Source: Stegostoma tigrinum
Lineage: Eukaryota
Assembly: GCF_030684315.1 (NCBI RefSeq)
Contig: NC_081396.1
Coordinates: 248,001-312,000 of the forward strand
Direction of reading: 5' to 3'
Length of the DNA stretch: 64,000 nucleotides
Each line of letters begins with the position of its first letter. Position 1 is the first letter of the stretch. A program made the position numbers and the translations under genes. The notes below the pieces were generated by a model. That model made no database searches, had not been told where the DNA came from, and was given only the letters and a program-made list of their open reading frames with translations. Below, piece by piece: positions 1 to 64,000 of the stretch.

Positions 1-1538
1 AATTCAGCACAGGAATACAGAAATTTTAAAAACAACTTGAATTACTCAAAAAGTCTGGCATAAGAATAAAAAGGTTTTTAAGAAGTGCTCAAATTACAGT
101 CCTTTTCACCAAGTCTGCGCCTGCACCTCAACTCCAGAGTGCACCAGGTAAATCTCCAGATCACACAAGGCTTGAAAAATCCAAGCCTGGCTTCCAGTGT
201 GCAAGGGCCTTGCCTCCCCGGTGCTGGCCTCCAGTCCAGGACCCGCCCTGGGACTCAACCCCCTGCACGAGCATCTGGTCTGGGACTCGCCTCCTGGCAA
301 CAGCCTCCGGCCCAGGGCTTTCCTCCCATGTTGGCCTGGTCTCGCATTCGCTCCCACGCTGGCCTGCTCACAGACATACCTCCAGGATTCATCAGTGATG
401 TCCTCTGGTCTGGGAGTCACCTCCTCCATTCTCTCAGGTAAGTTAAGACATTAAAAGTTTGGGAAGAAAAAAATGCTGCAGAAAAGGGAAGAAAGAAAGA
501 AAAGAAAAGGATCTGGGGCAGGAGAGTAGCTCTGGCTGGAGTACCCGAATCTGATGCCATCTTCCTGATGTACCCATCATCCAGGTATTGGCCAAAGTCC
601 ATGATAGTTCAAAACTCAGAAAATAGTTCCGAAATTTATTTTTGTTTTGAGGAGGAAATGAAAATGAACATTGTTCGCTCAGCAGCATCAGAATTTCACA
701 ACAATGAGGAGCATTCTCCACCTCTCTGAGAGCTTACACGCTGAGAGATCACCATACATTCCAGATTGTTAGATGTCAACACTTGGTCATTTTCTCATCA
801 CTAATGTGGATGTTGAATCCCGAGTCAAATTACTGACTGTACCCAGTGTTTATTAAACCACAGAATATGAAAGTCTTCAGAATGAACAATCTCAATTTGT
901 CAATACATTTAGCATAGAATTGTTTTTTTATCATGCTTAAAAAGTGAGCAAGGGAGAGAAACCAAAGCTCTGTCAAGTGAATAAAAGCCACATTCTCATC
1001 AGACATCATGTGCAGAATATCATCTAAGAATGCAGTCAGGGGAAAAGACTCTCAAAGCTCATTAAGGATGTCATCCTGATGCAATAATAGTTATCCTTTA
1101 CAATGCATTCAAGAGTTACATTGCAATTTCCTACAGGGAGAAGAGTTGTGGCTTTTGGGTGCAATGTGCTTGAAAAGTGTTCAGAACATGTGCTGAACTG
1201 TGGGATAACAGAAATGACTGATGGTTTAGAAATCAGTAGCAATGGGGAAAATGTGTGATGAGTTTGGTGAACCATCCAATTTCTTCTCCCATGACTCAGA
1301 CATGCAAGTACAGAACAGGATGTACATGTTATGCTCAAACGACCCCCGAACTATAGCACAAGGGGGATTTTTGTCACTTTCAGGCACACAACAATGTTGA
1401 AGACTAATTACTGCCTTTGATAGAGCCCAGCAGGGTATCAGTTTTATGTGTAATGATGAGCATGAATTGTCAGCCATGCAAGTGACACTGACATCCCACT
1501 GGGGAGTTAGGGAGTAATAATTGTCATTGTCCTCCCAG

Positions 1539-1859
1539 ATGAATGTTTGGACACTGGAATCTTGGTCACCTTAAGCAAGCCTCCTTTTGAAGAGATCTGG
1601 AGGAACAAAACAGCAACCATTCTGTGTGAGATACTTCACCATGATTTACAGGGAGTCAGGGTAACCTGGAAAGTGGATGGAATCATGAGACAAGATGGAG
1701 TGAAGACCCAGGGTCCCAAGAAGAATGGACATGAAGAGATAATCTTCAGTAGACTGACGGTCCCTGCTGCAGAATGGGAGAGTGGCGTAGAGTACATGTG
1801 TTTGGTCGAGGATGAAAATTTGCCAACGCCAGAGAAGAGGTTCATTAGGAAAGCCCAAG
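1539..1859 (+). CDS. IgW: Ig heavy-chain constant C1-set exon, penultimate domain (likely IgW CH5; homologous to IgNAR C4)
   Basis: Acceptor cctcccag|AT at 1538/1539 and donor CAAG|gtacgt at 1859/1860; phase 1-1, 321 nt. Translation xECLDTGILVTLSKPPFEEIWRNKTATILCEI...VTWKVDG...EWESGVEYMCLVEDENLPTPEKRFIRKAQ has the C1-set Cys/Trp/YxC pattern and the PPFEEIW motif shared by shark IgW and IgNAR. Confidence 0.93.
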
Positions 1860-2902
1860 GTACGTGTAGATGGAAATGTGTGTCTGATCTTAGCAACTGA
1901 AGTGATTTATTGCCAGAGAGTGAAGCAGCTTATCGCAGGCTGTCAGAGTATGTGACAAGCTCAGAGATGTGTGTCAACCCCGTCGAGGAACTGACCAGAT
2001 GAAGCCTCAAATGACCTCAGCAACCTTGGTGTGAATCATACATGGTTCCCAGGGAATGGGATCAAGCTGACAGGATAGTCAGAGAGGGATTAGCAGTTTT
2101 TCAACATTTAATATTCCATCAATCCAGCACTGGATTGGAACAGAGAGTGTCAATCTGAGGTGGAGGGTGAATATGAGCAGACACATGGAGAGGAAAAGGA
2201 GAAAGAGCAGGCAACACCAGATTAGAATAATGCCTGAAGCCTACCTGTTGACATCAGGAAGTGGTTCTCTGGTGTTTCTCAGAAAACTGGGCCATTTTAA
2301 AAGATGCCATTTTGTCTGTCACGTCACTCTTTGAAATAACTATTCAAATTATCCCACATCCGATCTACTCCATCTCAGCAACCAAATTATTGTCCATTTT
2401 TCAATTTTATGTCCAATTCCCTGGTAAAAGTTACGAGTAAATCTGCTTCCACCCTCTTTCATGCTTTGCATTCCAAGTCATCAGAAACAGGGGAGCAGAT
2501 CAAATTCATTTGGCAACTCATGAGTTCATTTCTGATTCCTCTGAAATGTCTGTTCTGACTCATCTGTTGCTGAAAAAGAGATTCTCTACATTTATTCCAT
2601 TCAAATCACTGATAATTTGAAGGACTTTGATTAATTTGAAGAACTGCCCAGCTCTATGAATGATTTGGACATGATTTATGAAAGGGGGATCCTCACCCAT
2701 GGTGAGAGAATCAACAAGATTGAAGACCCTACCTTTGCACAAGCTGCTGAAAAATTGAACATGAACAGAAATGCTTTTAGTTTCTGAACTCAGAGTTGCT
2801 GGGGATACAGAAGTTGTTTAGTTTTGTGCAAGAGACAAACGTGTCAGGTAAATACAGGTTAAGAGAAAGATGAATTCTAACCTCTGTTTTATCTGTTTGC
2901 AG

Positions 2903-3285
2903 TTGAGGTTAAGACTCACCCTCAACTCTACCTCCTGGCCCCTTCACCGGATGAGATGGAGACTGCTCACACTGCGACCCTGGTTTGCCTGGTCACTGGA
3001 TTCTCTCCTGCAGATATCTACCTGGCTTGGATGGCCAATGATACCCTTCTGAAGACAGGGTTCATTCATCAGCCAGTGACTGAGGATGGCAGAGGAGGCT
3101 GGAACTCAGGCAGTCGCTTGACCGTCTCTGCAGAGGAGTGGGACAGCGGCACCACGTACTCCTGTGTGGTGGGACACGAGTCAGTCACAACAAATGTGTT
3201 CAGAAGCATGAATAAATCTCACAGCAAGCCCAACCTGGTTAATGTCTCACTTGTTCTAACTGAAAGCTTTACCTCCTGTTCATAA
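2903..3285 (+). CDS. IgW: Last Ig constant exon plus secretory tailpiece (likely IgW CH6-sec)
   Basis: Acceptor tttgcag|TT at 2902/2903, in frame with the previous exon. VEVKTHPQLYLLAPSPDEMETAHTATLVCLVTGFSPADIYLAWMANDT...YSCVVGHES...NKSHSKPNLVNVSLVLTESFTSCS*; the tail carries an NVS glycosylation site and a penultimate Cys. Tail and TM sequences fit IgW better than IgM or IgNAR (from recall). Confidence 0.93.
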
Positions 3286-3595
3286 CAACTTGCTGATTCA
3301 AATAATCACCCATTTATATAATCCCTGTAAATGAGTGGTTAACACAACCAAAAAACTGTTGTGAGCACTTTGAAACCTTTCTCCTGGTAGCAATGCACTT
3401 CCAACATGAACAGAATTCAACATTGCTCAGTACTTGAGAGAAAAAGAAATCTCCAAGTCAGACAACATCATTTTCTCCAGATGCCTGAGATCCTCAGGTC
3501 TTTTGAAACATTTCTTTGTGCTGTTCCTGATCATTTGCGAAACACGTGAAACCCCACAGAATGTTAATTGTATGTCATTGTATTGATCAAATTTC

Positions 3596-3601
3596 AATAA
3601 A
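3596..3601 (+). terminator. Poly(A) signal for the secretory transcript
   Basis: AATAAA 311 nt after the stop codon, followed by a GU/U-rich element (tgttttgttttgag, ~3622-3635). Confidence 0.7.
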
Positions 3602-4631
3602 CCTGACATGAAAAGTTTCAATGTTTTGTTTTGAGTGATCATTTTTGTGGTTAGGGAGAATATAAATGGATGACTTGGGACATGAACTGGGGTGAACGGA
3701 AAATGTTCTGAAGAAAAGGAGCTTTGGATCTTTACTTTACAAAGACCCCAACCCCATTTTGATTTGCTCACCATAGGCCTTGATTTATTGTAGACTTATT
3801 GATGTGACCAATTGCTCTGATCACTTCACACTTTAAATATCATTGTGTTCATATGTGGTACACAGCTTTGGTCTCTCTTGAAGCCCAAATTTCAAATTGC
3901 ACACACTAAGTTCCAACAGTAAAAACCTTGGTAATGATCGGTTCACCTGCTTTTTGCTGTTGAGAGATAAATGTGACTGGCTGAGACACTGAATAGAGCC
4001 ATCCAGCTCTTCCAATGCAGCCATGTACATTAACGTGGGGGCCATTGTTTATCAGTTCATCAGGAGGTATCTCCTTCCACACTTGCAGCACTTTCTCAGT
4101 CTGCATTGGAGTGCCTACCTAACTGATGGCCTCAAGGATGAGTGGTGAAACTTGAATCCACAATATCCTGACCCAGAAACAAGAGTGCTAGATGCTAAAT
4201 CACATCACAATGATCCATGAACTGTAGGTTTTACGAATCATTTCATCCTTCACATCACCACCCACAAACCTTTGTGTTATTGAGCAGATGTTCTATTCAA
4301 CAATTGATATTACGAGTTAGCTTCGCGCTGCCTGTTGTAATATTAGGTCAATTAAAACATTGCATACAATCAAAAAGAAAGACATTTTTGGAGTTATAAA
4401 GGATGTCATCCAGACTATGGGGATAATCCCAGAGTTCTGCACAATAAACCTGCTTGTTTGCTGGTTGAGTGTTATGGTGCCAAGATATCAGAATATTGTG
4501 TTTTAAAGCCTGCAGAAACTGATTAAATATCGAACAGCATCTTAGGTTTGTTTAATACATCCTTATCAGTAGTATGACCCTTTGATTTTTACTTATGAAT
4601 TTGGTGCCTGATATAACATTACTCACTAACA

Positions 4632-4717
4632 TCTGAAAAAGGAGCGAGGCTCAGAAAGCATGTGTTTTCAGATAAACCTGTTGGACTATAACCTGGTGTC
4701 ATGTGATTTCTGACCTT
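4632..4717 (+). mobile_element. Short Penelope-type terminal fragment with a decayed hammerhead motif
   Basis: ctga-aaaaggagc-gag-gctc-agaaag...aaacctgttggactataacctggtgtc; the same family appears inverted at 18767-18949. Confidence 0.5.
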
Positions 4718-5128
4718 GGATAATGCAACTGAGAAGCAGAGAACTGATAGAGTTGGGTGACAGGAGGATTAAGATTTTGGAAACAATTTAATGTTCATCT
4801 GTTATTTGTTTGTGCATACCTCTGAGGGGATCTATGATTGTGACCCAGACAGAAAGCAAATGATGAGAGTGACAGTGAAACAAGGAAGGGAGAGAATCAG
4901 TGAGGGATAAATGAAAGGCAGTGAAAGGGAGAAAGATAGAGGAAAACACAGAGACAAAATCATATAAATTGAAAATGAGAGAATGATTGTCTAAAGGTTC
5001 ACTGCTCCCAGTGCAGCTCTGCCATGGCTTGCTCCTTAACTGTACTATCTTCAAACTACTAAGAAGCTGTTAACCTTGATGAAATGTTTGCAGTCAGCTT
5101 TAACAGCAACAATTTTTCTTTGTTTTAG

Positions 5129-5271
5129 CAGTCCCTCCAGATGTGCAAGGAGAGGAAGGAAAGGAAGAGGTGGAAGATATGGATGGAGATGACAACGCGC
5201 TAACAGTTGCTGCCTTTGCCATTCTGTTTATCCTAAGTTTTCTCTACAGCACCTTTGTAACTGTTGTCAAG
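5129..5271 (+). CDS. IgW: Ig heavy-chain transmembrane exon TM1 (IgW type)
   Basis: Polypyrimidine tract then tag|cag acceptor; phase-1 frame VPPDVQGEEGKEEVEDMDGDDNALTVAAFAILFILSFLYSTFVTVVK with an acidic spacer and a CART-like LF-LS--YS---T motif; donor AAG|gtaatt at 5271/5272. Absent from the supplied ORF track. Confidence 0.92.
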
Positions 5272-5499
5272 GTAATTGGACATTAACTACCAAATGAACA
5301 ATAACACATACAGACTGTTTGTGTAAGGTTTATATTTTATTTATCAATATAACTAATTATCTGACTCTGAGATTCTAGCTATCACATTAGAATCAAACTA
5401 AGAATCAAATATGGAACTTTTCATACTTTGAATATTTTCTCTTCACTTGGCCTGTGGGTCTTCATCCACCACTGGGGAAGGCCAGGCCCATAGGCCTGG

Positions 5500-5835
5500 T
5501 GTTCCAGAATAAGGTCAGACATCCTAGCATTTACGTCCATCTCCAGCAATAAGGTCAGACTACTTGACCGGAACAATCCATCTCCGAGAATAAAGATACC
5601 TTTGTCCCCACTTGCAGTCCCTTGCCCACTAACCAATTCTGTATGCAAGCTAATGTACTGCCTGCAACACTGTGGGCTGTTCTTTTCATGACAACCTTTT
5701 GTGAGGCACCGTGTCCATCTCCCAGATTAAGGAAAGACCACCCGTTCCTTTTCGGTCTAACTCCAGAATGAAGAATTGACCACCTGTCCTTTATGATCAA
5801 TCTACCAGGATAAGGAAAGACCACCTGTTCCTTCG
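5500..5835 (+). repeat. Degenerate ~41-bp tandem repeat (2 x 3 units) in the TM1-TM2 intron
   Basis: Recurring tccatct-ccag-aataagg-(tc/aa)agac unit at ~5503, 5543, 5583, 5722, 5763 and 5805. Confidence 0.65.
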
Positions 5836-5907
5836 GGTCTGTTTGTACATTTGGTTCAGACTCCCATGACCACACAATTGTACTTTACTCTGCTTTCTGT
5901 ATTACAG

Positions 5908-5919
5908 CTTCAGCAGTGA
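5908..5919 (+). CDS. IgW: TM2 exon coding part (LQQ*), giving cytoplasmic tail KLQQ
   Basis: Acceptor ctctgctttctgtattacag|CTT CAG CAG TGA; phase 0 matches the TM1 donor; a downstream AATAAA is present. Confidence 0.7.
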   Translation, partial: LQQ

Positions 5920-6351
5920 CCAGCAGATGGATAAGACTCATATTCTGACTACTTCAAGATTACAATTGTCAGGAAGTATGGCTGTAATGTTTGAGAATGG
6001 TGCTTTCCAATTTGCAATGGAAAATACTTGGCTACTACACTGCAACAGCTCATTCTGGGAGATCAAGCTTCAAATGGACTGGGGAAAATTGAAAAGTGGA
6101 ACTGGGAGGGAAACAAAAGAGTTCGTGAAGAAGAGAGGGGAATGGGGATAAGGAACAGAGGAGTGAGAAATGGGGGAGAACGCAACATAAATCACGATAG
6201 AGTGTCGGTACGGCATGGAGGGTGGAGGACTGATTCCTTAGATCTTGTGAAGAGTATTGTACAAACAAATGTTCTTCAAATTACTGCCTGCAGCTTTTTA
6301 AAATGGGATTCCACTGATGTAAATGATTTGATGTGAACTTAAATTAGTAAA

Positions 6352-6357
6352 AATAAA
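6352..6357 (+). terminator. Probable poly(A) signal for the membrane-form transcript
   Basis: First AATAAA after the TM2 stop codon. Confidence 0.5.
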
Positions 6358-7129
6358 AAGGTGACATGAAATCAGTGCTGGTCTGATGAGATGGGGAGAA
6401 CTGAGGGAGAATAACTAATGATACTCGGCAAATATGCCCAAGGATTTGATGTTGGAGGAGATCCACAGTGCTGTATATGAGCAAATACCCAGTTACTGGG
6501 AGATACAGCTCACTGAACCAGAGAGTGGAGATCCACAGACTTCTGATTGAGTGAATATTCCATAATAGACGGGACAGATTGAGGGTTTCGGTCCAATGGA
6601 GTAAACAAGGTAACACGCCCAGGACAAGATATTTTACGGGAGAATTCCTGGTAGGAAAAGGGATGGGAATACCACAGTTTTATAACCAGAGGAGTGTTAT
6701 ATCCCAGAAATAGATATTTGGTGACTTCTTTATTCATTTGTTAATGGGGTGTGGGTGTTGCTGACTAGGTCAGTGGTTCTTGCCTAACTCTAATTTCCCT
6801 GGAGAAGGTGCTGATGAGCTTTCTTCTGGAACCACTGCAATTATTTCACTACGGGGGCTGATCATAAGTGGGTTCCAGGATTTGGACACAGTGACAGTGA
6901 AGGAATGGTGAAATGGTTCCAAGTTGGGATGGTGTGCAGCGTGGATGGCAAATTGCATGTAATTGCACTCCCATGCATCTCCTGCCTTTGTCCCTGTCAA
7001 GGGACTGTCAAAGGAGCTTTGGTATGATGCTGATGTGTTTCTTGTTGATGGTAAACACTGCTGCCACTGTGTATTGTTATGAAGGGAGTGAATGTTGAAG
7101 ATGGTGGATGAGGAGGGAAGGTGATGCCC

Positions 7130-7476
7130 CAGTGGCATTATTTGCAAGACTATCACTACAACTTCATAGTGCCAGGGACCCAGGTGTGATTCCACCCTTG
7201 AGTGACTGTGGAGTTTGCACATTCTCTCCATGTCTATGTGGGTTTCCTGTGGTTGCTCCGGTTTCCTCCCATGGTGCAAAGATGTGTAGGTTGAGTGGGT
7301 TGGCCATTCTAAACTGTCCATAGTGTCCAGGTATGTACAGGTGAGGTGGATCAGCCATGGGAAATGCAGGTTTCTTAGGGATAGGGAAGAGGGGTGTGTC
7401 TGAGTGGGACTCACTTTAGATGGTTGGTGTGGACTTGATGGGCTGAATGGCATGCTTCCACACTGTAGGGATTCTA
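7130..7476 (+). mobile_element. HE1-like V-SINE (decayed)
   Basis: V-domain gtggagtttgcacattctctccatgtct...ggtttcctccca...aaagatgtg and CR1-derived tail ...ttccacactgtagggattcta. Confidence 0.85.
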
Positions 7477-8084
7477 GATCCAACAAATATTCCGAGGATA
7501 TGGGTTCAAACCCCATCTTGGCAGATGCTGAAATTAAGAGTTGGATGAGAACCATGAAAAATATGATCTTGGGGAAGACAAATTCAGGACCAGGCCTTAG
7601 CAGAACAAGGAACAGAAACAAACCTTTGTTAAGCTTCCCAACACCATTTTTGAATGAATATTCCATCTTCACTATGGTCATTGCAGAAGTACACCTTGGA
7701 TTATATATTGAGGAAGATTCACAGTCCTACTGTTGGAGAGAACGCACCTATGAGGTCAGTGATTAGGAAACCAAATTCTAGTACCAGATACTCGGGGAAG
7801 ATTTCAATCCAAGCATGAACAGAATAAAACCAGTAGAAAGTGTGGGAACATAATCAGGATATCGTATTAGGTTCTTGGTCCCAGCCATGAGGGAATTCCA
7901 CCAGTAAAGATAATATTGCATATGCCAAGGGCCAGCTAATGGTGGAGAACGGTTCATCATTGAATACAGTGGCACTTCCATGATTGACTGAATATCCCTT
8001 GACATCATGAGTCTCCAGAAATCTAAGATAATACAATGTGAGGCTGGATGAACACAGCAGGCCAAGCAGCATCTCAGGAGCACA

Positions 8085-8125
8085 AAAGCTGACGTTTCGG
8101 GCCTAGACCCTTCATCAGAGAGGGG
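8085..8125 (-). ncRNA. Minimal hammerhead ribozyme motif in the Penelope terminal repeat
   Basis: Minus strand reads CTGATGA-AGGGTCTAGGCCC-GAAAC-GTC: conserved CUGAUGA and GAAA boxes around a stem II, with GUC triplet. Such motifs are established in Penelope-like elements. Confidence 0.7.
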
Positions 8126-8342
8126 GATGGGGAGAGGGAACTGGAATAAATAGGGAGAGAGGGGGAGGCGGACCGAAGATGGAGAGTAAAGGAGATAGGT
8201 GGAGAGAGTGTAGGTGGGGAGGTAGGGAGGGGATAGGTCAGTCCAGGGAAGACGGACAGGTCAAGGAGGTGGGATGAGGTTAGTAGGTAGCTGGGGGTGC
8301 GGCTTGGGGTGGGAGGAAGGGATGGGTGAGAGGAAGAACCGG

Positions 8343-8813
8343 TTAGGGAGGCAGAGACAGGTTGGACTGGTTTTGGGATGCTTTGGGTGGGGGGGAAGAG
8401 CTGGGCTGGTTGTGTGGTGCAGTGGGGGGAGTGGACAAACTGGGCTGGTTTAGGGATGCAGTAGGGGAAGGGGAGATTTTGAAACTGGTGAAGTCCACAT
8501 TGATACCATATGGCTGCAGGGTTCCCAGGCGGAATATGAGTTGCTGTTCCTGCAACCTTCGGGTGGCATCATTGTGGCAGTGCAGGAGGCCCATGGTGGA
8601 CATGTCATCTAGAGAATGGGAGGGGGAGTGGAAATGGTTTGCGACTGGGAGGTGCAGTTGTTTGTTGCGAACTGAGCGGAGGTGTTCTGCAAAGCGGTCC
8701 CCAAGCCTCCGCTTGGTTTCCCCAATGTAGAGGAAGCCGCACCGGGTACAGTGGATGCAGTATACCACATTGGCAGATGTGCAGGTGAACCTCTGCTTAA
8801 TGTGGAATGTCAT
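8343..8813 (-). CDS. Penelope GIY-YIG endonuclease domain (C-terminal fragment of the element ORF)
   Basis: FTCTSANVVYCIHCTRCGFLYIGETKRRLGDRFAEH...VANHF...R..QEQQLIFRLGTLQPYGIN. Confidence 0.85.
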   Translation of the reverse strand: MTFHIKQRFTCTSANVVYCIHCTRCGFLYIGETKRRLGDRFAEHLRSVRNKQLHLPVANHFHSPSHSLDDMSTMGLLHCHNDATRRLQEQQLIFRLGTLQPYGINVDFTSFKISPSPTASLNQPSLSTPPTAPHNQPSSSPPPKASQNQSNLSLPP

Positions 8814-10424
8814 CCTGGGGCCTGGGATGGGGGTGAGGGAGGAGGTGTGGGGACAAGTGTCGCATTTCCTGCGGTTGCAGGGGAAGGTGCCGGGTGTGGT
8901 GGGGTTGGAGGGCAGTGTGGAGCGAACAAGGGAGTCACGGAGAGAGTGGTCTCTCCGGAAAGCTGACAGGGGAGGGGATGGAAAAATGTCTTGGGTGGTG
9001 GGGTCGGATTGTAAATGGCGGAAGTGTCGGAGGATAATGCGTTGTATCCGGAGGTTGGTAGGGTGGTGTGTGAGAACAAGGGCCTCACATTGAATCCAGC
9101 CTCACATTGTATTATCTTGGAATTCTCCAGCATCTGCAGTTCCCATTATCTCTCTCCAGAAATCTATCCATTTTTGCCATGAACAAACTCAAAGAATGAG
9201 CTTCCACAGTCCTTGGGTTAAAGAATTCCAAAAATCTACCATCCTATGCATGAAGAAATTTCCCCTCTTCACAATTTTAAATAGTCGACCCCCGTGCTGT
9301 GATTATGTCCCTGTTTCTAGACTCACATGTCAGGAGTAACATCATCCCTGATATGCCTTTGAGGAATTTTAAACTTTTATGACTTCATCTGTCATTCCTC
9401 AAAGCTCTGGAGAGCACTGCCCCATTTCCTCAATCCAGCAAATTAAAACAATCCCACCATCACAACAATGATTCTGGTGAACCTCTGTGCAATCCTTCTC
9501 CAGCACGGTTTATCCCTCCTGAGATAAGGAGACTAGTCTATCAACCTCTACTTTTAACTCAAACATCCTTAACATCTGCACCCTCTCCGATTTAATTATA
9601 CCCTTCCTATAGCAGGGTGGCCATAACTGCACATTGTACTCCAAAAGTGGCCTCACCGACGTCCTGTACATCCTTGGTCTGATGCTCAATGCTCAGACCA
9701 ATGAAGGCAAGCATGCCAAACATCACCCTCTCTACCTGTCACCCAAGGAACTTTCAAGGAATGATGTACCTAAACTCCTAGATCTCTATGTTTGACGACA
9801 CTCCCCAGTGCCCTACCATTAACTGAGTATGACCTGCCCTTGTTCATCTTACAAAAATGCATTGCTTCATATTTATCTAAATTAAACTCCGCCACTGCTG
9901 GGCCCTGAACTTGTGTTTGCCACTCTTGTAGCCTAGGTAGTATTTCTTTAAACACTTGCCGTTATAAGTCTTCCATTCAATCTTTCAGTCCCTTTTCCGA
10001 ATGCACGATTGCCCGCTTACTTTTCATTCCTTCATAGTTTCCCTTGTTCAGCTTGAAGACCCACATTTCAGAATGAGCCGTAAGACATTCGAGCTTCATG
10101 TGAGATTTTTTGAATGATACTGGGCTGAGGTACAATCACAATTATGCCGGAATCTTCTCAAGCACACAAATTGAGTCAACACAGACAAGCATCAGATATT
10201 GAGGAAAACATTTCAGATCTCAAAAATGAAGGATGCTTCCAGGCTCAGTATGAGTGAAGACGAACAGAAGCCAGAGACATATTTACGAGTGAAGCTGAAT
10301 GGCTTGTGGACTCTGCCTGCCAAGAGCTATGTGGATTGTTTATCAGGTAGCTGAACAGTTTGGGACTGTGAACAAGACAGAGACAGCTTGGTTCAGATCA
10401 GGAGAGAAACGACAAGATTAGGTC

Positions 10425-11273
10425 ACAAAGGGACATTGATAGGATGCAGAGCTGGGCTGAGAAGTGGCAGATGGAGTTTAACCCTGAAAACTGGGAGGTG
10501 ATTCATTTTGGAACGACAAACGCAAAAGCAGAATACAGGCTAAGCAGAAAGACTGTTGGCAGTATGGAGGAGCAGAGGGATCTTGGCATTGATGTTCACA
10601 GTTACTTGAAAGCTGCCAGCCAGGTCGATAGAGTTGTTAAGAAAGCTTATGATGTGTTTGTTTTCATTAATAGAGGGATTGAGTTCAGGAGCCGCGAAGC
10701 TATGCTCCGGCAGTACAAAAGCCTGGTTCGGCCACATCTGGAGTATTGTGTCCAGTTCTGGTCGCCTCATTACAAGAAATATATGGAAGCATTGGAAAAG
10801 GTGCAGAAGAGATTGACCAGGCTGTTGCCTGGAATGGAGGGAAGGTCTTAGGAGGAAAGGTTGAGAGAGCTACAGCTTTTCTCTTTAGAACGACGAAGGA
10901 TGAGCGGTGACTTGATAGAGGCACACAAAATGATCAGAGGTACAGATAGAGCGGACAGCCCGAGACTTTTTTCTTGGGTGGAGGTAGCTATTATGAGGGG
11001 ACACAGTTTTAAAGTGAGTGGAGGCAGATATAGGGGAGACGTCAGAGGTAGGTTCTTTACTCAGAAAGGAGTCGGGGCATGGAATGCGTTATCAGAGAGG
11101 GTAGTGGAGTCAGCCTCAACAGGGGCATGCAAGCGGCTATTAGAAAGGCATATGGATGATAGTGTAAGGTAGGGGTGGAGGTTAGATAGACTTCAGGATT
11201 GGGGGAAAAGTTTGGCACAACATTGTGGGCCGAACGACCTGTACTGTGCTGTACTGTTCTATGTTCTGTGTTC
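10425..11273 (+). mobile_element. 5'-truncated CR1 LINE (3' end of ORF2 and 3' UTR)
   Basis: WAEKWQMEFN...LVRPHLEYCVQFWSP...RGRFFTQ; in-frame stop at 10849-10851; ttctatg-type tail. Confidence 0.92.
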
Positions 11274-11868
11274 GATACAGAAGTGAGGAGTTCTTCTCTC
11301 AGTTCTGTGCAGCAAGTCACTTTAAACATGAAGAAAACCACCTTATCTTCCCTTTCGCAGTTGTTGCAGCAATGATTTTTTTATCGATAAGCCAGAGACC
11401 ACTTGTAAGTGAACTGACTGTCCAGGTCTCTTACAAATTAGTGGAAGCTTTCGGGAAAAGGAAGGCCGATGAGAAACCATTGAACCAGTGAGAACCGACC
11501 CTAAACATCTCATGAACAAAGCGTATGGATTTGTTTCTTCTCTGCCTCTGTGTTCATTTTACCACATTTATGTTTATGCCTGTTCGTGTGCCACTGTATG
11601 TCAGGGGGAATTTATAAGGCAGTATAGAGTTTTAATGAGTAGGTTATATGCTGACATTGATATTGATTGATCTATACTAAAATCTATATTGTTGGCAATA
11701 GGTAATAATTCTTGCTGAGGACAGAATCCAGGCCTGTGCTTTCTGTCAACCCTGGCCTGCAATCAGGCAGTTTTGGAGGTTTTTCTTTTAAAAACTTGAA
11801 CGTTTGTGAAATTTCCAAGAAGAGGGAGTCTTGACTTCCAGCATGCTACTCCAGTGAGTATCACAAAG

Positions 11869-12186
11869 TTTAGATTAGATTAGATTATCTACAGTGTGGA
11901 AACAGGCCTTTTGGCCCAACAAGCCCACACTGCCCCTTGACGCATCCCACCCAGACCAATCCCCCTATAACCCACACACCCTTGAACACTATGGTCAATT
12001 TAGCATGGCCAATCCACCTAACATGCACATCTTTGGACTGTGGGAGGAAACTGGACCACCCAGAGGAAATCCACGCAGACACAGGGAGAATGTGCAAACT
12101 CCACACAGTCACCTGAGGCTGGAATTGAACCCGGGTCCCTGGCGCTGTGAAGCTGTAGTGCTAACCACTGAGCCACCGTGCCACCC
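11869..12186 (-). mobile_element. HE1-like V-SINE (well preserved)
   Basis: tRNA-derived head GGTGGCACGGTGGCTCAGTGGTTAGCAC...GGGTTCAATTCC, V-domain, (TCTAA)n tail. Confidence 0.92.
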
Positions 12187-12649
12187 TTGGCTGCGATTAG
12201 ACTTGAAACCGAGGCAATGAGGATTTGGTACAGAGTTGGTGAAGGAAAACACCAGGTTCTGTGCCTGTGTTTGAGACTTGGCACTGGAAATGGCAGAGTA
12301 TTTCCTGCAGGTGGCAGACTTGTCCCTGGTACTCTTCATGGTATTTTCAAAGCCGAGTTGGTTGGCCTGGTGAATAAGGACAGGACAAGAAAGGCACAAT
12401 AATTCAAGGTCTCAAATAGCACTTAGGTTTAGAAGAAAGTCAGAGGATGCTGAGTATTTCACACATGAAACATAGGAATCAGGACGCAATCAGTTACAGT
12501 GGTTGGAGTGTAAGGAAAGAATGAAGAAACAAGAGATGGCAAAAACGGACAAAGATAGAGCACAGAAATATAAGAAATTGGAGATGGGGATGGAAACAAA
12601 AATACTTTTACAACTGCTAATGCTGCAGCTGAGGCTGAAGGAGTTCCAT

Positions 12650-14215
12650 AGTGTTATTGTATTAGAGTGACCAGACGTGCAGGTTAAGAATACACAGTTG
12701 TTGATCAATAACCGTACCTCCCAGACATCATGAGGAGAAATTGTGAGGAGCACATGGAGATCATGTAGCATAAAGGAATATGGAAAGCATAGGTATGAAA
12801 ATCAGGTATTTTACATGGCCACAACTTCATAAATATGTACTACAGTTTTGTAAAACATGTCACATTTGTCAGATCATCAGAAAACCTCAGCACGTCATCA
12901 AATCAGCACTTTTGATGCCTGTCCAAGATTTTGATGGACCATTTAGTAAAATTTCAGCAGGTTATGTATGATCATTACGAAAACTAAAAGTAGGACATCA
13001 GTACATCCTTACAATCATGGATATGAAAACCTGACTCCCAGAAGCTATTCCTTTCAGAATGAGATAGTAGGAACTGCCGATGCTGGAAAATCTGAGATAA
13101 CACGGTGTGAAGCTGGATGAACACAGCAGGCCAAGCAGCATCAGAGGAGCAGGAAAGTTGACGTTTTGGTCGACCCAAAACATCTTCACACCGTGCTATC
13201 TCCTTTCAGAATGAGTCCAGTTGGATGTTAACACAGTTATTTTTGAACTCATTATGGACTAACAATGAAGGTACAGTCTGTTCAAGGTTCTAAGTTGATG
13301 TCTGAAGCTTTCCATCAAATAATTAGCAGCTTGGGAATTAAATAATTGAAGTCATTTGTGTATAATCTGCAAACACAGTCAGCTCTCCAAAGGTACCACT
13401 GAACTGTCAAAAGCATAATCAAAGCAGGCTGTCATGAATACCCACAGGATTAAGATAAATGATTAGATTTCTATTTGCTACCAGACATTCACAAATAAAT
13501 CTCCTGGATTTCGTTCATTAAAATATTTAAAGAGGGTGGTGAAATTTTAGTGTTGTTGCCATTACAAGATGAACAACTGAAAGCAAAATTCAGTGCTTCA
13601 TTTGAAGATGTTTGGGGGGAGTGAGGTGAATGATTGGATAAATACTCCTCGCCGTAGGAAGATGTATAGGTTTTGTCACATCAACATGCTGTAAAGGGAT
13701 TATCATTGGGAAGACGATGGGGAGGAACAACTGTGTCAGATGGTTAGTGTAATGGGGGATGATAAATCTAGAAGGACAGGTTGACAGTTCTCAAAGCAAA
13801 CCTCCTCCAACTGATCTTGCAAACATGGGAATATTGACAAAGTTAGACACTATTATCATATTTACAGGCAGGACAACAGGGAAATATTGTCAGACTGCTA
13901 ATGATGCATGAGCGAATCTGTAGACATACACCTGAATGTACTTTGTTAGCTGGATGTGATGTGGACATAGGAAATTCAGGGCTGATTAAAGAACATGTTT
14001 GAACCAAGGAAAACATGGTCAAGTGGAAACAGAGATTCAGAACATGCCGGAAAACCACTTGACTGAACTGAATCAAAGCAACTGAAGTTCACCAATAACA
14101 TTGTTTCTGGAACTGGGTGGATGAGCTAGAATTTGTGTAGATTATATGAATGTGAATACGGTTACAAGAACAGGTTTTAACCAAATTCCATGGTTGGAAG
14201 ACTGCATTGATTGGT
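12650..14215 (+). mobile_element. Heavily decayed Gypsy-type LTR retrotransposon pol (integrase-then-RT-like remnants)
   Basis: RYFTWPQLHKYVLQFCKTCHICQII.KP...PFSKI integrase zinc-finger remnant at 12780-12971; RT-like tgtgtagattat...gtgaat...gaagactgcattga near 14130-14210. Confidence 0.65.
13064..13200 (-). mobile_element. Mini Penelope tail insertion with 15-bp TSD
   Basis: TSD tcctttcagaatgag at 13049-13063 and 13201-13215; sequence homologous to 8026-8098. Confidence 0.8.
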
Positions 14216-14311
14216 CTGACAGTGCCTCATTCCTTTGGAGATTGATCTCATGCCATGTTTACATCCGAGAGGCATATGAATCAAATTATAGCTGAATGAC
14301 TCTGGACTTGG

Positions 14312-14668
14312 AATCAGAATCCCTACAGTGTGGAAGTAGGCCATTTGGCCCATTGAGTCTAACCAATCCTCCAAGAGCATTGCACTGAGACCTCCCCATT
14401 GCTCTATCTCTGTAATGCTGCATTTCCCACAGCCAAGCCATCTAACCTGCACATCCCTGGCCACAAGTGACAATTTAAGCACAGATGATCCACCTAACAT
14501 ACACATCTTTTGATTAAAGAAGAATAAAACAGAGCACATAGACAAAACCCACACAGACTTAGGGAGAATATGCAAATGCCACACAGACAGTTGCCCAAGA
14601 ATGAAATGCAATCCAGGTCCCTGGCATTGTGAGGCCTCAATACTAACCACTGAGCCACCATGCCACCT
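14312..14668 (-). mobile_element. HE1-like V-SINE
   Basis: Homologous to 11869-12186 along its length. Confidence 0.85.
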
Positions 14669-15550
14669 TTAGATGATGATGCAAAGTGACACATGTGGGT
14701 TAAGTCGAAGATCTGTTTAGGCAGCTACAGTTGGCTGGGTGTGTGATATATGTATAGTAAAAATACATTTCTCCAGGATCTGGGCCAGCAAGCCATTATA
14801 GTTGCTGCCAGTATGCAGATTTGAGACAGCAAAAGAGTCCCATTAGGCCTGAACTGAGAAAGAGAATTCATAGGCTGGTATCCAGGCGAGTGCACACCCT
14901 GGGATGCCCACTTACATCTGGCTTGAAGCAGTTAAATTGCTCAGCAACATCCGAATCAGAATCAATCAAGAAGAACATCAAGTTAATCAGTCACACAGTT
15001 CTCACGGAGGTTGATACGACACGGCTGTGTTCGTGATTGCAGAACCAGTCTTTAACTCTGGAATCTACAGTGTACGTTTGCAAAGGACGTGGCTAGACTG
15101 AGAACCAATACAGAGGAACTTTTACAGATTAACATAAAAACACAGAAAATAGGTGCAGGAATAGGCCATTTGGCCCTTAGGTATTGCGCCATCATTCAAT
15201 AAGTTGATGGCTGATCAATTTCAGTGTCCTACTCTCGCCTTCTCGCCTTTTTTTACTTCTATTCCTTTGTGGGATGTGGATGTCATTGGCTGGCCAGCAT
15301 TTCTTGCCCATTCTCACTTGCCCTTGAGAAGATGGTCGTGAGATGCCTTCTGGAACTGCTGCAGTCCTCTCCTGTGGCTTCACCCACGATGCTAAGAGGG
15401 AGGGAATTCCAGGATTTTGACCCAGCGATAATAAAGGAATGGCAATATATTTCGAAGTCAGGATGGTGAATGACTTGGGGGTGGACTTTGGACGTGGTGG
15501 TGTTCCCATATATCTGATGCCTTTGTCCTTCTGGGTGGAACTGGTAGTTC

Positions 15551-15823
15551 TGCTGAGGCAGAAATCAGGAGGCTGGAAAGTGAAGAAATCATCAAATCAG
15601 TACGGTTAGTGGAACGGGCAGCACTGGTCATATTAATTGTGAAGCCTGACGGGTTGGTTCACCTTTGTGGGGATTACAGACAAACGGTAATCTGCTTCGC
15701 ATAGCTGGATAAATACCCAATCCTCACATAGAGGAATTATATGCAAAACTGCCGGGGTTGCTGTCATTCACAAAGTTGGACATGGGGCATGTGTTTTTGC
15801 AATTATGGTTAGATGAAAATTCA
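15551..15823 (+). repeat. 273-bp near-identical direct copy of 16764-17036 (Gypsy RT relic)
   Basis: Reading the two segments side by side shows one substitution (tacggtt vs tacggtc). Confidence 0.9.
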
Positions 15824-16434
15824 AATCAATCAGTCTGGAGTTTGGAAGGTGCTGTCTGAGGATCTTTTGTGAATTTCTGCAGTGCATCTTGTAGATAGTA
15901 CACACCGCTGCGACTGAGCATCAGTCATAGAGGGAGTGATATTCCCTTTAGCCACAAGGGCTATGTTGATCTCCCTCTTGAATGCATCTAATGAACTGGC
16001 CTGAACAGCTTTCTGTGGAAGAGAATTCCAAAGCTTCACAACTCTGAGTGAAAAATTCTTCTTCATTTCAGACCTGAAAGCCTTACCCCTTGTTCTTAGA
16101 CAGTGACCCCTAATTCTGGACTTCCCCAACGTGGGTAACATTCTCCCTGCATGTAACCTGTCCAGTCACAACAGGATTTTATATGTTTCTATGAGTTTCC
16201 CCCTCTTAATTTTTTGAAATTCCTGTGAGTACTAGCCCAGTCGATCTAGACTTTCTTCATGTGTCAGGCCTGCCATCCTGGGAATCGGTCTGCTGAACCT
16301 TTGCTAGATTCTGTCAAAAACAAGAATGTCCTTCCTCAGGCTAGGAGGCCAAAACTGCACACGATATTCAAGATGTAGCCTCACCAAGGCCCTGTATAAC
16401 TGCTGAAAGACATGCCTTCTTCTGCATTCAAGAC

Positions 16435-17435
16435 CTCGCAATTCATAGTGAGTGGATTTGATGACAGGAGTACAGTAATGATGCAACTTTCGTTCCGGTC
16501 TCTTATGAAAAACAGCTGGTTGTAGTAAAAGGCTCAGACCCAAGCATGAAAGGGTGAAATTAGATGAGAAAGATTCATTTTGATTGGCTGAATATTTTTC
16601 ATTTAGAAATTGGCTGCCTGAGTGAAGTCCTCATTAAATAGTTGAAAAGTTTTCAGGAAGAGCTGGGGACTAGGAAAGGAGTCAAAGCCACTTTGCATGT
16701 TGACCAGGAATCAAATCAATCAGTCTGCAAGTCCTGCCCAGTGCCATTTGCATTACATGCAAATGCTGAGGCAGAAATCAGGAGGCTGGAAAGTGAAGAA
16801 ATCATCAAATCAGTACGGTCAGTGGAACGGGCAGCACTGGTCATATTAATTGTGAAGCCTGACGGGTTGGTTCACCTTTGTGGGGATTACAGACAAACGG
16901 TAATCTGCTTCGCATAGCTGGATAAATACCCAATCCTCACATAGAGGAATTATATGCAAAACTGCCGGGGTTGCTGTCATTCACAAAGTTGGACATGGGG
17001 CATGTGTTTTTGCAATTATGGTTAGATGAAAATTCACAGAGGAACGCTACAATTAATACCTAGAAGTGGTTGAACCAATATACTAGGTTGCCAACAAAAA
17101 CAGAAGTTGCTGGAAAGGTCAGCAAGGCTGGCAGCATGTGTGAAGAAAAATATCAGATTTAACAATTTGTCCTTCAGGGATGCTGCCACACCTGCTGGGC
17201 TTTTCCATCAACTTCTGTTTTTGTTCCTGATTGACAGCATCTGCAGTTCTTTTGGTTTTTATACAAAGTTGCCATTTGGGGTGTCATCAGCTTGTGCCAT
17301 TTTTCAGCAGATGATGTAGAACATTTTACAAGATTTATCCCAGGTTTCCATTTATCTTGAGTAACAGGAAAAACCAAAAAAGAGCACTTGGAGAACTTGG
17401 ACATTGTCTTTCGACATTCCACCAAACTGGGTGCA
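16435..17435 (+). mobile_element. Decayed Gypsy pol (protease/RT) relic containing a mini Penelope insert at ~17093-17259
   Basis: FQEELGT.KGVKATLHVD...PVPFAL...EAEIRRLE...IVKPDG.VHLCGDY; YTKLPFGVSSACAIFQ. Confidence 0.8.
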
Positions 17436-18766
17436 CACCATCCAGTCAGGAAGGCTGTCAGGACTGATAGGTTTTCCCTCTCCATCAAGTGTTGAAGAGA
17501 CCTCTGAATCTGAGATGGACATGGCAGATCTCAGTGCATCGATGCCTTTGCCAAGGAAGAAGACATGAATTTCTCTCGAGATGCTCTGGGCAAAAAGGTG
17601 AGTTCCTGTGCACTACATACAGCGCCTGTATCTGACATGGTGCTGGAGGAACCTAACCCAATGCTAAAACACCCAAGGTGGCACGATAAGAAAAGCACTG
17701 GCCTATGTCCTTGGACACAGTGAGGGAGAGATGCGGGGATTGTAAGGTGGTCAGCCAGATGGGCCTCATAGAATATGTATTCCCTTTTTAAGGCTGTTAA
17801 TCTGGTCCAATCATGACACAAAAGCTTTTCTCATTATTCTGTCAGAAGGTGTGGACTCTTCACTGATTGGGACAGTATTTATTGCCTGTCCCTTGTTTCT
17901 CTGAGAAGATGGGATGGACTGCCTACGATTTGCTGTGGGTGCAGCCATAACACTGTTATGGAGGGAATTCCAGGATTTTGATCCAGTGACACTGAAGGTA
18001 AAGTGAAATATTTCCAAGTCAGGATGGTAAGTGTAATCTGGAAGGTGCTGTATGAGGAGCATTTGGTGAATTTCTGCAGTGCATCTTGTAGATGATAAAT
18101 GCTGCAACTCTGCATCAGTGGCGGTGAGTGCAGTGTGGTGCTAACCAAGTGTTTTAGTTTGTCCTGGATGTTGTCTAGCTTGTCAAGTGTCCTTGGAGTT
18201 GCACTTATTAGAGAAATGGGGAGCATTCCATCACATTCTTGGCCTGTGATATGTAGATGGTGGACAGCCAATGGGGAGCTCCTTGCTGCAGGATTCCTGG
18301 CCTCTGACAGTGATAATGTCACTTGTCTAGTAATCTGGAAGTCCAGGCTAATTTGCTGGGGAGTTAAAGTAAAATAATTTAGCTCTCAGAAATGTGAAAT
18401 AAAGACAACGAGTGCTGGAGAAACTCAACAGGTCTGGCAGCATCTATGTTCGATGAACAGAGTTTACATGTAAGGTCTGACATGCAGAGTTTCTCTAGCA
18501 TTTTGTCCTTTTAATTTTCTGTGGATATGATCTCAAATCGCTCTGCAGCAGCTGATCAAACTCAAATTCAGAGTTAAATCTGGAGTTGAAAGCGAGTCGC
18601 AGTTTCGGTGAAAAGTTGTAAAAACCCATTTTGTTCACAACTTCCCTTCAGAGAAAGGAATCTGCTTTCTTTACCTGGCATCGCCAAGATGTGACTCCAC
18701 ACCCACAGCAACGTGGCTGATTCTGATGAGAAATGGAAAAGCAAGCCGCTCAGTTCATGAGCAATG

Positions 18767-18949
18767 TCAAAAATCACAAGACACCGGGTTATAGTCCAAC
18801 AGGTTTATTTGAAAACGCACGCTTTCCGAGCTCAGCTCCCTTCTCAGGCAGAGCAATAACCTATTGGGCTGGGACCTGGTTACAGACTACAACCTGATGT
18901 CGTGTGATTTTTGACCTTGTCCACCTCAGTCCAACTCTGGCATCTACAC
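18767..18949. mobile_element. Fold-back Penelope-type tail insertion with 13-bp TSD, inside a Deu/SacSINE1-like SINE
   Basis: TSD ttcatgagcaatg at 18754-18766 and 18950-18962; inverted arms tcaaaaatcacaagacacc / gatgtcgtgtgatttttga. Confidence 0.7.
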
Positions 18950-19079
18950 TTCATGAGCAATGAGGGAGGGGCAGCAAATGCTGTCGTTGGCAGTGGTGCC
19001 CACATCCCATGAAATAATCAATCAGACACAATATACCCATTCCATGAAATACAACACAATTCAGGCATGTATGCCTCCT

Positions 19080-19800
19080 CTTTCTCAATCGCCACTTCTT
19101 ACACTCTGTAACACCACATTCAATTCATTTCCTCTTATGATCTCTCTCTGTCTATTACATTCCTTCCCTCGCTCCTGCTTTATAACACACTCCTCCGCTC
19201 CATTTCCTTCTCTACCTCACTGTCCTGTTGTGTACGACACACATTCAGCCTTGTTTCCCAGGTAAGAAACAACATTCCGCCCACTGCTCCCACAACTCAG
19301 CCATCGACAAACTCACTCTCAGAGAGGAATAGGTGATTCTCTTACCATGACACCGCAGTATATTTGAGTCAGCTCCTAAACACGGCCATTCTTTCTTTCT
19401 CTTTCTCTCCATCCGAAATCCGAAACCCTCTGTTCTCAGTATAATGTTCACACTCAATGACTGCAAGTAACGGCCTGGGCCTCTGTTTCCTGTTTTGTGA
19501 CTGTTCGCTTCTCTCTGATCAGTCATTGTCCAGGCAGCGTGTTTGCACAAAGTGCTGCCAGTGTCTGAGAGACAACTTCTACGCTGCGCAGGATCAGCTG
19601 GGACAGGAAGGAACAGGGAGAAAGGGGAATAAGGGAGGGAGAGAGAAAGGGAAGCAGGAAATAGAGTGGGAAAGGGACAGAGAGATACAGGAACAGATGT
19701 GGGGAGAGGGAGAGTGAGAAAGCAGTGAAGGTGGGGTGAGGGTGGAAGGCAGAAAGTATGGGGTGGCGAGGAAAGGAGAGGGAGGTGGGAGATGGCTCAT
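19080..19800 (+). promoter_or_regulatory. Paralogous non-coding module A (candidate enhancer; most diverged copy)
   Basis: Aligns by eye with modules B-D (ctcccacaa.tca.c.at; CTGTTTCCTGTTT 19483-19495; ctgtt.g.ttctctc). Also TGAGTCA at 19365-19371 and CAGCTGggaCAGGAAG at 19595-19610. Function is inferred. Confidence 0.45.
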
Positions 19801-20700
19801 GTACCCATGGCAGCCAGCCTGCTGGAGGAGAGAGGGTGGGAAAAATTATAGAGGATCAAAGTGAGTTTGGGGTGGGAGTCACTTTGGTGACTGTTTCCAT
19901 TCCTGCATGGATAGAATGAGGAGACAGGATGGTGGTTTGTGCACAGGCTCCAGTTTGACAGGGTGAGGCTTTTCACCTTTCTCATGGAATTTGAAGATCT
20001 CTTGCAACACAAGCATTGATTGCCCAATTCTAATTGCTCTTCATCGGTGGTTGTAAGCCTGCTGCTTAAGTCACTGCAGTCTATCTGGCACAAGTGTAAC
20101 CACAGAGCTGTGAGGGACACAAGCCCAGTTTTTCACCCAGTGATGGTGAAGGAACAGTTACAAACAATCCTGTATGATTTTTAGAGGAACATGCAGATGT
20201 TGCACTGGGGTGGATCTATGCAGCATGGAGAGTTTGGTGCATTGGGTGAGATTCCTAGGAGGGGGTTTTCCAGTGAGCAAGTTTCATAGCTGGCGTGGGG
20301 GTTGGAAATGTTTTAATGAGCATATTTAAACCTACAGCCACCCAAGACATTTGTGCATCTCTGATTTGAATTACTCCATCATCAATGCCGGGGACTTAAG
20401 CTGCAAGTCCCTCAGCTCTGGAGTTCCCTATTAATTCCTTTCTGCCGCTCAATCTCTCTTTCCTCCTTTCAGCTGCTCTATAAAGCTGACACCAGGCCTG
20501 TTATCTCCTCATGTGACTTGGTGTCATACTTGGCTTGAATTCCCTCCTCTGACTTGCATTGGAATGTTTCATTCAGCCAAAGGCTCTCGATGAAGGAGGT
20601 TGTTGTTGTACTTGTTCCAGATGTCTCAGTTTCTCATTTTTGAACATCGGCTCTTCCCTGATAGCTGCCTGGGAACTAATGAAGTGTAACCTGGGCTACA

Positions 20701-21362
20701 TCGGTGGCACAGTGGCTCAGTGGTTGGCACTGATGCCTCACAACGTCAGGGATCCAGGTTTGATTCTGGTGGTGACTGAATGGTATTATTGCTGGACTGT
20801 TAATCCAGAGACCCAAATAATGTTCTGGGGACATAGGTTCAAATCCTGTCATGGCAGATTGTGGAATTTGATCTGGAATTAAGAGTCTAATAATGATCAT
20901 GAAAGCATTGTCGATCATCCAAAAAACCCATTTGGATCACTCATGTCCTTTGGGGAAGAAAATTGCCATCCTTACCTGGTCTGGCCTACATGTAACTCCA
21001 GACTTTTAACTGCTGTCTGGGCATTTAGGGATGGGCAACAAATGCTGGCCTAGTCAGCGATGCCCTCATCCCATGAATGAATAAGGAAATAAAAGTTCCA
21101 CCCTTGGGTGACTCTCTGTGTGGAGCCTGTGTCTGCATGGGTTTCCTCTGGGTGCTGACAGTCCAAAGATGTGTAGGTTAGGTGGATGGGCCATGCTTAA
21201 GTTGTCAAGAATGCTCAGGGATGTGCAGGCTAGGTGGATTAGCCATGGGAAATGCAGGGTTACAATGATAGGTGGTTGGGTCTGGTTGGAATGCTCTTTG
21301 GAGGGTCAGTGTGGAAATGACGGGCCAAATGGCCTGCTTCCACAGTATTGGGATTCTATGAT
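20701..21362 (+). mobile_element. HE1-like V-SINE interrupted by a Deu/SacSINE1-like SINE (~20767-21094)
   Basis: HE1 head ends at ...ggtttgattc (20766) and resumes at ttccacccttgggtgac (~21096); the insert has its own tRNA-like head, central ccttacctggtctggcctacatgt.actccagac and LINE-derived tail ...atcccatgaatgaataa. Confidence 0.8.
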
Positions 21363-22122
21363 TTGCCTCACTATGTCTTCTCAGCTATTCAGTCAGGTTG
21401 TGTTCTTGATTTTACTGTCCCTGACACGCATAGTCTCACGTAAAATTTGTCTGGTGGATGTTCCCACTGCCTTTCTGCTCACCCTGAAACTGGTGCCCCA
21501 TGTTCGAGGGTGGCATGTGTATAGCACCTGCTAGCCTGACCACAATGAGGACTATTGAGGCTTGACACTTAGTTGCCCCTTCAGGGCCTAAAACTGCCAT
21601 ACAATGGGATGTATCCCATCCGATGTTTTAAGGCCAGCTTTTCACCCAAGTAGATGAAAAGGCAGGAAGGAGATGGGGTACATCCTCTGAAGTGATGCCT
21701 GTGATAGCAAGATCATCCATTCTGACAATGACACCCATTGTGTGTCTCTTGACTTGGCCTCCAAAACCCAGCCCCAAATGATGTGTTGGGTTACTTATGT
21801 GCCAAACAACAGAAGAAGCAAGTCATAGACAGGGCAAAGTAATCTCACAACCAATGGATCATGTCTCAGTCCTGCCACATCCAGTTGTGAATGATGGTGT
21901 CTGATTAAACACCTCACTGGAGGAGGAATCTCCACAAATGTCCCCATCCTCAAAGATAGTGGAGGCAGAACATCAGTGCAAAAAATTAGGCTGAAGCATT
22001 AGCATTAATCTTCAGTCAGAAGTGCAGAGTGGATGATCCATCTTGGGTTCCTCCTGAGATCCCCAGAATCACAATGCCAGACTTCAACCAATTCCATTCA
22101 CTCAACGTGATATCAGGAAGCA

Positions 22123-23413
22123 GAGAACATAGAACATTACAGCACAGCACAGGCCCTTCGGCCCTCAATGTTGTGCTGACCTGTCATACCGATCTCAAGC
22201 CCACCTCACCTACACTATTCCATGTACGTCCATATACTTGTCCAATGACGACTTAAATGTACTGAAAGTCGGCAAATCTACTACCGTTGCAGGCAAAGCA
22301 TTCCATTCCCTTACTACTCTCTGCATAAAGAAACTATCTCTGACATCTGTCCTATATCCTTCACCCCTCAATTTAAAGCTATGCCCCCTTGTGCTCGCCG
22401 TCACCATCCTAGTAAAAAGGCTCTCCCTATCCACTCTATCTCGCCCTTTGATTATTTTATATGTCTCAATTAAGTCACCTCTCAACCTTCTTCTCTCTAA
22501 CGAAAACTGCCTCAAGTCCCTCAGCCTTTCCTCGTAAGACCTTCCCACCATACCAGGCAACATCCTAGTAAATTTCCTCTGCACCCTTTCCAAAGCTTCC
22601 ACATCCTTCTTATAATGCGGTGATCAGAACTGTATGCAATACTCCAAGTGCAGCCGCACCAGAGTTTTTTTACAGCTGCAGCATAACCTCTTGGTTCTGG
22701 AACTCGATCCCCCATTAATAAAAGCTAAAACACTGTATTCCTTCTTAACAGCCCTGTCAACCTGGGTGGCAACTTTCAAGGATCTGTGTACATGGACACT
22801 GAGATCTCTGCTCATCTACACTACCAAGAATCTTACCATTAGTCCAGTACTTTGCCTTCTGGTTACTCCTACCAAAGTGCATCACCTCACACTTGTCTGC
22901 ATTAAACTCCATTTGCCACCTCTCAGCCCAGCTCTGCAGCTTATCTATTTCTCTCTGCAACCTACAGCATCCTTCGTCACTATCCACAACTCCACCGACC
23001 TTAGTGTCGTCTGCAAATTTACTAACCCATCCTTCTACGCCCTCATCCAGGTCATTTATAAAAATGACAAACAACAGTGGACCCAACACCGACCCTTGCG
23101 GTACATCACTAGTAACTGATCTCCAGGATGAAAATTTCCCATCAACTACCACCCTCTGTCTTCTTTCAACAAGCCAATTTCCGATCCAAACTGCTATATC
23201 TCCCACAATCCCATTCCTCCGCATTTTGTACAATAGCCTACTGTGGGGAACCTTATCGAATGCCTTGCTGGAATCCATATACACCACATCAACCGGTTCA
23301 CTCTCATGTACCTGTCTGGTCACCTTCTCAAAGAACTCAATAAGTTTTGTGAGGCATGACCTTCCCTTCACAAAACCCTGCTGACTATCCATAATCAATT
23401 TATTCTTTTCTAG
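22123..23413 (-). mobile_element. 5'-truncated CR1 LINE (RT and 3' end), frameshifted
   Basis: QGFVKGRSCLT.L..F...PQGSVLGPLLF...KFADDTK; (catagaa) tail at the left end. Confidence 0.93.
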
Positions 23414-25560
23414 ATGATTATAGAAACATCTGGAGAAAATGGATATTGCAAAGGTGATGGGCTGTCACAACACACTGACAATAGGATGGAAGCCAACTAC
23501 TGCCCCATCAATCTACTCTCACTCATCAGTAAATTGATGGAAGTTCTCATTAACAGTGCGATCAAGCTGCATTTGTTTTGCAAAACTGCTTCGAGTTTCA
23601 GTTTCACCAGGACCACTCAATTGCTGACATCATTACAGCCTTGGTTCAAATGTGAACAAAAGAAGTGAATTTCAGAAGGGAGCTGACAGTGACAGTCACT
23701 GACATCAAGATTACATGTGACTGAACGCGGCTTCAAACAGCCCTAGCAAAACGGTCATCAATGAGAATCAGGGAAAAGTTCTCCTCTTGTTAAAGTTACA
23801 CCTGGCACAAAGGAAACTGGCTGTGGTTGTTTAAAGACTGTCATCTTAGCTTCAGGACATCTCTGCAAGGAGTTCCTCAGGGTCATGTTCAAGTTCCAGC
23901 CACTTTCAGGTGCATTCTCAATGACCATCCCTCCATAATGTGGCCTGAAATAGGGATGTTCACCAATGACTGCACTGTGTTCAGCAATATTCATGAATCC
24001 TCAAACACTGAATTACTCCACGTCCAAGTGCAGCAAGGCCCGACAATATATAGTTTCAGCTGACGAGTGCCCAGCAACATTTGCGTCACACAAATGCCAG
24101 GCAATGAGCTTCTCCAGAGAGAGACATTCTAACCACTGCCCCAAATATTCAATGGCATTACCATTGCTGAATCCCCTGTAAACAGCGTCCTGGGGTGGGT
24201 TATCATTCACCACAAACTGAACTGGATTAGCCATACAAATACAATGGCTACAAGAACACATTAGAGGTGAGCAGTCCTGTCGCAAGTAACTCACCTCCTT
24301 ACACCACAAAGCTTGTTCATCATTGACAAGGCACAAGTCAGGAATGTGATGGAACACTCCCAACTTTTCCGGAAGGGTTCAGCATCAAAAACATTCAAGA
24401 TATTCGGCAACATCCAGGAAAAAGCAGCTCAATTGATTGGCACCACATCCACAAACATTCACTCTGCACCACTGACACTCAGTAGCAGCACTGTGTACCA
24501 TCTACAAGACGCACTGTGGAAAATCCCCATGGTGAAATAACTCCATGAAGGCATATATGCGATCATCAAGTCATCCTTTATTGATATGTGTGTTGTATAT
24601 AACACTGACCGAGCTAGCACAGAGCTGGCTCTGAGAGTGAACAGAAGTCCGGACACTCCTTTTTGTGACTGTCAGCCAGGGATCCCTGATTGAACCAGGT
24701 GAATAGCCCCAATCAGGGAACTCATATTGTGTTGATCTGCTTGGCTTGTCTCATTCCAATCACTTCATCCCTCTACCTCTAACTCCTGGGATGTACACCT
24801 TTTTCCTGTCACTTCGCCAGGGACATTTTGGCACTAGGTCTGGTTTCTCCGACCCTGCCTCAGATAGTGGTGGCATGTACCACAACATAGCCTGCCTATT
24901 GTACCTGAAATGTCTAAGCCAAAATCCACCTCCTCCGTCAGGCGATAAGGGTGTCAAGGCTGCAACATCTGCTTTGTTCATCTTGTCATCAGAGGTTTCT
25001 CCTTATTGTCACTGAAATAATACCATGAAGGCCGGTATCCAATCACCAAGTTACCCTTTATTTACATGTGCACAGGATGTGACACTGACCCAGCTAGCAC
25101 AGAGCCAGCTCCAAATGTGAACAGAATCCCTGAGAGCCTCGTTTACATCTGTCAGTTAGGGCTCCCTAATTCGACCTGGTTAACATCCCCAATCAGGGGA
25201 AACATCTTCAATGAGATCCCCCCACCTCACTGATATAATTCCAATCACTACACAAGGCTCCTTAGACAGCACCTTCCAAACCGAGGGCCATTCCCATTCA
25301 GAAGGACCTGACCAGCAGACATAAGGAACACTTCAACCTGAAAGTTTCCCTTTAAGGACTCACCATGCTGTTTTGAAAATCTATTGTCCTTCCTTCACTG
25401 TTGCTGGGACAAAGTCCTGCAGATTCTTCCCTGAAAGCATTGTGGGTGCAACTGCACAAAATGTACTGTCAGCTGTTCATGAAGGCCGGCTATCAGCACC
25501 TTACTCAGGGGGAACTCGGGATGGGCCAAAAATGCTGGCCTCGGGAATCTGAAGAAGGAA
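23414..25560 (+). mobile_element. Old CR1/L2-superfamily LINE RT relic (tail shared with the Deu-type SINEs)
   Basis: ANYCPINLLSLISKLME, GVPQG...FRCILND...MFTND remnants. Further decayed pieces of this family lie near 15.3, 17.9, 21.8, 40.6, 41.5, 46.2, 48.9 and 56.5 kb. Confidence 0.7.
24533..25252 (-). mobile_element. Miniature two-LTR element (TRIM-like or internally deleted Gypsy)
   Basis: Homologous TG...CA-bounded LTRs at 24533-24767 and 25013-25252; 245-bp interior; purine tract next to 24767 on the minus strand; imperfect 5-bp TSD catgg/caagg. Confidence 0.75.
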
Positions 25561-27209
25561 TTAAAAACAGTGAAGTACTAAAATGGATGGATTAAACAGC
25601 AGCAACTTAGGCACCAAACAAAAAAACATTGCCTGCTCAGTCTGTAGAACCCAAACATAATCTGACCTGCTTACACAAAGAGTTGGGATGCAGGGCATAG
25701 GTTGGGAATTTTTCAATAAAATAGACAGACCCTGGTCTGAACAAAGCCTGTCCTCCACGTACACGGCTCAAGTTTGGCATGTTATAGAATACTGTTCTCT
25801 TGCCTGGATGAGTGCAACTCCAACAACACTTAAAATTCAAAAACAAAAACAGAAATTACTGGAAAAACTCAGCGTGTCTGGCATTATGTGTGAAGAGAAA
25901 TCAGAGTTAACGTTTTGAGTCCGGTGACCATTCTTTAGAATTTAAAAACTCAATACCATTCTGAACCAAAATTCCCTGCTTGTTTGGCACCCCCTCCGCC
26001 ACAGTTTCTTGCTGCAGGATTCCTAGCTTCTGACATACTCTTGTAATTGCGGTATCTATAAGGCTGTTTCAGATCAGTTTCTGATCAATGCAACCTCCAG
26101 GATGTTGTTGCTATGGGATTCAGTGATGGTAATTTTTTTTCCAATTCTTACAGAAGATGTTAACATCCCTGCTCCGATCAGTATTTGTTGCCCTCGAACT
26201 GACTGGAGAAGGCATATCCGAGTCAAACAGGTTTCTACGGGTCTGGAGCCTATTGCAGGCCAGACTCTGAAATGTTGGCTGGTGTCTTTTCCTGGAGGAC
26301 ATTAGTGAACCTGATTGGTTTTTATGACAATCAATGCTGGTTACAGAGGTACATCAATCAAGCTTCTTTTTAATTCCAGATGGTATTGAATTCAAATTTC
26401 CACTATTTCTGACAGTGGGATTTGAAACGAGGTCCAAAGAATGTTACTTGTGGTCATGGATTTCTAACCAGCCAAAAATACCTTTTCCAACTACTTTTCT
26501 GCTGTGAATTGACAAAACTGACAAGATTTTCAAAAGAGCACATAATACTCAATCAGAACTCAGTCAGAACATTAGTGCATCACATGGAGGAGGTGGTGTT
26601 GTTGTGGAATATCACTTGATTTGTAATCCAGAAACCCAGGCTAACATTCTGTGGAAATAGGTTTGATTACAATAAAAAGCTGGAATAACAATCTGACCTA
26701 ATGATAACCAGATAACCACTTCTGACACGAAGTCCCACCTGGTTCACTAACGTCCTTTACGGAAGGAAGTCCGCCATCCGTACGTGTTCTGGATCACCTG
26801 TCACTCTGGATCCATGACAAAACGCTTGACTCTTAACATGATATAAGGAGGTGGAGTACATTATTTGACCCCTTAAGCATGCTCCACCATTCAATATGAT
26901 CATGGCTGATCATCCAACTGAGTACCCTGTTACTGCGTTGGTCCTATACCCTTTGATCCCTTCAGCACTCAGGATTTTATCTACCTCCTTCTCAAATACA
27001 TTCAATGTTTTGGCCTCAGTTGCTTTCTGGGGCAGAGAATTCCATTCGCTCACCAGTCTCTGGGGGAAGAAATCTCTTCCCATCACAGTTTGTAATGGCC
27101 TACGCAACATTCCGACTCTGTGACCTCTGGTTTGTGACTCACCGGTCATTGGGAACATTTATCTGCCTTTATCTTGTTGAGTGCTGTTCGAAGCTTAGAG
27201 ATAACACAT

Positions 27210-28230
27210 GTCATCCCTCCCATTCCTCTCCTATCTCTTTCCCACAGCATAATATACACTCACCCTTTATTCTATCCTGTCGCTCTCTTCACCTGCAATT
27301 CTGTTTAATCCCCTTTCCTTTTTTCCAATCCAGAAACACAATCCTCCCCAATTTTTCCTTCTTTTCACACACTCTCCCACTCTATCCTATGCCTCTGCTA
27401 TCACAGAGTCTGTGCATCTTTGCAGCTACAGCATTTTTTTTTGCAGTGAATGGAATTCAACACTGAGCAACAGAAACCTCTCACATATTTCACCCATCTA
27501 CAGATTCAGTACAGAGACAAATTCATCTTACCCACACAATCACTCATGAGAAACAACCTGGTCCTCTGCTTCCTGTTTTGAGCTGTTGGCTTGTCTGTGT
27601 CCACACAGTCTGTTTAGACAATGCGCAGTCAACCTGGAAGTGCAAGCATTTGCTTTTTTGCAGTGTCAGGAGGAAGGAGGAAAAAAAGCAGATGGGCGAG
27701 GGCACGGGGCAGTTTGCTTGATAAAAGTGAACCGATGTGCATGTCTGAACTACTGTGCAATGTTGGCTGTGAAGGAGGAGAGGAGAAAGGAAGGCAAAAG
27801 AGAGAGAGGTGATGAGAGGGAGGGAGAAAAGGTTGAGAACATCAAATGGGAGACAGAAGAAAAGAAAACGGACAGATATAAACAGAGTTGGGTCGAGGAA
27901 GAGAGAACTGTGTGATTGTGTACAGTAAGGACACAATATGAATTACTGTCTGTGTGGAGGTTGGAGTGGAGATTGGGATGGAAGGAAGGAGCAAAACAGA
28001 GAACACAAGGACATGAGAAATATGGGCAGGATGTGACCACTTTGAGCTTATCTGACTAATCATCAGGAACATGTTTGATGTTCTCCCAAAGCTCCAGCTT
28101 CTCACATCCCTTAATTTCCTTTGTACCAAAACCTAATCAAGATCTGTTGTGAATGTACTCAACAACTGAACCACAGTACTCAGGGGAAGAGAATTCAATA
28201 GATCACAGTCCATTGGGTGAAAAAATTTCA
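27210..28230 (+). promoter_or_regulatory. Paralogous non-coding module B (candidate enhancer)
   Basis: CTCATGAGAA 27543-27552, CTGCTTCCTGTTT 27566-27578, AGCTGTT 27581, AACCTGGAAGTGC 27631; pyrimidine-rich left flank, purine-rich right flank. Homology is seen directly; function is inferred. Confidence 0.5.
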
Positions 28231-28274
28231 AAATGGCATCTTCACTTGTAAGTCAGGCACACAGGATACTTTAG

Positions 28275-28667
28275 AGTTTAGAAGGATGAGAGGCGATCTG
28301 ATTGAGACGTATACGATTATTAAGGGATTGGACACTGTGGAGGCAGGAAGCATGGTCCAGGACCAGAGGACACAGTTTAAAAATAAGGGGTAGGCCATTT
28401 CGAACAGAGTTGAGGAAAAACGTCTTCGCTCAGAGAGTGGTGGATATATGGAATGCTCTGCCCCAGAAGGCAGTGGAGGCCAACTCTCTGGATACTTTCA
28501 AGAAAGAGATGGCGAGAGCTCTTAAAGATAGTGGAATCAAGGGTTATGGGGATAAGGCAGGAACAGGATACTGATTGTGGATGATCAGCCATGATCATAA
28601 TGAATGGTGGTGCTGGCTCGAAGGGCCGAATGGCCTACTCCAGCACCTCTTGTCTATTGTCTATTGT
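28275..28667 (+). mobile_element. CR1 3' fragment (different subfamily)
   Basis: SRTRGHSLKIRGRPFRTE.RKN.F.QRVV..WNALP; (tctattg)n tail. Confidence 0.88.
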
Positions 28668-29742
28668 TCTGGAGGAATGGGCTCAAATAGTAGAGTAGTT
28701 GAGCATGAATTGAGTGTGCTATTTTTTAATAAAATAATGTGCTTCAAAATATTCGAATTAAAAGTTAGGCCAATGAGTACAATGGATTATTAGGGACTGG
28801 CGGAAAATTCACCTGTTTCACCAATGCCTGTCAGGAGAGGAAAATCATCCAGTTTGTCCAAAATGCCACGACAGATCCAAAGCAATGTCTTGACTCTTAA
28901 ATGTCCTTTGAAATGATTTGGCAAATCACTCAGTTGCACCTGAAGGCTTTTGCTTCATCACTCTCTCAAGTCTATGCACGCTGTTCCAATGCAGTAACCA
29001 CACTGACATCTATGTGGCAATATGCAAAAGCAGGAGAAAACCAACTTGGTCAACCAATACTCCATTTGTCTCTTTTTAATCATTAACTAAAGTGATGAAC
29101 GTGTCTTAAGCAGTTCCATCATGATGCAATAATAACGTGTCGACTCGCGTTCAGTTTCGGTTCTGCAGAAACTGCAGCATATATAGGATGAACATGTGGC
29201 TGAAAAGATGGTCTGAGGGGAGGTTTTTAGATTCGTGCAGCATTGCGACTGGTTCTGAGATACATGGGGCTCGTACGAACTGGACGGGTTACATGTGGGC
29301 AGGACAGGAACTGTTATCCATGGTGGGGATACTTGGTAGAGTGGTTTGGGAGGGTTTAATCGAGTGAGGCAGGGGAATGGGCACCAGAGGTGTAGATTAG
29401 TAGAAGCAGGAATTGATGGAGAGCTAGAAACCATTGTAAACATTACTAAGAACGAGACCCGGCAGGAAACACTGTTGAAAAGAACAGAGGAGGTATTCTG
29501 AAATGCATGTGTTTCAACTTGAGAAGTATAATAGGCAAGGTAGGTGAATTTAGAGCTTTGGTTAGTACATGGAACTGTGATGTTATTACAATTTCAGAGT
29601 TTTGGCTGAAAGAGGGACAGGATTGGCAGCTGGATGTCCCAGATTTTCGATGTTTCAGGTACGGTAGAAAGGGAGGTAAAAGGGGTATGGAAGCGAGGAT
29701 ACATCAGAGGTCTCATGCAGCAAGGCAATATAGGTAGAATAA

Positions 29743-30261
29743 TATTGCATGCAGTTCTGGTCGCCCCATTACAGGAAGGATGTGGAAGCATTGGAAAGGT
29801 GCAGAGGAGATTTACCAGGATGTTGCCTGGTCTGGAGCGCAGGCCCTATGAAGAAAGGCTGAGGGACTTGAGTCTGTTCTCATTGGAGAGAAGGAGGCTA
29901 AGAGGGGATTTATTAGAGACATACAAGATGATCAGAGGATTAGATAGGGTGGACAGTGACAGTCTTTTTCTGAGGATGAGGACTTCAGCTTGTACAAGGG
30001 GGCATAGCTACAATTTGAGGGGTGATAGATTTAAGACAGATGTCAGAGGCAGGTTCTTTACTCAGAGAGTGGTAAGGGGGTGGGACGCCCTACCTGCCAA
30101 TGTAGTTAACTCAGCCACATGAGGGGCATTTAAACAGTCCTTGCATAAGCATACGGATGATGATGGGATAGTGTAACGGGAGGGGCTTAGATTAGTTCAC
30201 AGGTCAGCGCAACATCGAGGGCCGAAGGGCCTGTTCTGCGCTGTATTGTTCTATGTTCTAA
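29743..30261 (+). mobile_element. 5'-truncated CR1 3' end inserted in the host CR1
   Basis: KVQRRFTRMLPGLE...RGRFFTQRVV; tail gttctatgttcta. Confidence 0.88.
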
Positions 30262-30520
30262 CTCAGGAATAGGAAAGGTGAAATCACAATGCTCTAGGTG
30301 TATTACAGGCCTCCCAGCAGCCAGCAAGAGATAATGGACAGAATGTGCAGACAGACTTTGGAAAAATATCAAAACAGCAGGCTACTTTTGACTTCCCCGA
30401 TAGAACATAGAAAAGTACAGCACAGTAGAACATAGAACATAGAACATAGAACAGTACAGCACAGAACAGGCCCTTCAGCCCACAATGTTGTGCCGACCAT
30501 TGATCCTCATGGATGCACCC

Positions 30521-33418
30521 TCAAATTTCTGTGACCATATGCATGTCCAGCAGTCTCTTAAATGACCCCAATGACCTTGCTTCCACAACTGCTGCTGGCA
30601 ACGCATTCCATGCTCTCACAACTCTCTGCGTAAAGAACCTGCCTCTGACATCCCCTCTATACTTTCCACCAACCAGCTTAAAACTATGACCCCTCGTGCT
30701 AGCCATTTCTGCCCTGGGAAATAGTCTCTGGCTATCGACTCTATCTATGCCTCTCATTATCTTGTATACCTCAATTAGGTCCCCTCTCCTCCTCCTTTTC
30801 TCCAATGAAAAGAGACCGAGCTCAGTCAACCTCTCTTCATAAGATAAGCCCTCCAGTCCAGGCAGCATCCTGGTAAACCTCCTCTGAACCCTCTCCAAAG
30901 CATCCACATCTTTCCTATAATAGGGCGACCAGAACTGGACGCAGTATTCCAAGTGCGGTCTAACCAAAGTTTTATAGAGCTGCAACAAGATGTCACGACT
31001 CTTAAACTCAATCCCCCTGTTAATGAAAGCCAAAACACCATATGCTTTCTTAACAACCCTGTCCACTTGGGTGGCCATTTTAAGGGATCTATGTATCTGC
31101 ACACCAAGATCCCTCTGTTCCTCCACGCTGCCAAGAATCCTATCCTTAATCCTGTACTCAGCTTTCAAATTCGACCTTCCAAAATGCATCACCTCGCATT
31201 TATCCAGGTTGAACTCCATCTGCCACCTCTCAGCCCATCTCTGCATCCTGTCAATGTCCCGCTGCAGCCTACAACAGCCCTCTACACTGTCAACGACACC
31301 TCCGACCTTTGTGTCGTCTGCAAACTTGCTGACCCATCCTTCAATTCCCTCGTCCAAGTCATTAATAAAAATTACAAACAGTAGAGGCCCAAGGACAGAG
31401 CCCTGTGGAACCCCACTCACCACTGACTTCCAGGCAGAATATTTTCCTTCTACTACCACTCGCTGTCTTCTGTTGGCCAGCCAATTCTGTATCCAAGCAG
31501 CTAAGTTCCCCTGTATCCCATTCCTCCTGACCTTCTGAATGAGCCTTCCATGGGGAACCTTATCAAATGCCTTACTGAAGTCCATATACACCACATCCAC
31601 AGCTTGACCCTCATCAACCTTACTAGTCACATCCTCAAAAAACTCGATAAGGTTTGTAAGGCATGACCTACCCCTCACAAAGCCGTGTTGACTGTATTTG
31701 ATCAAGCCATGCTCTTCCAGATGGTCATAAATCTTATCCCTCAGAATCCTTTCTAACACCTTGCAGACGACAGACGTGAGACTTACCGGTCTATAATTGC
31801 CGGGGATTTCCCTATTTCCTTTCTTGAAGAGAGGAATTACATTTGCCTCTCTCCAGTCCTCAGGTACGACTCCAGTGGAGAGCGAGGATGCAAAGATCTT
31901 CGCAAGTGGCGAAGCAATTGCATTTCTCGCTTCCCAAAGCAGCCGAGGACAAATCTGATCCGGGCCTGGCGACTTGTCAATCTTAATGTTTGACAAAATT
32001 TTCAGTACATCAGCTTCCTCTATCTCTATCCATTCCAGCATGCACACCTGCTCTTCAAAGGTTTCATTCACTACACAGGTCGTTTCTTTCGTAAAGACAG
32101 AAGCAAAAAACTCATTTAGGGCTTCCCCTACCTCCTCAGGCTCCACACACAAGTTCCCTATGCTATCCCTGATCGGCCCTACTCTTTCTTTGACCATTCT
32201 CTTATTCCTCACGTAAGTGTAAAATGCCTTTGTGTTTTCCCGGATTCCTTCTGCCAAGCCTTTCTCGTGCCCCCTCCTGGCTCTCCTCAGACCATTTTTG
32301 AGCTCCTTCCTTGCCTGCATGTAATCCTCTCTAGCTGAACTTGACCCTAGCTTCCTCCACCTTATGTAAGCTACCTTCTTCCTTTTCACGAGAAGCTCCA
32401 CCGCTCTCGTCATCCAAGGTTCCTTTATCTTACCCCGTCTTGCCTGTCTCAGAGGGACATATTTACTCATCACTCCCAACAACTGTTCCTTAAACCATCT
32501 CCACATGTCTATAGTTCCCTTACCATGGAACAACTGCTCCCAGTCCATGCTTCCTAACTCGTGTCTAATCGCATCATAGTTTCCTCTTCCCCAATTAAAT
32601 ATCCTCCCATTCTGCCTAATCCTCTCCTTCTCCATAGCTATGTAGAATGAGAGAGTGTTATGGTCACTATCACCAAAATGCTCTCCCACCACAAGATCTG
32701 ATACCTGCCCCGGCTCGTTTCCGAGCACCAAGTCTAGAATGGCCTCTCCCCTCGTCAGCCTGTCAACGTACTGCGTTAGGAAACCCTCCTGAACACACCT
32801 AACAAAAACAGCTCCATTCAAATCTTCTGCTCGAAGGAGGTTCCAATCAATATTAGGAAAGTTAAAGTCACCCATTACAACAACCCTACTGCGTCCACAC
32901 TTTTCCAAAATCTGTCGACCTATGCTTTCTACAATCTCCCTGCTGCTATTGGGGGGCCTGTAGTAAACCCCTAACGAGGTGACTACTCCCTTGCTGTTCC
33001 TAATTTCCACCCATACTGACTCAGTAGGCAGATCTTCCTCGACAATGGAAGCTTCTGTAGCTGTGATACCCTCTCTGATTAGTAGTGCTACACCCCCTCC
33101 TCTTTTTCCCCCCTCCCTATTCTTTTTAAATGTTCTAAACCCTGGAATATCCAGCAACCATTCCAGCCCATGAGAAACCCATGTCTCTGTTATGGCCACA
33201 ACATCATAGCACCAGGTACTGATCCATGCTCTAAGTTCATCACTTTTATTCCTGATACTCCTTGCATTAAAGCAAACACACTTTAACCGATCCCTTGGTT
33301 CCTTCCCAGGAAAATCCTTCCCACTAGCTGGTCTACCTCTTGCTACTGCCTCACCTGCATCAACGCTCACCTCTGGTATACAGCTCAGGTTCCCACCCCC
33401 CTGCCATACTAGTTTAAA
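30521..33418 (-). CDS. CR1 ORF2: AP endonuclease plus reverse transcriptase (uninterrupted; no AUG before the endonuclease domain)
   Basis: CFNARSI, AITETW, GDFN, LDL, SDH (APE); KSPGPD, NYRPVSLTS, QHGF, DFSKAFD, PQGSVLGP, FADD (RT). The frame is open from a TTG at 33529; the start is drawn at the slippery site. Confidence 0.95.
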   Translation of the reverse strand, partial: FKLVWQGGGNLSCIPEVSVDAGEAVARGRPASGKDFPGKEPRDRLKCVCFNARSIRNKSDELRAWISTWCYDVVAITETWVSHGLEWLLDIPGFRTFKKNREGGKRGGGVALLIREGITATEASIVEEDLPTESVWVEIRNSKGVVTSLGVYYRPPNSSREIVESIGRQILEKCGRSRVVVMGDFNFPNIDWNLLRAEDLNGAVFVRCVQEGFLTQYVDRLTRGEAILDLVLGNEPGQVSDLVVGEHFGDSDHNTLSFYIAMEKERIRQNGRIFNWGRGNYDAIRHELGSMDWEQLFHGKGTIDMWRWFKEQLLGVMSKYVPLRQARRGKIKEPWMTRAVELLVKRKKVAYIRWRKLGSSSAREDYMQARKELKNGLRRARRGHEKGLAEGIRENTKAFYTYVRNKRMVKERVGPIRDSIGNLCVEPEEVGEALNEFFASVFTKETTCVVNETFEEQVCMLEWIEIEEADVLKILSNIKIDKSPGPDQICPRLLWEARNAIASPLAKIFASSLSTGVVPEDWREANVIPLFKKGNREIPGNYRPVSLTSVVCKVLERILRDKIYDHLEEHGLIKYSQHGFVRGRSCLTNLIEFFEDVTSKVDEGQAVDVVYMDFSKAFDKVPHGRLIQKVRRNGIQGNLAAWIQNWLANRRQRVVVEGKYSAWKSVVSGVPQGSVLGPLLFVIFINDLDEGIEGWVSKFADDTKVGGVVDSVEGCCRLQRDIDRMQRWAERWQMEFNLDKCEVMHFGRSNLKAEYRIKDRILGSVEEQRDLGVQIHRSLKMATQVDRVVKKAYGVLAFINRGIEFKSRDILLQLYKTLVRPHLEYCVQFWSPYYRKDVDALERVQRRFTRMLPGLEGLSYEERLTELGLFSLEKRRRRGDLIEVYKIMRGIDRVDSQRLFPRAEMASTRGHSFKLVGGKYRGDVRGRFFTQRVVRAWNALPAAVVEARSLGSFKRLLDMHMVTEI

Positions 33419-34335
33419 CCCTCTCGAACTACTCGAGCAAACCTTCCACCCAGGACATTGGTCCCCTTCCAGTTCAGATGCAACCCGTCCTTCTTGTACA
33501 GGTCCCACCTTCCCCAGAAGGCATCCCAATTATCAACATATCTGAAACCCTCCCTCCTACACCAGCTGCGTAGCCACGTGTTCAGCTGCGCCCGCTCCCT
33601 GTTCCTCACCTCGCTATCTCGTGGCACCGGTAGTAAACCAGAGAACACTACTCTGTTCGTCCTGCTCTGCAGCTTCCATCCTAACTCCCTGAAATCACTT
33701 TTTATATCCTCAAACCTATTTCTGGCTATATCATTTGTGCCAATATGTAACACGATTTCTGGCTGTTCACCCTCCCCTTTCAGAACTTTATACACCCGAT
33801 CGGAGACGTCCCGGACCCTGGCACCAGGGAGGCAACATACCTTCCGGGAATCCCGATCTTGCCCACAAAATCTCCTGTCGATTCCCCTAACTATCGAGTC
33901 CCCTACCACGAGTACTTTTCTATTCTGCCCCCTTCCCTTCTTTGCCACAGTGTCAGGCTCAGTGCCAGAGAACTGACTACTATGGCTTTCCTCTGGTAGG
34001 TCAACCCCCCCAGCAGTATCCAAAACGGTATACTTATTGCTGAGGGGAATGCCCACAGGGGATCTCTGCACTGTCTGTCTGTCCCCTTTCCTCCCCCTAA
34101 CTGTAACCCATCTATCCTCGTCCTGAGCCTTAGGAGTGACCAACTCCCGATAACTCCTCTCAATTACCCCCTCTGCCTCCCGAATGATCCGTAGTTCATC
34201 CAGCTCCAGCTCCATTTCCCTAACACGGTTTTCAAGGAGCTGTAGCTGGGTGCAGATGTAGCCAGCGGAGACGTGTGCCACATCTCCCAACTGCCACATT
34301 TTGCAGGAGGAGCAAGCAACTGCCCTAGCATCCAT
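33409..34335 (-). CDS. CR1 ORF1: N-terminal Cys motif, leucine zipper, SGNH/GDSL esterase-like domain
   Basis: ATG at 34335 (MDARAVACSSC); LENRVREMELELDEL coiled coil; VVGDSIVR, HIGTND and DGLH esterase blocks. Confidence 0.93.
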   Translation of the reverse strand: MDARAVACSSCKMWQLGDVAHVSAGYICTQLQLLENRVREMELELDELRIIREAEGVIERSYRELVTPKAQDEDRWVTVRGRKGDRQTVQRSPVGIPLSNKYTVLDTAGGVDLPEESHSSQFSGTEPDTVAKKGRGQNRKVLVVGDSIVRGIDRRFCGQDRDSRKVCCLPGARVRDVSDRVYKVLKGEGEQPEIVLHIGTNDIARNRFEDIKSDFRELGWKLQSRTNRVVFSGLLPVPRDSEVRNRERAQLNTWLRSWCRREGFRYVDNWDAFWGRWDLYKKDGLHLNWKGTNVLGGRFARVVREGLN

Positions 34336-34536
34336 ACCCCACTTATCTGAACACCCACTCAATACAAAACCAGAAAGCTTACTTCAAGTAATAATAACAA
34401 ATTAATAACAAACTTATGTTCAATAGAGAAAGTTTAGAATGAACCTTACCTTATTAACTAGGTTAGAGGAGGAGGGCGGGTGGGAGACACTACAGTTGTA
34501 GAGTCTCGGGTTAAGCCGCCTTGCTGATATATATGG

Positions 34537-35385
34537 TCACTGCTTTCCTTCCCGGCTGCCCCTCTGGTCCTCGTCACTTCCTCTGATGCTCCCGCTCCTT
34601 CTCTGAAAGAGGAAAAAAAAACACCGCTGCCCGCTACCGGTAAGTAATTTTAAAAATAAACTGCTTTACCTTAGCTGCAGTCTTCCGGGTACGTCTTGCC
34701 TCCGCTGCTGCTCGCACTCAAAATGGCCGTTGGCGTCGAAGGGTGAGTATTTATACTCACTGCTTTCCTTCCCGGCTGCCCCTCTGGTCCTCGTCACTTC
34801 CTCTGATGCTCCCGCTCCTTCTCTGAAAGAGGAAAAAAAAACACCGCTGCCCGCTACCGGTAAGTAATTTTAAAAATAAACTGCTTTACCTTAGCTGCAG
34901 TCTTCCGGGTACGTCTTGCCTCCGCTGCTGCTCGCACTCAAAATGGCCGTTGGCGTCGAAGGGTGAGTATTTATACTCACTGCTTTCCTTCCCGGCTGCC
35001 CCTCTGGTCCTCGTCACTTCCTCTGATGCTCCCGCTCCTTCTCTGAAAGAGGAAAAAAAAACACCGCTGCCCGCTACCGGTAAGTAATTTTAAAAATAAA
35101 CTGCTTTACCTTAGCGGCAGTCTTCCGGGTACGTCTTGCCTCCGCTGCTGCTCGCACTCAAAATGGCCGTTGGCGTCGAAGGGTGAGTATTTATACTCAC
35201 TGCTTTCCTTCCCGGCTGCCCCTCTGGTCCTCGTCACTTCCTCTGATGCTCCCGCTCCTTCTCTGAAAGAGGAAAAAAAAAACACCGCTGCCCGCTACCG
35301 GTAAGTAATTTTAAAAATAAACTGCTTTACCTTAGCTGCAGTCTTCCGGGTACGTCTTGCCTCCGCTGCTGCTCGCACTCAAAAT
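34537..35385 (-). repeat. CR1 5' UTR tandem array of ~3.9 x 220-bp CpG-rich monomers
   Basis: tgctttccttcccggctgcc recurs at 34541, 34761, 34981 and 35201; units are almost identical. Confidence 0.97.
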
Positions 35386-38160
35386 GTACAGGCCCTTCGG
35401 CCCATGATGTTGTGCCGTGGAATAATCCTGATCCAAAACTAAAATAACCTAACCTACATTCCCCTCAATTCACTGCTGTCCATGTGCATGTCCAGCAGTC
35501 GCTTAAATGTCACTAATGACTCCACTTCCATGACTACCTCTGGTAAACTATTCCATGTGCTCACAACTCTCTGGGTGAAGAACCTCCCTCTGACGTCTCC
35601 TCTATACCTTCCTCCTAACACCTTAAAACTATGACCCCTCGTGGCAGTCAATCCTGCCCTGGGGAAAAGTCTCTGGCTAACCACTCTATTCATGCTGCTC
35701 ATTCCCTTGTACACCTCGATCAGGTCACCTCTCTTCCTCCTTCTCTCCAGAGAGTAAAGTCCGAGCTCAGTCAGCCTCTCCTTGTAAGACGAGCCCTCCA
35801 GTCCAGGCAGCATCCTGGAAAACCTCCTTTGCACCCTCTACAAAGCCTCCACATCTTTCCTATAATAGGGCGACCAGAACTGGGCACAATATTCCAAGTG
35901 TGGTCTCACCAGGGTTTTGTAGAGCTGCAGCCTAACCTCGCGGCTCTTAAACTCGATCCCCCTATTAATGAAAGCCAAAACGCCATATGGCTTCTGACAA
36001 CCTTATGCACCTGGGTGGCATCTTTGAGGGAGCTATGCACTTGAACACCAAGATCCCGCTGTTCCTCCACACTGCCGAGAATCCTGCCTTTAATCCTGTA
36101 TTCAGCATTTAAGTTCGACCTTCCAAAATGCATCACTTCGCATTTATCCAGGTTGAACTCCATCTGCCATTGCTCAGCCCAGCTCTGTGTTCTGTCAATG
36201 TCTCGCTGAAGCCTGCAATAGCCCTCGATACTATCAACGGCACCTCCAACCTTTGTGCCATCAGGAAACATACTAACCCACCCATCAACCTCCTCATCCA
36301 AGTCATTTATAAAAACTACAAAGAGCAGAGGCCCAAGGGCAGAGCCCTGTGGGACACCACTCAGCACTGACCTCCAGGCAGAATACTTACCATCTACAAC
36401 CACTCTCTGCCTCCTGTCAGCCAACCAATTCTGAATCCAGACAGCCAAATCACCCTGTATCCCGTACCTCCTGACTTTATGAACAAGCCTGCCGTGGGGA
36501 ACCTTATCAAATGCCTTGCTGAAGTCCATGTACACAACTTCCACTGCTCGACCCTCGTCAACCTGTCTCGTGACTTCCTCGAAGAACTCAATAAGATTTG
36601 TAAGGCATGACCTGCCCCTCACAAAGCCATGCTGACTCCCTTTAATCACGCTATGCTTTTCCAAATAGTCATAAATCCTATCCCTCAGAATTCTTTCCAA
36701 AACCTTGCTGACCACCGACGTAAGACTGACTGGTCTGTAATTGCCAGGGATTTCCCTATTCCCTCTCTTGAAAAGAGAAACAACATTTGCCTCCCTCCAA
36801 TCTTCTGGTACGACTCCCATGGAGCGTGAGGAAGCAAAGATCTTCGCCAGTGGCTTAGCAACCTCCTTTCTCGTTTCCCGGAGCAACCTAGGATAAATCT
36901 GGTCTGGCCCTGGGGACTTATCAATCTTAATGTTTGTCAAAATTTCCAGCACATCAACTTCCTCAATCTCGAACTGTTCAAGCCTGTTTACCTGCTCCTC
37001 AAAGTTCTCATTCACAACAAGGTCCCTTTCCTGAGTGAAAAACGAAGCAAAAAACTCATTTAGGGCTTCTCCTATCTGCTCAGACTCCACGCACAAGTTC
37101 CCTACGCTATCCCTGATCGGCCCTACCTTCTCCCTGATCATTCTCTTATTCCTCACGTATGAGTAAAATGCCTTCGGGTTCTCCCTAATCCTTCCTACCA
37201 AGCCTTTTTCCTGCCCCCTCCTGGCCCTCCTCAGTCCACTTTTGAGCTCCTTCCGAGCCAGGCTGTAATCCTCTAAAGCTGTGCTAGACCCTTGCTTCCT
37301 CCACCTTACGAACGCTGCCTTTTTCGTTTTGACAAGAAGCACCTCTGTACCTGTCATCCAAGACTCCTTAATCTTACCCCTTCTTACCTGTCTCAGAGGA
37401 ACAAATTTATACATCACTCACAACAAATGCTCCTTAAACAGCCTCCACATGTCTGTGCCCTTTCTGTGGAACAATTGCTCCCAATCTCTACTTCCCAACT
37501 CCTGTCTGATAGCATCATAGTTTCCTTTTCCCCAGTTAAATATCTTCCCCTGGTAACTGCTCCTTTCCCTTTCCATGGCTATGGTAAATGTGAGGCTGTT
37601 GTGGTCACTGTCGCCAAAGTGTTCTCCCACCACGAGATCTGACACCTGCTCTGGCTCATTGCCGAGCACCAAATCCAAAATGGCCTCCCTCCTCGTCGGC
37701 CTGTCCACATACTGAGTAAGGAAACCCTTCTGAACACACCTGACAAAAACGGCTCCATCCAAACCATCTGCACTAAGGAGGTTCCAATCTATATTGGAAA
37801 AGTTGAAGTCACCCATAACAACAACCCTGCTACGTTTGCACTTTTCAACAATCTGCTGGCCAATGAGTTTTTCAATCTCCCTCCTGCTATTTGGGGGTCT
37901 GTAGAAAACCGCCAGTGAGGTGACTGCTCCCTTGCTGTTCCTAACTTCCACCCATACTGACTCAGTCGACAAACCTTCCTCGGCAACCTCAGTCCATACC
38001 ACCTCAGTAGACGAGTCCTCAAAGGTTCTTTCAGCCGCCGTTATACTGTCCTTGACCAACAAAGCCACACCTCCCCCTCTTTTACCACCTTCCCTGACCT
38101 CAATGAAAGATCCGAACCCTGGAACCTGCAACATCCATTCCTGACCCTGCTCTATCCATG
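35386..38160 (-). mobile_element. 5'-truncated CR1 (most of ORF2, with frameshifts and a stop); its extreme tail is displaced to 30401-30427
   Basis: ORFs 37418-38248, 35906-37417 and 35454-35834 are APE/RT pieces closely similar to the full-length copy. Confidence 0.93.
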
Positions 38161-39799
38161 TATGTTGACTGGGACTGACCAAAATACCAGGGGTTTGAAT
38201 GGGGCAGAAATCAGAAGAACCATTCAGGAGGGATTCGTGACACAACATGTATCTAGTCCAAAGATGGTAATGAAATTATTGGGAAAGATTCTCAGGGCAA
38301 GTTATATACACATTAGAAGCAAATGGATTTATCAACAATAGACAGCATGGTTTTGTGCAGGGGAGTTCATGCCTCACTAACTCGTTGGAGTTTTTTGAGG
38401 AGGTGATGAAGATGATGGTTGAAGGAAAGGAGGGTTACATTGTCTTCGTGAAATTCAGTACAGCCTTTGACATGGTCTCTCATGGCAGACTAGTACAAAA
38501 GTGAAGACTCATCGTATCGGGGTGGGCTGGCAAGATGGATACTGAACTAACTTAGTCATAGGAGACAGAGGATAGTGGTGGAAGGATGTTTTTCGGAATG
38601 GAGGACTGTGACTAGTGATCTTCCACAGTGGTCAGTGCTGGAACCTCTGCTGTTCGTGATCAACATAAATGACTTCGAGGAAAATATATCTTGTCTAATT
38701 AGTGAGCTAATGATACAAAAGTTGGTGGTGCTGCGGACAATGAGGAGGATTGTCAGAGAATACAGCGGGATACAGGTCAGTTGGAGGTATGGGCGGAAAA
38801 ATGGCAGATGGTGTTTAATCTGGACAATTATGAGGTGATGCATTTTGGAAGGTCGGGTATCAGTGGAAATTAAACAGTGAATGGCAGAACCCTAAGGAAT
38901 ATCAACATTCAGAGGGATGTGACGGTGCAGGTCCACAGTTCACTGAGGGTGGCAGCACAGGTAGATAAGGTTGTGAAAAAGGCTATGGCATGCTTGCCTT
39001 CATCGGAAGGGTCATTGAGTATAAGGATAGGCAAGTTATGCTGCAGCATTATAGAACTTTAGTCAGGTCACATTTGGAAAATTGCTTACAATTCTGATCA
39101 ACAGACTAGCCAGGAGAATGTAGATGTTTTGGAAAGGATGCAGAAAAGAATTTACCAGCATGTTGCCAGGTATGGGGGATTTTAGCTACGAAGAAAGGTG
39201 AGAAAGTCTGGGTTTGTTTTCTCTGGAATGCAGGTTGTTAAGGACTGACTATAATAGAAGTCTCTAAGATTGTGAATGGCATGAACAGAGTGGCAAGTGT
39301 GAGGCTTTTTCCCAGGGTGAAGGGTTGAATTACTGGAGGACACAGGTTCAAGGTGCTTGGTGGGGTTGGCGGTGGTTTAAAAGAGATGCGTGAGGTACGT
39401 TTTTAACACAAAGGGTGATGAGTGCCTGGAACACGTTGCCAGAGGAGGTGGTGGAAACAGGCACATCAGCAGCATTCAAGAAGTATCTGGACGAAGACAT
39501 GAACAGGAAGGGAATACAAGGATACAGATCCTGTAAGTGAAGCCAGTTTTAGTATGGAATGGTAAACTGTGTCTGTGCAGGCCTAGAGGGCCGAAGGGCC
39601 TGTTCCTGTGCTGCATTGTCCTTTGTTCTTTATCATTGTCCCGAACACTGAACAGCTTTTGACTGAGTGTGAAATCAAGGAACCCTTGTAAACTTGAGTC
39701 AATGGGAATGAGGGTGATACCCTCTAATGGTCAGACTCATACCTGGTGCATAGGAAGATGGTTGTGGAAGGTCAATCATCTCAGCTCCTGGACATCTCT

Positions 39800-40587
39800 A
39801 CCTGCCCCCACACCACCACCCTCACCCCCATCCCAACCCACAAGATGACTTTCCACATCAAGCACATCAAGCATCCGCCAATGTGGTATACTGCATTTGC
39901 TGTACAAGGTGTGGCCTCCTCTACATTGGGGAAACCAAGCGGAGGCTTGGGGACTGCTTTGCAGAACACCTATGCTCGATTCGCAGTAAACAACTGCAAC
40001 TCCCAGTCACGAACCATTTCAACTTCCCCCCACAATCCTTAGACGACATGTCCATCCTGGACCTCCTTAGGGCCATAATGATGCCACCTGTAGGTTGCAG
40101 GAACAGCAACTCATACTCCGCTTGGGAACCCTACAGCTCAATGGTATCAATGCGGATTTCACCAGCTTCAAAATTTCCCCTCCCCCCACTCCATCCCAAA
40201 ACCAGCCCAGCTTGTCCCCGCCTGCCTAACCTGTTCTTCCTCTCACTTATCCCCTCCTCCCACCTCAAGCCGCACCTCCATTTCCTACCTGCTAACCTCA
40301 TCCCGCCCCTTGAACTGTCCATCCTTCCCGGACTGACCTATCCCCTCCCGACCTCCCCACCCATACTCTCCTCTGCACCTATCTTCTCCTCTATACATCT
40401 TCAGTCCGCCTCCCCCTCTCTCCCTATTTATTTCTGAATCCTCTCCCCATCCCCCTTTTCTGATGAAGGATCTAGGCTCGAAACATCAGCTTTTGTGCTC
40501 CTAAGATGCTGCTCGGCCTGCTGTGTTCATCCAGCCCCACACTTTATTATCTTGGATTCTCCAACATCTGCAGTTCCCATTATCTCT
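39800..40587 (+). mobile_element. Truncated Penelope-like element (GIY-YIG, hammerhead motif at ~40460-40490)
   Basis: VYCICCTRCGLLYIGETKRRLGD.FAEH; ctgatgaaggatctaggctcgaaac; homologous to 8026-8850. Confidence 0.88.
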
Positions 40588-42579
40588 CATCTCTGTGGGT
40601 GTTCCTCAAGGTGGTGTCAATGACCAAACCTTTTTCAGCTGCTTCATCAATGACCTTCCCTCTATCATAAGGTCAGAGTTGGCATTGTTCACAGACGCTT
40701 GCGGCATGTTCAGTCCATTTCCAACCCCTCAGATACCAAAGCAGTCCATGTTCAAATGCGACAAGTTTTGGGCATCACCCAGGCTTGAGCTGAAAAGTTG
40801 CCAGTAATATTCATAACACACAAGTGTTATGTAATAACAATATTCAACAAGAGAGAATCAAACCATCAGCACTTGGTGTTCAATACCATTACGATTTTGA
40901 AATGCCCCACTGTAAACATTCTGGGAGGAACCACTGACCAGAATCTAGACTGAACCAGCCTTATAAATACTTTAGTTGAAGCAACAGGTGAGATGACAGA
41001 ACATCTGCAGTGAGTAACTCACCTCCTGTCTTTCCAGCATCTGTTCCCAATCTACAAGGCACAAGACGGGAGTGTAGTGGAATTTTCTTCAAACCCTAGA
41101 AAAAGTGCAATTACAACAACAGTCAAAAGCTTGAATTTTCCAGTACAAAGTAGATAACTTGATTGGCACCCCATCAAACATTGTCCCACTTCATAATGGC
41201 AGCAAAATGTCAAGACCCACTGCATTAATTCACCAAGTCTACCTGAAAACATCTTTTGAACTCATAATCTCTACCATGGAAAGGACAAGGCCAGCTGATA
41301 CATGGAAGTTCCCTTACAAGTCACACACATCTTCACAATATGGAATAGAGGAACAATATTGCCAGTTCTTCATTGTTGCTGGGATAAAGCCTTGAAATTC
41401 CCTTCCCAATGCCATTTTCCATCAACATACACCAAAAGGCAGTTCACCACTAGCCTCTCCTGGGGAATTATGAATGGGGAACAAATGGAGCTACCACAGA
41501 GGGATTAGGGTGGTACTTTCAGGATTTTAACCCAGTCACTGTGAAGGATCAGTAATGTAATTCCAAACGAGGACGGTCAGTGACAGAGAGTGGAACTTAC
41601 AGATTGTGGTTCTCCCATTAGCTGTTGCTCCCTGCCCTTCAAAGTTTTGGAGGTTGTAGTGCTTGGAAATTACCATTGAAGAAATCATGGAAAAGTCAAT
41701 GTTTAAGGTGGTGGATGGTGTTTCAATCAAATGGGGCTGCTTCATTCTGGATAATGTTGAGGTTCCTAAATGTTGTGGGAGCTGCATTCATCCAAGCAAG
41801 TGTAGAGCATTCTATCACAGTCCAGATTTATAACTTGTATACAGTGGAAAGGCTCTGGACAGTCAAGATGTTTGCCATTCACTGTAGTATCCTCATCCTC
41901 TAATTTCTGTTGTGGCCAGAATTCTTATGTGGCTGTTCCAATTGTGATTTCAGTACACAGGCTGATGAAAAGTACCTTACCAAATCTGCCACCTGGATCA
42001 ATGCTCTTTGATCCTTCCAGATTGACTTTCCTGCAGTAGTCTGATATAACTGAATGCTTTTCAGAGGGTGCCCGATATTCAATGAGAACACTCAAGTGGT
42101 GTTTCAGAATAATCAAGTCATTTCAAGAACCTCAGCATACTTTTTCAAACTGTTTATTTGCACATGAGGGTCTGTGATTTGTAACAGACATGAGTGAACC
42201 AGACGGGTTTCCAATAATCAACAAATCTGTCATGGTTATCATTTGTTAATGAGTTGAACTGATACCATCTACCATGGCAGGATTTGAGGTCAGGTCCCTA
42301 GAACATTCTCTCTGGGTCAACAGCTCGTGATAATGTGACTTGGTGTCACCTCCCCAAGAAGGACTCTATGTGCGGTAAATAGGACCTTGCTGTTGATAGT
42401 GTAGTATCACAATCTGGGGTCAGTTATTGATGGATTCCTATTGCCAATTAAGACCAAAGTGAAGCCATCGGGACATGCATCCTGAGGTCAGAGATTTATA
42501 ATTACAAGACGAAATGACTCCTCTGCCAGCTGTGGAACCAGATATTGTATATTTGACAGAAGCATATCATGAGAAAACA

Positions 42580-43470
42580 GAGATAGCAAGAGCTGCCAAT
42601 GTTGGAGTCAGAGATAACAAAGTATAGATCTGGAGGAAAACAGCAGGCCAGGCAGCATCAGAGGAGCAGGAAAGCTAACGTCTCAGGTTGGAACCCTTCT
42701 GTAGGAATGGGGAGGTGGACGGGAGCTCTGAAATAAATAGAGAGAGGAGGGGTGGGACGGGTTTGCGATAGGTCAGTGCATGTAGGCAGTGGTCAGGATT
42801 GGTCAGTGAGGTGGGGTGGCAGACAGGTGGAAGAGAAGATGGACATTTTGTGTCAGATCAAGGAGGAAGGGATGAGAGGGGCGGTTGGTTATGGGATGAG
42901 GCTGGGGGTGGGGGGATTTTGAAACTGGCAAAATCTACGTTTAGGCCATTGGGCTATAGGTTCCCGAGGTGGAATATGAGGTTCTGCTCCTCCAGTTTGC
43001 ACATGGCAAAATTTAGACCCTGGAGGAGGCCCAGGATGATATGTCACCCAGGGAGTGGAACAGGGAGTTAAAATGTTTCGCGACCAGAAGATGTTGTTTG
43101 TTGCATTCAGAACACAGGTACTCTACAAAGTGGTCTCCGAGCCTCCACTTGGTCACTGATGCAGAGGAGGCCACATCGGGAGCAGCGGATACAATAAACC
43201 ACATTGACAGATGGCAGGTGAACCCATGTGTAATGTTGACGGATTTTTTTTGCCTTGAATAGAGGTGAGGGGGAGATGTAAGGGCAGGTGTAGCACTTCC
43301 TGTGGTTGCAGGGAAAGGTGCCAGGGGTTGTGGCGTCAGTGGGGAATGTTATGCGGATAAGGGAGCCACAGAGAGAGCGGCTCCTATGAAAGGCAGATAT
43401 GGATGTGAAGGGAAATGTATCTTTTGTTGCGGGGTCAGATTGCAGGTGGTGGAAGTGGTGGAGAGTGATA
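42580..43470 (-). mobile_element. Older decayed Penelope-like element
   Basis: PGTFPCNHRKCYTCPY...NVVYCIRCSRCGLL. Confidence 0.8.
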
Positions 43471-46400
43471 TGAATGGGATTATGAGAATACAGCCTGAGC
43501 TCACACATGATACATTCAACAGTGACTTGTTTGTGGGTACTCGCCCAAGTCTTCCTCGCTCTCAATGTATGCAAAAAATACCAGAGGTCAAAGATTTGGG
43601 CAATGCCAATCCTATGTGTGGAGAATTCCCACTTTCCTCCAGTCATGAAAAAGGCATCAATGACTATCTGAGTGTCAATTACCTGAAAACATTTCTGTAA
43701 TAACATATTAACTGCTTGATAATGTGAGTTACAGATAACAGATCAGTCAAAATCAAACTGCAAATTATTGGCGGAACATATAGAAAACAATGCAACAGTG
43801 AGAATTTCACCTCACTCATTTTGTTCATTCATTCATGAGGTATGTGTGCCACTGGCCAGGTCTGCATTTTTTGCCCATTCACAACTACCCTGCTTAAGGT
43901 AGTGGTGAGCTGCCTTCCTGAAGCATTTTTGGGCTGTAGGAGCATCTACACTGTTGTTTGGGAGGGAGTTCCAGGATTATGAGCCAGCAAAACTGAAGCA
44001 ACAAGAACAGATATCACAGTCAGGAAGGTGAGTGCCAAGGAGGGTAAGTTGTGTGTGTCAGTGCTTCCGTATACCTGTTGCCTTTGTCCTTCTCAGTGGT
44101 CAGCTTCACGTGCTTGGAAGATGATTACAGAGCAGCCTCTGGAAATTACTGTTCAGGTAATTTTCCTTGTCAAGACTGGCTCGTTGGCAGAATTACTGAG
44201 TTGGTTGAGTCCTGAAGGATATTGTTACGAGACTGGTCTGCGAGCAAAACAACAAGAGAAAAAAACATTTTTAATCTCTTCTTCACCAATCTGCCTTCCA
44301 CTTGTATATCTGTCCATGACAGTATTGGCAAGAGGGACCATCATGCAGTCTCTGTAGACCTAAATCTTGTCATCTGACATCAGTGGTGGGAAAACTACTA
44401 GAAGCAATTGAGGGACAGAATTACATCTGCACTTGGAGAGGCAGGGCTTAATCAAGAACAGTCAGCATGGTTTTGTTAAGGGAAGGTCATGTCTCTTCCA
44501 GTGTCTAAAATTTGCCATCCGCAAACTGGAGGAGCAGAACCTCATATTCCGCCTCGGGAGTCTACGGCCCGATGGCCTAAACATAGATTTTACCAGTTTC
44601 AAAATCTCCCCATCCCCAGCCTCATCCCATGACCAACCATCCCTCTCATCCCTGCCTCCTTGATCTGACTCAAACTGTCCAGGTGGAGTAGACTCGATGG
44701 GCCGAAAGGCTTTACTTACCCTCTGATGTCTTATGGTCTTATGTCTGACCAACTTGACTGAATTTTCTAAAACAGTGACCAGGTTTGCAGATGAGGGCAA
44801 TGCAGTTGACCCTGAGTTTTGTTGGACTTCCATGAGGTTTTTGCTGAGTCCCAAAAGCGAAGAGCTCATGGGATCCAAGGAAATTTGGCAAATTGGATCC
44901 AGGATTGTCTGAGTGGTGACCAATGGGAGGTTTTGTGACTGAGAGCCTGTGTCCAGTGGTTCTACAGGCATCGGTGCTGGGGCCCTTGGTACTTGCAGTA
45001 TATGTCAATGATTTTGACTTGAACTTAGGAGGGTTGTTCGGTAATTTCAAAGATGATACAAAAATTGGTGAGGTGGTAAATAGTGAGGAGAATAGTCTGA
45101 GATTCCGAAAGAATATGGATGGGCGGTCTGATGGCTGATCAGTGGCAAATGGAATTCATGAAGACATCAGATGTCGGGGAGGATTAGGCCATTCATCCAT
45201 TGAGTCTGCTCCCACTGTGTGCATCCACTCATGGTTGATTAGTTTCTTAACTCCATTCTCCTCCCATTCCCCATTATCTTTGATCCCCTTACTATTTATC
45301 ACTGTCTTAATGCGCTAAGTCACTTGGCCTTCTCAGCCTTTTGTGACAATCAGTTCCACAGATACACCAGACCCTGGCTCCACTACTGTCAACATCTTGC
45401 ATGTTACCACTGACCAGAAACTAACGTGAACTAGTCATGTAAACGTAGTGGCTACAAGGGCAGTCAGGGAAAGGAATCCTGCAGCTAGTCATTCATCTCC
45501 TGACTCCCCAAAGCCTGTGCACCATCTCCAATGCACAAACAAGTCATGAGTATGATGATGCATTGCAGATATTCTCCAAAGTTTCTGAGCCAGGACCTTC
45601 AAAACACACAACACTTCCATCTACTGTAATGGCAGACTGTGGATCGTGCTGGGTCATGTGGTTACAGAATGTGGCTGAATACAATTGTGCTCCTGATGAT
45701 GGATACACAGGACCATCACCACCTGCACATTTCCCTCTGAACCATGGAACACTCTGACTTGGAAATATTTTGCCATTCCCTCAAAATCCTGGAACTTCCT
45801 CCCAAATGGAATTGTGGATGCACCTACAGCACATAGACCACAGTAGTTCAACCAAGCAGCACACCATAACATTCTCAACCAAGCAATAAATAAAAACCAG
45901 AAGAACTGCGGATGCAGTAAATTAGAGACAAAAATAAAGATCGCTGGAAAAGCTCAGTAGGCCAAAGCATCACTCCATCCAAACTTTAACTTTGCTTTCT
46001 CTCCACAGATGCTGGCAAACCTGCTGAGCTTTTCGAGCAATTTCTATATTTGACAGGAGATGAATGTTCACCCAGCCAGGAAAGCTCAGGTATCATGAGT
46101 GTATTAAAAATAAAATGAGCTCACTTCTTCCATAATGGATAGAGGATGGAGATACTTGTGGAGCCTTTATATCATGTTACTACTTCAATTGTCCACTGCT
46201 ATTCATGACTGGATGTAGCAGGACTGCAGAGCTCGGATCTGAAACCTCTGTTGTGATGTCTCTCAGCCCAGTGAACAGAATTCTCCTGCTGCTGTTTGGC
46301 ATGCCCTGTATTCCTATTTTGCAGTTTTGCCAAGCTGACTCCTTGTCTTTAGGCATGTCTAAGTCTGCTTCTGGCAGGCACTCCTACACTCTTCACTGAA

Positions 46401-46762
46401 CCAGGATTATTCTCCCAGTTTGATGTTAATGTCAGAGTGAGGAATGTTCCGGGCCATGCAGGTACACATTGTGGCATAATACAATTCTGCTGCTGGTTAA
46501 GGCCTACAACACCTCATGAATGCCAGTTTAGAAACGCTACGTCTAAATTCTGTTGCAATTCAAACCGTGGTGGTGTCATGCAACACAATGCAGAGGGGAT
46601 TGCCAATGTGAAGATAGGACTTTGTCTTCACAGTGAATGTTCAGTGTTCACTCTTAGTGATACTGTCACCATCAGATGCATGCAGGAAGATCAGCGAGGA
46701 TAAAGTCAAGTGGATATCTGTCTCTTGCTGGGACCCTCACAACCTAACACAGACCCAGGCTG

Positions 46763-47597
46763 CATGTCACACAGAGTGCTGCGGTAGGAGAGTACAATGA
46801 AAGAGGAAAGGGAGAGATGAGTTAGAAAATAAAGGGAAGAACATTGGATGTGAACAAAAGCAGGGATTTGAACAAAGGCAATTAAATGGTATGGCTGTGC
46901 TCTGACATGAGAATGCAGCCAGGCTTGTCTTGCTGGTGGACTTTGAAGTCCTGCACCCAGGCTACATTCTGTTTCCTTGCCACCCTGAGCACTTCCTCCA
47001 AGTTGTGTTCAACCTTGAAAAGAACGAAATCACCTGCTGAGGAACTGACGGTAGCTTTTACACTGTAGGTCTTACAAAAGCCCCGAGTTGGTGAGGAGAA
47101 CTTTGCAACATCCACAGAACTGTGTTTCCTGTTTTTGTTTGCCAGGACCTGGGATGATGCTAAACGGTCTTTCCATTATCCTTCCTTTCTTTAGAAAGTG
47201 TATTGGTTGATACAACTGAGTGTCTTGCTTGTATATTTCATAGGGCATTGAAGAGGCAACCACATTGCTGTGTGTCTGGAGTCACGTGTGGGTCAGACCA
47301 TGTGTACATGGCAGATTTCCTTCCCTGAAGGACATTAGTGAGCTAGAGAGATTTTTTTTGGGACAATCAACAATGTTTGGCCATTAGGGGAGTTTTTAAC
47401 TCAGATTTCATTTTATTAAATAATGAAAAATTAATTTCATTTTAATTCATTGTCTCGCTCACAGCCAATACCATTTAACTGCCTTTGTTCAAATCCCTGC
47501 TTTTATTCACATCCTATATTCTTCCCTTTGTTTTCTAATTCATCTCTTCCTTTCCCCTTTCATTGTACTCTCCTACCGCAGCACTCTGTGTGACATG
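46763..47597. repeat. Inverted repeat with ~137-bp arms (46763-46899 and 47460-47597) and a 560-bp spacer
   Basis: The outer 41 nt (catgtcacacagagtgctgcggtaggagagtacaatgaaag) are a perfect reverse complement; the rest has scattered mismatches. Confidence 0.92.
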
Positions 47598-48390
47598 TGG
47601 ATACTGCATTTTTCTCAAACATTAGAATCTGTTACTGACCAACAGAAACCCCTCCCACAATTCACCAATTTACGATTTCAGTACAGAAACAAATTAATGG
47701 TTCCCTTACACAGTCCACTGCTCATGAGAAGTAGTCTGTTCTCCTGCTTCCTGCTTCAAGCTGTTTGTTTCTCTCATCAGTCACGTTTCCTCGCAGACTG
47801 TTTATACGATGGACAGTCAAACTGGAAATGCCAGCTTCTGTACAGTATCCGGATGGAGGCGGGAGACAGTGGGAAAGGCTGCAGACTTCTTGGGTCATAC
47901 AAAGTGAGCATGTGATACCCAACAGTGTCCTGTGTCCCTGTGCAGGGCTGGTAGGGAAGGAGGAGAGAAAATGAAAAGTTAAAAAAAAGAGAGTTTGAAA
48001 GTGTCACATGAGAAAGTTAGGAGCGAGAAACTGGGAGAGGCATGGAGAGAGTTGCGCTCAGGGAGAGGCCATGTCCATTTGTACACAGTGCAGCCAGCAT
48101 GTGAATATAGCTTCTGTACGTATGGAGGACGAAGTGAGGAGAGGGATGGAAGGAGGAAGAAAAAGTGAAAATAAAGACTTCAGAAATATGGGCAGGAGCT
48201 TTGAGCTTCTTTCACTCTTCAGCAAGGACACATGTTTGACCTTCTCCTGAAACTCCATCTTCTCACATTATCATCACATCCTTTCATTCCCAAAAACCTA
48301 CCAAAACATACCTTGATTATTTCCAGTGACTGATAATCCACAGCACTGTGTTGTTAAGAGTTGGAAACTACCCTTTGAGTGAAAAAAAAA
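47460..48390 (+). promoter_or_regulatory. Paralogous non-coding module C (candidate enhancer)
   Basis: CTCATGAGAA 47721-47730, CTGCTTCCTGC 47744-47754, AGCTGTTTGTTT 47759, AAACTGGAAATGCCAGCT 47819; pyrimidine and purine flanks. Function is inferred. Confidence 0.5.
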
Positions 48391-51009
48391 TCTTGTGATC
48401 TGAGTCCAAAATGACCAAATGCTTATTCAAGCCTTGTGAATCTCAGTTCTGGATTTACCAAACAACACTAACATCACCTCCAACATCCATCAAAAGCCTT
48501 ATGAATTTCATGTGCCAGTAGCTAGAGGTGGTGCTCTGGAAGCCAGTGGCCCTCCTACAGGGACCTGCTCCACTTACAGCATCCTATAGCTGGGTAAGCA
48601 AGGTTCCCTTTGCTGAGAGGGGAGCTTGTGTACGCCTGGCCTCCTGACAGAATATTGTTTCAGTGCTTTTGGCTGAATACTGTTGCAAATACTTCAGCCT
48701 TATAGTTTGCACTGGTGACCTGGGCATCCCATTATGGGGGAGTGTGTGGAGTCTCCTCCTGTCTGCAATTGTTCAGCTGATCATCGCCATGAACAACTGA
48801 ATATGGCAGGACTACAAACATTCGATTTGTCCCACTTGCTGAAGTCATGCCTGGCATATCAAAAGATGGTTGTGCCTTTTGGAGGCCAGTCATCACAGCT
48901 CCAGGACATCTCTGCAGGAGTTCCTCAGGGTAGCGACCTATGCACCAGCACCTGTAACTGCTTCTGCAATGACCTTTCCTTCATCATAAGTTTAGGAGTG
49001 GGGATGTTCATCAATTTATTGCACAATGTTCGGCACCATTCATGATTCCTCAGATATTGAAGCAGCTCATGTTCACATGCAACAAAATCTGGACAACATC
49101 CAGGTTTGGACTGACCAATGGCCACGAACATTCCTGCCACACTTTGCCAAGTAATGATCATATCCAACAAAGAAAATGCAACCATCACCTCTTGTCATTC
49201 AATGGCGTTACTAACACAGAATGCAACACAATCAACAGCCTGGAGGTTACTATTGACCAGAAACTCGCCATATCAATGTAATGGCTACAATAGCAGGTCA
49301 GAGGCTGGGGAAACTGCAGCGAGTAACTCATGTCCTGAAATAATTCCACAGAGGCCAGTATCCTGTCACGAAGTCACCGTTTATGTACATGTGATGCATC
49401 CTTGACACTAATCCAACTTCTGCAGAACTGCCCTCAGAGTGAACAGAACCTCTGACACTCATATTTATTTATTTATTTATTTTTCTTTGCCATAAATGAG
49501 CAAGGCCTGAGAAGGGTAATACCTACGTGGGAGAAAAACAAAAGTGATGGGGAAAGGTAAGTGTGAATTGAAAATAGAGTTGGAGGGGGAAATACTGCAC
49601 TACACCCCTTACAATTCTTACCTCTCCAGTAAGGCACATTGGTCGACCCCGCGTGTTCCCGCACCTAGGACACCCAGGCTCAAACGTGACCACAGAAAAT
49701 AACTCCTGTTTATGTCTGTCAAACTGGGCCCCCAATAGGACCTGAATAAGAGCTCGAATGAACTAACTTGTGTTCTGAAAGGTCCACCTGGCTAACATCA
49801 CAACAATTACTGCATCTCCCACCGATCCCAAGTCCAAGCATATCGGCCCTTTTTTTTTTGTAGCTTCTCCCGTGGCACTTTATCACCGGGTCAGGTTCCT
49901 CCAGTCTGTCTCAAACATGGGCAGCATGTAACACACAGTAGCTCACTTCTTGTACTCAGAGTATCTCAGAAGAAATTCATTCTCCTCGAGGTGGCGACAT
50001 CTGCTGTGTCCATTTAGATTTTGAAGGATCTTCAATGCTTGACAGAGAGAGAAAACCCATGGGTTCCAGAGCAGTCAGAAAAGCAGTTGAGGGATTGGAA
50101 CGTTTTGATCCAGCTTTTGCAAGTTTGCAGCTTTTATATGTTTCACGTGCTTGTTCGGGACTGTCACACCTATCTGGGCTTTTTACATCATTCGACCTCA
50201 CTTTGCGTTGATCATGCCTCTTACCCACGCAGTGGCCATCCCATGGCTCTGACACAAAACGTCTTCCTCCGAAGTAAACTGTCTCTATCATTTAATGGAG
50301 TCTGGTGTCTGGCATTGGTGTTCCAGATCTTGGTTCACCCTTGATGCCAGGTCTGGGAAGATCAGATTGAACCTGATTCTTTCCATTAGCAACTCCGTTG
50401 CACCTATCCTTGCAGTTGCATGAGGGATGATCCTGTCATCAAGTAGGAACCGGGACAGTTCAGAACCCAGTGAATCTGCATGCTGTTTCTTTAAGTGCTT
50501 TCAAAGTTTGGTCTGCTCTTTTGACCAAATCATTGGATGATGGATAGTATGGAGTTGTCCTTATATGACAATTACCATTGCCTTTAGGGAATGCTCAAAT
50601 TCCCTGCTGGTAATCAATACCCATTTTTTATGACCAACACGTTCAGGATTCTGTGTATCTCAAAAAATGCACTCTTGGTGCTGCCCCATCAATACAACTG
50701 TGTTCTGCATCCAGTCCTGGCCACTAGACATAATTTCCATCTAATATCTTCATTTTGGAAACCCCTGGATGACTCTGATGGCATACAGACAGTATCTGTA
50801 TCCTCAACTGTGATCTGATCTTTCCGGGTCCAAAAAGTTTCAACTCTGGTTTTGATGGCCCTTTGGATTCCCCCATCTCAACCAACTGGTTAAGTTTTGC
50901 CAGGGCTGGATCTTTTTGTGTTCAATGTCTGATATTGTCAGTTATGACTGGAAGTATGTCTGGAAATTTTAAAACCATTACGGCCTCTTCCACTGGCATT
51001 CCCACCGGT

Positions 51010-54000
51010 GGTTGTTGGGTTTTTTCTACAGACTCCCTAAGAGTTGCAGAGAGGTGGATGAGCAGATTGGGAGGCAGATACTGGAAAGGTGCAGAAGTCA
51101 CAGGGTTGTAGTCATGGGTGACTTCAACTTTCCAAATGTTGAATGGAAACATTTTAGTTGTAATAGATTAGATGGAGTGGATATTGTTCAGTGTGTTCAG
51201 GAAGGATTCCTGACACAGATCAAAGATAGACCAACACAAGGAGAAGCCACTTTGAATTTGGTTTGCAATGAACCAGGCCAAGTGTTAGACCTGTTGATAG
51301 GAGGGCGTTTTGGTGGTAGTGATCATAACTCTATTACTTTTACAATAGTCTTGGAAAACGATAGGTACATACAGCGGGGTAAGGTTTATAATTGGGGGAA
51401 GAGTAATGGTAATTCTGTTCGGCAAGAGCTAGGTAACATAAAATGAGAACAGATGTTGTCAGGAAAGAACGGTATTGAAATCTAGAGATTGTTTAAGGAA
51501 TGCATACTGTGTTCGATATATTTGTCCCTAACAGGCAGGGAAGATGCCATCGAGTGAGTGAGCCTTGGTTCTCAAGAGAGGTCAAACGATTGGTTCAGAG
51601 GAAGAAAGATGTTTCTCTCAGGTTTAGTAAACATGGATGGAAAAGGCTCTAGAGGGATACAAGGTATCCAGGAAGGAACTGAAGAAAGGGCTTAGGAGAG
51701 CTATAAGGGGGCATGAGAAAACCTTGGCAGATAGGATCAAGGAAAACTCCAAGATAATAAAGTGTGAAGCTGGATGAACACAACAGGCCAAGCAGCATCT
51801 CAGGAGCACAAAAGCTGACGTTTCGGGCCTAGACCCTCTCTGTGTTCATCCAGCTCCACACTTTATTATCTTGGATTCTCCAGCATCTGCAGTTCCCATT
51901 ATCTCTGAAGGAAAACTCCAAGGCTTTTTACATGGACGTCAGGAATAAGAAAATGACCTGAGGAAGGGTAGGGCTGATCAAGGACTGTAAAGGGAATTTG
52001 TGCACAGAGCCTAAAGAAATGGGCGAGGTCCTTAATGAATACTTTTCTCATGTATTGACTTCTGAGACGGACCTAGTTGTACAGGAGGACAGCGTGAAGC
52101 AGGCTGGAGAGCAAGAGGAGGTGGATATTAGTAAGGAAGATGTACTAGGAATTTTGAGGAGCTTGAAGATAGATAAGATCCCTGGGGCCTGATGTAATTT
52201 ATCCAAGGATTCTATGGGAAGCGAGAGAAGAGATAGCAGGGCCTTTGGAAATGATCTTTTTGTCCTCACTGTCCATGGGACTCGTGCCGGAAGACTGGAG
52301 ACAGGCAAAAGTCATTCAATCGTTCAAAAAAGGGAACAGGGATAAGCCGGGAAATTACAGACTAGTTAGTCTCACTTCAGTGGTCGGCAAATTATTGGAA
52401 AGGGCTTTCAGAGATAGGACTTCTGATCATTTGGATAGGCACAGTTTGATTTGTGATATCAGCATGGATTTGTGAGGGGTAGATCATGCCTCATCAACCT
52501 TATTGAATTCTTTGAAGAGGTAACCAAACACGTGGATGAAGGTACAGCAGTGGATGTGGTACACATGGATTTAAGTAAGGCGTTTGAAAAGGTTCCCCAT
52601 GGTAAGCTCATGCAGAAGGTAAGGAGGCATGGATAGGGGGTAATATGGCAGACTGGATTCAGAATTGGTTGAGCATTAGCACACAAATGGAGGAAAATAT
52701 TCAACATAGTGCTCAGTTGAGTGGTGTACCACAAGGTTGTGTTCTGGGTCCTCTTCTATTGGTGATTTTGTAAATGATTTGGGTGGAGGAGTGGAAGGGT
52801 GGATGAGTAAGTTAAGGGCGATAAAAAGGTGGGTCGAGTTGTGGATGGTGCGGACGGCTGTTCTAGGTTATAAAAGGACATTGATAGAACATAGAACATA
52901 GAACATTACAGCACAGTACAGGCAATTTGGCCCTCGATGTTGTGCTGACCTGTCATACCGATCTGAAGCCCAGCTAACCTACACTATTCCATGTACGTCC
53001 ATATGCTTATCCAATGATGACTTAAATGTACCTAAAGTTGACGAATCTACTACCATTGCAGGCAAAGCATTCCGTACCCTTACTACTCTCTGAGAAAGAA
53101 ACCACTTCTGACATCTGTCCTATATCTTTCACCCCTCAATTTAAAGCTATGCCCCCTTGTGCTCGCCGTCACCATCCTCGGAAAAAGGCTCTCCCTATCC
53201 ACCCTATCTAACCCTCTGATTATTTTATATGTCTCAATTAAGTCACCTCTCAACCTTCTTCTCTCTAACGAAAACTGCCTCAAGTCCCTCAGCCTTTCCT
53301 CGTAAGACCTTCCCTCCATACCAGGCAACATCCTAGTAAATCTCCTCTGCACCCTTTCCAAAGCTTCCACATCCTTCTTATAATGCGGTGACCAGAACTG
53401 TACACAATACTCCAAGTGCAGCCGCAGCAGAGTTTTGTACAGCTGCAGCATAACCTCTTGGTTCTGGAACTTGATCCCTTTGTTAATAAAAGCTAAAACA
53501 TTGTATGCCTTCTTAACAGCCCTGCCAACCTGGGTGGCAACTTTCATGGATCTGTGTACATGGACACCGAAATCGCTCAGCTCATCTACACTACCAAGAA
53601 TCTTACCATTAGCCCTGGACACTTTGCCTTCCGGTTACTCCTACCAAAGTGCATCACCTCACACTTGTCCGCATTAAACTCCATTTGCCACCTCTCAGCC
53701 CAGCTCTGCAGCTTATCTATGTCTCTCTGCAACCTACAGCACCCTTCGTCACTATCCACAACTCCAACGACCTTAGTGTCGTCTGCAAATTTACTAACCC
53801 ATCCTTCTACGCCCTCATCCAGGTCATTTATAAAAATGACAAACAGCAGTGGACCCAACACCGACCCTTACAGTACACCACTAGTAACTGGTCTCCAGGA
53901 TGAACATTTCCCATCAACTACCGCCCTCTGTCTTCTTTCAGCAAGCCAATTTCCAATCCAAACTGCTATATCTCCCACAATCCCATTCCTCCGCATTTCG

Positions 54001-54435
54001 TACAAGAGCCTACTGTGGGGAACCTTATCGAGCACCTTGCTGAAATCCATATACACCACATCAACCGTTTTACTCTCATCTACCTGTTTGGTCACCTTCT
54101 CAATGAACTCAATGAGGTTTGTGAGGCACGACCTTCCCTTCACAAAACCGTGCTGACTATGAGGGGACATTGTTTTAAAGTGAGTGGAGGTAGATATAGG
54201 GGAGACATCAGAGGTAGTTTTTTTAAGTCAGAGAGTGGTAGGGGCATGGAATGCATTGCCAGAGAGGGTAGTGGAGTCGGCCTCATTGGGGGCATTTAAG
54301 CAGCTATTAGACAGGCAAATGGATGATAGTATAAAGTAGGGGTGGAGGTTAGGTAGACCTTAGGTTTTGGGTAAATGTTCGGCACAACATCTTGGGTCAA
54401 AGGGCCTGTACTGTGCTGTAATGTTCTACATTCTG
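51010..54435 (+). mobile_element. Decayed + strand CR1 ORF2 hosting a mini Penelope (51754-51907) and a younger CR1 (52885-54160)
   Basis: VVVMGDFN...SDH, PGNYRLVSLTS; 3' UTR matches 11150-11270; Penelope TSD aaggaaaactccaag at 51739-51753 and 51908-51922. Confidence 0.88.
52885..54160 (-). mobile_element. 5'-truncated CR1, same subfamily as 22123-23413
   Basis: RT and 3' UTR sequence closely similar to 22123-23413; (catagaa)n tail. Confidence 0.92.
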
Positions 54436-57400
54436 TGATGCAACTGCCAGCAGGAGGTAGTCCAATGCATCCACAATTGCTACCTGGGCTCTTGGTGTTC
54501 CAACTTGTAATTATATGTGCTTAGCATGACAGCCCACTGCTGAATTTGGCCTGAAGCCGTAAATGGCCCTGCAATGTCCTCTTTAAGTAGAACTTGCTGG
54601 AGTTTGTGATCTGTTATTAATCCAAATATGCATCCATAAAAGAATTGGTGGATCTTCCTGACTCCAAATATGACCTTCAATCCTTCCTTCTCTACATAAG
54701 CATATTTTCGCTCTGCATCAGCCAATGTTCTGGATGCATAGGTTATGGGGGTTCCTCTCTACTGGGCCACCATGAAGGCACTTCATATCAATACCAGGTC
54801 TCACTAGGTATCACAGTTTTCTAGCATCTTAGAGGGTGAGAGCTGTTTCTTCACTTCCCTGAAAGCTATGCCTTGGCAATGCAATCATTTCCAAGGCTTA
54901 CTCTTTCTTAAGAGTTGATGCATAGGTGCCAGGATGGAGGCCAGGTTATGTCTGAACTTTCCATAATTATTCACTAGCCCAAGGCAAGACCTAATTTCCG
55001 ATAAGGATGTGGGAGCCAGGGTACTTCTGGTCACTCTCACTTCATCTTCCAACAAGTATAACCCAGTCTTGTCGACTCTGTAGACCACGTAGGTTCATTG
55101 GGGTGCCTGGAACACACATTTATCCCTTCTCAGGCATTTGTCTGCCTGGGAGAAATGTCTAAGGACTTTATTCAAGTTCTCTCATGCTCCTTATTGGTCT
55201 TCACTGTTTGTTATTAGCGCGTCATCTGGGCATATGGTGATTTGGGGTAGACCTTGTAAAATGTTCTCCACCATCTGCTGAAAAATTGTACAGTTTGACA
55301 ATACCTCAAATGGCAGGCTTGTATGTTGTTACAACCCCTTCTGTGTCTTAATTGCAGCACACCTCTGGGAATCCTCATCTAACCTCATTGTAAATACACA
55401 TTGCTCGTGTCCAGCTTAGTGAAGGACAGCCTCCCTGCCAGCTCTGTGTAGAAATCCTCAAATTTGAGGGACAGGGAATTTATCCAGATGTTAAAATCGT
55501 TTAGAATTTCCACAAAGATGAGCAATCAGTATGACCAATGCTGCCCATCCCACAAACTGAACCAGTTTGACAATTCCTTCATTTTCCAGCCTTCTGATTT
55601 CTGCCTCTACTTTTTCCCGTACATGAAATGGCATTGGGCAGGCCTTGTTGAATCATGAAATTGCTTCCTGGTCACATCACTCCTTTGAGAGTATTGAGAC
55701 CTTCCTGAAAAACATCTGGGTATTTAATTAAGACTTCACTCAGGTGGCAATATGTTGAAGTTGAAAAATGTTTGGATAATCTCGGTGAATCTTGCTCAGC
55801 CAATTTTGCCCCCTCAAGATTGGGCCCGAGCTTTTTACTATAATCGTTGGTAACTGAATCAGCTGCTTCTTGTAGTTTAATTTGTAAAACAATGGATAAA
55901 TATTTCCTGGTTTAGTTTCTCATTCTAGCCGCTATCGGCATAAAATTAAGAGCTGTAGTCCAGAGTGAAGTTTGTTGAAGATCTGTTGTGCAGTCACTCA
56001 AACAGTTACATTGGTATTGACCTTCATTAGAAAGGGGTACCCATTTATTTGGATTGATTCTGATATGGATGTTGTGAACAAATTTAACTGTTTAAAGCAG
56101 ATGTGGGTGTACTTTCCAGGGTGTGCATTCTCCTGGATACTGGTTTACGAGTTCTCTTACTCAGATTAGGTCCTGTGGGACAGTTTTGCTGTCTCGATTC
56201 CAAAATAACCACAATGGCTTGCTGACCCAGCTCCTGAAGAAAATTTTAACAATTTGGCTGAGGCTTGTTTTGTTTTGGGGTTTTGCTATGGGATGACCTA
56301 AAGTCCCTCTGTTCAGGACATAAACACGCAGTTATTATGAGAGACAGAGACTGAGTTCACACCTGAAAATAATGAACTATATGACTTCATGCTATGATGA
56401 TGTGTGACTTGCAGGGGCCATGTCATTGTTTGTCTTTCTGTGCAGCTGTTGTCCTTGTTAACCCAACTGGTGGAGGTTTCAGTTTTGGGAGGTGCCATCG
56501 AAGAAAGTTTGATGAGTTACTGCAGCGCATCTTGGAAATGTCCACAGTAAATGTTTGAGGTGGGAGCACTGGAGCTGATTAAACACGGAGCAAATGCAGG
56601 AGCAGAAATTGTGTGAAGTTCCCAGTCCTGTGCCAGGCCAATTCTGTTGCTGTAGTTGGCCCACAATGCCTCACGTATATCCAGTCTCGAATTGCTGGAT
56701 CTGTTCGAATTGTGTTCCCTTTAGCACGGAGATAGTGGCCATACAACATGAAAGAGGGTGTTCCCAATGTGAAGGCAGGACTTCTTCTCAGTTCCACAAG
56801 GACTGTGCGGTAGTCATTTTTACTGATACTGTCACAGACAGATGCATTTGCAGCAGGCAGTTTGGAGTCAAGGAGGTTTTTCTCTCTTGTTAGTTTCATC
56901 ACCACCTGTTGCAGACCCAATCGAGAAGCTGTGTCATTTATGACCTGACCAGCTCGATCAGTCGTGCTGCTGCTGAGGACATTGAAATATACCAAGCAGT
57001 GTACATTGTATACCCTTGGCATGCACAAGTGTTATTCCACATGGAAGAAGACTGATTCAGCAGAGGAGGGATGACTCCCAGGGCAACTCCCTCCACTATA
57101 CTGCTGTGCTACCTCCTCTGCTGAGTTTGTATTGCCAGAAGGACAGAATATATCCAGGGAGTGTGATGGTTGTGTCTGGGACATTGTCTGTAAGGTATGA
57201 TTCTTTGAGTATGACGAGGTCAAGCTCTTACTTGACTTGTCTGTCAGATAGCTCTCCCAATTTCTGCACTAATCCCCACATGTGAGTGGAGAGGACTTTA
57301 CATCTTCAACAGGGCTCTTTCTTTTCTTTTGCAATGCAGAGGTTGATCCCAGGAACCGACAATGGAGAACACAAGCCAAATCTAGATATTCAAGGGAAAA

Positions 57401-57589
57401 CAACTTTGGGTCAATTAGTGGGGGATTTTTACTGTCATATATGACTGAAGTACGAATTAATAAATTGAGGTGTAAATCTCAGACCAGAGATGTCTCATCA
57501 CATGAGAAACTGCACCTCAAACTGCTTTGGAAAATCCAGGTCATGCACTGCACAACCAGACTGTTTTCAACTCTTTCTTGTCATCATTG

Positions 57590-58440
57590 AATTTCTTTGT
57601 CTCCTACACTTTGTCTTTTCCCTTCTGATTCACCTTTTCACTTGTTAGCGCATGACACCTCAATTCCTACTCTTTCTCTTTCCCATTTTATAACATAGTC
57701 TTACCCTGTACTTTCTCTTTTTCTCTCTGCATGCAGCTCCATTTAACTCCCTTTCCACTAAATTGAGTCTCGCTCCCACTCCAGAACATAATCTGCCTTA
57801 TTTTCTCCTCACCCTTTATGACTCTGTACTTTCCTGTTTATCACAGCGGTCTATGTATCATGCAGCTGCAGCATTTCTCCCAGGCAACAGAATCCATTAC
57901 AGACCAATAGAAACTCCTCCCAGCCCTGTAGTCACCCATCTATAAATTCAATGTACAGAGCTACACACTCAGTTGCTCATGAGAAACTGCCCATTCATCT
58001 GCTTCCTGTTTAGAGCTGTTTGTTTCTCTCTCTCAGCTGATTTTCAAGTCTGTCAGTTTAAACAATAGACAACCTGGAAATGCCAGCTGCTGTTTCTGTG
58101 CACTATGGAGAGGGAGGAGGGAGAAAGTGAGACTACGGACCTGGCCGTCTGTACATTGTGCACCACATTGTGAATTACAGCTCTGTCTGTGTGTAGGACT
58201 GAGTGGGATGCAGCCAGCCACTGATTCCTTTCAAGTTTGTTCCACTTTTTAAAAAGGACTTGTTTAATTTTTCTTGAATCTCTGCTTCTCACACTACCAT
58301 CACATCCCTTAATACTTTTCATACTCATGAGCCGATTGAGATCATCTTGAATACACTTAATGACTGAGAATACACAGCACACTTTGGAAGAGAACTGAAA
58401 ATATCAGAACACTATAAATGAAGACTTTGCTCCTCATCTC
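57590..58440 (+). promoter_or_regulatory. Paralogous non-coding module D (candidate enhancer)
   Basis: CTCATGAGAA 57976-57985, CTGCTTCCTGTTT 57999-58011, AGCTGTTTGTTT 58014, AACCTGGAAATGCCAGCTG 58071; three CAGCTG E-boxes (~57863, 58034, 58084). Function is inferred. Confidence 0.5.
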
Positions 58441-58699
58441 AATTGTAAATAAACAACCTGTTTGATGCAACCTATGATTCCTAGTTCTAATCTCCTTAGT
58501 ATCATGTTGAGGTGGTGATGTATGATTGTTACTCATCATTCAGCGACCCAGTTTAATATTCTGGGACACAGGTTCAAACATCATCATTTCTGTGAAGTCT
58601 GTTTAGTTTTAAATAACTTATCATGATAAGCTAGGCTAATGACGACCATGGCGTTGTTGATTATCAAAGCAGATTACATATAAAAGCGATGCCCAAGAT

Positions 58700-61600
58700 G
58701 GGGAGGGAATGCATATATGCTCAGATGGCTGGAAATGGCAATGTGAGCTATGGAGCCCCAAAGCTCAAAGAGGTGCTACCGCCCAGCAAGAAAACTGAAA
58801 CAAGAAGCACTGAGAAGGGGGAACAGGCCAGAGAGGAGGAAAAGGAAGCCAGCAGGGTGACATAACAACTGATCCAACCTCGACCTAACCTAGATGGAGT
58901 CAACGGAGGAAGAGGAAAAGAAAAAGGTGGGGGAGTGGATACCAGTGAGAAACAACCAGAAAAAGAAAAACACATCAGTCCCCTAAAGCCTAATATAAAC
59001 ATGGAAAGATGCAGTTATGGAATGGATATACCAGCAGCTCCTCTGATGATGAAGATGTGCAGAAGGATGGTCATCAACAGAAAAAAATGCAGAACACGAC
59101 GGTGGAGAAGGAGGGAAGTAGCCAACTTTCCAACTTGGAAATGCTGGACAACCCAAGGGCCCAAATGAAGCCCAATATCCATTCACTGGGAACTATGCAG
59201 TAACCACCACACACAGCGCCGGACAAATGGGAATAGTGATGCTTCGAATCAGGAACTGAGCAAGCAGTGCCTCTGTTGGATTCAGAATGGGACTTTCCTG
59301 GCTTCATTCTCACTCCGACAACACTGGTTCAGGGCAACAATCCGGGGGAGAAATAGGCCAGCGACCTCAGTGCAGAGAGCACCCAACAGTTCGTTCACAC
59401 CACAGGAAAAGGACATTATGTATTTCTATAAACTCTTAAAATGGGTTTTAAAATTGCCAGGATTAACATGTATAGTTTTAAATCTACCATGCATTATTTT
59501 TTAACATTGGCTTACCTGGTCAACATCAAAGCAGACCTCCTCTTTCCATCGGAGTCTGGTACCACATCCCAACAGACGCAGGAAACGGTCGACCATATGA
59601 ACCCATGGGCCTTCAATTTGGCCACAGTGAAAAAAAAGGCCTGGATATTCTGCTGTGAGGAAGCAACTTCACCATCTCCAAAGATAAGGAGGTGGTGGGC
59701 AGGCGCCTCCTAATAGCAGACGTCATGTCCAGAAATCCTCCCCTGAGGCTAATTAACATGTAGGCCTCAATGCTAAAGACTGAATGGCTGGCTGTCCTCT
59801 TGCTCCTCCCACTGCTGCTGGCAACATTTAGGCAGATCATTCAGACCGGTGACTTCAACCACATCATCGATGCCGATGGACAATCTGGAGGAGCTCACAG
59901 CAAACTGGACTCCACATCTCGAATCTTGATGGAAACAAGCTGCACAATGACTTCAGTACCCACGCAGAGAGAGCACAGTGTAGATACACCTGTTTGCAGC
60001 AGGATGGTTCTAACCGCTCAAGGATAGATTTCCTATTTCTACCCTGAATGTTCTCGATCAGATCTACAAATGTCAAGCCGCTGTGCTTCTCCGACCACTG
60101 CCTCCTGCTGGATGACTGTTGCCTACAGGACAACCAGCTGTCTCACAAGGAGACGTGGAAGCTGAACGTGAAATTATTGACCCGAGAAAACGTTGAGGAG
60201 CTCAAGAGCGATTTTAAAGGTTGGAAAACTGTGATGTCCCTCTTATCGGCTCCAGTGGGCCGATGGGAACCGGTCATGGGAACTTCAGAAAGCCATGCAG
60301 AATCTACTCCAGCTGCAGACGATGGGGGCTGATGTCACAGAGGATCTCCACGAACTGAAGAGACTGTAAGCCTTGTGCTTTGGCTCGGAGGCCTCCAAGA
60401 TAATCTTCTGCTCCAGGGCTTCTGCATGGCTTTCTCAAGTTTGGACTTTTTTTTTAACCTAGCTCTCACCTTCTGAACACCTTTAAGTATAAAGAACCTC
60501 TTGATGTTCCCATCAGACCACTGGAGATTATAAGAAGGGTTTCATAGTTTTCCAGGGTCTGCCAAATGGAGCAGGATGAGACGTGCTCGCCTTTCTTCTT
60601 CCAGAAGGTGCACAGGAAGAGCTCTGTCTTCAGCAGCCTGAAGGAAGATGGCTCAGTGCCATCACCTCTGTCTGACATACTAAGGATCAGCAAATCCTTT
60701 TGTGGCAGACTGTATGGTATGAAGCCCACTGACTGTGCATCTTCCCAATCATTCCTGTCCTCTATCATGGAGGGCTTAGATAACAGCACACAGCTGTTTT
60801 CTCTGGATGACATGACCACTGCCCTAGAGTCCTTTGAAAATGACAGCTTAACAGCCAAGTTGTATTTGGCTCTGTGGGACCTAATTGACCAGGGCCTGAT
60901 GAAGGTGTGCGACAGTATGCTTCTGGGGGATAGCATGTGTGAGTCCATGACAAAAGTTACCATCAACCTCATCTGTCAGCAGAAGAGCGAGAAGAAGGAA
61001 ATTAAAATCGGCCACCAGACGCGTGCTTGAATGCAGACAATAAAGTCCTATCTAAAGTCATCGCCATGGGTATCAAGTCTACTCTGGGATTGGTGATTCA
61101 CCCTGACTGAACCGATGTTGTACTGAGATGTTATTGGGATAGCATCCTATTGATTTCTTTACTTCTATAAATTAATGTCCTTTATCTGCCTACACATAGG
61201 TATGCAGGCACTGCCCAGCTAGGAATTCGGTGTAAGAGTTTGTAACTCCTTATCTTCCTACACATTGGTGTGCAGACACTGCCTTAAGCTTCCTGGCTGA
61301 ATAAAATTAGAGTTAAACTGTCTCAAATAAGGTTAAGTGAGGAACATTTTTAAAGGTGTGAGACTTCTGAAGTATGTAACTTCTGTCGCTGACAAAGGGG
61401 CCAGGGCACTGACTTTGTTCAAGCCAGACACATCGGCAACTTGAAATTACAATCTGTCTTGTTAACAACTTGAAATCGCCTCCTGCCATGAGCAGCCACT
61501 TCACGAACGATCGATACTATATCCTAGTCTTTTGTGTTCTTGATGTAATCATTGTTTTGTATCCTGTCTTCGTCTGTTGTAATAATTGTCTCATGTATCA

Positions 61601-62810
61601 TGTCATTGTGAGATGTGAAATTGTTTTATGTATTATGTACTTAGTAAAGTATAAATAGTGGGGACTGTCCGCTGCTCAGGGAGAATTACTTACGAGACTC
61701 TGCACTCTGTGCTGGGTGAAGTACAGTGATTCTTCACAGCTTGTACTTGCTCTGTAATAAAAGGATTTGTGTTTTTCTGAACAGGTCAGTATCTTGTTGT
61801 TGCATCATGTCCGTGAGGGTATCTGAAAACGAACTTAACAGTACCGGCAGGACAGGGGATGTTATTACGTACCTCTGAGAGCCTCGCACTCTTCAGGGGT
61901 GCCATTGCCTACGAGCATGAGACAGGGCAGATGCCTGCCTCATCAGCCTGGATGAGAACAAAGCCTTTAACAGGAAATCACACAAGTACATGTGGGTTGT
62001 GCTGTCCAAAATGGGCTTTGGGGAGGGAATCTGCAACTGGGTCTGACTGCTCCACACCTTGTTGGTACAGTCTCATTCAATGGGTGTGAATAAGAAAGCT
62101 TCTCGATCAGATCCGGAGTCAGGCAGGGCTGCCTACACTCTCCTGCCTTGTTTGTGTATTTTATAGAGCCACTTACTCAGTCCATCAGGGACAATGCAAG
62201 ACTGAGAGGGTGACTGTTTCAGGCAGCAGACGCCTGCGGGTCAAAGCCTCCCTTAGCATGGAAGCAAATCCAGGTAACAGTGAGGCCATGTTCTTTTGGA
62301 ACTGGGCCAACCGATCCTATATCCCCATCACCATCATGACAGATTGCCTGAAGGTGATAGGAATATGGTTTGGAAAAGCAAGGGTGTGTGCAATATCTGT
62401 GATGGTGCAGAAGGTGAAGCAGAAACTGGTCTTTTGGGAGGACTGCCTCCTCTCCATTACAGGTAAAAATCTGATCATGAGATATGAGGCAGTCTCTCCA
62501 TTGTTCTACATGGTGCAAGTCTGGCCCATTCCCCCATACATGTGTCAATGTAGTCACCAAGAGGATTTTATAGTCTGCAATTAGAAATGAGACTTGTCAC
62601 CAATTTCTGATTTCTTCCTTCTCCTCCTTCTGCTTACACATGAGGGTGAAAGTGTGGTTGAGGCAGTTTTACACCTCCTGCTGGAAAGGGCCTTTGCAAC
62701 AGAGGTCAGGAGAAGATGCAATAGTTTATGTCGAGGTTCATTTGTTATTATGTATATATTCAAATGTATATTTTGTGAATCAAGTACATTTTTGAAATAA
62801 AAATAAAAAT
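58700..62810 (+). mobile_element. Decayed Tx1/L1-clade LINE
   Basis: ORF2 start MGFKIA.IN at 59441; GDFN.IIDA, FSDHCLL, WKLNVKLL, EQDETCS.FFFQKVH, SGVRQGC.LSP.LFV and ESV.HLLLE remnants; A-rich end near 62800. Confidence 0.8.
61124..61840 (+). mobile_element. Solo LTR (717 bp) with 4-bp TSD
   Basis: TG...CA termini; TSD gtac at 61120-61123 and 61841-61844; TATAAAT at ~61651 and AATAAA at ~61756; splits the Tx1-like RT. Confidence 0.85.
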
Positions 62811-63759
62811 TGCATGGGTATATCCTGATCACAAAAACCAGAACACATCCCTCGTGCACAAGCAACGTCCCATCAATATACTCTCAATCATCAGCAAGTG
62901 ACAGAACATATGGTCAACAGTACAACCAAGTGAAATTTACTCAACAATAACATTCCCACCCCTGCTCAGCTTGTCTTCCTCTGACCCAATCAGCTCCAAA
63001 CTCATTGTAGCCTTGGTTCTCATGTGCACAAAAGAGTTTGAAACGAGAGGTGAAACTGAAGGGACTTCCATTGACATCAACACTGCATTTTATGAAACAT
63101 GATATCGCAGAGTACTTGCAAACCTGTAGTCAAAGGATTCAAGGAAAGCATTCTCTCCCACTGGTTGAAGAGATCACTAGCACAAAGGAAGCTGGATGTG
63201 ATTGTTGGAGTTGAGTCTCCACATTCTGAGGAAATGATTATAGGATTTTGAAATGATTTAAGTGACTGCTGGACATGCACATGGACAGCAGTGAATTGAG
63301 GGGAATGTAGGTTAGGTGATTTATTTTTGGATTAGGATTAATCCAGGGCACAACATCGTGGGCTAAAGGGCCTGTACTGTGCTGTACGTTTCTATGTTCT
63401 AACTTCTCAGAGTAGATAATTCATTATGTTTGGAGATGTTATTACAGAACTCTGGAGTAGGGTTGGAAGTTGAAGTCAGATCTCTTGGCCCAGGAGTCCC
63501 TACTGTCCTAAGCCTGCAATCTTCAACTGCTTCGTTGAGGAATTTTCCTCCATCAGAAGGCCAGAGGGAGGAATATCGCCGAATGGTTGCATGATGTTCA
63601 GCAGCATTCACAGCATCTGACATACTGAAGTAGCCTGTGCTCATTTGCAGGAAGAACTGGACAAAATCCAGGCTTGAGTACATAAGTTCTCAGAAATATT
63701 TACACAACACAGTGTCAAGCATTATCCATCTTCATTAAAAGAGAAATTAACCTCCGCTG

Positions 63760-64000
63760 TGGAGGAGAAAACAGAGTTAATGTTAGTGACGAACAACAGG
63801 GGGTGTGCAGTGGCAGGCTATGCGATAATAAGGTCTGGTGTGTGGGGTGGGGGGGGCTGGGACATGGGAGAGTTTAGGCCCTAAAATTGTTGAAATCAAT
63901 ATTGAGTCGAGTGGGCTGTAGGTCCCGAAGCGGAAAATGAGGTGCTGTTCCTCCAGCTTGCACTGGGCTTCACTGAAATACTGTAGCAAGCTGGAGACAG
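63760..64000 (-). mobile_element. Penelope-like 3' fragment running off the window
   Basis: KLEEQHLIFRFGTYSPL..NIDF remnant. Confidence 0.7.

What the first reader, a model, noticed from the sequence alone, without database searches (positions are those of the whole stretch)
19080..58440. Four dispersed paralogous non-coding modules 3' of IgW: candidate cartilaginous-fish IgH 3' enhancer cluster
Seen: four co-oriented ~0.7-1 kb homologous blocks (A 19080-19800, B 27210-28230, C 47460-48390, D 57590-58440), about 13, 21, 41 and 52 kb past TM2, are almost the only sequence here that I cannot assign to a TE. Flanks are strongly diverged, yet B, C and D keep CTCATGAGAA exactly 23 nt (start to start) before CTGCTTCCTG, AGCTGTT exactly 15 nt after that, and then AA(C/A)CTGGAA(A/G)TGC. 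A keeps the ETS/CTGTT part. B, C and D also share an ancient CR1 3'-end relic at the same position (from ~28015, ~48180, ~58200), so they arose by duplication of a genomic segment. Established: CAGGAAG is an ETS site, (T/A)AAACAGGAAG a FOX:ETS composite, CAGCTG an E-protein box, and CTCATGA the mammalian VH-promoter heptamer; teleosts have an enhancer 3' of mu TM2 and mammals a multi-element 3' regulatory region. From memory, the minus strand of C (CAGCTtgaaGCAGGAAGCAGG) resembles the muE2-muA stretch of mouse Emu. Inference: a multi-module B-cell enhancer built by duplication and spread apart by TE insertions; I know of no description in sharks.
Basis: partly seen in the sequence, partly recalled or inferred. 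Interest (0 to 1): 0.82.

Follow-up and report, generated by a model that had tools for sequence, protein, structure and literature searches.

The report
Old duplicated non-coding blocks downstream of IgW
Four old, same-direction copies of a roughly 1 kb non-coding segment really do lie downstream of a shark antibody heavy-chain gene, but every test I could run fits slowly decaying duplicates rather than a conserved B-cell enhancer cluster, and that idea still needs chromatin data.

Summary
B (27202-28260), C (about 47400-48474) and D (about 57610-58520) are homologous at 63-66% over 0.5-0.9 kb. A (19154-19560) is a weaker, colinear, more diverged copy. The composite motif string occurs with zero mismatches in B, C and D and nowhere else in the window.

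All three blocks end in the same reverse-oriented CR1 3' fragment.

The enhancer reading gains no support:
- The central 260 bp is only slightly better kept between copies (0.69-0.76) than the dead CR1 tail (0.53-0.67), and the "core" is no better kept than its neighbours.
- A is uniformly more diverged and does not keep the core specially.
- In a related species, block C is single-copy and its left 592 bp (head, core and first sub-repeat) is 91.9% identical, inside the range of the flanking pieces (87-94%).
- Only two GGAA cores and a CTCATGAG palindrome are conserved in position. There is no octamer, canonical E-box, kappaB or ETS-IRF site.
- No RNA or chromatin data could be reached.

Best reading: roughly neutral relics of an old local duplication, or less likely of a low-copy composite repeat.

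The parts
19154..19560 (+). Block A. This is the most diverged copy, holding head, pre-core and core. A CT-rich insertion of about 110 bp lies at 19335-19445, and a purine-rich stretch follows to about 19800.
   Evidence: nhmmer with the B/C/D profile: 19446-19560 at E 3e-9 and 19154-19333 at E 0.0055, colinear. Identity to B/C/D is 0.56-0.63 in the pre-core and 0.56-0.70 in the core.
27202..27984 (+). Block B, the part that is not CR1: CT-rich head, central conserved 260 bp (27425-27680), then three purine-rich sub-repeats of about 150 bp.
27985..28260 (-). Block B tail: a 5'-truncated CR1 relic on the minus strand, with a decayed 3' microsatellite, the 3'UTR and the ORF2 C-terminus. It is cut on the right by a plus-strand CR1 relic that starts at 28268.
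27543..27587 (+). Motif string in B: CTCATGAGAA-N13-CTGCTTCCTG-N5-AGCTGTT. The minus strand carries CAGGAAGCAG.
47399..48165 (+). Block C, the part that is not CR1. The head is partly lost next to a high-copy repeat at 47167-47363. The motif string is at 47721-47765.
48166..48474 (-). Block C tail: the reverse CR1 relic (FFFTQRVV..., then MLVLFGKSRTEIH).
57609..58199 (+). Block D, the part that is not CR1. About 400 bp of the sub-repeats are deleted. The motif string is at 57976-58020.
58200..58520 (-). Block D tail: the reverse CR1 relic (IFSSLPKCAVYSQSLSVFK, upstream EMRSKVF).
   Evidence: tblastn E 0.01.
46759..46903 (-). A young inverted copy (93.5% identical) of 138 bp of block C's head (47460-47597).
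   Evidence: In the related species the piece is missing: contigs join 46761 to 46900 with 20 other letters between (table 5c).
1511..3282 (+). Context: the last two Ig heavy-chain C1-set exons (1511-1897 and 2881-3282, the second with a secretory tail). The TM1 exon is at about 5170-5275.
   Evidence: Pfam C1-set, E 3e-10 and 7.5e-19.

Best explanation
The four blocks are old paralogous copies of one composite non-coding unit of about 1.1-1.3 kb. The unit has a CT-rich head, a central stretch of about 260 bp and one to three purine-rich sub-repeats of about 150 bp. It is joined to the 3' end of a 5'-truncated CR1 that lies in reverse orientation.

Most likely the unit was multiplied locally at the DNA level, by tandem or segmental duplication through unequal exchange or replication error. 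The copies were then pushed 8-20 kb apart by later CR1 and other insertions. Since then they have decayed at close to the neutral rate.

On this reading the shared motif string with fixed spacing is leftover identity in an indel-free stretch of copies that are still about 70% alike. It is not a selected set of factor-binding sites.

Shown: the homology, the shared CR1 junction, co-orientation, the repeat-rich intervals, single-copy status and flank-level divergence in a related species.
Inferred: the mode of duplication and the absence of function.
For: (1) B, C and D share both the unknown part and the same reverse CR1 fragment at the same junction. The profile tail also hits independent CR1 relics.

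(2) All four copies are co-oriented within 40 kb. A profile search of the whole window finds no other copy apart from a young 138-bp inverted copy of C's head.

(3) Homology stops at the block edges. The intervals between blocks are 64-81% repeated within the window and include a full-length CR1 at 30.4-35.4 kb.

(4) In a related species, block C has single-copy word depth (20-27, against 1e3-6e5 for neighbouring repeats). One contig covers 47318-47909 with 48 differences in 592 bp, which is 91.9%. The flanking pieces run 87-94%, and five of the seven give about 8.2% pooled.

(5) The copies differ by about 35%, against about 8% between the two species, so the duplication is several times older than the species split.

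(6) Identity between copies is broadly even: centre 0.69-0.76, dead CR1 tail 0.53-0.67. A is lower throughout, core included.

(7) Nothing points to coding or structured RNA. B has an in-frame stop and A has no ATG. Pfam, the protein word search, Rfam and tRNA scans gave nothing relevant.
Against: The central 260 bp is about 10 points better kept than the CR1 tail. This is clearly significant only for B-D, at z about 3.5 (my arithmetic from the counts).

The two invariant 10-mers are somewhat more than column shuffling gives: P 0.0016 for both runs and 0.04 for the best 60-column window. Both figures are post hoc.

B, C and D are about equally distant from each other. That star-like pattern fits a burst of transposition as well as it fits rapid duplication.

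No genome-wide copy count was possible, and no chromatin, methylation or RNA data could be read for these places.
Confidence: 0.6

Rival explanations
1. The blocks are copies of an old, unclassified composite interspersed repeat. This would be a non-autonomous element whose consensus already contained a rearranged CR1 piece, or a CR1 copy that carried downstream flank with it. The copies inserted independently and happen to be co-oriented.
For: B, C and D are nearly full-length, have a common left end in B and D (27202/57646), and are about equally distant from each other. The region is full of CR1 relics. Old families at about 35% pairwise divergence would be invisible to the 80%-likeness read laying.
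Against: No terminal inverted repeats, poly-A tail, tRNA-like head or target-site duplications were seen. The CR1 piece points the wrong way for a SINE-type tail. Four co-oriented copies lie in 40 kb and none in the other 24 kb. There are no copies at 80% or above in either species. No predicted protein anywhere shares words with the block ORF, which is weak evidence. Carrying of 3' flank is not established for CR1-type elements (my knowledge).
Confidence: 0.22
2. The central stretch of each block is a B-lineage enhancer module bound by ETS-family factors, and together the modules form a 3' regulatory region for the IgW cluster.
For: The blocks lie 13-52 kb 3' of the membrane exons. CAGGAAGCAG occurs at the homologous place on the minus strand of B, C and D; the window holds four matches in all, against 0.28 expected, but the three block sites are one event copied three times. 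A second GGAA(A/G)T is also conserved in position. The centre is modestly slower than the CR1 tail. No shark IgH enhancer appears in the papers searched, so nothing rules it out.
Against: Against the related species there is no excess conservation. Copy A is uniformly more diverged, core included. There is no octamer, conserved E-box, kappaB or ETS-IRF composite, and the supposed E-box is CAGCTC or CAGCTT. The core is no better kept than the 100 bp on either side. A GGAA core is too common to carry weight. The resemblance to mouse Emu was recalled from memory and was not tested.
Confidence: 0.1
3. The blocks are promoters or exons of an unannotated non-coding transcript family. The conserved pyrimidine tract followed by CAG would be a 3' splice site, and D has TATAAAT about 30 bp before a TCAGTT initiator-like site.
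For: A pyrimidine tract followed by CAG sits at the homologous place in A, C and D. The TATA-like sequence in D is at 57941.
Against: B has lost the tract. The TATA-like sequence is not kept in B or C. No RNA run holding this stretch was found. Such short signals are common by chance.
Confidence: 0.05

Closest known systems
Old segmental or tandem duplicates of intergenic DNA, later split up by retrotransposon insertions
   Same: The copies are co-oriented and clustered. They share an arbitrary junction between unrelated sequences (an unknown part plus a reverse CR1 fragment). Their divergence is even and near neutral, and the intervals between them are repeat-rich.
   Different: Only about 1.1-1.3 kb per copy is still alignable. 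One further piece is shared by C and D (46482-46757 vs 56639-56919), but it belongs to a repeat family also present at 44162-44366. The original size of the unit is unknown.
Mammalian IgH 3' regulatory region (hs3a, hs1,2, hs3b, hs4)
   Same: It lies 3' of the last heavy-chain constant gene, has several modules, and some of those modules are duplicates of one another (hs3a and hs3b).
   Different: The mammalian modules are defined by B-cell hypersensitive sites and reporter activity. They carry octamer, kappaB, E-box, Pax5 and ETS/PU.1 sites and sit in a palindromic arrangement (my knowledge; review PMC9936319). Here the copies are direct, only GGAA cores are kept, and activity is untested.
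Teleost Emu3' enhancer (catfish, zebrafish), between mu TM2 and delta
   Same: It is an enhancer placed 3' of the membrane exons in a fish heavy-chain locus.
   Different: It is a single compact element within a few kb of TM2 and depends on E-box and octamer motifs (my knowledge, not checked here). The shark blocks lie 13-52 kb away and lack both motifs.
Unclassified ancient interspersed repeats that contain LINE-derived pieces
   Same: Length about 1 kb, internal degenerate tandem sub-repeats, an embedded CR1 fragment, and about 35% divergence between copies.
   Different: No dispersed copies could be shown, no terminal hallmarks were found, and all copies are local and co-oriented.

Membership tests
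IgH 3' enhancer / 3' regulatory region | Lies 3' of the last constant-region or membrane exons of a heavy-chain gene | tested here: met
   C1-set exons are at 1511-1897 and 2881-3282, and the TM1 exon is at about 5170-5275. The blocks lie at 19-58 kb. The isotype (IgW) was not tested independently; it rests on unchecked scan notes.
IgH 3' enhancer / 3' regulatory region | B-cell-specific open chromatin, active histone marks or hypomethylation | not testable with these tools
   Only bisulfite runs were available, and at 1-in-100 sampling they gave 0-2 reads per site. No ATAC or ChIP data were reachable.
IgH 3' enhancer / 3' regulatory region | Enhancer activity in a reporter assay or in a deletion | not testable with these tools
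   This needs an experiment.
IgH 3' enhancer / 3' regulatory region | A cluster of lymphoid factor sites (octamer, E-box, kappaB, PU.1/ETS-IRF, Pax5) conserved across copies | tested here: not met
   Only CAGGAAG, GGAA(A/G)T and the CTCATGAG palindrome are conserved in position. No octamer, kappaB or GGAAnnGAAA occurs in any block, and no CANNTG is kept at a homologous place. Pax5 was not scanned.
IgH 3' enhancer / 3' regulatory region | Sequence conservation above the neutral level | tested here: inconclusive
   Between species: 91.9% over 47318-47909 against 87-94% in the flanks, at too coarse a resolution to see a 60-bp core. Between copies: centre 0.69-0.76 against CR1 tail 0.53-0.67. A shows no sparing of the core.
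Segmental / tandem duplication | Copies share an arbitrary junction of unrelated sequences | tested here: met
   B, C and D have the same junction between the purine-rich sub-repeats and the reverse CR1 3' end.
Segmental / tandem duplication | Copies are clustered and co-oriented | tested here: met
   Four plus-strand copies lie within 19-58 kb and no others are in the window.
Segmental / tandem duplication | Colinear homology runs beyond a single element | tested here: inconclusive
   Only C and D share another piece (46482-46757 vs 56639-56919, 65%), and it belongs to a repeat family. Nothing extends at the block edges.
Interspersed repeat (transposable element family) | Many dispersed copies genome-wide | tested here: inconclusive
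   Block C is at single-copy depth at 80% likeness or more in a related species, and depth is low in the same species. Copies more than 20% diverged would not be seen, and no genome search was possible.
Interspersed repeat (transposable element family) | Terminal hallmarks (TIRs, LTR ends, poly-A or microsatellite tail, tRNA-like head, target-site duplications) | tested here: not met
   No tRNA-like sequence was found. No terminal inverted repeats were found beyond low-complexity CT/GA matches. The only LINE tail present points inward.

The most novel reading that the evidence does not exclude
The central stretch of about 260 bp in each block, which carries two conserved ETS-type GGAA sites, is a B-lineage enhancer. 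The four copies would then form the first described 3' regulatory region of a cartilaginous-fish heavy-chain cluster, built by duplication as the mammalian hs3a/hs3b pair was.
Probability: 0.1. Interest if true: 0.8.

Novelty: new member of a known kind. Interest (0 to 1): 0.25.

Why it matters
No transcriptional enhancer has been defined for any shark immunoglobulin cluster, in the papers I could search or to my knowledge. How each of the many small clusters is switched on, and how one is chosen per B cell, is an open question. A real 3' enhancer array would make that question testable.

The evidence here says these blocks are more likely ordinary old duplicates. They should not be treated as candidate enhancers until chromatin or methylation data single them out. 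The refined coordinates and the 260-bp centre give a precise target for that check.

Tried and rejected
(1) The block as a CR1 with a very long 3'UTR. Rejected: the decayed (ATAGAAC)n-like CR1 terminus lies at about 27985-28015, next to the sub-repeats, so the other 780 bp lie outside the CR1.

(2) The block as a signal-peptide or leader exon, or as a V-gene relic. C and D read MRSSLFSCFLL... and MRNCPFICFLF..., but B has a stop after 11 codons and A has no ATG. Pfam found nothing and the protein word search found nothing. No Ig exon relic lies near any block.

(3) LINE 5'UTR promoter monomers. The block profile does not hit the 220-bp CR1 monomers at 34537-35386 or any other CR1 5' end.

(4) SINE or structured RNA. 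ARAGORN found nothing, and Rfam gave only chance matches below threshold.

(5) Foldback or TIR element. Only low-complexity CT/GA complementarity was found.

(6) Exact look-up of ten block ORFs in the protein collection: none found. My references included the stop codon, and some ORFs start at TTG or GTG, so this blank means little.

(7) Methylation from the bisulfite runs: too few reads.

(8) No RNA run holding the stretch was listed, so expression could not be tested.

(9) The scan's earlier notes by sequence: blank.

Full report
**Context**

The window opens inside an immunoglobulin heavy-chain gene on the plus strand. Two C1-set exons lie at 1511-1897 and 2881-3282 (Pfam E 3e-10 and 7.5e-19; atlas neighbours are all C1-set). 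The second exon ends in a secretory tail. A membrane exon reading ...AFAILFILSFLYSTFVTVVK lies at about 5170-5275. I did not test the isotype; unchecked scan notes call it an IgW minilocus and place another IgW cluster about 146 kb past the window's end. No further Ig exon relics occur in the window. The rest is rich in CR1, including a full-length minus-strand element at about 30.4-35.4 kb with an intact 1002-aa ORF2 and 3.9 copies of a 220-bp 5' monomer.

Yes.
- BLAST with relaxed scoring aligns B to C over 27341-28225 vs 47518-48387, at 62.8% over 919 columns.
- B aligns to D over 27202-27686 vs 57646-58126 (64.6%) and again at 28102-28205 vs 58300-58406.
- C aligns to D over 47447-47874 vs 57716-58132 (63.2%) and 48204-48367 vs 58234-58401.
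- D has lost about 400 bp of the purine-rich middle.
- A profile built from B, C and D and run over the whole window with nhmmer recovers those three. It also finds a young inverted copy of part of C and two colinear pieces of A: 19446-19560 (E 3e-9) and 19154-19333 (E 0.0055). It finds nothing else for the part that is not CR1.
- The composite pattern CTCATGAGAA-N13-CTGCTTCCTG-N5-AGCTGTT occurs with zero mismatches at 27543, 47721 and 57976. No other site matches even with three mismatches allowed, and chance expectation is 0.
- A carries CAGGAAA and CTGTT at the homologous place.

**Anatomy of the unit**

Each full copy has four parts: a CT-rich head, a central stretch of about 260 bp (B 27425-27680), two or three degenerate sub-repeats of about 150 bp, and a tail. 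The sub-repeats have the form TGTACAAAGTG...CTGTGCAG...GGAGGGAGG.

The tail is a CR1 fragment on the minus strand. Translated in reverse it reads FFFTQRVVSNS*QHSAVDYQSLEIIK...FLGMKG in C and IFSSLPKCAVYSQSLSVFK in D, which matches the C-terminus of CR1 ORF2. The tail part of the profile hits three other reverse CR1 relics in the window. At its left end the tail aligns with the (ATAGAAC)n terminus of the young CR1 copies.

This also rules out my first alternative, that the whole block is a CR1 with a long 3'UTR.

**Is it a high-copy repeat?**

Not at 80% likeness or above. I laid the contigs of two runs of a related species (coded organism B) and raw bisulfite reads of the same species (organism A) on 45000-50900.
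- In the relative, block C sits at word depth 20-27. That equals the depth of single contigs, while neighbouring repeats reach 1e3 to 6e5 (table 2).
- One contig in each run covers 47318-47909, which spans part of the head, the centre and the first sub-repeat. It has 48 differences and 2 gaps in 592 bp, or 91.9% identity (table 8).
- Contigs of similar depth in the flanks give 92.7, 91.8, 88.7, 93.7, 89.8, 86.6 and 90.4%.

The orthologue therefore exists and is single-copy. It has diverged as much as its surroundings: about 8.1%, against about 8.2% pooled over five of those flank pieces. The copies differ from each other by about 35%, so the duplication is several times older than the split of the two species. 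Copies more than 20% diverged would escape this test, so an ancient dispersed family is not excluded.

**Is the core under constraint?**

Only weak hints.
- Pairwise identity by segment: head 0.46-0.63, pre-core 0.69-0.74, core 0.69-0.76, post-core 0.64-0.76, purine-rich part 0.60-0.68, CR1 tail 0.53-0.67.
- The whole centre is about ten points above the dead CR1 tail. By my arithmetic from the counts, this is clearly significant only for B-D (z about 3.5, against 1.7-1.8 for the other pairs). The low-complexity head and purine-rich parts align poorly anyway.
- Column shuffling gives P 0.0016 for two invariant runs of 10 and P 0.04 for the best 60-column window. Both figures are post hoc.
- BLAST had found only the core in A. 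Once A's 110-bp insertion is allowed for, A turns out to be uniformly more diverged: pre-core 0.56-0.63 and core 0.56-0.70. An older copy that had kept the core while losing the rest would have been good evidence for selection, and that is not what is seen.
- The between-species figure cannot resolve a 60-bp element, so modest constraint is not excluded.

**Motif content**

CAGGAAGCAG lies on the minus strand at the homologous place in B, C and D. The window holds four matches against 0.28 expected, but the three block sites are one event copied three times. A second GGAA(A/G)T and the 8-bp palindrome CTCATGAG are also conserved in position.

No block contains an octamer, a kappaB site or a GGAAnnGAAA composite, and no CANNTG box is kept at a homologous place. 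The likeness to mouse Emu was recalled from memory and I could not test it; a shared GGAA-centred 10-mer is weak evidence.

**Other readings tested**

- Coding: C and D read as signal-peptide-like ORFs from the ATG inside CTCATGAG, but B has a stop after 11 codons and A has no ATG. Pfam finds nothing, and the protein word search found no relative of the 106-aa ORF of C.
- RNA: Rfam and ARAGORN give nothing meaningful.
- Transposon ends: no terminal inverted repeats beyond CT/GA low complexity.
- Splice site or promoter: a pyrimidine tract followed by CAG is kept in A, C and D, and D has TATAAAT about 30 bp upstream of TCAGTT. Neither is kept in all copies, and no RNA run holding the stretch was listed.

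**Duplication or transposition?**

In favour of local DNA-level duplication:
- all four copies point the same way and sit within 40 kb;
- there is none in the other 24 kb of the window;
- the CR1 piece points inward, which fits no SINE-like or LINE-like design;
- no terminal hallmarks were found.

In favour of a mobile composite element:
- three copies are nearly full-length;
- B and D share a left end (27202/57646);
- homology stops at the block edges;
- B, C and D are about equally distant from each other.

The one extra piece shared by C and D (46482-46757 vs 56639-56919) belongs to a repeat family also present at 44162-44366, so it settles nothing. The intervals between blocks are 64-81% repeated within the window, leaving 1.9-3.6 kb of other sequence each. 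The copies could therefore once have been close together. I favour local duplication over a mobile element by roughly two or three to one.

**Comparison with what is known**

The mammalian 3' regulatory region and the teleost Emu3' enhancer are the nearest functional analogues. They share only the position 3' of the membrane exons and, for the mammalian hs3a/hs3b pair, the theme of duplicated modules. Their defining features are B-cell hypersensitivity, reporter activity, and octamer, E-box and kappaB sites. Here those features are either untestable or not met.

The papers I could search hold no description of a shark heavy-chain enhancer.

**Verdict**

The blocks and their shared motifs are real, and they arose by copying a segment that already held a CR1 fragment. 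Nothing available indicates that they are more than slowly decaying duplicates. The enhancer hypothesis remains possible at about 10% and is cheaply testable with the existing bisulfite data at full depth or with ATAC-seq.

They are unchecked and are not independent support.

Noticed in passing
window 46759-46903 (minus) and 47460-47597: A 138-bp piece of block C's head has a 93.5% identical inverted copy about 600 bp upstream. In the related species the copy is absent: contigs join 46761 to 46900 with 20 other letters between. It is therefore a lineage-specific local inverted duplication of about the age of the species split.
   Followed up: partly
window 26846-27131 and 28362-28648: Block B is bracketed by two old CR1 3' relics in opposite orientation (69% over 287 bp). 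On a dot plot this looks like a pair of terminal inverted repeats, but it is two separate CR1 insertions.
   Followed up: partly
window 30438-35388 (minus): A full-length CR1 with an intact 1002-aa ORF2 (30521-33529), an (ATAGAAC)7 terminus at 30400-30453 and 3.9 copies of a 220-bp 5' monomer that are 99% alike (34537-35386). It looks young and possibly active.
   Followed up: no
window 45985-46181 and 47167-47363: Two short stretches reach summed word depths of 2e5-6e5 in the related species' contigs. They are very high-copy short repeats shared by both species.
   Followed up: no
window 46463-46750, 56639-56919, 44162-44366 (minus): An unclassified old repeat family (about 65% alike) has one copy 0.6-0.75 kb upstream of block C and one upstream of block D, in the same orientation. 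Whether they were part of the duplicated unit is open.
   Followed up: partly
window 5170-5275 (plus): A membrane (TM1) exon of the heavy-chain gene reads VEDMDGDDNALTVAAFAILFILSFLYSTFVTVVK, about 1.9 kb past the secretory-tail exon.
   Followed up: no
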